Positions 1-33,007 of a DNA stretch of 33,007 bases are shown here, in pieces (within the stretch, counting starts at the first letter, position 1; every line of letters begins with the position of its first letter). Made by a program: the position numbers and the translations under genes. The stretch is from Bacteroidia bacterium (GTDB taxonomy: Bacteria; Bacteroidota; Bacteroidia; SpSt-205). The DNA lies in NCBI GenBank assembly GCA_025060275.1, contig JANXCJ010000002.1, forward strand, positions 1 to 33,007, written 5' to 3'. The notes beneath the pieces are model-generated. The model saw nothing but the letters and a program-made list of their open reading frames with translations. It made no database searches and had not been told where the DNA came from.

Positions 1-493
1 TGAGTTCCTGCCACACAGAGTAGGCTTGACTACCACTCCCTACTATGACTGTAGGGAAACGGAACATGCGGCGTCGTAAAATCTTGAAGACAACTAAACG
101 CATCAGCATGAGGGAAAACCAGCTCAACCCGATTTGTAAGGCTATGTATAGAAGTAGTGTGGTGCGGTATGTCTTGTAGTTAGGGATGGGATCATCTAGA
201 AAAGCTAAAAAGAAGAGTGCTAAGCTTCCCAAAGTGCTGAGCCATGCACGGTTGAAGAGCTCATTCATTATAGATTGCCGAATAGGGTCCTTATAGCTGC
301 CGCCTAATCCATATGTGAGTGTCCAGTAGGTGGCTACTAATAGGGGTGCCCATAAGTATTCCCATAGGGTGGCAGGTAGACCTACTTCTTGATATAAATA
401 ATACCGCCGCACCCAATAGAAGACTATCCATCCTATGTATGAAAGGGCAAAATCTGAAATCAAGAAGAATATACCCAGTAATTGCCTTCTCAT
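1..493 (-). CDS. polyprenyl glycosylphosphotransferase (WcaJ/EpsB-type priming sugar transferase), N-terminal part; gene runs off the window edge
   Basis: Not in the ORF track because it is open to the edge. My reverse-complement translation from ATG 493..491 has no stops: MRRQLLGIFFLISDFALSYIGWIVFYWVRRYYLYQEV...GGSYKDPIRQSIMNELFNRAW...RRRMFRFPTVIVGSGSQAYSVWQEL. It has a multi-TM N-terminus followed by a VIVGSG linker, as in exopolysaccharide priming transferases. ATGA overlap with the upstream gene. Confidence 0.55.
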   Translation of the reverse strand, partial: MRRQLLGIFFLISDFALSYIGWIVFYWVRRYYLYQEVGLPATLWEYLWAPLLVATYWTLTYGLGGSYKDPIRQSIMNELFNRAWLSTLGSLALFFLAFLDDPIPNYKTYRTTLLLYIALQIGLSWFSLMLMRLVVFKILRRRMFRFPTVIVGSGSQAYSVWQEL

Positions 494-1386
494 GAGTGCT
501 TGAAGGTAATTACACGGATGTCGTCCAAGTAGAGGAAATGAGTGCCTATAGTATCTCCCATGCTAGCTAAGTACAGCCTGTAGCGAAAAAGCTCTCCTTT
601 AGCAGCCATCCAGGGGCTAATAGGGATATAAAAAGTACTCCACTGTTCCTGCGAGGGACGTAGTAGCAGATAGAGCTCTCTCCCAACTAATCTTCCTGTC
701 TGTCGCTCTTCTATTGTAAGACCTATGGAGAGGTTGCGGCTACCCCGTAGGGAGATTTCCAGCCAGGTTTCCTCTCGGGGTAATTCAAAAGCACTCAGGC
801 TCTCTAAGCGAAAGTCGCTATTTGGCTCAAGGAGTACTTCCCCGCTCCAGAAACCCCGGCGAGGATTTTGGAGGGTGCGGCGTAGATTCACTGCATAAGG
901 CTCTCCGGCATTAACTACACGGAAACCAAGCTGAGGGCTCTCAAAATCCTCCTTTAGGAGGTACTTTAGAAGGGTATCCGGAAGGTATGTATAGAGGGGA
1001 GTATGATAAAATTCTGTCTCTGCTGCCAATGGAACCTTTATGGTATCAAATTGCCAGAAGGGGTAGGGACGACGCATTACTGAAATGCCGCTTGCTCGTA
1101 CTCCCCCTGCTAATAAGATAGGATGAATAGAAGCAGGAACAATGGGTATTCGTCCCCCCGGCTCTACCAGCGTGAGATATTTTCCTTCGGGGTATACCCA
1201 CGCATCTACAGGAGCTTCTATGAAGAGGGTATCTGTTTCTATTATAACCCGTGCTGAGCCTATGCGGAGGTAAGCAGGCGGTAAAGCCCTTTGATGCTCA
1301 CAACTAACGAGGAGAAAAAAGCAAGCGGCTCTCAGCCATTGCAGCCACTTGCCACGTCCATTCCATAACGGGATACACATGTGCAA
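490..1386 (-). CDS. hypothetical protein, probable lipoprotein (signal peptide ending LLVSC)
   Basis: 298-aa ORF with a lipobox-like FFLLVSC near the N-terminus. No family recognised. It lies between an oxidoreductase and a sugar transferase gene. The start is uncertain (TTG 1386 or ATG 1380), and either one overlaps the 3' end of the upstream gene by about 80 nt. Confidence 0.5.
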   Translation of the reverse strand: MHMCIPLWNGRGKWLQWLRAACFFLLVSCEHQRALPPAYLRIGSARVIIETDTLFIEAPVDAWVYPEGKYLTLVEPGGRIPIVPASIHPILLAGGVRASGISVMRRPYPFWQFDTIKVPLAAETEFYHTPLYTYLPDTLLKYLLKEDFESPQLGFRVVNAGEPYAVNLRRTLQNPRRGFWSGEVLLEPNSDFRLESLSAFELPREETWLEISLRGSRNLSIGLTIEERQTGRLVGRELYLLLRPSQEQWSTFYIPISPWMAAKGELFRYRLYLASMGDTIGTHFLYLDDIRVITFKHS

Positions 1387-2236
1387 GAGAGAGAAAGGAT
1401 TCTCTTCCTTCCTGAATGCACGACAAAAAGTGTTCCAATTCGGCGGATAGGGCGTCCTCCGGATATGAAGAAGGCAAAGGAGTTTCCATCTCTGGTGTTA
1501 AACACCAGAACTGCGCTGTACGAGAGAGTAGGTCAGCTTCTGCCCATATAGAGGGACCATGCGCCACTATCCGGCGCCTTTTGTGGGGTGCAACACGACT
1601 GACTAAGAAGCTAGCCCCTCTGCCACCTACTAAATCTATGTAAAGCTGGACACTATCTGGAGTATCAGAATGGCTGCGATATGCACTCACTCGCATCTCT
1701 GCTATTCGTCCCTCTGTCAGTGCCCAGAAAAGGTCTAAATCATGAATAAGCAAATCTAATACTACGGATACTTCACTTCCTCGGGGGACCCAAGGTGCTA
1801 TTCTCTCAAAGCTATACTGCCAAAAAAGGTGACGCAGAGGCCATAAAGACCGAAAAGCAGGATTGAATCTCTCTATGTGCCCCACAACTGTAACTACGTC
1901 CATTTCTTCTTGGAGGCGAAGAAGTAAGTCAAGCTCCTCGGGGGTAGTTACAACAGGCTTCTCTATGAGGATATGTTTCTGAGCTCGTAATGCAGCTGCG
2001 GCGTAGAAAACGTGGGTGGGAGTAGGGGAGGCTATGATTACAGCATCAACTTTTGCGAGAAGGGTTTCATAATCGTCTACGACGGGTAGCCCCTTCTCTT
2101 GGAGTTCTATATGACAAGTAGGACTTGTATCAAATAGGGCTACTACCTGAGTACGAGGGGATTGAAGGGCTTTTTGAAGATGGAGGCGTCCCATGTATCC
2201 TAGCCCCACGATCCCCAACCTTACGGGCGAACTCAT
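1304..2236 (-). CDS. Gfo/Idh/MocA family NAD(P)-dependent oxidoreductase (sugar dehydrogenase-like)
   Basis: N-terminal Rossmann motif VRLGIVGLGYMGRLH, an EKP motif (ILIEKPV), and typical length of 310 aa. Confidence 0.85.
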   Translation of the reverse strand: MSSPVRLGIVGLGYMGRLHLQKALQSPRTQVVALFDTSPTCHIELQEKGLPVVDDYETLLAKVDAVIIASPTPTHVFYAAAALRAQKHILIEKPVVTTPEELDLLLRLQEEMDVVTVVGHIERFNPAFRSLWPLRHLFWQYSFERIAPWVPRGSEVSVVLDLLIHDLDLFWALTEGRIAEMRVSAYRSHSDTPDSVQLYIDLVGGRGASFLVSRVAPHKRRRIVAHGPSIWAEADLLSRTAQFWCLTPEMETPLPSSYPEDALSAELEHFLSCIQEGRESFLSLAHVYPVMEWTWQVAAMAESRLLFSPR

Positions 2237-2403
2237 GAATGGGATAGTAGCTCATGGGACAGCTCGCGCAGCAGGCGAAGGTTAGCCTCCTGGAGTGCAT
2301 TAGTCTTACGACTGGTGAGGGGAGCCCAAAGCCGCCGCCGCTGGATGCGTCGTCTCGCACGATTACGGCGTACATATACTCGTTTGTCTGGCTTTCTACC
2401 CAT
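2233..2403 (-). CDS. small arginine-rich hypothetical protein (56 aa), unannotated in the ORF track
   Basis: My translation: MGRKPDKRVYVRRNRARRRIQRRRLWAPLTSRKTNALQEANLRLLRELSHELLSHS. The ATG lies 5 nt after a perfect TACTTTTG -7 box. Its TGA overlaps the ATG of the downstream oxidoreductase gene (ATGA). It fills the otherwise empty 191-nt gap after nupC. Confidence 0.4.
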   Translation of the reverse strand: MGRKPDKRVYVRRNRARRRIQRRRLWAPLTSRKTNALQEANLRLLRELSHELLSHS

Positions 2404-2408
2404 AGGCG

Positions 2409-2416
2409 CAAAAGTA
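2409..2416 (-). promoter_or_regulatory. Bacteroidetes-type -7 promoter box TACTTTTG, 5 nt upstream of ATG 2403
   Basis: Plus strand reads caaaagta. Matches TAnnTTTG. The spacing falls in the same 4-8 nt range as the other unit heads in the window. Confidence 0.45.
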
Positions 2417-2427
2417 CGAAGAAGCCT

Positions 2428-3705
2428 CTATATCAGAAAAATACTTGCCCAGCAGGCGGAAAGTAGGGAGGCCATCGCACCACCAGCTACAGCTCGCAAA
2501 CCCAGCTCAGCAATTTCCCGCCTTCGTTCAGGAACTAAAGCCCCAATGCCCCCTAACTGAATAGCGATTGAACTAAAATTAGCAAAGCCACTTAGCGCAT
2601 AAGTAGCCAATATGCGAGCTTCTGTACTCAGAAACTGCATTTTAGAAAGATTTGTATAGGCTATAAATTCGTTTAGAACTATTTTCTGACCGATTAGGGC
2701 TCCCACAGCAAGAGTCTCTTGCCATTTTATGCCTATTAGCCATGCTATAGGGCGAAATATCTGTCCTAGCATCCATTCAAGGGAGAGCCCGGCATAAATT
2801 TTTTGAGAACTCTGGGCTATCCAGGGATTGAGTCCTATCCATTCCCCTGCCTTGAAGAGCAGGTGATTCACAAGAGCCAGGGTGGCAATAAAAGCTAATA
2901 ACATGGCAGCAATATTTGCTGCAAGGCGCAGACCTTCTGAGGCACCCTGGGCGAGTGCTTCTAATATATTTGTGGCTTTAGAAATGGAGGCTATTTGAAG
3001 AGACTTCTGATGAGAAATAGAATGACTTTCAGGAAGCAAGATTTTGGCAAATACCAAAGCCGCGGGGGCATTCATCACAGAAGCTGCCATAAGGTGCAGG
3101 GCGTAAGTCTGCCTTAGCTGAGGGTCCGTTCCACCCAAAAAGCCTACATAGGCGGCTAATACTCCTCCTGCCAGGGTAGCCATGCCCCCTACCATTATAG
3201 CTAATAGTTCTGAGCGTGAAAGTCCAGCTAAATAGGGACGGATGAGAAGAGGTGCTTCCGTCTGTCCTAAAAATATATTAGATGCTACGCAGAGGCTCTC
3301 GGGACCCGAAGTGCCTAAGGTCTTCCGCATCACCCATGCTATTACCCGTACTACCTGCTGGAGTATGCCTAAATGATACAATACTGCCGTAAGGGAGGCA
3401 AAGAAAATTACTGTGGGTAAGACTTGTAAGACGAATATGAATCCAAAAATTTCTGAATGTGTAGGACGGACTAGATTCCCAAAGAGGAATTCTGCTCCTT
3501 TATGGGAAAACTCTAATACTCTGACAAATGCCCAGCTTAGGTATTCAAAGGTACTACGAGCGGGAGGCCATCTTAGGAGAAGCCACCCTATGACTGCCTG
3601 AAGGAAAAGGCCACCTCCTATTACTCTTAGCATGAGGGGCCTTCGCTTTTCTGCTAATAGCCAAGCAAATAGCAAAAGAAGCGGTATGCCTAAAACCGCC
3701 TGCAT
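2428..3705 (-). CDS. nupC: NupC/NupG-family concentrative nucleoside transporter
   Basis: 425-aa polytopic membrane protein with CNT-family layout (N-terminal Gate-like helices; C-terminal NupC domain with GFANFSSIAIQLGGIG). Confidence 0.85.
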   Translation of the reverse strand: MQAVLGIPLLLLFAWLLAEKRRPLMLRVIGGGLFLQAVIGWLLLRWPPARSTFEYLSWAFVRVLEFSHKGAEFLFGNLVRPTHSEIFGFIFVLQVLPTVIFFASLTAVLYHLGILQQVVRVIAWVMRKTLGTSGPESLCVASNIFLGQTEAPLLIRPYLAGLSRSELLAIMVGGMATLAGGVLAAYVGFLGGTDPQLRQTYALHLMAASVMNAPAALVFAKILLPESHSISHQKSLQIASISKATNILEALAQGASEGLRLAANIAAMLLAFIATLALVNHLLFKAGEWIGLNPWIAQSSQKIYAGLSLEWMLGQIFRPIAWLIGIKWQETLAVGALIGQKIVLNEFIAYTNLSKMQFLSTEARILATYALSGFANFSSIAIQLGGIGALVPERRREIAELGLRAVAGGAMASLLSACWASIFLI

Positions 3706-3708
3706 TAG

Positions 3709-4293
3709 TTATTCATCCTCTTCCTCCTCTTTTCGCTTGAGGCGGCGCAGCTCATCTCGCAGGCGCGCTGCTGTTTCATAATCTTCACGGGCTAAGGCTT
3801 CTTCCAGAAGTCTTTCTAACTCTTCTCGGGTCGCGCCCCTGGAAGAAGTAGAACGCCTCTGTGTCTCCTCCACTTCCTCTTCAGTTCCTGGCTGTCCTGC
3901 CTTTTGTAATACTTCTTCCTCGCAATAGATAGGGGCACCCGCTCTCAATGCTAAGGCTATCCCATCACTGGGACGGCAATCCACTTCTATAAGTTCTTCT
4001 TTAGTGTCTAAAATAAGATAGGCATAAAAGGTAGAGTCTTGAAGCTTATGTATTGTAACCTCAGTGAGAGATACGTTTAGAGCTGAAAGCGTGTTGATGA
4101 AAAGGTCATGGGTAAGGGGACGGGGATGCCGAAATTTTTCTATTTCTACGTTGATGGCGTGGGCTTCAGGGAAGCCTATGACAATTGGCAGCCGACGATG
4201 CCCGTGCTTCTCCCGAAGTACCACTACAAAAGCATTGTGGAACTCAGTAGGAGGACGGCTCAGTCCTGCTACCTCCATTTCCACCTTGGGCAT
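3709..4293 (-). CDS. bifunctional nuclease (BFN/DUF151) family protein with C-terminal UVR motif
   Basis: VVLREKHGHRRLPIVIGFPEAHAI...RPLTHDL core of the BFN domain plus a C-terminal UVR-like helix, YETAARLRDELRRLK. The ORF track opens at TTG 4311. I prefer ATG 4293 (MPKVEMEVAGL) because a -7 box lies 6 nt upstream of it. Confidence 0.8.
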   Translation of the reverse strand: MPKVEMEVAGLSRPPTEFHNAFVVVLREKHGHRRLPIVIGFPEAHAINVEIEKFRHPRPLTHDLFINTLSALNVSLTEVTIHKLQDSTFYAYLILDTKEELIEVDCRPSDGIALALRAGAPIYCEEEVLQKAGQPGTEEEVEETQRRSTSSRGATREELERLLEEALAREDYETAARLRDELRRLKRKEEEEDE

Positions 4294-4299
4294 GGAAGT

Positions 4300-4316
4300 C
4301 AAAGGTATCAAAAATA
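4300..4316 (-). promoter_or_regulatory. tandem -7 boxes TATTTTTG-A-TACCTTTG; the proximal box is 6 nt upstream of ATG 4293
   Basis: Minus strand reads TATTTTTGATACCTTTGACTTCCATG. Both octamers match TAnnTTTG. Confidence 0.45.
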
Positions 4317-4323
4317 CCTTATC

Positions 4324-4878
4324 CTACTGCTTCGTCCACCCCTCTACAAAGCGCTGAAAAGCTATTGCGCGATGAGAGTATTTTTTCTTCCATGCCTCTC
4401 CCAATTCTGCTACTGTGTGTTCCGAACCCGCTGGAATAAATATAGGATCATATCCAAAGCCACCTTCTCCACGCATTTCCCGGGCTATCATCCCGAAACA
4501 GTAGCCCGTATAAAAGTGGTACTGAGCATTACCAAAATAAGCTACCAGCACCGCTACGAAGTAGGCATTCCGATGAGCAACCCCCTCCATAGCCTTCAAG
4601 AGTCTCTGGGGGCCGCCATATCTGGCGGAGAAGACACCGGGCTGACCTCCCAAAGCAGGAACAAAAAGCCCGCTATCCTCAGCAAGAACGGGGACCCTTG
4701 CCCAACTTGCATAAAATGCCGCCTTGCTAAGAGCATTTGCATAAAGGGTCTCGTAAGGCTCAGGGGCTTCGGGTGCCTCAGGAGGCAAACCCTCTAATAC
4801 CCATTCATTTCCAAGGATTGTCTGGGCTTCCTTGAGCTTGTAGGGGTTTTTCGTAGCAAATAACCACTTAGCCTCCAC
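4324..4878 (-). CDS. rdgB: non-canonical purine NTP pyrophosphatase (RdgB/HAM1 family)
   Basis: FATKNPYKLKE N-terminus and the GFGYDPIFIP motif. 184 aa. The start overlaps the 3' end of yciH. Confidence 0.9.
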   Translation of the reverse strand: MEAKWLFATKNPYKLKEAQTILGNEWVLEGLPPEAPEAPEPYETLYANALSKAAFYASWARVPVLAEDSGLFVPALGGQPGVFSARYGGPQRLLKAMEGVAHRNAYFVAVLVAYFGNAQYHFYTGYCFGMIAREMRGEGGFGYDPIFIPAGSEHTVAELGEAWKKKYSHRAIAFQRFVEGWTKQ

Positions 4879-5185
4879 TTCTTTTGGCTATATGTCCTTC
4901 TTTTTGTAGAAAGGCTAAAACTTTCTCCACACAGTTGCCCTGTAAGATTATCTTGCTGCCTACTACACTACCTCCTGTCGCGCACATTTGCCTTAGCTGC
5001 CGAGCTAAATTCTCCAAATCCTCTTTTTTACCTATGAAGCCCATAATCTCTGTTATCTCTTTATTTCCTGCTATGCGCTTGCGGGAGACGCGCAGATTCT
5101 GTTTTTGAGGCGTTTGAGTTTCAGGTGGAGGGGATGCCTTTAGGGGACGGGTAGAATAGACTAAGCGGTCTTGTTCTTTCATCAC
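4868..5185 (-). CDS. yciH: SUI1/eIF1-family translation initiation factor (YciH-like)
   Basis: About 105 aa with the SUI1 core KRIAGNKEITEI...LARQLRQMCATGGSV...IILQG. The start is either GTG 5185 or the adjacent ATG 5182. Confidence 0.85.
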   Translation of the reverse strand: MMKEQDRLVYSTRPLKASPPPETQTPQKQNLRVSRKRIAGNKEITEIMGFIGKKEDLENLARQLRQMCATGGSVVGSKIILQGNCVEKVLAFLQKEGHIAKRSGG

Positions 5186-5190
5186 TCCTT

Positions 5191-5198
5191 CAAAGATA
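5191..5198 (-). promoter_or_regulatory. -7 promoter box TATCTTTG, 5 nt upstream of GTG 5185 (8 nt from ATG 5182)
   Basis: Minus strand reads TATCTTTGAAGGAGTGATG. It lies in the 89-nt divergent yciH/cmk intergenic region. Confidence 0.45.
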
Positions 5199-5259
5199 AG
5201 AAATTTTACAAGCTAAGGTACCTCTCTATACGAAATGGAGAAGTTTCGCTTAGGATTTA

Positions 5260-5267
5260 TACCTTTG
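5260..5267 (+). promoter_or_regulatory. -7 promoter box TACCTTTG, 7 nt upstream of the cmk GTG 5275
   Basis: Plus strand reads TACCTTTGaagtgaaGTG. An in-frame TGA at 5266-5268 leaves GTG 5275 as the only possible start. Confidence 0.45.
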
Positions 5268-5274
5268 AAGTGAA

Positions 5275-5961
5275 GTGCGGCAAATCATCATTGCGATAGA
5301 TGGGTATGCGGCTACAGGCAAGAGTACCACGGCCCGTGGAGTAGCAGAAGCACTCAACTACCTTCATATAGACTCTGGAGCGATGTATAGAGCAGTAGCT
5401 TGGTACCTCTGGCAAAGAGGGGTTCGGACAGTCCAACCTGATCTACTTCCTACGCAATTAGAAGATTTAGCTCTTCATCTCGAGCGGCAAGGAAGAGAAA
5501 TGGCTATTTTCGTCAATGGCCGTCTACTCCAGGAAGAGCTGCGGAGACCTGAGATCAGCAGGTTTGCGAGTGAGGTAAGTGCGGTACCGTGGGTGCGTGA
5601 GAGGCTTATTGCGGAGCAGCGGAAATTAGGATGTAGAGGAGGGATAGTAATGGATGGTCGTGATATAGGTACAGTAGTCTTCCCTAATGCAGAACTAAAA
5701 GTTTTCATGCAGGCGGAGCTCTCTGTCCGAGTAGAGCGCCGTTACCAGGAGCTACTCGCAAGAGGAATAGTAGTGGATAAAAAGACTATCCTTCATGAAC
5801 TAAAGGAAAGAGATTATCGGGATGAGACGCGTGCCACAAGTCCCCTTCGCAAAGCCCCAGACATGTATGTGCTGGATACTACCCATTTGACTATCTCCGG
5901 GCAGATCGCACAAGTAGTAAAGTGGGCAAAAGAACTTATCTATGCCTCTACGCCGTCCTGA
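5275..5961 (+). CDS. cmk: cytidylate kinase
   Basis: IIIAIDGYAATGKSTTARGVA P-loop followed by IDSGAMYRA. 228 aa. Confidence 0.9.
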   Translation: MRQIIIAIDGYAATGKSTTARGVAEALNYLHIDSGAMYRAVAWYLWQRGVRTVQPDLLPTQLEDLALHLERQGREMAIFVNGRLLQEELRRPEISRFASEVSAVPWVRERLIAEQRKLGCRGGIVMDGRDIGTVVFPNAELKVFMQAELSVRVERRYQELLARGIVVDKKTILHELKERDYRDETRATSPLRKAPDMYVLDTTHLTISGQIAQVVKWAKELIYASTPS

Positions 5962-5971
5962 ATGTGAGGAT

Positions 5972-6850
5972 ATGGCTAAAAGACCGAAAGTTACAATAAG
6001 CAGCAGTTCGGGCTTTTGTTTCGGTGTGGTATATGCAGTAGAAATGGCAGAGGCGTATTTGGCTGAGCACCCCTATCTCTACTGTTTAGGGGATATAGTT
6101 CACAATGACGAGGAAGTAAAGCGTCTACAAGCCAAAGGATTACGCATAATCTCCCATAATGACCTTTCGCGCTTGCAGGGTGAGACTGTGCTGATTAGAG
6201 CACATGGAGAGCCCCCTGAGACCTATGCTATTGCCCTGCAGAATAACATACACTTGTTAGATGCCTCCTGCCCTGTCGTACTTAAACTTCAAAATAGGAT
6301 AAGGGAAATAGACCGAGAGGGTGTGCAGATAGTTTTACTGGGCACTTTGGGTCATCCCGAAGTGATAGGCCTTGTAGGACAGATACAAAAGGCTAAGCTT
6401 TTCATAGTTTCTTCTCCCGAAGATGTGGAGGCGCTTTCGCTGGACCCTGAAATACCTACTTACCTTTTTAGTCAGACTACTAAAGCACCGGCTCTTTTCT
6501 CTGCTGTGAGGGAAGCCCTATTGGCTAAGGTGCCGAACGCAATAATTGCGGATACGCTGTGCCGTCAGGTCTCCAATAGAGAACCTCATCTTATGGACTT
6601 TGCTCGTAGCCAAGATGTGGTGCTCTTTGTAGGTGGAAAGAAAAGTTCTAACGGCAAGGCGCTTTTTTCCATATGTCAGGCAGCAAACCCTCGTAGTTAT
6701 TATATTTCCATCCCGCAAGAGATAAATTGGGAATGGTTAGAAGGTGCAGAGCGAATCGGGATTGCTGGAGCTACTTCTACTCCTCATTGGCTGATGGAGA
6801 GAGTCAAGGCATATATAGAAGCCCACTACGAGAGTGAAGAAAGGGATTAG
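5972..6850 (+). CDS. ispH: 4-hydroxy-3-methylbut-2-enyl diphosphate reductase
   Basis: SGFCFGVVYAV, IVHNDEEV, RAHG and SQTT motifs of IspH/LytB. I chose ATG 5972 rather than the ORF-track 5942, which overlaps cmk. Confidence 0.9.
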   Translation: MAKRPKVTISSSSGFCFGVVYAVEMAEAYLAEHPYLYCLGDIVHNDEEVKRLQAKGLRIISHNDLSRLQGETVLIRAHGEPPETYAIALQNNIHLLDASCPVVLKLQNRIREIDREGVQIVLLGTLGHPEVIGLVGQIQKAKLFIVSSPEDVEALSLDPEIPTYLFSQTTKAPALFSAVREALLAKVPNAIIADTLCRQVSNREPHLMDFARSQDVVLFVGGKKSSNGKALFSICQAANPRSYYISIPQEINWEWLEGAERIGIAGATSTPHWLMERVKAYIEAHYESEERD

Positions 6851-7859
6851 CCTTCTCATAGTAGGGGGGGTCTATGCCCAAATTGGGGGGGGATGGAGCT
6901 ATGATTTTATTCGTATTGCTGCCACGGCGCGCACAGCCGCATTAGGAAGTATCGCATTCCCGGGAAAGCCAGACTTAGGAGCGGCTTTCCAGAACCCTGC
7001 TCTTTTGAGCGCTCGTCATACCCATACTTTTCAGATTAGCTTGCATCCTTACCTTGCTGATATTGTTGTCGGAAGTCTGGCTTATGGACATGAATGGCGA
7101 GGGGTGGGAACTCTCTGGACAGGCTTACAATATATTGATTATGGGGAATTTAGGCATGCGGACGAGGTAGGGAATATCTTGGGAGTTTTTAGAGCGTATG
7201 AAGGATTCATTGCAGGAGGGGCTGCTCGCCATTTCGGGAAGTGGCACGCGGGTATGAACCTTAAGTTCCCTTTCTCAGTTATCTCGCTCCAGTCGTATAG
7301 GCGTGCGGGTGTGGCTGCAGACATAGGAGTTCTTTATGAAGATACAGTGAGAGGGTGGGGAATTAGCTTACTACTGCGAGACCTCGGAACAGAGCTTTAT
7401 CGATCAGGAGGACGTCCTTTTGCTCAGCCTTTTCCTACCTCGCTACAGGGTTCAGTAAGTTATAAGGTGCCGCATGCTCCTTTTCGCCTTCATTTAGCTC
7501 TCATTCACCTCCAGAGGTGGCGCATGGCTTACAATGATCCTATGCAACCCACTCGGTATGACCTGAGTGGAAACCCTATGCCCCCGCCCCCACCAAAATG
7601 GACGGAGCATCTTTTTCGGCACTTTGTACTGGGGTTGGAGCTGCTACCGGATAAAATAATTAGCTTTCGTTTTGCTTATAATGTGCAGAGGCGGCGCGAG
7701 CTTAATCCTATAGGGAGTTCTTCTTTTGGTGGTATGAGCTTTGGCACCGCTCTCCAAGCCCGAAGGTGGGGCTTAGAATATGCTTACTCAATTTTCTTCC
7801 GGAGAATGGGAGTGCATAGCTTCTCCTTGACCGTGCGACCTTTCAAACAACTCCCCTGA
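6834..7859 (+). CDS. porQ: type IX secretion system outer-membrane protein PorQ-like
   Basis: Signal peptide ending VYA-QIGGG, then ARTAALGS...NPALL near the N-terminus. Also DIGV and HAPFRLHL...LQRW motifs and a length of about 340 aa, as I recall for the PorQ family. Recognised from memory only. Confidence 0.6.
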   Translation: MKKGISLLIVGGVYAQIGGGWSYDFIRIAATARTAALGSIAFPGKPDLGAAFQNPALLSARHTHTFQISLHPYLADIVVGSLAYGHEWRGVGTLWTGLQYIDYGEFRHADEVGNILGVFRAYEGFIAGGAARHFGKWHAGMNLKFPFSVISLQSYRRAGVAADIGVLYEDTVRGWGISLLLRDLGTELYRSGGRPFAQPFPTSLQGSVSYKVPHAPFRLHLALIHLQRWRMAYNDPMQPTRYDLSGNPMPPPPPKWTEHLFRHFVLGLELLPDKIISFRFAYNVQRRRELNPIGSSSFGGMSFGTALQARRWGLEYAYSIFFRRMGVHSFSLTVRPFKQLP

Positions 7860-8963
7860 ATGAGAGAGGAGGAGATACTCGCCCTCATAGCGCTCACTCA
7901 AGTAGAAGGTGTGGGGAGCAAGTATATTCGCCAGCTTCGTAAACGATGGGGAAGCCTTGAAGTTTTATGGGATTCTAAGAGGGCATCAGAATTTCCATCT
8001 CGTATTCAGGAACTTTTTTCACGCCTTCCGGACTTTCGTCGGAAAGCTGAGCAAATTCTTTACCAGTGTGAGAGGCTCTCTATCAAGGTAATTCCTTTTT
8101 GGGAGGAAGGATTTCCTCCTTTATTAGAAGAAATAGCTCATCCCCCCGTGATTATTTATAAGCGAGGAGTTTTATCTCTCACTGGGCTTCCCTTTGTGGC
8201 TGTGGTGGGCACCCGGAAGCCCAGCTCATATGGGCTTCAGGTTACTGCATACTTTGTAGAGGCACTTGTGGAGGAGGGGGTTGTAGTTGTTAGTGGATTG
8301 GCTTATGGCATTGATGCGCAAGCTCATAAAGCTACGCTAGAGAGAGGCGGAAAGACCGTCGCAGTCTTAGCGCATGGATTAGATATGATTTATCCATCCT
8401 CGCATAAACGCCTTGCGGAAGCTATTCTTGCGACAGGCGCATGGATAAGTGAGTATCCGCCGGGGACCAAGCTTCATCCACGTCTTTTTCCTTTCCGGAA
8501 TAGGATTATTGCAGGTTTGTCCCACCTTACGTTGATTGTGGAGTCAGGAGAGAAGGGGGGAGCATTATTTACAGCCCGAGCGGCCTTTGAGGCGAATAGA
8601 CCTGTCTTTGCTGTACCGGGTTCAATTTTTTCTCCTACCTCTCAAGGGTGCCATAGGCTAATAGCTGATCAAATAGCTCACATAGCCTGGCATCCACATG
8701 TAGCCTTAGCAGAGCTAAAGACCCAATTGGGACAGTTACGCTTTTCCCCTCCCTCCTTACCTGAACCGAAAGACCCGTTAGAAGCAAGGATTTATGCTTT
8801 ATTAGCTTCGGGGGCGCGACATGTAGATGAAGTTGCCTTATATATGGATTTGCCTGTAGATGAGCTGCTTATGAAGCTGACCCTTATGGAGATAAGCGGC
8901 TGGATAATCCAAAAGCCAGGAGGCTACATTATGCGGGCAGTCCCTCCAAATGCCATATCTTAA
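7860..8963 (+). CDS. dprA: DNA-processing protein DprA (Smf)
   Basis: VVSGLAYGIDAQAHKATL, FPFRNRIIAGLS and VFAVPGSIFS motifs. The ATG directly abuts the porQ stop. Confidence 0.9.
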   Translation: MREEEILALIALTQVEGVGSKYIRQLRKRWGSLEVLWDSKRASEFPSRIQELFSRLPDFRRKAEQILYQCERLSIKVIPFWEEGFPPLLEEIAHPPVIIYKRGVLSLTGLPFVAVVGTRKPSSYGLQVTAYFVEALVEEGVVVVSGLAYGIDAQAHKATLERGGKTVAVLAHGLDMIYPSSHKRLAEAILATGAWISEYPPGTKLHPRLFPFRNRIIAGLSHLTLIVESGEKGGALFTARAAFEANRPVFAVPGSIFSPTSQGCHRLIADQIAHIAWHPHVALAELKTQLGQLRFSPPSLPEPKDPLEARIYALLASGARHVDEVALYMDLPVDELLMKLTLMEISGWIIQKPGGYIMRAVPPNAIS

Positions 8964-9822
8964 TGAGGCCGTCATCTCCAGCCGAAACAAGTGTCTCTGG
9001 CGTAGTCCATAAAAGCGTATTCACGCTCCGTTTGTGTCCTTCTAAGGTAAGGCATTTCTCCCGATTGTAGGTGTCCCAGAGGTGAATGTACCTATCTCTA
9101 CCCCCACTAGCTAGAATGCGTCCTGCAGGATGCCATGCTAACCCTGTCAGAGTGAGATTGTGAGCTGGAGACTCCCAGAGAAGTTGCATTTGTATATCCC
9201 ATATCTTAAGCATACCAGAGCGCCCGCCGGTAGCCACAAAGGCGGATTGAGGAGAAACTTGAAGAGTGAAGACAAAATGGGGCTCTACCGAGATAGAACG
9301 CGTTACGCTCTTAGTTTCCCTGCTAATCTCATATACGTTTCCATCCCTACCTGCTGTAAGAAATCTCTCTTCTCTCAAAACCAGCACAAAGCCTCGCAAA
9401 CCTGCTGGTGTAACTTTGATACTTGCATAGGGCTCTGCCCGAGCTGTGTCCCAGAAGAGAAAATAGCCATCTCTGCCTGAGCTCCACCCTTCTACTTGCT
9501 GTGGATGAGAACTCAGACCAAAAACTGCACTTTGATGGGCTTGAATGGCTCTGATGACTTTACGCTGAGCCAAGTCTAAAACATATACTACTCCATTACT
9601 CTGCCCCACATAAAGCTGTTTATGTGAAGCCATCCAGTGAAGAGCATAAATTGCTGCTGGGGTATGGGCAATTGCTCTGACCTGCTTGCCACTTACACAG
9701 CGCCACTCTGCGATGAGCCCATCCGAGCCGCCAGAGTAAAGCACGTTCCTTTCGTAGTCACAGACTAAGGCATAAACAGGGCCACAATGTCCTGGTAGAT
9801 CCCAACTACCTAAAAGACGCAC
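8929..9822 (-). CDS. WD40-repeat beta-propeller protein, no signal peptide
   Basis: Repeated blades end in WD-like dipeptides (LIAEW, LKIWD, IHLWD, IKIWH) with GH-type starts. 297 aa, GTG start. Its 3' end overlaps dprA convergently by 35 nt. Confidence 0.8.
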   Translation of the reverse strand: MRLLGSWDLPGHCGPVYALVCDYERNVLYSGGSDGLIAEWRCVSGKQVRAIAHTPAAIYALHWMASHKQLYVGQSNGVVYVLDLAQRKVIRAIQAHQSAVFGLSSHPQQVEGWSSGRDGYFLFWDTARAEPYASIKVTPAGLRGFVLVLREERFLTAGRDGNVYEISRETKSVTRSISVEPHFVFTLQVSPQSAFVATGGRSGMLKIWDIQMQLLWESPAHNLTLTGLAWHPAGRILASGGRDRYIHLWDTYNREKCLTLEGHKRSVNTLLWTTPETLVSAGDDGLIKIWHLEGLPA

Positions 9823-10032
9823 ATGACATTAAACAATATCGAACGGTAGAGAGAGGACAAAGATTCTCGCCCCATACCGAACCCAAAAACCTTGAGCTGA
9901 GGGAAAGTGGTACAAGATTTCAGTGAAGACTCAGGGGGCATATTGGCGTGTTCTGTGGTAGGAAAGGAACACCAGACTCGGATTTTCTCCGTCCTAATTA
10001 GGCAGCTGCTACAAGCTGTTTCTCTCTCAAAC

Positions 10033-10206
10033 TTACTCCGTGTAAAATGTATAGAGGATATAACCCTTTTTCTGCGCGAGCCTTTTTATCATGTCTGTGG
10101 TGGTGCCCGTGGTAGCACGTAATTGTTGGGTTAATTCTTGCATACTTACCTCTTCATTCGTACCTCAGAGGGCTTTGAAATAGTTTTCATCCGCAGGGCT
10201 CTGCAT
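10033..10206 (-). pseudogene. decayed remnant of a DtxR/MntR-family metalloregulator (N-terminal wHTH only, with an in-frame TGA)
   Basis: My translation: MQSPADENYFKAL*GTNEEVSMQELTQQLRATTGTTTDMIKRLAQKKGYILYTFYTE*. It parallels the MntR/DtxR N-terminus (EDYlk.Iy ... dIAe.L.v...sVT.M.kkL...GyI.Ye.Y). An in-frame TGA sits at 10165-10167, and the frame ends where the dimerisation domain should begin. Confidence 0.4.
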
Positions 10207-10253
10207 TTGAGCATATTAGGCCTATATAGCTTAGGCTGAGTGGGGTTATGGGA

Positions 10254-11078
10254 CTATACTTGGAGCTGTTCGCTTAGCTTCCTTGCTAGAAAGGCAGCGA
10301 TAGTGTTATTGCCTGTCCGAAAGGATTGTTTTTCTCCATGCACTCCCAATATAGGTGTAATTCCTTGGATGACATTTGTGGTGAAAACTTCTTCTGCACT
10401 GCATAAAAGGGAAAAAGGATATAAACCCTCCTCCACATGGATTCCCTCTGAGCGAGCTATGCGCAATATGTGATGACGCAGTATTCCTGCTATACAGCCG
10501 CTTCTCAGAGCAGGGGTGTGCAGTACTTTGCCATCCCAGAAAAATACATTAGCTCGGCTGGTTTCAGCTAAAAAGCCTTCTTTTGAGAGGATGATAGCAT
10601 CATCACAGCGATGGAGCTGCGCATAGGCGCTGGCTTGTACGTATCCTAATGCGCTTAGGGTCTTATAGGGGCTCCATGGAGTGTCTACAAGAAAAGGTAC
10701 AGGAAACTTTACGAGGCGCTGTGGATTATTGAAGGGGAAGGAAGTGAGAGAAAGGGAAGATACTTTGAGACTGATTTCTGCCCAGGGAGTGGGAGGTAGA
10801 TAAGTGCCCTCTCCTGCGCGATAAAGAATTACCTTAGCACGGGCGTGTAAGAAGGATGATGCTACTTGCTCTACTTGCTCAAAAAGACTTTCTAATCTAA
10901 GGGGAAGCTCTAAACCTATGGCGAGTGTGGCTTGATGAAGGCGCCTAAGATGATCAGAAGCAAATAGAATCCTTCCTTTGTAAATATGTAAAGTCTCAAA
11001 TACGCCGTCTCCAAACAGTTCAGCCCTCGTGAGAGGAAGTGTTTCTTGCCAGGAGCCACTCACATAACGAAGCCACAT
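10254..11078 (-). CDS. class IV aminotransferase-fold protein (aminodeoxychorismate lyase / PabC-like)
   Basis: GDGVFETL near the N-terminus, YKTLSALGYVQA (putative PLP lysine context) and EVFTTN near the C-terminus. 274 aa. Overlaps the upstream mqnB-like gene by 59 nt. Confidence 0.7.
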   Translation of the reverse strand: MWLRYVSGSWQETLPLTRAELFGDGVFETLHIYKGRILFASDHLRRLHQATLAIGLELPLRLESLFEQVEQVASSFLHARAKVILYRAGEGTYLPPTPWAEISLKVSSLSLTSFPFNNPQRLVKFPVPFLVDTPWSPYKTLSALGYVQASAYAQLHRCDDAIILSKEGFLAETSRANVFFWDGKVLHTPALRSGCIAGILRHHILRIARSEGIHVEEGLYPFSLLCSAEEVFTTNVIQGITPILGVHGEKQSFRTGNNTIAAFLARKLSEQLQV

Positions 11079-11679
11079 ATTTCTCAGAGAATTCAGTCAG
11101 TGCCTGTAATGCTTCTTCCAGCGCCCATTTCTTATCCCCTACTTTGTTGGAGATTACTCTAAATGAGAGGAATGGTATCTGATGGGTATTCGCAAAAAGG
11201 AAGTAAGCGGCATTTTCCTGCGTCTCTATATCAGCGTCGGGATAATTTCGCCTCCAAAACCTGGCTTCTTTGTAGCTACCACTCACGGTATTCAGGGTGA
11301 CCCCCCTTACTGAAGGCACTGCTAAAGGACACTCGCAAGCTCCCTTTAAACTTAGAGCGAAGTCTTCCCGTAATGTAGGATGGGTAGGAAAAAAAAATCT
11401 ACCTCTGCGCTTACCTAAATCTCCCCAGGTCTCTTGTACGACTGATACGAGCATAGGGGGCATTAGGTGTTTGGAGTAGCTTCCTGCAAGTCCCACTGCA
11501 ATAAGCGCTATAGGTTTTTCCTCCCTATGGTGCCAACCCCACAATGTGTGTAAGGTAGCTACGGCACCCACACCCGTGATTCTGAGGCTAAGAGAATTTT
11601 TTTCCTCTTTTCTGAGACCCTTTTGGAGGGCTGCTGCTTCTACTTTACTGGGGGTGAGAAGCCATACAACGGAATGCAC
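11020..11679 (-). CDS. mqnB: futalosine hydrolase-like nucleosidase (PNP_UDP_1 family, MqnB-like)
   Basis: ITGVGAVAT, VGLAGSY and TLNTVSGS motifs, then ETQENAAYF...FLSFRVISNKVGD (the MEGAA...RxISN pattern of MTAN/MqnB-type nucleosidases). GTG start 26 nt after the upstream gene. Confidence 0.55.
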   Translation of the reverse strand: MHSVVWLLTPSKVEAAALQKGLRKEEKNSLSLRITGVGAVATLHTLWGWHHREEKPIALIAVGLAGSYSKHLMPPMLVSVVQETWGDLGKRRGRFFFPTHPTLREDFALSLKGACECPLAVPSVRGVTLNTVSGSYKEARFWRRNYPDADIETQENAAYFLFANTHQIPFLSFRVISNKVGDKKWALEEALQALTEFSEKYVASLCEWLLARNTSSHEG

Positions 11680-11705
11680 AAGGGGAGTTTGTAGAAAAGA
11701 CCTTC

Positions 11706-12164
11706 CTAAGCGGGTTGGGGCAAGCGCTTATTCAAGAAGGCATATAGAAGGTCTGCATAGCTTGGGTGTCGAGCGGCTAATAGATGTACAGCGAGCAGGG
11801 CAGCAGCTTGGGTATCCTTAGGCAGGGTAAAGACTATGGGATAGCCCTGAACTGCTTCAAAGAGATTTTGAAGATATTCTAAGGAAACTTTCTCATCAGG
11901 GCAGGGAATTACCACGAGAGGTTGCTGGAATGTCAAAGAAGCACTAAGGACGGGTAATAAGTACGCACTACGACCTGCTGCCCAAATGCACACGCTTTGA
12001 CCTATACCTTCTACCACTTGCCGAAGAGCGGGAAGGGTAGGACTATGTGGAAGGCTTTCCTCTCTAAAAGAGATACCCATCTGAGAAAGAATAGATTGAA
12101 CCTCTTGGAGGGCACTGCGCTCCTTTAGCGTCTCATACAGGAGGACGATTTCTGTACGACTCAT
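11706..12164 (-). CDS. PurE-fold (AIR carboxylase family) protein with degenerate active-site motifs
   Basis: From ATG 12164: MSRTEIVLLYETLKERSALQEV...CIWAAGRSAYLLPVLSASLTFQQPLVVIPCP...QAAALLAVHLLAARHP. It aligns by eye along the whole of PurE. However, GSKSD, SAHR and AGGAAHLPG are replaced by YETLKE, LPHS and AAGRSAYLLP. The 71 codons upstream in the ORF track look non-coding. Confidence 0.6.
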   Translation of the reverse strand: MSRTEIVLLYETLKERSALQEVQSILSQMGISFREESLPHSPTLPALRQVVEGIGQSVCIWAAGRSAYLLPVLSASLTFQQPLVVIPCPDEKVSLEYLQNLFEAVQGYPIVFTLPKDTQAAALLAVHLLAARHPSYADLLYAFLNKRLPQPA

Positions 12165-12168
12165 AAGG

Positions 12169-12176
12169 CAAAAATA
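12169..12176 (-). promoter_or_regulatory. -7 promoter box TATTTTTG, 4 nt upstream of ATG 12164
   Basis: Minus strand reads TTTGTATTTTTGCCTTATG. Confidence 0.45.
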
Positions 12177-12204
12177 CAAAGAGACTTTGAAGGGGAGTAA
12201 GCTA

Positions 12205-13071
12205 ATGTACCTTTGTGATGTGCGAGCTGTGCGCTTGCCCCTATCGCATTCGTTATTTAGTGTGGTATTGGCTCTTTTTGTATTGGGCTTGTACGGGGTT
12301 TTTCTCCTTTTAGGGCAGCTAATACTTGAGGAGGCGCAAGCAGGATTAGAATATCGCATACACTTATATAACCCCATCGCTCAGGAGCAGGTAGAAGAGC
12401 TCCTAAGCTGGCTCCAGCGACAGAACCTTGTGCAGAAGGTAGAGTACATTTCTCCCGAACAGGCTATGGAGGGCTTCCGGAAAGTAGTCGGAGAAGAATT
12501 TGTCCGAGCTATGGAAGGCTTTAATCCCTTCCCACCTACTTTTCGTCTTACATTCAAGGGTGAAAAGGTTTCTTCTGATAGTGTGCTCGTTTTCACGCAA
12601 CGAGTTTTAGAGTGGGAGTCGGTAAAAGAAGTAGATTATCCTCGGCGCCTTTTGGAGATACTAGAAAAACGCGCTTCCACGCTGCGGTGGGTGGGATTAG
12701 GTGTAGGTATAATAATGGTAGGTATAACATTTCTTCTCATATTCAATACGGTGAGATTAGCCATTTTTGCGCGCAGGCTGGAGATTCGGACGATGGAGTT
12801 AGTAGGAGCTACTCGCTCTTATATTGAGAGACCTTTCGTGTTAGTGGGGCTTTTTCAAGGACTTGTAGGCGCAGTCCTGGCGATAGTTCTATTGCAGGGT
12901 GGCATGTGGCTCCTACATAAAAGCCTTTTTTCTCTCTCCTTTCTCTTAGAAGACTGGAGACTTCTAGGGTGGTATGGAGTCTTAGTAGTCTTTGGGGGAG
13001 TAGTGGGGTACCTTGCAAGCAAATTAGCTTTAAGGCGATTTTTGCATCAAACTCTGGATAAGCTCATATGA
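12205..13071 (+). CDS. ftsX: cell division permease-like protein FtsX
   Basis: FtsX topology: N-terminal TM (FSVVLALFVLGLYGVFLL), a periplasmic alpha/beta domain, and three C-terminal TMs with RLEIRTMELVGAT. Start ambiguous: TTG 12187, ATG 12205, or GTG 12220, the last favoured by the promoter box. Confidence 0.8.
   Translation: MYLCDVRAVRLPLSHSLFSVVLALFVLGLYGVFLLLGQLILEEAQAGLEYRIHLYNPIAQEQVEELLSWLQRQNLVQKVEYISPEQAMEGFRKVVGEEFVRAMEGFNPFPPTFRLTFKGEKVSSDSVLVFTQRVLEWESVKEVDYPRRLLEILEKRASTLRWVGLGVGIIMVGITFLLIFNTVRLAIFARRLEIRTMELVGATRSYIERPFVLVGLFQGLVGAVLAIVLLQGGMWLLHKSLFSLSFLLEDWRLLGWYGVLVVFGGVVGYLASKLALRRFLHQTLDKLI
12208..12215 (+). promoter_or_regulatory. -7 promoter box TACCTTTG, 4 nt upstream of in-frame GTG 12220 of ftsX
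   Basis: Plus strand reads TACCTTTGtgatGTG. The box overlaps the alternative ATG at 12205, so if the box is used the real start is GTG 12220. Confidence 0.4.
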
Positions 13072-13307
13072 GTAGTTTAGAGAAGAAAAGAGGGATTAAA
13101 GAGCCGGAGACTTCGGCTATGCCTTTCAGGAAGGGAAACTATAGACTCTTGATTATTGGAGTTTTGATTCTGCTTATGGGATATGCTTTATTATTGCAGC
13201 CTGCGCAGTTCGTAGATAGTCGGATGTTCTCTGCAGCCCTGTATATAGCTCCATGGGTAATCGTAGGGGGCTTTGGGATTCTTATTTATGCTATTCTTAA
13301 AAAATGA
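13068..13307 (+). CDS. DUF3098 family small membrane protein
   Basis: FRKGNYRLLIIGVLILLMGYALL plus a second TM. The position between ftsX and uppP is typical in Bacteroidota. ATGA overlaps at both ends. Confidence 0.8.
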   Translation: MSSLEKKRGIKEPETSAMPFRKGNYRLLIIGVLILLMGYALLLQPAQFVDSRMFSAALYIAPWVIVGGFGILIYAILKK

Positions 13308-14065
13308 CTCTGTGGGAAGCTATTCTTTTAGCAATTCTTGAGGGTATTACAGAGTTTCTTCCTGTCTCTTCTACGGGTCACATGATCTTGATGAGTTCGG
13401 CTTTGGGGCGTGCGGATGAAACTTTTGTAAAGGATTTTGAGATTATTATTCAGGGGGGAGCTATTTTGGCAGTTGTGGCCCATAGCTGGTCTCGCCTTTG
13501 GAAGCCTTGGCTTTATGTTCAACTGGGAGCTGCTTTCTTACCTACGGCGTTTATAGGCTTTTTAGCAAAGGATTTTGTGGAGAACCTATTGGGCTCACCC
13601 CATGTAGTGGCTATTAACCTAGTGGTGGGTGGCTTCATACTGATTTACATGGACAAATGGTTCAAGAGGAAAGGGGGTAGTATTGAGAATCTATCGTTAT
13701 ATCAAGCGTTCTTAATTGGAATTATTCAGAGCCTAAGTCTTCTGCCGGGTATTTCTCGGGCGGCAGCGGCTCTTTTTGGTGCTCAGCTAATGGGGCTTCA
13801 CAAGAGGGATGCAGCGGAATTCTCTTTTTTATTGGCTATACCTACGCTGGGCGCTGCTTCGGCATATAGGCTGTGGAAAAGTCCAGTAGCTCTTACCTCT
13901 GAGAACTTTCCTATTCTCTTTCTCGGCGTCCTAGTGGCTTTCATAGTAGCGCTGGGAGCGATGCGATTCTTAGTTTTCTCATGGCATAGGTATGGTTTAG
14001 CACCTTTTGGAGTGTATCGGATTGTGCTGGGGATATTGGTATTAGGATGGCTGGTGATATTTTAG
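13304..14065 (+). CDS. uppP: undecaprenyl-diphosphate phosphatase
   Basis: EGITEFLPVSSTGH and PGISRAAA (PGxSRSG-type) motifs of BacA/UppP. Confidence 0.9.
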   Translation: MTLWEAILLAILEGITEFLPVSSTGHMILMSSALGRADETFVKDFEIIIQGGAILAVVAHSWSRLWKPWLYVQLGAAFLPTAFIGFLAKDFVENLLGSPHVVAINLVVGGFILIYMDKWFKRKGGSIENLSLYQAFLIGIIQSLSLLPGISRAAAALFGAQLMGLHKRDAAEFSFLLAIPTLGAASAYRLWKSPVALTSENFPILFLGVLVAFIVALGAMRFLVFSWHRYGLAPFGVYRIVLGILVLGWLVIF

Positions 14066-14694
14066 CCATAGATAAACCCTATAGATGGACCTCCACCTAT
14101 ACAGTAGAGTGGGCGAAGCGAAGGTGGCAACTCCGAAAGGCAGGCCACGCTGGCACTTTAGACCCCCTTGCCACGGGGCTTCTTCTCGTAGCTGTGGAGG
14201 GCGCTACGAAGTATATTCCCCAGATACAGAGCCAGGAAAAAGAGTATTATGCGCTGATTATTTTAGGATATAAAACCCTCTCAGATGACTCAGAATATAT
14301 ACCTGAATTCATACGGGAGCCTCCTTATCTAAGTCCTGAGGAAAGAAAAGAGCTCATGAAGGAATTTACGGGGACGATTTTCCAGCGACCGCCTTCATTT
14401 TCTGCTGTCAAAGTCAAGGGGCACCGAGCTTATCACTTGGCTCGCAAGGGCATCATGGCAGAAATACCATTCCGTTCAGTAAATATCTACGAGATAGAAG
14501 AGATTTACTATGAATTTCCTCATCGCTGGCTTATTAGGGTAGTATGTGGCAAAGGAACTTACCTCAGGAGCTTAGCGAGAGACATAGGAGATAGATTGGG
14601 ATGTGGGGCTTACTTAGCGGCCCTGCGTAGAACTCGTATCGGTTCCTTTAGTGTGCAGAAAGCTATTCAGCCCGATGCAGTTACTCAAAGATAG
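14047..14694 (+). CDS. truB: tRNA pseudouridine(55) synthase
   Basis: KAGHAGTLDPLATGLL catalytic Asp motif, preceded by IDKPYRWTS. Confidence 0.9.
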   Translation: MAGDILAIDKPYRWTSTYTVEWAKRRWQLRKAGHAGTLDPLATGLLLVAVEGATKYIPQIQSQEKEYYALIILGYKTLSDDSEYIPEFIREPPYLSPEERKELMKEFTGTIFQRPPSFSAVKVKGHRAYHLARKGIMAEIPFRSVNIYEIEEIYYEFPHRWLIRVVCGKGTYLRSLARDIGDRLGCGAYLAALRRTRIGSFSVQKAIQPDAVTQR

Positions 14695-15592
14695 GGAGAA
14701 AGGGAGGGTGGGGGGTATTCTCACTTTGGGGACTTTTGATGGGGTTCATAGGGGACATAAAGCCCTTTTAGAAGCCTCTAAGGCATGGGCAAAAGAGATA
14801 GATACTTTTGTAGAGGTATGGCTTTACGAACCTCATCCTCGTACCATAGTGCGCGGTGAAACTCTACCTCTTCTTACTACCTTAGAGGAGAAAATTGCTC
14901 TTTTAGAGGAGAGTAATGTAGAAATCACTCGGGTAGTTTCCTTTACTTCGCATTTAGCTTCTTTATCTGCGGTGGATTTTTTGAATGAGTGGATATTGAG
15001 TTTGGCTTGTCCGAAGGGGGTAGTATTAGGCTATGATCATCGGTTTGGGAAGGGGCGTGAGGGATCAGCGGATATGCTGAGAAATCACGGAATCCCTGTC
15101 AGAGAAGTTGCACCTGTAATGGAGAATTCCGTTCCTATTAGCAGTTCGCATATTCGTCAGCTTTTAGGGGCAGGAGCGGTCTCTGAAGCCCAGAACTTAT
15201 TAGGATATCCTTATTCAGTGGGAGGGACTGTAAGGCTTGGCAGGAGAGAGGCACGGCATCTTGGCACTCCAACCGCTAATATCTTATGGCCAATACAAAA
15301 AGTGAGGCTCCCTGCTGGAGTATATGTAGGATGGGCTGTATTGAATCCTGCACACTCCTTGCCTGCAAGAGAGGGGATTCCCGCCTTGATTTATCTGCCT
15401 CCTGAGGGAGACTTAGAGGTGCATCTTCTATCGGCTGAGGGCGATTTTTATGGAAGCTACATACGAGTAGGATTTTTAGAGAAGCTACGTTCTTACAGAG
15501 AGTTCCAGGATAGAAAATCTTTAATTGAACAGATTGAGTTAGACTTGAATAAATCAAGAGATTTCTTTGGCATGAAAAAGGATGTGCTATAG
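14675..15592 (+). CDS. ribF: bifunctional riboflavin kinase / FAD synthetase
   Basis: LGTFDGVHRGH N-terminal motif, then PTANI and a C-terminal riboflavin kinase domain. I chose ATG 14675 within the ORF-track frame that opens at GTG 14651. Confidence 0.9.
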   Translation: MQLLKDREKGRVGGILTLGTFDGVHRGHKALLEASKAWAKEIDTFVEVWLYEPHPRTIVRGETLPLLTTLEEKIALLEESNVEITRVVSFTSHLASLSAVDFLNEWILSLACPKGVVLGYDHRFGKGREGSADMLRNHGIPVREVAPVMENSVPISSSHIRQLLGAGAVSEAQNLLGYPYSVGGTVRLGRREARHLGTPTANILWPIQKVRLPAGVYVGWAVLNPAHSLPAREGIPALIYLPPEGDLEVHLLSAEGDFYGSYIRVGFLEKLRSYREFQDRKSLIEQIELDLNKSRDFFGMKKDVL

Positions 15593-15647
15593 ATATGGTG
15601 TAGTGAGGCTTGGTATACTAAGGGGGATGTAATTGCGATGAATTATA

Positions 15648-17405
15648 TCACATTTTTTCAGGGATGGGAAGGGCTAAGACTTCCATCACGGTATGAATAG
15701 CTCGTAGGTATGTCGCCACTAACCCTAAGCGGAAGGAGCGCTGCGGCTCTTCGCTGGAGAGAACAGGTAGGAGCTGGTACATCTCGTTATAGCGTCTCGT
15801 GAGCTCGTATCCATAATGTGCTACGAGAGATGGGTTTAGGTTGTAAGTGGCGCTTTCTAAGAAAGAAGGGAGAGCATAAAGATATTGCAGAAGGGACTCT
15901 TCTATGGAGTGAAGCTCAGGAGGATATTCCGTGGTGAGAGGTGCTAAGCCCCGCTCCGCAGCTTTTTCTAATAATTTCTTAGCTCTGACATAGCCGTACT
16001 GGATAAAGGGTCCCGTGAATCCTTTTAGGTCTATGGATTCGGCAGGGTCAAAAACGATATTTTTCGCGGGGTCTACTCGTAAGAGATAGAATCGGATAGC
16101 AGCTTGTCCTACGGCTTCGGCGATAGCATGCCTCTCAGCTGTAGATAGTTCAGTATCAGTGAGCTCGTATGCACGTGCATGCATTTCATCCAGGAGATCA
16201 TCTGCATCTACTACTGTGCCCTCTCTTGTTTTCATTCGGCCAGAGGGCAGCTCTACCATGCCATATGAAAGATGATAAATCTTATCTGCATACTCCTTTC
16301 CAAGCTTTTTAAGGAGAGCTTTGAGAAGGTGCATATGATGATCCTGCTCATTTCCAATCACATATATAGACCGGGTGAGGGTAGGATACTCCCTATGTTT
16401 GATCTCAGCAGTCCCTAAATCCTGTGTGATATACACTGAAGTGCCATCTCGGCGGAGGAGAATTTTTTTGCCCAGCCCCTCAGGGGTTAGGTCTGCCCAT
16501 ACAGCGCCATCCTCTGATCGAAAGAAAATCCCTCTCCTGAGTGCCTCTTCGACAATTTCCTTGCCGCATTTATAAGTCTCTGACTCGTAGTATGTACGGT
16601 CAAATTTCACTGCCAGCCTCTGGAAGGTTGTTTCAAATCCCGCATATACCCATTCATTCATGGTACGCCATAAGGCGATGGTTTGGGTTTCTCCTGCTTC
16701 CCACGCCCGAAGTAAGGCTTGCGCTTCTTGGAATAGAGGAGCCTGCACGAGGGCTTCTGCTTCGGTCAGCCCTTTTGCGACGAGATTCTCTACCTCGGTG
16801 CGATAAGCTTTTTCAAAGGCTACGTAGCAATCACCCACGAAATGGTCCCCTTTTTTGCCAGCTTCTTGAGGTGTAAGAGGAGCGAAGAATCTCTTCCAGC
16901 CTAGCATAGACTTGCTTATGTGAATTCCCCTGTCATTCACTAAATTGGCGCGTACGACGCGAGCTCCTACTTGTTCCCAGAGCCGACTCACAGATTCTCC
17001 CAAGCATAGATTTCGCAGATGCCCCAGATGGAGAGGCTTGTTGGTATTAGGTGAGGGGTACTCCACCATGATATGTTCTCTTTCAGCTAGTCTTAGTTGT
17101 GTGTAGCCTGTGGTGGGATGGTGAAGGGCTTCACGCAGAAAATCCCCCCAGAATGTAGGTGTGAAGCTAATATTCAAGAATCCTTTTACAAGCTCTTGAC
17201 ATTGTACTACTCCAGAGAGGGGGGATAAGATTTTATTCACGATTTTTTGAGGGTCTTCTTTTTGTGCTTTCAAGAGGGGGAAAAGGTTGAGCGTGAGAGT
17301 CCCTCTCCGATTAGAAGGAGTGAGAGAGATGCGGGGGAGAGGGTCTATTTGTTCTTCCCTCCACGAGGCCTCCCACTTAGCTATTTGCTCATGCCAGAAA
17401 GGCAT
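15648..17405 (-). CDS. argS: arginine--tRNA ligase
   Basis: SPNTNKPLHLGHLRN (HIGH-type motif of ArgRS) and a DALR anticodon-binding-like C-terminus ending in M. 585 aa. Confidence 0.92.
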   Translation of the reverse strand: MPFWHEQIAKWEASWREEQIDPLPRISLTPSNRRGTLTLNLFPLLKAQKEDPQKIVNKILSPLSGVVQCQELVKGFLNISFTPTFWGDFLREALHHPTTGYTQLRLAEREHIMVEYPSPNTNKPLHLGHLRNLCLGESVSRLWEQVGARVVRANLVNDRGIHISKSMLGWKRFFAPLTPQEAGKKGDHFVGDCYVAFEKAYRTEVENLVAKGLTEAEALVQAPLFQEAQALLRAWEAGETQTIALWRTMNEWVYAGFETTFQRLAVKFDRTYYESETYKCGKEIVEEALRRGIFFRSEDGAVWADLTPEGLGKKILLRRDGTSVYITQDLGTAEIKHREYPTLTRSIYVIGNEQDHHMHLLKALLKKLGKEYADKIYHLSYGMVELPSGRMKTREGTVVDADDLLDEMHARAYELTDTELSTAERHAIAEAVGQAAIRFYLLRVDPAKNIVFDPAESIDLKGFTGPFIQYGYVRAKKLLEKAAERGLAPLTTEYPPELHSIEESLLQYLYALPSFLESATYNLNPSLVAHYGYELTRRYNEMYQLLPVLSSEEPQRSFRLGLVATYLRAIHTVMEVLALPIPEKM

Positions 17406-17410
17406 AGAGG

Positions 17411-17418
17411 CAAATTTG
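17411..17418 (-). promoter_or_regulatory. near-consensus -7 box CAAATTTG (one mismatch), 5 nt upstream of the argS ATG 17405
   Basis: Minus strand reads CAAATTTGCCTCTATG. The first base deviates from TAnnTTTG, but the spacing matches the other boxes. Confidence 0.3.
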
Positions 17419-17442
17419 CAATGTGCCTTGGTTTGTGCTTCC

Positions 17443-17450
17443 TATTTTTG
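17443..17450 (+). promoter_or_regulatory. -7 promoter box TATTTTTG, 4 nt upstream of the queA GTG 17455
   Basis: Plus strand reads TATTTTTGgtagGTG. The in-frame tag at 17452-17454 leaves GTG 17455 as the only start. Confidence 0.45.
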
Positions 17451-17454
17451 GTAG

Positions 17455-18579
17455 GTGCTTTGGTCGTATGAGCTTCCTCCCGACCGGATAGCCCAATACC
17501 CAATAGAGCCCCGCCATGCAGCCCGCTTACTAATTTACAAGGGTGGTGAGATAGAGGAAAGTATATTTCTCCATCTGGCTGAATTCCTGCCTCGGGATAC
17601 AAGACTGTTCTATAACGATAGCCGAGTGATACCTGCTAGACTGCGAAAAGGCAACATAGAAGTCTTGCTCACAGAAGTTGTAGAGGGAGGATGGGATAGA
17701 GGCAGTCCCCAGCTCTGGAAAGGCCTCTTTCGGCCTGGGCGCTTCTGGAGAAAGGGTGGTGAAGCTTCGTGGGAGCAGGAAGGTTTGAGCTTATATATCC
17801 TCTGGGAGAAGGTAGCTAATCCAAGAGAAGGATACTTTAAGGCTATTTGGAAACCTTCTCACTTATCCGCTTTGGAGGTCTTAGAAAGATTTGGTATGCC
17901 CCCATTACCGCCGTATATAAAACGTTCAGTTGAAGCAGCCGATAAGGAAAGGTATCAAACTCTCCATGCCATTCACCCTGGTTCCATAGCCGCACCCACA
18001 GCGGGACTTCATTTTACTCCTGATGTTTGGCAAAGGCTGCGAGAAAAGGGCATTCAAAGCTTTCCTATTACCCTTCATGTGGGATTAGGAACTTTTCTGC
18101 CTCTTCAGAATCCTGAAATGCCTGAAAAGCATCCTATCCATGCGGAGTTCTTCAGCATAAGCGCAGCTTCTCTATCTTCTCTTATCACGGATGAAACACC
18201 GATTGTATGTGTAGGAACTACCACGCTCAGAGCCTTAGAAAGTCTATACTGGTTCGGTGTGAATGCTCTGCAGGGGAAATTTTCCTCTCACTTACCTCCC
18301 TTTCCTTGGAAGGAGGAGTACCCTCCCGCCCCTCTCAGGGAAGCCTTGCAGGCCCTCGTACCCTTTACTGCGACTACTCAGCTCTATATTCTACCTGGCT
18401 ATCCTTTCCAAGTAGCCTCTGGACTCATTACGAATTTTCATCTTCCTCAAAGCACTCTACTGGCTCTGGTGGAAGCTTTTATTGGGAGGGAAGGAATTGT
18501 AAAAGTTTATAATTATGCCTTAGAGAAAGGTTTCCGCTTTCTAAGTTATGGAGATACTTCCCTTTTGTGGCGCAAATGA
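17455..18579 (+). CDS. queA: S-adenosylmethionine:tRNA ribosyltransferase-isomerase
   Basis: YELPPDRIAQYP N-terminus, PPYI, AAPTAGLHFT and VGTTTLRALES motifs. Confidence 0.9.
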   Translation: MLWSYELPPDRIAQYPIEPRHAARLLIYKGGEIEESIFLHLAEFLPRDTRLFYNDSRVIPARLRKGNIEVLLTEVVEGGWDRGSPQLWKGLFRPGRFWRKGGEASWEQEGLSLYILWEKVANPREGYFKAIWKPSHLSALEVLERFGMPPLPPYIKRSVEAADKERYQTLHAIHPGSIAAPTAGLHFTPDVWQRLREKGIQSFPITLHVGLGTFLPLQNPEMPEKHPIHAEFFSISAASLSSLITDETPIVCVGTTTLRALESLYWFGVNALQGKFSSHLPPFPWKEEYPPAPLREALQALVPFTATTQLYILPGYPFQVASGLITNFHLPQSTLLALVEAFIGREGIVKVYNYALEKGFRFLSYGDTSLLWRK

Positions 18580-19898
18580 ATTGGATTATTCGTGAGGCGA
18601 GGATTTTGACTCCAGAGGGTGAAATAGAGGGTGATGCCTGGATAAAAGAAGGTCGCTGGACCTCTATAGGGCGCGTACCTTCTCGCGCCAAGGGATTTAC
18701 TTACTTAGCTAGGGGAGCCTACTTACTGCCGGGGCTTATAGATACTCATGTGCATTTCCGAGAGCCGGGGCTTACAGCCAAGGGTAACTTTTATACGGAG
18801 AGTAGAGCCGCTATTGCAGGGGGCGTAACGACAGTATTTGACATGCCTAATACCTTCCCTCCTACCACCACGATTGCTCGCTGGCAGGCTAAGTTCTCTG
18901 CTGTCCAAAACCGCAGTTGGACAAACTTTAGCCTCTATTTTGGGGCTACGGCTGAGAACCTCTCAGAAATCTATCAGCTTGATCCCCGGTGGGTACCAGG
19001 AGTCAAGATTTTCTTAGCATCCTCTACGGGCGAACTCCTCCTCACAGACGAAAGGATTGTAAAGAAGCTCCTTCAGGAAAGCCCTGTAAGGCTGATTTTT
19101 CACAGCGAGAAAGAAAGTGTCATTCAATCCTCTTTTGCTTTATGGGGAGGGTATGACTGGAAGGAGGTCCCTGATTTGCATACCAAGGTTCGTCCTATCC
19201 AAGCCTGTGTAGAAAGTACGGGCTGGCTTTTAGAAGAGGCCCGGAAGGGGAGTGTCCCTTTTCATATTCTTCATATAAGTACTGAAATGGAAGTAGAAAT
19301 GTTGCGCGCGCGTCCGCCATGGGTTTCTGCGGAGACTTGCCCTTCTTACCTTCAATGGAATGCTAACGATTTTTCAAGATATAGAAACTACCTCAAGTGT
19401 AATCCCTCTCTCAAATATGCCTCTGATCAGGAGGCCCTCTGGAATGGCTTAGTGGAGGGCATTTTAGAAGTAGTGGGAACTGATCATGCACCGCATCTCC
19501 TATCCGAAAAGCTTCTTCCTTATTCACAGGCGCCTAGTGGGATACCTTCTCAAGGGTATCTTTTACCTTGGTTATGGACTCTGGGTGAGCAGAGAGGACT
19601 TCCTGTCTCCTTCTGGATAGAGAAAATGGTCTATGCCCCGGCTCGCTTATGGAGACTTCGCGATAGGGGTCCCATACGAGAAGGCTACTGGGCTGATGCG
19701 GTAGTTTTTCGTCCAGAGTCTGAAACCTATATCCCTTCTAATGGCTCTCCCCTTCATTATAGTAAATGTCAGTGGAGCCCTCTGGAGGGGGAGAGTCTTA
19801 GAGGTCAAGTCGTCAGCGTATGGGTAAATGGAGAACTATGCTTTTGTGATGGCCAATTTCTAGGCTCACCCAATGGCATGGCGGTGGAGCTGGAGTAG
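18576..19898 (+). CDS. pyrC: dihydroorotase (amidohydrolase superfamily, allantoinase-like type)
   Basis: GLIDTHVHFREPG metal-binding motif and a late GTDHAPH motif. ATG 18576 forms an ATGA overlap with the queA stop; the ORF track opens at GTG 18567. Confidence 0.85.
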   Translation: MNWIIREARILTPEGEIEGDAWIKEGRWTSIGRVPSRAKGFTYLARGAYLLPGLIDTHVHFREPGLTAKGNFYTESRAAIAGGVTTVFDMPNTFPPTTTIARWQAKFSAVQNRSWTNFSLYFGATAENLSEIYQLDPRWVPGVKIFLASSTGELLLTDERIVKKLLQESPVRLIFHSEKESVIQSSFALWGGYDWKEVPDLHTKVRPIQACVESTGWLLEEARKGSVPFHILHISTEMEVEMLRARPPWVSAETCPSYLQWNANDFSRYRNYLKCNPSLKYASDQEALWNGLVEGILEVVGTDHAPHLLSEKLLPYSQAPSGIPSQGYLLPWLWTLGEQRGLPVSFWIEKMVYAPARLWRLRDRGPIREGYWADAVVFRPESETYIPSNGSPLHYSKCQWSPLEGESLRGQVVSVWVNGELCFCDGQFLGSPNGMAVELE

Positions 19899-22266
19899 TT
19901 TGATTTTTTTAGTGTGGGGGTGTTCCGCGAGCCGATTTCTTTCTCCTCAGGATCAATTAGTAGCTCGCGAACCCCTCTTGCGAGGTCATGTGATAGAAGA
20001 GACTCCTCCTCTCTACTTGCGTAGTAATAGTCGTACCTTAGGGATACGCCTGAGGCTGCAGCTGTACTGGGGAGGCGCACTCCTGCGTTACAGTCCTAAG
20101 CCTCCTTGGTACGTCTTTCGGCGTATGCCTAAAATCCGTTATTATACTTATAAGTTAGGTCAGCTTTTGCAAGAAAAATTAGGCGAGCCCCCCATGCTTG
20201 TCTCTCAGAGAGCTCTGGAACGAGATGTCAAGCTCTTAGAAGAGGCTTACCTTAGAGAAGGTTACTTCCAGGTAGCCGTACAAGCGCAAGTGAAGCCACT
20301 AAGTAAGTATGAGGCACAGGTTATATACCGAATTCGCCCGGGGCCTCGTTGGTATATCAGAGAATTGGATATAGAAGGGGAAGACTCTACCTTGGTAAGC
20401 TTAGCAGAGAGTTTTCTTCAAAGGCGGCTCTTACCTGTGAATGAGGCTTATAGTCTCAGGCGATTAGATGCCCTGCGGGAGGAAGTTCATCAAATGCTTC
20501 TATCAGAAGGATATTATAAGCTACCCCTAAGTCAGATTCTCTGGGAAGTAGATACTACTACTGAATTCTCTAATCTGAAGAAGCCGCGAGGGTTTCTGCG
20601 GAGGTGGATAGGAAAGGCGAAAGAGGACGCACCTACTTGCGTGGTGCGCTTGGTCCTTCCCTCAGGTTTTACTCGGTATCAGATGAGTACTACAGAAGTA
20701 GCTGTGCACACGCCTGAGCATCTTCCAACGTTAGAGTCAGTACATGGAAGCATACGCATCCTCACAGAGGGGAGGGCTCTCCGTATTATAGACCCTCGGG
20801 TATTTGTTAGTCGTATTTATTTACCCAGCCAAGGTTACTACGATCAGCGAGCCATTCAAAGCTCTCAGCGAGGATTACAGAGTTTGGAGATTGTTCAGTG
20901 GGTGGCACCTTCTCTGCAAGAGGATAGTGTGCAGTCTTTGCGTACTCGCTATGATATTCTGCTTCGTCCCCCCATAGAAGTTGTATGGAGTGTGGAGGGA
21001 TTTCAATCTACTCAGCCGTTGGTTGGTAGCCTGCCGCTTCCCGGAGCGAGCATGACAGGGCGCTTTTCGCATATTTCGCTTTTTCGGCGTGGTCTATCCT
21101 TTCGCATAAGGGGACAAGCTGCCATTAGCTACTTCCGTCGCCGTCCAGAAGAGCCCCTCTTACCTCTCCATAACTTGGGTGGAGAACTCTCTCTTACTAT
21201 TCCCGAAGGCTCTCTCCAATTGCGCCAGGCTTCTGCTCGCTTGCTTTCCTCTACCATACGAAGTATTACCCATGTGATCACCGCCTCTTATCAAGATATT
21301 CGGCAAGTGGATTTTTCCCGGCGCTATATCAATTTTTCCTGGAGTCGTCAGACTCGCTTTCTATTTCAAGATAAAAGGCAAGAGGAGCAGACTTGGACTC
21401 CGCTGGGCTTGACTTTTGTGGATAGCCGTTTCTCTGACTTTTTCTTAGGTCAGATAGACGCCCTTTCTCCTCAGGTACGCTCGCTCATCCTGAGAGACTA
21501 TCTTCCGCGCTTGACCCAGATAACTGCCTGGCAAGTTTCTTCTAATAGAAACTACTTCTCAGGGGGCGCACGCCGTAGAGGTGACTATTCTTCCCTTTTG
21601 ATAGAGCTGGGGGGGTGGGTTCCTTTCTTCTTAGAGCATTTTCTTGTATTGTCTCGTCCGCAGTGGGATAGTACTTACCAGGATAATATGCTTCTAAACA
21701 GGTTTCGTTACGGAGTCTTTATCAGAGTATTAGCAGAGGGGCGGCTGCGGCTTAGGCTCATCTCTCCTCGTCAGCAGCTTTTTGTGCGGTCTCGAGTGGG
21801 ACTAGCGCAAGGAGGATTTTACACTTTGGATGTGCCTTTTGAGAATCGTTTTTTTGTAGGGGGACCTAATAGCATGCGCGCATGGCAATTTGGCGCATTA
21901 GGCCCTGGGAGATATACCTATACGCAGAATCTTTTCCTTATCCCGGGAGGCACATTTTTGTTAGAGGCAAATGCAGAGATTCGCCAAACACTTTTTAGGG
22001 GTATTCAGCTGGCGCCATTCATAGATGTAGGGAATGTCTGGTTTCTAACAGATACTTACTTTGAAGATGCAAGGGGCATATTCGGAAAAAGCCCCTGGCC
22101 AGGAATCGGACTAGGGATAGGACTAAGATGGGATTTTTCGGTGTTGGTGATCCGCCTGGATGTGGCTCAGCAGGTATTTGATCCTGCTGGTGGGTGGGTG
22201 CTGAGGAACTTTCCCGTAGGCGGCATCCGAAGTCAGTATGTATTTGCGGTAGGATATCCTTTTTGA
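19873..22266 (+). CDS. Omp85-superfamily outer membrane protein with lipoprotein-type signal (TamL/BamA-TamA-like)
   Basis: N-terminus MAWRWSWSSLIFLVWGC has a lipobox-like Cys. POTRA-like segments follow. The C-terminal barrel carries FFVGGPNSMRAWQFGALGPG (the Omp85 FxxGGxxxxRG-type motif) and ends in Phe (GYPF). Confidence 0.75.
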   Translation: MAWRWSWSSLIFLVWGCSASRFLSPQDQLVAREPLLRGHVIEETPPLYLRSNSRTLGIRLRLQLYWGGALLRYSPKPPWYVFRRMPKIRYYTYKLGQLLQEKLGEPPMLVSQRALERDVKLLEEAYLREGYFQVAVQAQVKPLSKYEAQVIYRIRPGPRWYIRELDIEGEDSTLVSLAESFLQRRLLPVNEAYSLRRLDALREEVHQMLLSEGYYKLPLSQILWEVDTTTEFSNLKKPRGFLRRWIGKAKEDAPTCVVRLVLPSGFTRYQMSTTEVAVHTPEHLPTLESVHGSIRILTEGRALRIIDPRVFVSRIYLPSQGYYDQRAIQSSQRGLQSLEIVQWVAPSLQEDSVQSLRTRYDILLRPPIEVVWSVEGFQSTQPLVGSLPLPGASMTGRFSHISLFRRGLSFRIRGQAAISYFRRRPEEPLLPLHNLGGELSLTIPEGSLQLRQASARLLSSTIRSITHVITASYQDIRQVDFSRRYINFSWSRQTRFLFQDKRQEEQTWTPLGLTFVDSRFSDFFLGQIDALSPQVRSLILRDYLPRLTQITAWQVSSNRNYFSGGARRRGDYSSLLIELGGWVPFFLEHFLVLSRPQWDSTYQDNMLLNRFRYGVFIRVLAEGRLRLRLISPRQQLFVRSRVGLAQGGFYTLDVPFENRFFVGGPNSMRAWQFGALGPGRYTYTQNLFLIPGGTFLLEANAEIRQTLFRGIQLAPFIDVGNVWFLTDTYFEDARGIFGKSPWPGIGLGIGLRWDFSVLVIRLDVAQQVFDPAGGWVLRNFPVGGIRSQYVFAVGYPF

Positions 22267-22518
22267 TGGGGGTTATCTATGTAAGGGGCAGTAGAAAGGG
22301 TGAGATAAAAGTTACAGGATCAAAAAGAAATATACAGCAGGTGGTAAGCTTGAAGGAAGGAAGGAAAAACGCTCGGTAAAAACATCGCTGAGTAGGGTAA
22401 GAACTTGCTCGGAGATAGAGTTGGGGGGACGCAGGTAGGATAGATTGTTTAGCGAGGTGTGAAAGCTGAGTAATGATATGGAGCCTAAGGGTGTGCTACT
22501 AATGGATTAGATTTTTTC

Positions 22519-25500
22519 TCATCTTAGTAATGTTACAGTGCCTGAGCGGGTAAAAGTAGTGCCATTAGGTAACCTTGCGGTTATTTTATAGGTGTAGGCG
22601 CCCTCAGGACATTCGGCTCCATCCCTTTTGCGTCCGTCCCATATGCGCGTGTTATTCCCTTCAAAGATCAAATTACCCCACCGGTCATACACCCATACCT
22701 CATAGGTAAGATTAGCTCTTATGAGCCAGGTATCATTGATACCGTCTCCATTTGGGGTAAAGACATTCGGAATGAAGATGTCTAACCCCTGCTCAATCGT
22801 AACAGAGCCGCGAGCTGTGTCAGCACACCCTTCTGCATTCTGAGCGACTAAGGTTACAGTGTAAGTTCCTGGCTGAGGGAAATCTACTGGCCCTGGGTTT
22901 TGGGCGGTGGAGGTTTGCCCATTTCCAAAGTCCCAGAAGTAGGAGGTAGCACCTTGGGACTGGTTATTGAAGGTTACTTGGGTGTTAGGTTGTGTCTGAG
23001 TTACTTGTGTAGGGGTAAAAGCCGCGGTAGGACGAGGATGGGCTACGATACTGACCCGAGCTGTATCTCGGCATCCGTCGCTGCTTACCGCCACTAACTC
23101 TAAATTATAATTCCCTGGCTGCGAGTAAGTATGAGTAGGAGCGTTTTGATTGGGAAGGGTGTCTCTTATTCCATCACCCCATACCCAGATATATATTACA
23201 TTCACCGCTCCAGCTGGGTCAGAAGTGTTTTGAGGATTTATAGTAAATGGGACACATCCTCTGGTAATAGGGAGGTCTATTTGAGCATTAGGGCGGCGGT
23301 TTATGGTAACCTGCTGTTGTACAGTGGTACTACATACTCGGTTATGACTCCATGCCGTAAGAGTCACAGTATAGGTGCCTGAGGTTGCATATACATGCTG
23401 GGGTCCGGGTGCCGTGCTTGTGGTACCATCTCCAAAATCCCACTGCCAGCTATATCCATCAGTTCCTATATCTGCAAACTGTACAGGCTGGTTTTCACAA
23501 GCTGCACTGAGAACTGCGATTTGAGGGGAAGGGGTGCGATATATCCGAATGTAGTGCACTTTTTCCACGGGAACCCATGTAGCCCCATAGCGAGCACTAA
23601 GTCTGACAGTGTAGAAACCTACTTGTGTATATGTGTGCTGAATAGGATTCTGGGTAGTATTGAGGATAGGCGTGCCGTCTCCAAAGTCCCACCGATACTC
23701 GTCAGCTGGAGGTGTAGCTGTAAAGGTTACTGTAAGCTGATCACATCCCTCTTGAGTATTGGCGTTGAAGTCAGCCGTGGGTGGGGGGGAAGCAGCGATA
23801 TTTACTACTACAGGACAGGAAGCGGCACATCCATTAGCATCTCTCAGAGTGATAGTGGCATTATAGGTGCCTGCACCTCCATAGTTTGCTGACTCTGTGA
23901 TGGGAAGAGTAGAGGCTTGTCCCGTTAGCGTGAAGTTATTCCCTAAATCAATTTCATAGGTGAAAGGAGGAGTTAGCTGGTTGGCATTAGCTGCATCAAT
24001 ACTGAAGGTAATAGGTGCTCCCAAGTAGCCTTGTAATGGGGAGGAACAGACAAGCTGAGGTTTGGGATAAACGGTGAGCGTAACGGAGTTGGTAGTAGTA
24101 GGTGTATTGCTAATGCAGGGCAGGCTAGAACTTACAATCACTTCGTAGGTATCCCCAGATTGGGGATTGGTTTCAGTATAGTTAGGAGCATTGGGTGCGC
24201 CAAGGAGGGGAGCTCCATTTTTGCGCCAGACAAAGTTAGGGGAAGGACCCAGGTTCCCTCCTACTACTGTAAGAGTTACGGGTTCTCCTTCGCATACAGC
24301 TGGGGGCGAAGCGATAAGTTGAGCACTCATCGTCTGTTGAGGAATAACCTGAATTTGTAGAGAGTCCCAGAGAGACCATCCGCAGCACTGAGAACGAACC
24401 CTTAGATAGACCATGTAAGTGCCAGGTTGGGTTAGGGCAGGGGTAGTGTAGGAAGAAGCGCCAGGAGCGGAAAGGTTAGCCGATATAGGACCTGTAAGTC
24501 TCCAGTGGTACTCTAGGATAGGCCAATTCTCTGGATTTGTAAGATTAGCTTGTAAAAGAGCTGTGCTATTTACGCATATCGGCCCTAGGGTAACTAGTTG
24601 AATATCAGGAATTACCCCTTGGCGCATCGGAGAAGCAAATAGAGTATAACGATAGGGAATGCTATTGACTCGCAGGAGGATAGTGTGGAACCCTGTGGTG
24701 GTAAAGAAGGTAGTGGCATTAGGACCGTACCCAAAAATAGGTTGAGCATTACTACCAAATCCCCACTCATACTGTGTGAGCGGGTCTGGGTTTTCTACGG
24801 AGAAGGTTACTTCTGAGTAGCTGCACACGAGCCCCTCTACACGAATGGGAGGCTCTGTGGGAACATAGCTATTGACAAGGGTAGCAGGTTGCCCTGTAAG
24901 ATTTTGATAAAATGGTTGAGCAATACCATCTGCTCCATCGCCTCCCCGTCCGCCTCTACCCCCATTTCCGCCTTTACCTCCATTTCCTCCCCAGCCTCCT
25001 TGACAGCCTGCTCCACAGTTATTAGAAGGAAGTGGAGGAGAGCCGCAAAATCTCTGGCAAGGGGGACCTATCCAGCCACCGCCACATCCTCCTAGTCCAC
25101 CTTGACCTCCCAGTCCGCCAGCCGACCCAGGCGCACCTTCACCTGCTTGCCCCACACTAAGAGGACAATCCCGAATAACTCCATTGGTCCCATTATTCCA
25201 GAGAAAAACAGCGAAGGCGCCTCCGCCGCCCCCACCGCCTTGTCCTCCATGTCCTCCTTCTCCTCCTTCACCGCCACCGCCGCCTCCTCCCCCAGAGCTA
25301 TTAGTATATCCATCGTCTATGCGGATGCATAGTATGTCATAGGGAATGCCCCCCAAGGCACCGCCGCCACCGCCGCCTCCTCCCCCAGAGCCATGTTCGC
25401 CTGGTTGCCCATTTTGTCCGTCTCCGGGGATGAACCACCCTCCTGAAAAGGAGGGAATACCCGGCTGCCCATCATTTCCGTCTCTTCCATTTGCGCCATC

Positions 25501-26439
25501 AGTGCCGTTCTGTCCTCCTCTTAGGGGGTCGTCTGATGGGCATCCTCCTAATGCACCTATGAAGCCAGCTGCATCCCCGAAATTAGCGCATATGTTTTGG
25601 CCTTGTCCTCCGTTACCTCCTAACCCTACAGGTTGTCCTCCGATGGAGGTATTTCCGTTTTGTCCTATGCTTCCTGAGGGAGCCGACGCACCATTACAAA
25701 AATCTAAGTCTAAACATCCGGCTGGGCCGCGTCCTAATCCCATGGGGGCGCCATTGCCTCCGTTCCCACCTGCTTGAGTACCTCCTGACCAGCTACTTCC
25801 ACCTGCTCCGCCGTCATTATTGGGATCATCTACACCAGGCTGACATTGCCTGCATCCATCTTCTCCCCGTGCTCCCGGTGCCCCATCTCGTCCATTCTGT
25901 ACGGGGTCCCCTGGTTTGCCATCCGTTGCATTTCCCGCATGGATTCGGCAGCGTACAATTTGATAATTAGAACATCCATTCAGGTAGAGACCGTATGTTG
26001 AGCAGCCTGGGCCGTCGGCTGTATAGCTAGCATTCTCTACCTCTATATAAAGGTCGTGAAGTTCAAAACCTGACTTGTTTATCGCCTGTACGGCTACGAG
26101 TCTGCAGGGATTTAGTTCAGGGCTACCGCTCAAGCGGCGTAAGCGACTGATTCCGTTATTCCTTTTTATAGGAGAGGTAGGGTTAGATAGGTCAAAACCC
26201 CCTTCCAAGATAATGTTGTCTTCCAGCGAAAGGGGGTTAGTGAGATGGTAATCGCCGATTGCTAAGCGAATGTGTTTTACGGGACCAGCGCCTGCTTGTG
26301 CGATAGCAGCCGAAAGCGAGAGAGGATCAGCTGGGGTACCAGCTGCGCCCGGTGTACCTGTGGGAGATACGTAGAGATACCCACATTGCTGAGAATACAG
26401 CCATGCGCATAATGCCCAAAGACTCAGATATTTATGCAT
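22519..26439 (-). CDS. giant secreted glycine-rich PKD-repeat protein with T9SS type B C-terminal sorting domain (paralog B)
   Basis: 1306 aa with signal peptide MHKYLSLWALCAWLYS-QQ. A conserved N-terminal domain is followed by a roughly 340-aa Gly-rich module and multiple PKD/Ig units (WDFGDG, WDFGNG, WVWGDG). The C-terminus FIPNVFTPNGDGINDTW...DRWGNLIF...WDGR...GAYTYKI...TVTLLR is a gliding-motility-type CTD. Confidence 0.9.
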   Translation of the reverse strand: MHKYLSLWALCAWLYSQQCGYLYVSPTGTPGAAGTPADPLSLSAAIAQAGAGPVKHIRLAIGDYHLTNPLSLEDNIILEGGFDLSNPTSPIKRNNGISRLRRLSGSPELNPCRLVAVQAINKSGFELHDLYIEVENASYTADGPGCSTYGLYLNGCSNYQIVRCRIHAGNATDGKPGDPVQNGRDGAPGARGEDGCRQCQPGVDDPNNDGGAGGSSWSGGTQAGGNGGNGAPMGLGRGPAGCLDLDFCNGASAPSGSIGQNGNTSIGGQPVGLGGNGGQGQNICANFGDAAGFIGALGGCPSDDPLRGGQNGTDGANGRDGNDGQPGIPSFSGGWFIPGDGQNGQPGEHGSGGGGGGGGGALGGIPYDILCIRIDDGYTNSSGGGGGGGGEGGEGGHGGQGGGGGGGAFAVFLWNNGTNGVIRDCPLSVGQAGEGAPGSAGGLGGQGGLGGCGGGWIGPPCQRFCGSPPLPSNNCGAGCQGGWGGNGGKGGNGGRGGRGGDGADGIAQPFYQNLTGQPATLVNSYVPTEPPIRVEGLVCSYSEVTFSVENPDPLTQYEWGFGSNAQPIFGYGPNATTFFTTTGFHTILLRVNSIPYRYTLFASPMRQGVIPDIQLVTLGPICVNSTALLQANLTNPENWPILEYHWRLTGPISANLSAPGASSYTTPALTQPGTYMVYLRVRSQCCGWSLWDSLQIQVIPQQTMSAQLIASPPAVCEGEPVTLTVVGGNLGPSPNFVWRKNGAPLLGAPNAPNYTETNPQSGDTYEVIVSSSLPCISNTPTTTNSVTLTVYPKPQLVCSSPLQGYLGAPITFSIDAANANQLTPPFTYEIDLGNNFTLTGQASTLPITESANYGGAGTYNATITLRDANGCAASCPVVVNIAASPPPTADFNANTQEGCDQLTVTFTATPPADEYRWDFGDGTPILNTTQNPIQHTYTQVGFYTVRLSARYGATWVPVEKVHYIRIYRTPSPQIAVLSAACENQPVQFADIGTDGYSWQWDFGDGTTSTAPGPQHVYATSGTYTVTLTAWSHNRVCSTTVQQQVTINRRPNAQIDLPITRGCVPFTINPQNTSDPAGAVNVIYIWVWGDGIRDTLPNQNAPTHTYSQPGNYNLELVAVSSDGCRDTARVSIVAHPRPTAAFTPTQVTQTQPNTQVTFNNQSQGATSYFWDFGNGQTSTAQNPGPVDFPQPGTYTVTLVAQNAEGCADTARGSVTIEQGLDIFIPNVFTPNGDGINDTWLIRANLTYEVWVYDRWGNLIFEGNNTRIWDGRKRDGAECPEGAYTYKITARLPNGTTFTRSGTVTLLR
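22522..22788 (-). other. region encoding a T9SS type B CTD (gliding motility-associated C-terminal domain, TIGR04131-like)
   Basis: PNVFTPNGDGINDTW, YDRWGN, WDG and GxYxY motifs in the order typical of the family. Confidence 0.85.
22789..24924 (-). repeat. array of PKD / Ig-like domains in paralog B (about seven units)
   Basis: Recurrent units of roughly 80-90 aa carry W-x-FGDG-type cores followed by H.Y...G.Y.V.L. One unit is an Ig-like domain, VCEGEPVTLTV...TLTVYPKP. Confidence 0.75.
24925..25940 (-). other. glycine-rich module of paralog B (collagen-like GXY runs, Gly9/Gly8/Gly7 tracts, conserved Cys)
   Basis: Seven GXY triplets (GQNGTDGANGRDGNDGQPGIP). Also HGSGGGGGGGGGALGG and GGGGGGGGEGGEGGHGGQGGGGGGGAFAVFLWNNG. 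The C-rich plus strand gives a stop-free antisense Pro-rich ORF. Confidence 0.8.
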
Positions 26440-26442
26440 AAC

Positions 26443-29400
26443 TTAGTTCGTTTTATAAACTTTTATTGTCCATGAACCAACTCGTAGAAAATAGATGCCT
26501 GCAGCAAGCTCAGAACCTATGAACTTGTGAATTCCCTGAGGAAGTTCTCCTTGCCACATTAATCTCCCATAGCCGTCATGAAGAGCTAAGTGATAGGTAC
26601 GGGGTAAAAGTATATAAAGCACCTCTGTAAAAGGATTAGGTCCTATGCGAATACCTTCTTGGCTAAATTCGTCTAAGGCAGAGGGGTTAGGCAGCTTAAT
26701 GACGGCATCTGGCTTGGTTAGGGTATCGTAGCAGCCGTAAAGATTGGAAACGATAAGGGTAACTGTGTATCGTCCTGGATTAGTATAGTAATATTCAGGA
26801 TTGGGTAGGTTAGAGGAGGCGTTGGGGTTGTTTGGGTCTCCAAAGAGCCATAACCAGCTTGTAGCCCCTTGGGCTTGCGAGACAAAGTAGGCGGTATCTG
26901 CCTCATATAAAATTGGTGGGAATACCGAAAAATCTGCTATGGGAGTGGGATAGACTATAACTTGTCGCTGCATAGTTGCAGTATCATTCCCACTTGCAGA
27001 AAGAGCATACAGCGTTACTGTATATTCTCCAGAAAAGGTATAAGTGTGAGTAGGGTCGGTCTGAGTGCTGCGGGGGCTCCCATCTCCGAAGTCCCAAATG
27101 TAAGCACTTGCATATGTGCTCTGGTTAGTGAAGCTCACTGTGAGGGGTGGACAACCTTGAAGGGGTGTTGCTGTGAAGTTGGCAAGGGGAAGGTGGCGGA
27201 TGACTAATGTGGTTTCACAGGCTGCGGTATTGCTGCTGATGCATCCCCTTGCATCTATGACTGTCAGGCGGAGTTGATAGGTGCCTGCGTTTGGGTAGAG
27301 GATTGTGACGGGATTGCCTGTTGCTCCTCTTCCGTCTCCTAAATCCCAATAATAGGTGTATGGAGGGGTACCGCCTATCGCAGTAGCAGAGAGGGTTATG
27401 AGTCCTCCTGGCACGAGGTTACCCGAGATGTTAAAGCACCCGACGGCTAAGGGCTGGATTTGTGGGCGAGGATGTACTGTAAGGGTTATGAGGTTGGAGG
27501 ATATAGGCTGTCCTCGTACGCAAGGAGTATTACCGATTGCGATAGCTTGAATTTGATCGCCTGCCTGAGGGTTTGTGTGAGTGAATAGAGTTCCCGTGCC
27601 TACAGGTGTATTACCTACATACCAAGTAATGGTAGGATTAGGCGCAAAGTATTGAAGCTGTGCTATAAAGGTGATAGGAGATCCTTCGCAAACTTCGTTG
27701 GAGCCATTTAGGGGCTGAATGGATAGAGTGGGAGCGGGAATAGAAAGAACGGTGAGAGTGTCTCTATAGGGGTCCGACCACCCACAGCAGGGAGAATAGG
27801 TTTGATGCTGTATCACGTAGGTACCGGGAGTATTGAAGGTAAGTTGGACGCTTTGTTGAGTGGGCCCTGAAATAGGAGGATGAGCTCCTCCAAAATCCCA
27901 CGAGTAGTCCTGAGCATTAGATAGGCTGCTTGTAAAAGTAACCTGCCCTCCCAAGCAGATTGTATCTTGGGTTTGGGTAAAAGTAGGATTAGTACTGCTT
28001 CCATCATCATGGATATCTAAATATTCATAGTAAGTGTAAGTCTGCCCATTAGCTATGAGAGAGAGACTTTTGCGTCCCATGGTTGTATAGCGGGTAGTTA
28101 CGGTATCACCTATGGCGGTGGGAGGGGTACTTCCTGGTCCGAAAAACCACACAAGGTACCCTGTAGCATCCGTCCAGAGGCGAACGGTGCGTTCGGTACA
28201 TCCTGTATAGCGTATGTATATTTTAGGTTCGTCGGGGAGGCGAAAAGTTGCCTGTGTAGGAGCTATACTGCTGGGAGAGATGTAGATGTCTTGTGCTAAA
28301 CCCGAGACGCCTGGACCTCCATTTCCTCCATTACCTCCATTTCCACCTGCGCCTCCATTTCCACCGTAGCCGATGTCGCAAGCATTGGGTTGTCCTGAAC
28401 ACCCACGAGCTCCACCACATCCACCTGCACCGCCTATACCGCCTATGCCGCCAAGACCGCCGGGGGCCCCTGCACCCGGTAAGCTGGATTCAGCCGTAAC
28501 ATCTACTAAAAGGGCATTCGGCCCATTGTCCCATAGATATGTACCGAAAGAGCCTCCGCCGCCTCCACCGCCTTGTCCTCCTTTGCCACCCTCACCACCT
28601 TCACCACCGCCGCCTCCTCCTGCCCCAGCACCATTTGTGTTAGATGGAAAGCAAATAAGGTTACCCTGGCTTCCACCACCGCCGCCTCCCCCTCCGCCTG
28701 AGCCATGTTGTCCATCTTCTCCATTTTGCCCATCACCTGGACGGAAAAATCCCGCTGTGTGTGATGGTACTCCGGGCGCACCCATTGCCCCCGGCGCTCC
28801 ATTTTGACCAGGTTCTCCATCAGCTCCGTTCTGTCCAGGAAAGTTGTCACATCCTAAAGAGATAAGAGTAGAGTTACCTGTACCTCCTGCGCCACCATTT
28901 CCACCAGCGGGGGCGAAAGGCTGAGCAGAAGTAGGGTTTCCTGCACTGCCGGGGGCTCCTGTGAAGGCTTGCCCTCCTGGTCCACATGTGCCCCTTTGAC
29001 CTCCATCTCCCCCTCTCCCGCCTGCCACGAGGCCTCCAGACCAACTACTTCCACCACTGCCCCCACTTCTGCAGCAGCCGCCATCTTCATCTCCCTGCTC
29101 TCCAATTTGACCAGCTGCGCCGTTACGGCCTGCTGCCCCGTTAGCTCCGGGGGCTCCATCTGCACCGGCGCCTGCATAAAAGCTGCAACGATTAATTACA
29201 TAATTACTACATCCATTTAGATATAGGGCGTAAGTAGTAGTCCCTGCGCCAAGGGCTGTAGCATCCTCCACATAAACCTCTAAATCCTGAATTCGGAAGC
29301 CTGTTACACTAATACCTTCTATGGCTACCAGACGGTTTGGGTTGGATTGAGGATTCACAGCAGCGCGTAAAATAATAGTAGGATAAAGATTGGTCTTTAG

Positions 29401-29667
29401 CCACCCTTGACTGGGATCAAATCCCCCTTCTAACTCTAAATCGTTATGCAGAGGAAGAGGATGATTCAAGGTGTAAATGCCATAGCTGAGGTAGATTCTG
29501 CGAATTGTAGGAGTGAGAAGGTTTGTGACTGCATAGTTGAGTTCAGCAGGATTTGATCGGGTGCCTACCCCTGGACCTGTTGTACCATTTGGAGACACGA
29601 AGATAATGTCGCATTCTTGTGCCCACAGGAAGCCTAATCCTATTAGCCCCCGGAGAAAAAAGTGCAT
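26443..29667 (-). CDS. giant secreted glycine-rich PKD-repeat protein with T9SS type A C-terminal sorting domain (paralog A)
   Basis: Signal peptide MHFFLRGLIGLGFLWA-QE. The N-terminal domain and Gly-rich module are colinear with paralog B, followed by PKD/Ig units (WDFGDG, WDLGDG). The C-terminus is GPNPFTEVLYILLP...AAGIYFLRVGSWTIKVYKTN. I chose ATG 29667 (a -7 box lies 4 nt upstream); the ORF track opens at TTG 29682. Confidence 0.9.
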   Translation of the reverse strand: MHFFLRGLIGLGFLWAQECDIIFVSPNGTTGPGVGTRSNPAELNYAVTNLLTPTIRRIYLSYGIYTLNHPLPLHNDLELEGGFDPSQGWLKTNLYPTIILRAAVNPQSNPNRLVAIEGISVTGFRIQDLEVYVEDATALGAGTTTYALYLNGCSNYVINRCSFYAGAGADGAPGANGAAGRNGAAGQIGEQGDEDGGCCRSGGSGGSSWSGGLVAGGRGGDGGQRGTCGPGGQAFTGAPGSAGNPTSAQPFAPAGGNGGAGGTGNSTLISLGCDNFPGQNGADGEPGQNGAPGAMGAPGVPSHTAGFFRPGDGQNGEDGQHGSGGGGGGGGGSQGNLICFPSNTNGAGAGGGGGGEGGEGGKGGQGGGGGGGSFGTYLWDNGPNALLVDVTAESSLPGAGAPGGLGGIGGIGGAGGCGGARGCSGQPNACDIGYGGNGGAGGNGGNGGNGGPGVSGLAQDIYISPSSIAPTQATFRLPDEPKIYIRYTGCTERTVRLWTDATGYLVWFFGPGSTPPTAIGDTVTTRYTTMGRKSLSLIANGQTYTYYEYLDIHDDGSSTNPTFTQTQDTICLGGQVTFTSSLSNAQDYSWDFGGAHPPISGPTQQSVQLTFNTPGTYVIQHQTYSPCCGWSDPYRDTLTVLSIPAPTLSIQPLNGSNEVCEGSPITFIAQLQYFAPNPTITWYVGNTPVGTGTLFTHTNPQAGDQIQAIAIGNTPCVRGQPISSNLITLTVHPRPQIQPLAVGCFNISGNLVPGGLITLSATAIGGTPPYTYYWDLGDGRGATGNPVTILYPNAGTYQLRLTVIDARGCISSNTAACETTLVIRHLPLANFTATPLQGCPPLTVSFTNQSTYASAYIWDFGDGSPRSTQTDPTHTYTFSGEYTVTLYALSASGNDTATMQRQVIVYPTPIADFSVFPPILYEADTAYFVSQAQGATSWLWLFGDPNNPNASSNLPNPEYYYTNPGRYTVTLIVSNLYGCYDTLTKPDAVIKLPNPSALDEFSQEGIRIGPNPFTEVLYILLPRTYHLALHDGYGRLMWQGELPQGIHKFIGSELAAGIYFLRVGSWTIKVYKTN
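26446..26658 (-). other. region encoding a T9SS type A CTD (Por secretion tail, TIGR04183-like)
   Basis: The PNPF...GIYFLRV...KV.K pattern within the last roughly 70 aa. Confidence 0.8.
26659..28296 (-). repeat. array of PKD / Ig-like domains in paralog A (about five or six units)
   Basis: YSWDFGG, YYWDLGDG, YIWDFGDG and WLWLFGD cores. One Ig-like unit, VCEGSPITFIA...TLTVHPRP, is colinear with paralog B. A shared CCGWS motif precedes it. Confidence 0.75.
28297..29175 (-). other. glycine-rich module of paralog A
   Basis: Nine consecutive GXY triplets (GADGAPGANGAAGRNGAAGQIGEQGDE) and eight more (GQNGADGEPGQNGAPGAMGAPGVP). Also HGSGGGGGGGGGS and GGGGGGEGGEGGKGGQGGGGGGGSFGTYLWDNG. Confidence 0.8.
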
Positions 29668-29671
29668 AGGG

Positions 29672-29679
29672 CAAATATA
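29672..29679 (-). promoter_or_regulatory. -7 promoter box TATATTTG, 4 nt upstream of ATG 29667 of paralog A
   Basis: Minus strand reads TAATAATTGTATATTTGCCCTATG. The box lies within the 18-nt spacer after the AsmA-like stop codon. Confidence 0.45.
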
Positions 29680-29685
29680 CAATTA

Positions 29686-32616
29686 TTATATAGTGCCTAT
29701 AAGAACGGGATGCGGCTCAGCTAAGCGCAAAAAGAGAAGCCTTCGTACGAGGTATCGCCAGGGGTAGTACCAACGAAGGCCTTTGTGGGACTTCTCCACA
29801 TAGACTAGGAGGAGGCTTCTATCTAAGAATTCCTCTATCTGTTCTTCCAATGCTTCTAATGAAGGGTATCGCTGAGCTTTTCGGGACAGACGTGCTCCCT
29901 GAATACGGTATAAAAAACGATCCATAGGAATGTGATGAAAGCCTGTAACCTGAAGAGCGCCTACTCGTGTCATGAGGAGAGCATCAGTTATTCTCAAGAA
30001 GCCATCTGAAAAACTCAATTCAGGTATTTCTGCTATGAAGTCCAAAGTATCCTTATATGCTGCAAGGTAGTAAGGGCGAAACCAGCGTAGAAAGCGAGGT
30101 GTCCTCAATAAACCATTTCTGATGCATCCTTTTGTCCATATAGAGCTTTGCTCATGCCATTCCACAGTCGGAGTAAAACGCAGGACTGCTTGTGCTTCAC
30201 CCGAAAAAGTGCCTTGAAGACCTACTTGTCTAAGGGTTTCTAGGGTGTCTAAGTGCATATCCCTTAGGAAAGGTGCTAGGGGTACTTCTTTTATGCTCAA
30301 GCGTCCGTTGAGCATGTAGCAAGTAGAGTCCGTGCCGTCCAGGAAGCCTTTACCCTCTGCGATTGCACCTCGGTATCTGAGATTTAGGGTGTCTATCTCA
30401 ATGAGCCCTCGCTGAAGGTGAGCATAAATTTTACCCTCTTCCACTGGGATTCCATATAAATCAACTTCTTGCATTTGAGCTTGTAGATTAAGTTCCATTT
30501 GTCTGGGCAGATACACCCGTCGGCGGACCTGCCCCCCCTCTACATAGCGCCAGAAATTGCTCAGAGCGATTCCGCTGGCTGTCACCAGCAGGTTGCCCCT
30601 GAGATGCTGCCAATCTGTATAGAGATAGCCCAGTGTTCCTTGTAATTGTGCGTTTGCATTGATGTAGGCTTTTCCTATCTGGGCTTCCAAAGTGTCTATG
30701 CAAGTGAGAGAGGGATTATACCAAAGTCGTAAGGAAAGCCTATCTAAGTGAAGTCCTAACTTGGGAAAATAGCCCCTTACATCGGCGAGAGTGGCTTCCC
30801 CTTCTGTAGGATTATCCCAGCGGAATAGGGTATCCCATGCTCCCTCTGCACAGAATCTTGCCCTCAGCCATCCTTGACTCACATATATCCCATAAAGAGG
30901 GAGTACCTGCCATAACCAAGATAGCCCTATGCATGTATTTACTTCTACATTCGCTCCTTCTGGATAAAGAACGCCGTGAAGCGTGGCAAACCCATGTCCG
31001 GGCACCTCAGCCTTCAAATTCCGTAGCCATAAGTGTTTGTCTGATAGGGTTAGCCACCCACTGCCCTGAATCAGTACCTCATTCCATCTTCCCACACCAC
31101 TCACTTCTATTGAATCTCCGAGCCAAGAAACTGTAACATAGCCCTGAGAAGCATTTAGAAATAAATCACCCCTGCGTAGGGGTAGATGGCTATATAACTT
31201 TACATCTGCAGTTTCACGGAGAAAAGGTAACCATAAGCGCCCCTCTCCTATGAGAGCACCTTTGTGCTTTTTCATGGTTATGTGCTCCATCTGGGCTGTA
31301 CCATCCCATACTAACTTTCTACACTGAATACTGATAGATATGTCTTGCTGGTGCCTTTTTGTTAGTAAGGTCTGATAAGGCTGGAAAGCTTCTAAAAGGG
31401 ATGTCAAACGAGTGCTATCCATCTCCAACACTAAGCCTTTTGAAGTATTCCATATGCCCCATATGGCTATTTTGCCGAGTTGAGCCCTTGCCCTCAGGTC
31501 TTCTCTTCCTTCTCTCCATATCCATATAGTGTCTGCATTGCGAATTATAAGCCTAAAGTAACCCTGTTGCTCAGTCCAATGGAAATATCCCTCTATGCTC
31601 CAGGGTAACTTCTCATACTCTCCGCCTCCCCACACAAGAAGAGACTCTGGGGCTCCGCTCATGTACAGCTTTCCTAGTCCATGCCAGCCTATAATGCCGT
31701 TTATGCGGTAAATGCGCGATCCATCTCCATAGAGAGAGAACTCATGGTTACCTTTTGAATGACTTCCTGATATCTTTACATTATAGGTAGAGCCACTGAC
31801 TTTTCCGCGGAGGCTCATACTACCTACTTGGGGAAGGTTAGCCCACATGGATAAAAGGTGGTTAGCCCAAAGAGAATCCAACCGGAGATCAAAATAGCCC
31901 CAGAGGCGTTCCCACCCAGTAATATCACCCGAAAAGATAACTTGATTGTATGCAGAGTATAAGGATAGGGTAATCTCTCTCCAATTGTCCGTCTTTTTCC
32001 AATACGCCCCCTTATCTACACATAAGTTTATAGAGTTTGGTAAAGACTGTTTTTGCCCTTTTATGCATACTTCATTCACCATTAGCGAAGCATGCAGGGA
32101 AGAAAGCTTTATTTGAAGACTCTCTATCTCTAATCTTCCTGAGGCATGAAGTATATGTAAGGCAAGGAATACGCCAGGAGGAAAATTTTCTAGCCATAAT
32201 TCAAGAGAATCTACTTCCATATCTACTTGTTGGGGGGGAGGGTTAGTACGCCGGCGAGGGAAAAAGCGGAAGTTTTTTTGTCCTTTACCGAGTCTTATGA
32301 GGTGCAAACGCATGCCTTGAAATTTGACTCTCTCTATTTTTTCACCCTTTCCGCTGAGAAAAACTTGCCGAATGAGCCCCACCTTTTGTGTGTCTAATAG
32401 AAGAGTGCTTCCTACTCGCACTTCCTTCAGAGAAAGGTACCATCTCTGACTTAAGGGGTTCCAGGAGAAAGCCATTATTTCTCCTATCTCTACTTGAGCT
32501 CCTACTAAATAGGTTAGAATGTGCTCTATCAGGGTATGTCCTAATCTTTCCTTTCCATACCAAACGATTCCACCCACTCCGCTACCCAAAGCCAGGGCTA
32601 CTAAATACTTCCGCAT
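29686..32616 (-). CDS. AsmA/TamB-like large membrane-anchored protein
   Basis: 976 aa with a single N-terminal TM anchor (YLVALALGSGVGGIVWY), followed by a long, beta-rich, motif-poor body as in AsmA-family proteins. The family assignment rests on architecture only and is tentative. Confidence 0.4.
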   Translation of the reverse strand: MRKYLVALALGSGVGGIVWYGKERLGHTLIEHILTYLVGAQVEIGEIMAFSWNPLSQRWYLSLKEVRVGSTLLLDTQKVGLIRQVFLSGKGEKIERVKFQGMRLHLIRLGKGQKNFRFFPRRRTNPPPQQVDMEVDSLELWLENFPPGVFLALHILHASGRLEIESLQIKLSSLHASLMVNEVCIKGQKQSLPNSINLCVDKGAYWKKTDNWREITLSLYSAYNQVIFSGDITGWERLWGYFDLRLDSLWANHLLSMWANLPQVGSMSLRGKVSGSTYNVKISGSHSKGNHEFSLYGDGSRIYRINGIIGWHGLGKLYMSGAPESLLVWGGGEYEKLPWSIEGYFHWTEQQGYFRLIIRNADTIWIWREGREDLRARAQLGKIAIWGIWNTSKGLVLEMDSTRLTSLLEAFQPYQTLLTKRHQQDISISIQCRKLVWDGTAQMEHITMKKHKGALIGEGRLWLPFLRETADVKLYSHLPLRRGDLFLNASQGYVTVSWLGDSIEVSGVGRWNEVLIQGSGWLTLSDKHLWLRNLKAEVPGHGFATLHGVLYPEGANVEVNTCIGLSWLWQVLPLYGIYVSQGWLRARFCAEGAWDTLFRWDNPTEGEATLADVRGYFPKLGLHLDRLSLRLWYNPSLTCIDTLEAQIGKAYINANAQLQGTLGYLYTDWQHLRGNLLVTASGIALSNFWRYVEGGQVRRRVYLPRQMELNLQAQMQEVDLYGIPVEEGKIYAHLQRGLIEIDTLNLRYRGAIAEGKGFLDGTDSTCYMLNGRLSIKEVPLAPFLRDMHLDTLETLRQVGLQGTFSGEAQAVLRFTPTVEWHEQSSIWTKGCIRNGLLRTPRFLRWFRPYYLAAYKDTLDFIAEIPELSFSDGFLRITDALLMTRVGALQVTGFHHIPMDRFLYRIQGARLSRKAQRYPSLEALEEQIEEFLDRSLLLVYVEKSHKGLRWYYPWRYLVRRLLFLRLAEPHPVLIGTI

Positions 32617-32624
32617 ATATCCAT

Positions 32625-32632
32625 TACCTTTG
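32625..32632 (+). promoter_or_regulatory. -7 promoter box TACCTTTG, 7 nt upstream of ATG 32640
   Basis: Plus strand reads TACCTTTGttagtctATG. It lies inside a divergent intergenic region of only 23 nt. Confidence 0.45.
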
Positions 32633-32639
32633 TTAGTCT

Positions 32640-32954
32640 ATGGCACAAGAAAACCCTCCAGGGGCTAATGTACTGAACATAGAGCTTACAGATGAAGTGG
32701 CAGAGGGTATTTATTCAAATTTGGCAATAATTTCCCACACTCCTACGGAGTTCGTGGTGGATTTCCTACAGGTACTGCCGGGGCTGCCGAAGGCGAAGGT
32801 ACGCGCCCGCATAATCCTTTCTCCTTATCACTATAAGCGTCTACTTATTGCTATGCAAGACAACCTCGCCAAGTACGAAAGTCGTGTTGGGGAAATTACT
32901 GTTCAGGATGAATGTCTTCCGCCCGTCGCTCAGGGGGGTCCAGGGTTTGCTTAG
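32640..32954 (+). CDS. DUF3467 family protein
   Basis: NIELTDEVAEGIYSNLAIISHTPTEFVVDFLQVLPGLPKAKVRARIILSPYHYKRLL.AMQDNLAKYE matches my memory of the DUF3467 consensus closely. 104 aa. Confidence 0.8.
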   Translation: MAQENPPGANVLNIELTDEVAEGIYSNLAIISHTPTEFVVDFLQVLPGLPKAKVRARIILSPYHYKRLLIAMQDNLAKYESRVGEITVQDECLPPVAQGGPGFA

Positions 32955-33007
32955 TTTGCAACCAAAAAAACCTCAAAGTAAGAAAGACCGCTTGCCCCCC
33001 GTTGAAA

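Follow-up and report, generated by a model that had tools for sequence, protein, structure and literature searches.

Bacteroidota are the main bacterial phylum in which translation is initiated without Shine-Dalgarno (SD) pairing. In Bacteroides and Flavobacterium, sigma-ABfr promoters carry a -33 element (TTTG) and a -7 element (TAnnTTTG). The -7 element of Flavobacterium johnsoniae has been refined to TAHHTTTG (Baez et al. 2019), and the promoters of this species extend from T at -12 to G at -5, with 4-5 nt from the terminal G to the transcription start, an AT-rich -18 region and a -33 element that is 'much less evident' and thus a weak criterion. In the model species, some 25-40 nt separate the box from the start codon. 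For B. thetaiotaomicron, the median leader is 32 nt and 3.7% of mRNAs are leaderless; for F. psychrophilum, the values are 24 nt and 5.5%. In F. johnsoniae the mean leader is 33 nt, and leaders exceed 10 nt in 87% of transcripts. Leaderless mRNAs have been explicitly ruled out as an explanation in Bacteroides and Flavobacterium work. GeneMarkS-2 assigns 90% of the phylum to its group B (leadered mRNAs with a non-SD ribosome-binding site), whose motif is found before first and internal genes alike, and Zheng et al. report 2.4% leaderless genes for one genome among 37 from Bacteroidetes/Chlorobi. A literature search, incomplete in its coverage, turned up no description of a Bacteroidota lineage dominated by leaderless mRNAs. 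The lineage described here carries the same octamer, with the same exclusion of G at -10/-9 and A/T-richness near -18, but at a modal distance from the start codon that would leave no leader.

Octamers at the heads of transcription units

The window, that is, the whole stretch of 33,007 nt analysed, belongs to the metagenome-assembled genome (MAG) of an uncultured Bacteroidia bacterium and had been noted to hold nine perfect TAnnTTTG octamers 4-8 nt upstream of start codons and a one-mismatch version before argS. Each of the nine was reproduced in the sequence, as was the argS near-box. The boxes are as follows.

2416-2409, minus strand: -7 box TACTTTTG, 5 nt to ATG 2403 of a 56-aa ORF, the head of a unit with a GFO_IDH_MocA gene (ATGA overlap)
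4307-4300, minus strand: -7 box TACCTTTG, 6 nt to ATG 4293 of the BFN-domain gene
4316-4309, minus strand: second, tandem -7 box TATTTTTG of the BFN-domain gene, distal to the box at 4307-4300
5198-5191, minus strand: -7 box TATCTTTG, 5 nt to GTG 5185 or 8 nt to ATG 5182 (the start in the public record) of yciH/SUI1; heads the yciH-Ham1 unit
5260-5267, plus strand: -7 box TACCTTTG, 7 nt to GTG 5275 of cmk; heads cmk-ispH-(341 aa)-dprA
12176-12169, minus strand: -7 box TATTTTTG, 4 nt to ATG 12164 of the PurE-like (AIRC) gene
12208-12215, plus strand: -7 box TACCTTTG, 4 nt to GTG 12220 of ftsX; heads ftsX-DUF3098-bacA-truB-ribF
17411-17418, minus strand: one-mismatch box CAAATTTG, 5 nt to ATG 17405 of argS
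17443-17450, plus strand: -7 box TATTTTTG, 4 nt to GTG 17455 of queA; heads queA-amidohydrolase-bamA
29679-29672, minus strand: -7 box TATATTTG, 4 nt to ATG 29667 of a PKD-domain protein gene
32625-32632, plus strand: -7 box TACCTTTG, 7 nt to ATG 32640 of the DUF3467 gene, in a divergent intergenic region of only 23 nt

TAnnTTTG as such is not enriched in the window (23 found vs 19.4 +/- 4.4 in shuffles), and this would suit chance co-occurrence in sequence of ordinary composition. The placement of the octamers does not: 23 boxes and 28 starts give an expectation of 0.049 at 4-8 nt, and nine were observed (Poisson P = 4e-18). Moreover, control motifs preceded 0 of 132 publicly called starts in the related loci described below, where non-syntenic genes from about 15 genomes repeat the pattern. 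Chance was rejected on the control motifs and placement statistics, and its probability is negligible.

By our own curation, nine of the 12 uncoupled heads in the window have a perfect box and one has a near-box. It had been proposed that genes lacking the box are coupled to an upstream gene. This held for 13 internal genes, which overlap their neighbor or follow it within 3 nt, and failed for the uncoupled WD40 gene (start 9822) and AsmA-like gene (start 32616), for a 219-aa gene (start 11679, 26-nt gap) and for one 71-aa ORF. Rfam and tRNA scans of the window, which includes a 430-nt gap at 9823-10253, returned no RNA genes.

The box at 29672..29679 is located in a 19-nt gap behind the upstream gene and is probably an internal promoter. 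The gene that follows it belongs to a pair first described as glycine-rich paralogs, which proved to encode PKD-domain proteins instead; the downstream paralog (22519-26439) possesses a CHU_C type IX secretion signal. The match of the gene at 29686-32616 to AsmA is weak. No gene with exactly the products of the DUF3467, AsmA-like and PKD genes of the window was found in public records.

Placement and start codons across the clade

Our clade set consisted of the window and 15 related loci (284,826 bp from some 15 genomes, at least one of them from a hot spring); several loci are syntenic, and the counts therefore contain orthologous repeats. The distribution of box-to-start distances, which does not depend on how starts are chosen, shows a sharp peak at 4 nt. 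The distance is 3-8 nt in 80 of 128 cases and exactly 4 nt in 40, with none at 10-13 nt and a flat background further out, while three control motifs matched in composition occurred 0-3 times at 4-8 nt. Among publicly called starts, a perfect box at 3-8 nt precedes 28 of 42 divergent heads, 12 of 37 genes behind same-strand gaps of at least 12 nt, and one of 45 coupled internal genes. A perfect box is also present at each of the six tRNA transcription units that were found, 6-10 nt upstream of the mature 5' end. The boxes are restricted to unit heads and RNA genes, and the idea that they mark operon heads is borne out and extends to tRNA genes.

The wider statement that almost every head is boxed stands for a majority: roughly 75% of the heads in the window and, in the clade, some 67% of divergent heads; about one third of the latter have no perfect box, and 'default' denotes most heads, not all. 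One-mismatch boxes as a class were not enriched over control motifs and were rejected as a means of raising the explained share of heads. Individual near-boxes of the form CAnnTTTG do recur at 4-5 nt.

Outside the clade the picture is different. Loci of other Bacteroidota (782 kb) have a box at 15 of 190 divergent and 18 of 272 same-strand uncoupled heads (about 7%), with a broad distribution of box-to-start distances, and this share agrees with the published leaderless fraction of 3.7-5.5%. The trait is limited to the clade within the Bacteroidota compared. The contrast with model species is real, and leaderless expression by default, with the transcription start placed by analogy, is supported for the lineage but not for the phylum. 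A sister-lineage locus (L083) shows a mixed pattern, and a metagenome scan with the clade-specific 341-aa protein yielded one further clade locus only (L062).

It is conceivable that the octamers are ordinary promoters and that the true starts lie farther downstream, in which case gene-caller bias or a preference for the longest ORF would have produced the abutment. Gene callers may themselves pick starts by upstream motifs, and some public calls in the clade are clearly wrong, such as a cmk called at 300 aa (L081) and a DUF1599 gene called through a tRNA. Protein N-termini argue against this explanation. In Cmk (residue 3 aligned to profile position 2), QueA, AroQ, Fe_dep_repress and TPP_enzyme_N, the profile match sets in at residue 2-4, counted from the boxed start, and full-length ArgS and YciH models are consistent with the chosen N-termini; because the N-termini match family profiles from residue 2-4, we consider the boxed start codons to be correct, as first chosen. 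The N-termini of orthologs are likewise conserved from residue 1-2, with diverging sequence upstream, and downstream starts would leave the in-frame ATG or GTG exactly 4 nt past the box, in 40 cases, without explanation. True starts farther downstream are thus extremely improbable.

The identity of the motif and its exact spacing are both conserved. The argS orthologs of seven relatives have perfect boxes at 3-4 nt, and the queA box is kept with its spacing in five relatives. In six genomes the argS-queA intergenic region measures 29-49 nt and consists of two boxes placed back to back. How far apart the two boxes stand varies, but each keeps its distance to the start codon, and the N-termini (MLWSYELP; M[PLA]FWH) are preserved. 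In four genomes the 5' ends of the xerC-like and aroQ genes share 24 nt, each box lying inside the other gene.

Promoter identity of the octamer

Several features agree with the proposal that the octamer is the -7 element of the Bacteroidota primary sigma factor. G is found at -10 in four and at -9 in none of the 79 clade boxes at starts, which gives TAHHTTTG, and the 4-nt mode corresponds to the published distance to the transcription start. The 79 aligned promoters are A-rich at -20 to -18. A -33 element (TTTG about 19 nt upstream) was not found among them: there is no information content from -40 to -28 and the positions of TTTG are scattered, comparable to its weakness or absence in F. johnsoniae. 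Second boxes 9-60 nt upstream are rare in the clade set. Matches to sigma-70-like -35/-10 promoters are depleted (12 vs 22.6 expected), and such promoters were rejected as a real signal. Judged by their sequence, the octamers belong to the Bacteroidota type of sigma-A -7 promoter elements. Neither the window nor the related loci contain rpoD.

An octamer so close to the start codon could also be read as a non-SD ribosome-binding or enhancer signal (UAnnUUUG) in leadered mRNAs whose promoters lie farther upstream. Its distance is like that of a ribosome-binding site, several boxes lie in same-strand gaps of 15-46 nt that are likely to be read through, and GeneMarkS-2 finds a non-SD motif near starts in most Bacteroidetes (group B). 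Group B motifs, however, precede internal genes as well, whereas the clade box stands before one of 45, and it is identical to the -7 element of the phylum, down to the exclusion of G at -10/-9. Its presence upstream of all six tRNA units marks the box as a signal for transcription, not for ribosome binding. No other promoter-like signal is present upstream, and divergent junctions of 29 nt or with overlapping genes have no separate promoter. We regard a ribosome-binding role as very unlikely.

Probable leaderless heads and their meaning

If the octamers are sigma-A -7 elements, then the first genes of units in this lineage are most probably leaderless or nearly so, as judged from box sequence and placement. 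We infer both where transcription starts, relying on the 4-5 nt spacing that was mapped in F. johnsoniae, and how boxed heads are translated. Transcription would start on the first base of the start codon or 1-4 nt before it. Since the 4-nt mode equals the published spacing from G(-5) to the transcription start, +1 would coincide at this modal spacing with the A or G that opens the start codon. Start codons 3-5 nt from the box are ATG in 39 of 59 cases and GTG in the other 20, and TTG starts are seen at 6 and 8 nt from the box only; the presence of ATG or GTG at all 59 implies a purine at +1. First genes would accordingly be expressed from mRNAs with a 5'-terminal AUG or GUG and be translated without any upstream ribosome-binding signal. 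About one third of the perfectly leaderless starts would be 5'-GUG. Leaderless 5'-GUG starts are poorly translated by E. coli and accepted by mycobacteria.

Downstream genes in the clade overlap their neighbor or lie 0-6 nt apart, have no box, and are presumably translated by termination-reinitiation. Such coupling at overlapping stop and start codons has reportedly been described elsewhere (Huber et al. 2019, PMC6728339); in the clade, the spacing of the genes suggests it.

It is also possible that the leaderless promoters are real but minor, most protein being made from longer transcripts that arise from alternative-sigma promoters or read-through. Same-strand boxes directly behind upstream genes leave no room for a terminator, one third of heads lack a box, and an orphan box about 200 nt before the WD40 gene suggests some leadered units. 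Divergent heads (intergenic -24 to 90 nt), on the other hand, have neither an upstream source of read-through nor another motif, and box and spacing are strongly conserved at 60-80% protein identity, implying selection. A merely minor contribution of the leaderless promoters is, in our view, distinctly unlikely. Where boxes lie in same-strand gaps of 15-46 nt, they could supplement read-through transcripts and not take their place.

Leaderless expression from boxed heads has its nearest counterpart in GeneMarkS-2 group C (Actinobacteria and Deinococcus-Thermus, including M. tuberculosis and D. deserti), which has in common with the clade a fixed short box distance, restriction to first-in-operon genes, a large leaderless share (inferred here) and AUG or GUG at the 5' end. 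The clade differs in its box (TAnnTTTG instead of the Pribnow TANNNT), in a spacer of 4 nt as opposed to 6-8 nt, and in a share of about 67% of divergent heads compared with the 25-50% quoted for group C. Archaeal leaderless transcription (group D; haloarchaea and Sulfolobales) also combines leaderless first genes with tight operons, but uses a TATA box at about -26 and the archaeal initiation machinery.

A broader reading, which we consider unlikely, is that leaderless expression is ancestral in Bacteroidia or Bacteroidota and not a late specialization. A thermophilic ancestor would have put -7 boxes on its start codons, thereby making the SD interaction dispensable, and mesophilic descendants would later have gained SD-less leaders. 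If true, this would explain why the phylum retains an anti-SD sequence yet does not use it, and the overlapping divergent genes of the clade with their reciprocal embedded promoters, the tRNAs with leaders of 2-6 nt and the mixed sister lineage would be surviving witnesses.

With about two thirds of heads apparently leaderless, the lineage suggests that one and the same transcription machinery is compatible with another initiation regime. It may serve as a natural comparison that tells which features of ribosome and mRNA, such as anti-SD sequestration and the upstream A-rich 'Kozak-like' positions, are needed in the absence of any upstream mRNA. For annotation, the box pinpoints true starts and corrects public mis-calls in clade MAGs, and its placement explains the very short or overlapping divergent junctions. 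Finally, the lineage may represent a new case of the apparent association of thermophily, genome compaction and leaderless expression.

Placement of the box relative to start codons

The original prediction held that TAnnTTTG octamers lie 4-8 nt before the start codon of almost every first gene of a transcription unit (head), making leaderless mRNAs the default. Listing the sequence after each copy in the window reproduced all nine perfect boxes 4-8 nt ahead of a long-ORF ATG or GTG, as well as the near-box of argS, a palindromic one-mismatch CAAATTTG at 17411-17418, 5 nt ahead of the ATG. The motif itself is not over-represented, given 23 copies on both strands of the window versus 19.4 ± 4.4 in dinucleotide shuffles. 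Chance would place 0.049 of the 23 boxes at 4-8 nt from one of the 28 curated starts, and nine were seen there (Poisson P = 4e-18).

In the curated gene map of the window, a perfect box is present at nine of the 12 uncoupled heads and a near-box at one more, so that "almost every head" held only approximately. The accompanying claim that boxless genes are coupled to an upstream gene was borne out for 13 internal genes, which overlap or trail the upstream gene by no more than 3 nt and never carry a box (0/13), and failed for the WD40 (start 9822) and AsmA-like (start 32616) heads. Several other features of the window were recorded.

Additional features of the window
4300-4316 (-): two tandem -7 boxes 1 nt apart ahead of the BFN-domain gene; the upstream one would leave about 10 nt of leader or, alternatively, may drive an in-frame TTG start at 4302
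9823-10253: 430-nt gap upstream of the WD40 gene, with no abutting box, a 71-aa ORF called on the + strand, and no match in Rfam and tRNA searches
10028-10035 (-): orphan perfect box TAAGTTTG, about 200 nt upstream of the WD40 gene
22519-32616 (-): three large tandem genes, namely two encoding PKD-domain proteins (1306 aa and 1074 aa) and, upstream of these, a 976-aa gene with a weak AsmA match only

The motif ATATTGTTTA recurs directly ahead of the WD40 start in the window and in two relatives' loci (L081 and L082). The 1306-aa PKD protein bears a CHU_C domain for type IX secretion, in keeping with a Bacteroidota origin. With the boundaries used here, the 976-aa and 1074-aa products are absent from public records, and public calls of these genes therefore probably use other starts.

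A distance scan of the kind suggested earlier was performed, with control motifs, on mechanically called long ORFs, measuring from the box to the next in-frame start of the selected ORF. In a first set from the clade of "Bacteroidia bacterium" metagenome-assembled genomes (MAGs) closest to the window (158 kb), 33 of 58 distances fell at 4-8 nt, versus 0, 3, and 3 for three composition-matched control motifs. The full clade set of 284,826 bp (the window and 15 further loci, a sample of loci with partly orthologous repeats rather than whole genomes) placed 80 of 128 distances at 3-8 nt, with 7, 40, 13, 8, 6, and 6 at 3, 4, 5, 6, 7, and 8 nt, respectively. Beyond this sharp 4-nt peak (40/128), one distance fell at 9 nt and none at 10-13 nt, followed by a low flat background. 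Other Bacteroidota (782 kb, about 47 loci) showed broad distances with a hump at 14-33 nt and a slight excess at 4-8 nt (44/326 versus 15-20 for controls).

Perfect boxes at 3-8 nt by gene class, own ORFs
Divergent heads: clade 16/32; other Bacteroidota 15/190
Same-strand uncoupled genes: clade 13/40; other Bacteroidota 18/272
Coupled genes: clade 2/27; other Bacteroidota 1/97

Public starts from seven clade loci, four of which are syntenic and contribute the same orthologous heads repeatedly, and for which gene callers may take upstream motifs into account, gave a perfect box at 28/42 divergent heads, 12/37 same-strand uncoupled genes, and 1/45 coupled genes, and control motifs at 0/132. Approximately one third of clade heads have no recognisable box. 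Near-boxes (CAnnTTTG, TAnnTTAG, TTnnTTTG) lie at 3-5 nt at several of these, and one-mismatch boxes as a class show no excess over control motifs.

A promoter element abutting the start codon

Sigma-ABfr promoters have TAnnTTTG as their established -7 element, which in F. johnsoniae spans T-12 to G-5 with transcription starting 4-5 nt beyond. In that species G hardly ever occurs at -10/-9 (TAHHTTTG), patches rich in A and T occur at -18 and -28, and a -33 element is barely visible. Identification of the box as this element was upheld by 79 aligned clade sites, which match the consensus and likewise avoid G (4/79 at -10 and 0/79 at -9), are A-rich at -20 to -18, and have no -33 element. Because the modal 4-nt spacing agrees with that of F. 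johnsoniae, transcription would begin with the first nucleotide of the start codon itself. Of the 59 starts at 3-5 nt, 39 are ATG and 20 are GTG, so that +1 would be a purine; TTG starts are confined to distances of 6 and 8 nt. Matches to sigma-70-like -35/-10 promoters reach only about half of the shuffled number (12 versus 22.6 ± 5.6, window 1-20000), and none of them lies at a gene head.

It is conceivable that the box acts instead as a ribosome-binding site, and GeneMarkS-2 separates a non-SD ribosome-binding site (group B) from a promoter (group C) by whether the motif also precedes internal genes. Here the box is nearly confined to non-internal genes (1/45 coupled genes), and it precedes untranslated genes as well: in the clade loci, a perfect box lies 6-10 nt ahead of the mature tRNA 5' end in six of six tRNA transcription units. 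Both observations led us to reject a ribosome-binding site. The tRNA units, which comprise tRNA-Tyr/Gly, four tRNA-Leu orthologs, and a tRNA-Ala/Ala/Ser cluster, would again be almost leaderless, as the 5' leader left for RNase P to remove would measure only some 2-6 nt.

Boxed tRNA transcription units
L079 3846 and 4856; L080 4825; L082 4856; L088 4850 (+)
L087 19094 (-)

By sequence comparison the boxed start codons are correct, and profile alignments of boxed ORFs begin at the very N-terminus.

First aligned residue of boxed ORFs
Cmk: residue 3, profile position 2
QueA: residue 3, profile position 4-7
YciH: residue 2, profile position 2
ArgS: residue 22, profile position 24
AroQ: residue 4, profile position 2
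Fe_dep_repress: residue 3, profile position 3
TPP_enzyme_N: residue 3, profile position 2

The starts originally chosen for the PurE-like gene, cmk, BFN, ftsX, and a 56-aa ORF coincide with the public calls. Elsewhere, public calls appear to be mis-started where the box is ignored. In the relatives' loci, cmk is called at 300 aa (L081 9126-10028; orthologs 228 aa), the call of one gene begins 28 codons ahead of a boxed GTG (L079 8250-9311), and DUF1599 is called through a tRNA-Leu gene (L079 4964, L080 4882, L088 4893).

Two divergent junctions leave no space for leaders or separate promoters. The argS-queA intergenic region, 29-49 nt in six genomes, is made up of two back-to-back boxes, CAAAGTTA and TACCTTTG on opposite strands, around a spacer of variable length and sequence, and each box is kept 3-5 nt from its own start; the N-termini are conserved from residue 1-2 (QueA MLWSYELP, ArgS M[PLA]FWH). 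The 5' ends of the divergent xerC-like/aroQ pair overlap by 24 nt in four genomes (L079, 5989-6885(-)/6862-7299(+); L080; L082; L088), with each box located within codons 9-12 of the partner gene, 4 and 5 nt from the starts.

Distribution of the trait around the clade

Window ArgS shares 67-75% identity with its counterparts in eight "Bacteroidia bacterium" MAGs (including KatS3mg026, SKYG57, SKYB87, SKW77, and DT_Bin_51/56) versus 43-48% for all other Bacteroidota orders, and IspH/LytB identity is 74-82% inside the clade and at most 63% thereafter. The KatS3mg MAGs originate from Katase hot spring sediment. Because the relatives' loci share synteny with the window only over argS-queA-amidohydrolase-bamA, the PurE block, and cmk-ispH-dprA-WD40, most genes in the relatives' loci are independent test cases. 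In L087 (KatS3mg026), two overlapping calls (7518-8108 and 8095-8463) divide SAICAR synthase between them, reflecting a frameshift, pseudogene, or assembly error.

Leaderless initiation by default was supported as a probable mode for the majority of heads in this lineage, not for the phylum. The sister lineage L083 (GCA_052746655.1, 61% LytB identity) is mixed, with boxes at 4, 4, 4, and 7 nt and also at 11, 12, 16, 25, and 31 nt, and in L085 (59% LytB identity) the intergenic regions are 100-400 nt long and no box abuts a start. The trait is lineage-specific and seems graded around the clade.

Comparison with known leaderless systems

The best-supported reading is that sigma-A promoters abut the start codon in most transcription units of the lineage and would yield leaderless or near-leaderless mRNAs, while downstream genes, judged from spacing only, may rely on tight coupling. 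Pervasive leaderless transcription with a start-adjoining promoter box is known from Actinobacteria, Deinococcus-Thermus, and archaea; the architecture is similar here, but built with the Bacteroidota -7 box. GeneMarkS-2 placed 90% of Bacteroidetes genomes in the leadered non-SD group B, and an earlier survey, by a method able to detect only Pribnow-type boxes, found one of 37 Bacteroidetes/Chlorobi genomes with 2.4% leaderless genes. The predicted contrast with well-studied Bacteroides and Flavobacterium is confirmed by transcription start mapping, with leaderless shares of 3.7% in B. thetaiotaomicron and 5.5% in F. psychrophilum, and by leaders longer than 10 nt in 87% of F. johnsoniae transcripts. 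An older proposal that leaderless mRNAs could be abundant in Bacteroidetes is not borne out in these three species.

No published description of a leaderless-dominant Bacteroidota lineage was found in the part of the literature covered. The novelty would thus lie in the use of the Bacteroidota -7 box, by a thermophilic clade of Bacteroidia, for a leaderless architecture already known elsewhere. One boxed unit of the window begins with a YciH/SUI1 (eIF1-like) gene (4868-5185, -), whose presence could merit attention given that the lineage may depend on leaderless initiation.

What the first reader, a model, noticed from the sequence alone, without database searches (positions are those of the whole stretch)
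28297..29175. Conserved, ordered glycine-rich module shared by two giant T9SS proteins (also 24925..25940): possible undescribed polyglycine/collagen-like fold
Both paralogs carry a module of about 300-340 aa in which, by eye, roughly half the residues are Gly. The module is not random low complexity, because the same landmarks occur in the same order in both proteins:
- a GXY triplet run (9 triplets in A)
- GGSSWSGG
- a Cys-containing segment
- a second GXY run ending PG[IV]PS (8 triplets in A, 7 in B)
- F.PGDGQNG..G.HGSG followed by nine Gly
- a short hydrophobic Cys segment
- GGGGGGEGGEGG[KH]GGQGGGGGGG[SA]F..[YF]LW[DN]NG
- a final GGxGG / Cys-rich stretch
The Gly codons are heterogeneous, so this is selected protein sequence rather than a slippage-prone DNA repeat.
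The GXY runs are too short for classical long collagen triple helices. Interspersed Gly tracts and beta-strand-like hydrophobic islands are more reminiscent of polyglycine-II helix bundles or glycine-lined beta-helices. I do not recognise this module as a named domain.
Basis: partly seen in the sequence, partly recalled or inferred. Interest (0 to 1): 0.7.

Follow-up and report, generated by a model that had tools for sequence, protein, structure and literature searches.

The report
Undescribed ordered glycine-rich surface-protein domain
Two neighbouring secreted surface proteins share a position-by-position conserved, 37-40% glycine segment that is part of a large, unnamed protein family and is confidently predicted to be rigid rather than floppy, most likely built from polyglycine-II-type helices, a rare way of folding a protein.

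Summary
Glycine is 37-40%, not about half.

The stretch is not an independent module. It is the C-terminal two-thirds of one conserved N-terminal unit of about 450-500 aa, which starts with a short pectate-lyase-like beta-helix.

A module-only profile finds 5032 protein clusters. In 120 aligned members, eight Gly-rich segments keep almost fixed lengths (22-27 aa) and period-3 Gly columns that are mostly at least 90% conserved. The Cys-bearing loops between them vary several-fold in length.

No Pfam, NCBIfam, PHROG or PDB sequence family covers the stretch. Two AlphaFold2 runs give mean pLDDT 84-85, with the Gly segments mostly above 90 and assigned neither helix nor strand.

With the module alone, Foldseek returns only polyglycine-II proteins (ALK, a springtail antifreeze). 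All three hits are non-significant, with TM below 0.1.

My reading: a new family of glycine-rich PPII/PGII helix assembly grafted on a beta-helix. It probably forms the rigid distal head of type IX secretion system (T9SS) surface proteins and presents variable loops for binding. I could not inspect the fold geometry, and the function is inferred.

The parts
26443..29682 (-). Protein B, 1079 aa. It probably starts at Met6 (ATG at 29667). Order of parts: signal peptide, N-terminal head unit, PKD/Ig stalk, likely type-A T9SS C-terminal domain.
   Evidence: ORF. PKD_4 E = 7e-42, and Por_Secre_tail TIGR04183 scores 18.9 bits, below its cutoff of 23. The L009 ortholog is 62% identical and aligns from Met6.
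29176..29613 (-). B residues 24-169: beta-helix-like first part of the head unit. It contains the YVSPxG...GTxxxP cap, GxY, EGGF and the STYxLYLNGCSNY rung.
   Evidence: Aligned to A 20-168, which is modelled as beta strands at pLDDT 90-98. Weak Foldseek matches to right-handed beta-helix enzymes. Weak PelX and PF12708 matches.
28297..29175 (-). B residues 170-462: the Gly-rich part as reported. It holds eight Gly-rich segments, variable loops and small beta islands.
   Evidence: 39.9% Gly. Landmarks confirmed. AF2 of B 158-478 alone gives mean pLDDT 84.9 and pTM 0.76.
29086..29166 (-). B residues 173-199: first GXY run (9 triplets), segment P1.
   Evidence: In the family, Gly falls every third residue, and the segment has median length 27 with sd 1.7.
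28762..28836 (-). B residues 283-307: second GXY run (8 triplets) ending PGVPS, segment P4.
   Evidence: Family median length 22, sd 1.5.
28552..28737 (-). B residues 316-377: segment P5 (GDGQNG..HGSG plus nine Gly), variable Cys loop L4, and segment P6 (poly-Gly then GGE/GGK/GGQ repeats).
   Evidence: P5 length is 24 with sd 0.4, P6 is 26, and L4 ranges 5-23 aa. The pLDDT blocks covering P5 and P6 are mostly 89-97.
28480..28551 (-). B residues 378-401: SFGTYLWDNG...LLVDVTAE, a beta-helix-type rung embedded between Gly-rich segments.
   Evidence: DSSP strands at 378-383, 391-393 and 396-398 in the B model, and at the equivalent 408-414, 421-423 and 427-429 in the A model. S and F are 87% and 78% conserved.
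28303..28479 (-). B residues 402-460: GGX segment P7, Cys-rich variable loop L5, GGX segment P8.
   Evidence: P7 length is 23 with sd 0.1, P8 is 22, and L5 ranges 8-29 aa. The GG.GG.GG columns are at least 90% Gly.
22519..26439 (-). Protein A, 1306 aa. Order of parts: signal peptide, N-terminal head unit, PKD/Ig stalk, type-B T9SS C-terminal domain.
   Evidence: ORF. PKD_4 E = 2e-56. CHU_C E = 6e-17. TIGR04131 scores 48.2 bits against a cutoff of 35.
25936..26382 (-). A residues 20-168: beta-helix-like first part of the head unit.
   Evidence: AF2 strands at pLDDT 90-98. Foldseek beta-helix matches span about 200 columns.
24925..25935 (-). A residues 169-505: the Gly-rich part of the paralog.
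   Evidence: 37% Gly. Landmarks confirmed. The pLDDT blocks over residues 311-360, 381-450 and 481-520 are 89-98, with almost no DSSP helix or strand outside the beta islands.

Best explanation
**What it is.** The glycine-rich stretch is the second part of one conserved folded unit of about 450-500 aa at the mature N-terminus of both proteins.

**Anatomy.** The unit starts as a short right-handed, pectate-lyase-like beta-helix (about 150 aa). It continues as eight glycine-rich segments of fixed length (22-27 aa). These segments fall into three types:
- GXY (one Gly per triplet)
- GGX (two Gly per triplet)
- pure poly-Gly

They are interleaved with a few beta-helix-type strands and with loops of very variable length, several of which carry Cys.

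**How it probably folds.** I infer that the Gly-rich segments fold as polyproline-II/polyglycine-II helices that pack directly backbone to backbone. By the logic of the Crick-Rich polyglycine-II lattice, poly-Gly segments would sit inside the assembly, GGX segments at intermediate positions and GXY segments at the edge. The result would be a rigid, densely hydrogen-bonded body on the end of the beta-helix.

**What it probably does.** The T9SS sorting domain that anchors the protein is at the C-terminus, behind a stalk of PKD/Ig domains. This unit would therefore be the distal head of a cell-surface fibre. Its likely role is a stiff scaffold that presents the variable, disulfide-stapled loops for binding, the same logic as the conserved Gly motifs and hypervariable loops of phage gp38 adhesins. 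I see no sign of an enzyme.

**Shown:** conservation, family size, absence of a named family, confident ordered prediction, and domain order. **Inferred:** PGII geometry and packing, surface exposure, and the binding role.
For: **One unit.** Homologs align over A residues 10-510 as a single stretch. With a module-only profile, almost all of the 150 best hits match from residue 145 or later. The few earlier starts (for example residues 3 and 54) could be truncated proteins.

**Family size.** 1713 proteins at E <= 1e-5 in a word-indexed search. 5032 clusters at E <= 1e-3, and 2612 at 1e-10, in the exhaustive search.

**Position-specific conservation.**
- 37 invariant columns among 20 diverse members.
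- Period-3 Gly columns mostly at least 90% conserved in 120 members.
- Segment lengths of 27, 26, 22, 24, 26, 23 and 22 aa with sd 0.1-2.0. The loops range 5-32, 28-86, 5-23 and 8-29 aa.

**Selection on protein.** 60% of conserved Gly positions differ in codon between the two paralogs.

**Order.**
- AF2 of A 1-520 gives mean pLDDT 83.9 and pTM 0.71, with 312 residues at 90 or above.
- An independent AF2 run on B 158-478 gives 84.9 and 0.76.
- In both, the Gly segments are mostly above 90 with DSSP 'other', the low-confidence stretches coincide with the variable loops, and the beta islands fall at equivalent positions.

**PGII likeness.** With the module alone, the only PDB matches at E <= 10 are two ALK glycine-rich-domain entries and the nine-PPII-helix Granisotoma antifreeze. 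BFVD returns phage glycine-rich, gp38-like and PGRS-named proteins.

**Beta-helix head.**
- Foldseek finds PL9 rhamnogalacturonan lyase, carrageenase, AlgE and tailspikes.
- PF12708 matches 1 of 20 members at E = 2e-4.
- PelX matches 3 of 20 members, best E = 0.0027.

**Not an enzyme.** No acidic or basic residue exceeds 51% conservation.

**Surface-fibre context.** PKD repeats plus CHU_C or Por_Secre_tail. One relative carries 14 SprB repeats.
Against: - All Foldseek matches for the module are non-significant (E = 7-9, TM 0.06-0.09). They may owe much to glycine composition, because the score uses amino acids as well as 3Di states.
- I could not read model coordinates. Phi/psi angles, helix lengths, packing and the position of the loops are therefore not verified.
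- AlphaFold2 could be over-confident on glycine repeats, and only 20 sequences were in each alignment.
- The 22-27 aa segment length equals one coil of a beta-helix. A solenoid of Gly-rich coils is therefore as compatible with the sequence data as an antiparallel PGII bundle.
- No experiment, conserved operon or ligand supports a binding role. The neighbourhood is conserved only among close relatives.
- Some members lack any T9SS signal.
Confidence: 0.55

Rival explanations
1. The whole unit is one continuous solenoid. After the beta-helix rungs, each 22-27-aa Gly-rich segment makes one coil of the same helix, a 'glycine-lined' beta-helix or PGII solenoid. The variable loops protrude from the corners, as the T3 loops do in pectate lyases. 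There would be no separate antiparallel PGII bundle.
For: - Gly-rich segment lengths (22-27 aa, sd 0.1-2) match the embedded beta rung (24 aa) and typical beta-helix coil lengths.
- Beta islands recur between the Gly segments in both models.
- Distant members add further 'GGSYGIYTWN'-type rungs after more Gly-rich coils.
- The 4.8 Å spacing of a PGII lattice equals beta-strand spacing (own knowledge).
Against: - Beta-helix hits cover only about 200 alignment columns of the 520-aa model.
- The module-only model gives no beta-helix hit at all.
- DSSP finds no strand ladders in the Gly segments.
- Period-3 Gly conservation does not fit the in/out period 2 of beta strands.
Confidence: 0.25
2. The GXY runs form collagen-like triple helices in a homotrimer, so the Gly-rich region is an oligomerisation stalk.
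For: - Conserved GXY runs of 5-9 triplets carry Pro, Ala and charged residues at X and Y.
- A few distant members start with a domain named PTL_trimer.
- Many beta-helix tailspikes are trimers (own knowledge).
- Weak collagen chains appear in the profile-versus-PDB noise, E = 0.06-9.
Against: - The Pfam Collagen model gives no hit even at E <= 10.
- The runs are short and are separated, within one chain, by folded segments.
- Most of the region is GGX or poly-Gly, not GXY.
- The monomer models place both GXY runs at pLDDT of about 93-98 without partner chains.
Confidence: 0.07
3. The region is a flexible, low-complexity, elastomeric or disordered glycine linker. The high pLDDT would be an AlphaFold artefact.
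For: - Composition alone: 37-40% Gly with runs of nine Gly.
- BLASTP with composition adjustment aligns only 120 aa between the paralogs.
- HMMER bias filters mask much of the signal.
Against: - Column-by-column conservation and near-invariant segment lengths across 120 members and thousands of clusters.
- Synonymous divergence at conserved Gly codons.
- Embedded conserved hydrophobic rungs.
- Two concordant confident models.
Confidence: 0.05
4. The unit is a polysaccharide lyase or hydrolase of the pectate-lyase superfamily, and the Gly-rich part is only a decorated extension.
For: The best structural and profile similarities of the first 170 aa are to the following, none of them at a significant level:
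- PL9 rhamnogalacturonan lyase, GH82, GH136, AlgE epimerases and tailspike depolymerases
- PF12708
- PelX
Against: - These matches are all far below family cutoffs and cover mainly the N-terminal cap.
- No Asp, Glu, Lys, Arg or His column exceeds 51% conservation in 120 members.
- Only about three rungs of ordinary beta-helix exist before the Gly-rich part.
Confidence: 0.08

Closest known systems
ALK/LTK glycine-rich domain (PDB 7NX3, 7N00; Pfam PF12810)
   Same: - Long poly-Gly runs followed directly by a hydrophobic beta strand.
- An ordered multi-helix PGII lattice attached to a beta-rich subdomain.
- Extracellular location.
- Two of the only three PDB matches to the module model are ALK entries.
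   Different: - No sequence relationship: ALK/LTK does not appear in the profile search of PDB sequences, and there is no Pfam hit.
- TM-score is 0.07-0.09.
- The partner subdomain in ALK is a TNF-like sandwich, not a beta-helix.
- ALK is a eukaryotic receptor, not a bacterial surface fibre.
Phage gp38 adhesin tip (Salmonella phage S16, PDB 6F45) and related mycobacteriophage tail Gly-rich domains
   Same: - Conserved glycine-rich motifs form a PGII scaffold, and hypervariable loops between them do the binding (PMC13243192, PMC12892980).
- The domain sits at the distal tip of a fibre.
- gp38-like and minor-tail proteins appear among the weak BFVD matches.
   Different: - No PHROG or Pfam match.
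- TM-score is about 0.08.
- gp38 is much smaller and has no beta-helix.
- Loop placement at one end is not verified here.
Springtail antifreeze proteins (sfAFP 2PNE/3BOG; Granisotoma 7JJV)
   Same: - Period-3 Gly repeats.
- Disulfide-stapled bundles of PPII helices.
- 7JJV is one of the three PDB matches.
   Different: - The antifreeze proteins are 80-130 aa, with two layers and no poly-Gly core.
- They bind ice, whereas the closest relatives here carry hot-spring-style MAG names (KatS3mg, SKW, SKYB). That origin is my reading of the names.
- There is no homology.
Mycobacterial PE_PGRS PGRS domains (AlphaFold-predicted PGII sandwich; PMC9436101, PMC10216338)
   Same: - Bacterial, surface-exposed, GGX-rich, and predicted rather than solved PGII structure.
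   Different: - PGRS is a polymorphic array of many near-identical GGAGGX repeats of variable number.
- This unit is single-copy, with ordered unique landmarks, fixed segment lengths and a beta-helix.
- The secretion routes differ (type VII versus type IX or Sec).
Right-handed parallel beta-helix (pectate-lyase-like) domains, e.g. PL9 rhamnogalacturonan lyase 5OLQ, PelX
   Same: - The first ~150 aa share the N-terminal cap motif and about three rungs.
- The embedded 'SFxVFLxNNGxxGxIxDC' segment looks like a PbH1 rung.
   Different: - Scores are far below family thresholds.
- There are no conserved catalytic residues.
- Two-thirds of the unit is Gly-rich and assigned as non-beta.

Membership tests
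Glycine-rich PPII/PGII helical bundle domains (structural class: sfAFP, gp38, ALK/LTK, Obg, acetophenone carboxylase) | Gly at every third residue or more often (GXX, GGX or poly-Gly), conserved in register. | tested here: met
   Period-3 Gly columns are mostly at least 90% conserved in 120 members. GXY, GGX and poly-Gly runs are present in both proteins.
Glycine-rich PPII/PGII helical bundle domains (structural class: sfAFP, gp38, ALK/LTK, Obg, acetophenone carboxylase) | Backbone in PPII conformation (phi about -75, psi about +145), with several such helices packed at about 4.8 Å and hydrogen-bonded to each other. | tested here: inconclusive
   The models are confident, and DSSP assigns neither helix nor strand to the Gly segments. 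The only PDB matches are PGII proteins, but at E = 7-9 and TM below 0.1.
Glycine-rich PPII/PGII helical bundle domains (structural class: sfAFP, gp38, ALK/LTK, Obg, acetophenone carboxylase) | A folded, cooperative domain shown by experiment (CD, NMR or crystal structure). | not testable with these tools
   No solved relative by sequence.
ALK_LTK_GRD / phage 'glycine-rich domain' (Pfam PF12810, PF21722) | Sequence match to the family profile. | tested here: not met
   No Pfam family at E <= 10 on either protein's first 520 aa or on the modules. None in 20 diverse members. ALK/LTK chains are absent from the profile search of PDB sequences.
Collagen triple-helix repeat (Pfam PF01391) | A long uninterrupted GXY array that matches the profile and forms a trimeric triple helix. 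| tested here: not met
   The longest strict GXY run is 9 triplets. There is no PF01391 hit. Trimer state could not be tested.
RTX / beta-roll calcium-binding repeats | Nonapeptide GGxGxDxUx repeats. | tested here: not met
   The periodicity is 3 and 6 aa (9 and 18 bp), not 9 aa. There is no conserved Asp and no Pfam hit.
Pectate-lyase-like right-handed beta-helix (PF12708, PF13229, NF041903 PelX) | A profile match above the curated cutoff and a conserved catalytic Asp/Arg/Lys constellation. | tested here: not met
   PF12708 matches 1 of 20 members at E = 2e-4. PelX scores 14 bits against a cutoff of 1490. The Foldseek best hit is E = 6.6e-3 with TM 0.21. There are no conserved charged residues. 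Fold-level resemblance of the first ~170 aa remains plausible.
T9SS cargo protein | N-terminal signal peptide plus a C-terminal type A (TIGR04183/PF18962) or type B (TIGR04131/PF13585) sorting domain. | tested here: met
   Protein A: TIGR04131 scores 48.2 bits (cutoff 35) and CHU_C has E = 6e-17. Protein B: TIGR04183 scores only 18.9 bits (cutoff 23), so it is likely rather than proven. The third paralog passes PF18962 at 28.4 bits. The signal peptide is judged by eye from the hydrophobic N-terminus that ends ...AQ/C.

The most novel reading that the evidence does not exclude
A previously undescribed fold type. A right-handed beta-helix passes without a break into a multilayer polyglycine-II lattice, with poly-Gly helices in the core, GGX around them and GXY at the edge. 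It would be built from unusually long, length-invariant Gly segments. This unit would be the first widespread family of PGII-based domains on bacterial cell surfaces (thousands of clusters, several phyla, including apparently hot-spring lineages). It would be a naturally very stable scaffold for displaying variable binding loops.
Probability: 0.35. Interest if true: 0.75.

Novelty: new variant of a known kind. Interest (0 to 1): 0.6.

Why it matters
Only a handful of natural glycine-rich PPII/PGII helix assemblies are known: springtail antifreezes, Obg, acetophenone carboxylase, phage gp38 and Bxb1 tail parts, and ALK/LTK. The mycobacterial PGRS domains are a predicted addition (bioRxiv 10.1101/2023.11.25.568672; PMC13243192).

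These assemblies interest structural biologists and protein designers because they are a third way, besides alpha and beta, to build a compact protein.

A family with more than 5000 clusters would greatly enlarge this class if the prediction holds. Its features are fixed-length GXY, GGX and poly-Gly segments, a beta-helix partner, and members in MAGs whose names suggest hot-spring origin. It would also offer sequence rules for which Gly pattern sits where.

It would give thousands of bacterial surface proteins, now labelled only 'hypothetical' or 'T9SS sorting domain-containing', a recognisable head domain. That would include relatives that carry SprB repeats.

It is also a warning that 40% glycine does not mean disorder.

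Tried and rejected
- **Family libraries.** Pfam, NCBIfam and PHROGs scans of both proteins, of the modules alone and of 20 diverse members found nothing on the Gly-rich part.
- **PDB by sequence.** Single-sequence and profile searches returned only GGS linkers, collagen chains and other composition noise.
- **PF26696.** This family, seen on a few relatives, is absent from the local Pfam copy. It turned out to be 'PTL_trimer'. From the sequences it appears to be an N-terminal domain upstream of the unit, so it is not a name for the module.
- **DUF7932.** This is the name of the best BFVD match (E = 9e-5, but TM 0.12). No paper mentions it, and no Pfam hit links it to these proteins, so I did not pursue it.
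- **Genome scan.** The single-protein scan gave only close relatives, all MAGs labelled Bacteroidia, Bacteroidota or Sphingobacteriaceae/Sphingobacterium.
- **Genomic context as a clue to function.** The order AsmA-like gene, then B, then A is kept in close relatives. The third paralog and distant members sit in unrelated neighbourhoods. I rejected an operon-based functional inference.
- **DNA slippage repeat.** Rejected.
- **RTX, collagen and enzyme readings.** Considered and rejected, or down-weighted; see the rival explanations.
- **Literature.** Searches for T9SS with glycine-rich and beta-helix, or for PPII bundles in Bacteroidetes, found nothing relevant.
- **Model coordinates.** I looked for them in the scripting environment and they are not provided.
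Full report
**Setting.** The window is an ordinary chromosomal stretch with housekeeping genes: argS, truB, ribF, queA, uppP and others. On the minus strand, three co-oriented genes lie 3 nt apart:
- an AsmA-like gene (29686..32616)
- protein B (26443..29682, 1079 aa)
- protein A (22519..26439, 1306 aa)

A carries four or more PKD domains and a type-B T9SS sorting domain (CHU_C E = 6e-17; TIGR04131 48 bits, above its cutoff). B carries PKD domains and a sub-threshold type-A sorting domain.

The closest relatives (67-84% identity over the first 520 aa) are all in MAGs labelled Bacteroidia, Bacteroidota or Sphingobacteriaceae/Sphingobacterium. Several have hot-spring-style names (KatS3mg, SKW, SKYB).

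**Checking the observation.** The finding covers B residues 170-462 (28297..29175) and A residues 167-505.

All the listed landmarks are present in the same order in both proteins:
- GGSSWSGG
- PG[IV]PS
- F.PGDGQNG..G.HGSG plus nine Gly
- the 33-residue motif GGGGGGEGGEGG[KH]GGQGGGGGGG[SA]F..[YF]LW[DN]NG
- GXY runs of 9 and 8 triplets in B, and 5 and 7 in A

Glycine is 39.9% in B and 37.2% in A, so 'about half' is too high.

Composition-adjusted BLASTP aligns only a 120-aa core at 58% identity. With HMMER's bias filter off, A 9-512 aligns to B 14-468 at E = 1e-82.

At the DNA level only short 9/18-bp arrays exist. Of 113 aligned Gly-Gly positions, 68 use different codons. Glycine is therefore maintained by selection on the protein.

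**It is part of a bigger unit and a big family.** A search with A 1-520 found 68 homologs. A profile of 20 diverse members (alignment A1) found 1713 proteins at E <= 1e-5. A profile of the Gly-rich part alone (alignment A2), run against 1.84 billion cluster representatives, found 5032 at E <= 1e-3, 2612 at 1e-10 and 219 at 1e-30.

Homologs align from about residue 10-20 to about 505 of A in one piece. Among the 150 best module-only hits, almost all match from residue 145 or later. The few that start earlier (for example residues 3 and 54) could be truncated proteins. The Gly-rich stretch is thus the second part of one unit of about 450-500 aa, not an independent module.

Source names for members include Bacteroidia, Flavobacteriales, Crocinitomicaceae and Chitinophagales. 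Members also come from Deltaproteobacteria, Anaerolineales and Limnocylindrales MAGs. In some of the non-Bacteroidota members, Cys-rich MopE repeats precede the unit. DUF4215 and PTL_trimer also occur upstream of the unit in individual members, and one member carries 14 SprB repeats plus CHU_C.

Source annotations say only 'hypothetical protein', 'PKD domain-containing', 'MopE-related' or 'T9SS type A sorting domain-containing'.

**Positional conservation.** Among 20 diverse members, 37 columns are invariant, nearly all Gly.

In 120 members aligned to the profile, the Gly columns form clear period-3 patterns:
- G..G..G (GXY type)
- GG.GG.GG (GGX type)
- solid poly-Gly

Most of these columns are at least 90% conserved.

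Eight Gly-rich segments have almost invariant lengths:

| Segment | Median length (aa) | sd |
|---|---|---|
| P1 | 27 | 1.7 |
| P2 | 26 | 1.2 |
| P4 | 22 | 1.5 |
| P5 | 24 | 0.4 |
| P6 | 26 | 1.5 |
| P7 | 23 | 0.1 |
| P8 | 22 | 2.0 |

P3 lies inside the variable L2-L3 stretch and was not measured on its own.

The intervening loops vary widely in length:

| Loop | Range (aa) |
|---|---|
| L1 | 5-32 |
| L2-L3 | 28-86 |
| L4 | 5-23 |
| L5 | 8-29 |

The loops also have the highest column entropy and hold most of the Cys.

Only two Cys columns reach 70% conservation, and two or three more reach 40-65%.

A 24-aa segment between P6 and P8, 'SF.VFL.NNG..G.I.DC', is conserved and hydrophobic and looks like a parallel beta-helix rung.

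**No named family.** Pfam (local copy, newest models 2025), NCBIfam 20.0 and PHROGs give nothing on the Gly-rich part, for the window proteins or for 20 diverse members. Many family members show no precomputed Pfam annotation, or only flanking domains.

Sequence and profile searches of all PDB chains return only linker and collagen noise. ALK/LTK does not appear.

- springtail antifreezes
- Obg
- acetophenone carboxylase
- gp38 of phage S16 and Bxb1 tail parts
- ALK/LTK
- predicted PGRS domains

Neither mentions anything like this family (bioRxiv 10.1101/2023.11.25.568672; PMC13243192). Literature searches that combined T9SS or Bacteroidetes with these terms found nothing.

**Predicted structure.** AF2 on A 1-520 with alignment A1 gave mean pLDDT 83.9 and pTM 0.71.
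- Residues 21-168 are beta strands at pLDDT 90-98.
- The 10-residue pLDDT blocks over 311-360, 381-450 and 481-520 are 89-98, yet DSSP assigns almost no helix or strand there apart from small beta islands.
- Those islands are at 330-337, 408-414, 421-423, 427-429 and 507-512.
- Confidence drops below 50 in parts of the variable loops.

An independent run on the B module alone (residues 158-478, alignment A2) gave mean pLDDT 84.9 and pTM 0.76. It shows the same pattern, with beta islands at the equivalent positions.

Ordered, confident and neither alpha nor beta is what PPII/PGII helices look like to DSSP.

Foldseek results:
- The whole A model against the PDB finds only weak matches (best E = 6.6e-3, TM about 0.2, about 200 columns). 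They are right-handed beta-helix enzymes and tailspikes.
- This agrees with weak PelX and PF12708 similarities of the N-terminal cap.
- The module-only model finds just three chains at E <= 10 out of 350,542. Two are ALK glycine-rich-domain entries and one is the nine-PPII-helix Granisotoma antifreeze. All are non-significant, with TM below 0.1.
- Against viral predicted structures, the matches are phage 'glycine-rich domain' proteins, mycobacteriophage minor tail proteins, a gp38-domain protein and a PGRS-named protein, again with TM about 0.1.

I read these matches as local PGII-likeness without any known overall fold. The amino-acid term of the Foldseek score may contribute to them.

I could not obtain coordinates. 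Dihedral angles, helix lengths and packing remain unverified.

**Mechanistic reading.** Inward-facing positions in packed PPII helices must be Gly, and the helix has three residues per turn. The three sequence types therefore suggest three environments:
- GXY: one contact face, at the edge
- GGX: two contact faces
- poly-Gly: fully surrounded, in the core

This follows the polyglycine-II lattice and ALK (the logic summarised in bioRxiv 10.1101/2023.11.25.568672). Fixed segment lengths next to free-length loops is the pattern expected for a rigid scaffold that displays variable loops. gp38 follows the same design.

No acidic or basic residue exceeds 51% conservation in 120 members, which argues against an enzyme.

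The sorting and anchoring domain is C-terminal, behind PKD/Ig repeats. The unit would therefore sit at the far end of a surface fibre. Relatives with SprB repeats fit an adhesin-type role. These functional steps are inference.

**Alternatives.**
- *Solenoid.* Each Gly-rich segment is about as long as one beta-helix coil (22-27 aa against a 24-aa rung). A continuous solenoid with Gly-rich coils is a serious alternative topology that I cannot exclude.
- *Collagen-like trimer.* This is unlikely. There is no PF01391 hit, the GXY runs are short and separated, and the monomer models place them confidently.
- *Disordered linker.* This is contradicted by the conservation data.
- *RTX-type repeats.* These do not fit the period.

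What is there is an apparently undescribed, very widespread domain family. It is best explained as a new glycine-rich PPII/PGII-type assembly fused to a beta-helix stub, probably a rigid binding head of secreted surface proteins. I class it as a new variant of a known but rare structural kind. Interest is moderate to high, mainly structural. Geometry and function await coordinates and experiments.

Noticed in passing
window 22519..32616 (-); L009 1818..11903; L011 1801..11923: Three co-oriented genes lie 3 nt apart: an AsmA-like 976-aa protein, then B, then A. The same order is kept in related MAGs. The AsmA-like protein is far less conserved (34% identity) than B (62%). A functional link between an AsmA/TamB-like protein and the two T9SS cargo genes is untested.
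   Followed up: partly
window 19873..22266 (+): An Omp85-family protein with a POTRA domain is encoded convergently, just downstream of protein A. Together with the AsmA-like gene it brackets the two surface-protein genes, which recalls a TamA/TamB pair.
   Followed up: no
L011 4765..11923: In MAG KatS3mg025, the orthologs of B and A are each split into two overlapping ORFs. The cause is probably frameshifts or assembly errors in the G-rich DNA, or else pseudogenes.
   Followed up: no
L014 7881..11417 (also L013): The related MAGs hold a third paralog of the head unit (46-48% identity, 1178 aa, Por_Secre_tail 28.4 bits). It sits between a histidine kinase and recG. The family is therefore multi-copy per genome and not tied to one locus.
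   Followed up: partly
P0124, P0106, P0125 (L017 282..2186): Some distant members carry PF26696 'PTL_trimer', which judging by the sequences lies at the N-terminus, ahead of the unit. The name hints that at least some family members are trimers.
   Followed up: partly
L018 6001..13850: In a 5.98-Mb contig, the family member P0111 is followed 12 nt later by an FGE-sulfatase-family gene. Three tandem genes with weak or faint Collagen-repeat hits lie just beyond.
   Followed up: no
window 29667..29682: The listed TTG start of protein B is probably too far upstream. The L009 ortholog aligns from Met6, so the likely start is the ATG at 29667. The mature N-termini across the family follow a '...AQ/C' pattern, consistent with signal peptidase I cleavage before Gln in Bacteroidota.
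   Followed up: partly
window 25346..25777 (+) and 28373..28807 (+); 25001..26000 and 28001..29000: The plus-strand ORFs of 143-144 aa are antisense shadows of the Gly-codon runs. In the same two 1-kb windows, G+C rises to 0.55-0.56 against 0.44-0.50 elsewhere, and GC skew turns negative.
   Followed up: yes
P0174 (2601 aa), P0189 (4813 aa), P0235 (5035 aa): The unit also occurs inside much larger proteins. P0174 has 14 SprB repeats and a CHU_C sorting domain, which links the family to proteins resembling the SprB gliding-motility adhesin.
   Followed up: partly
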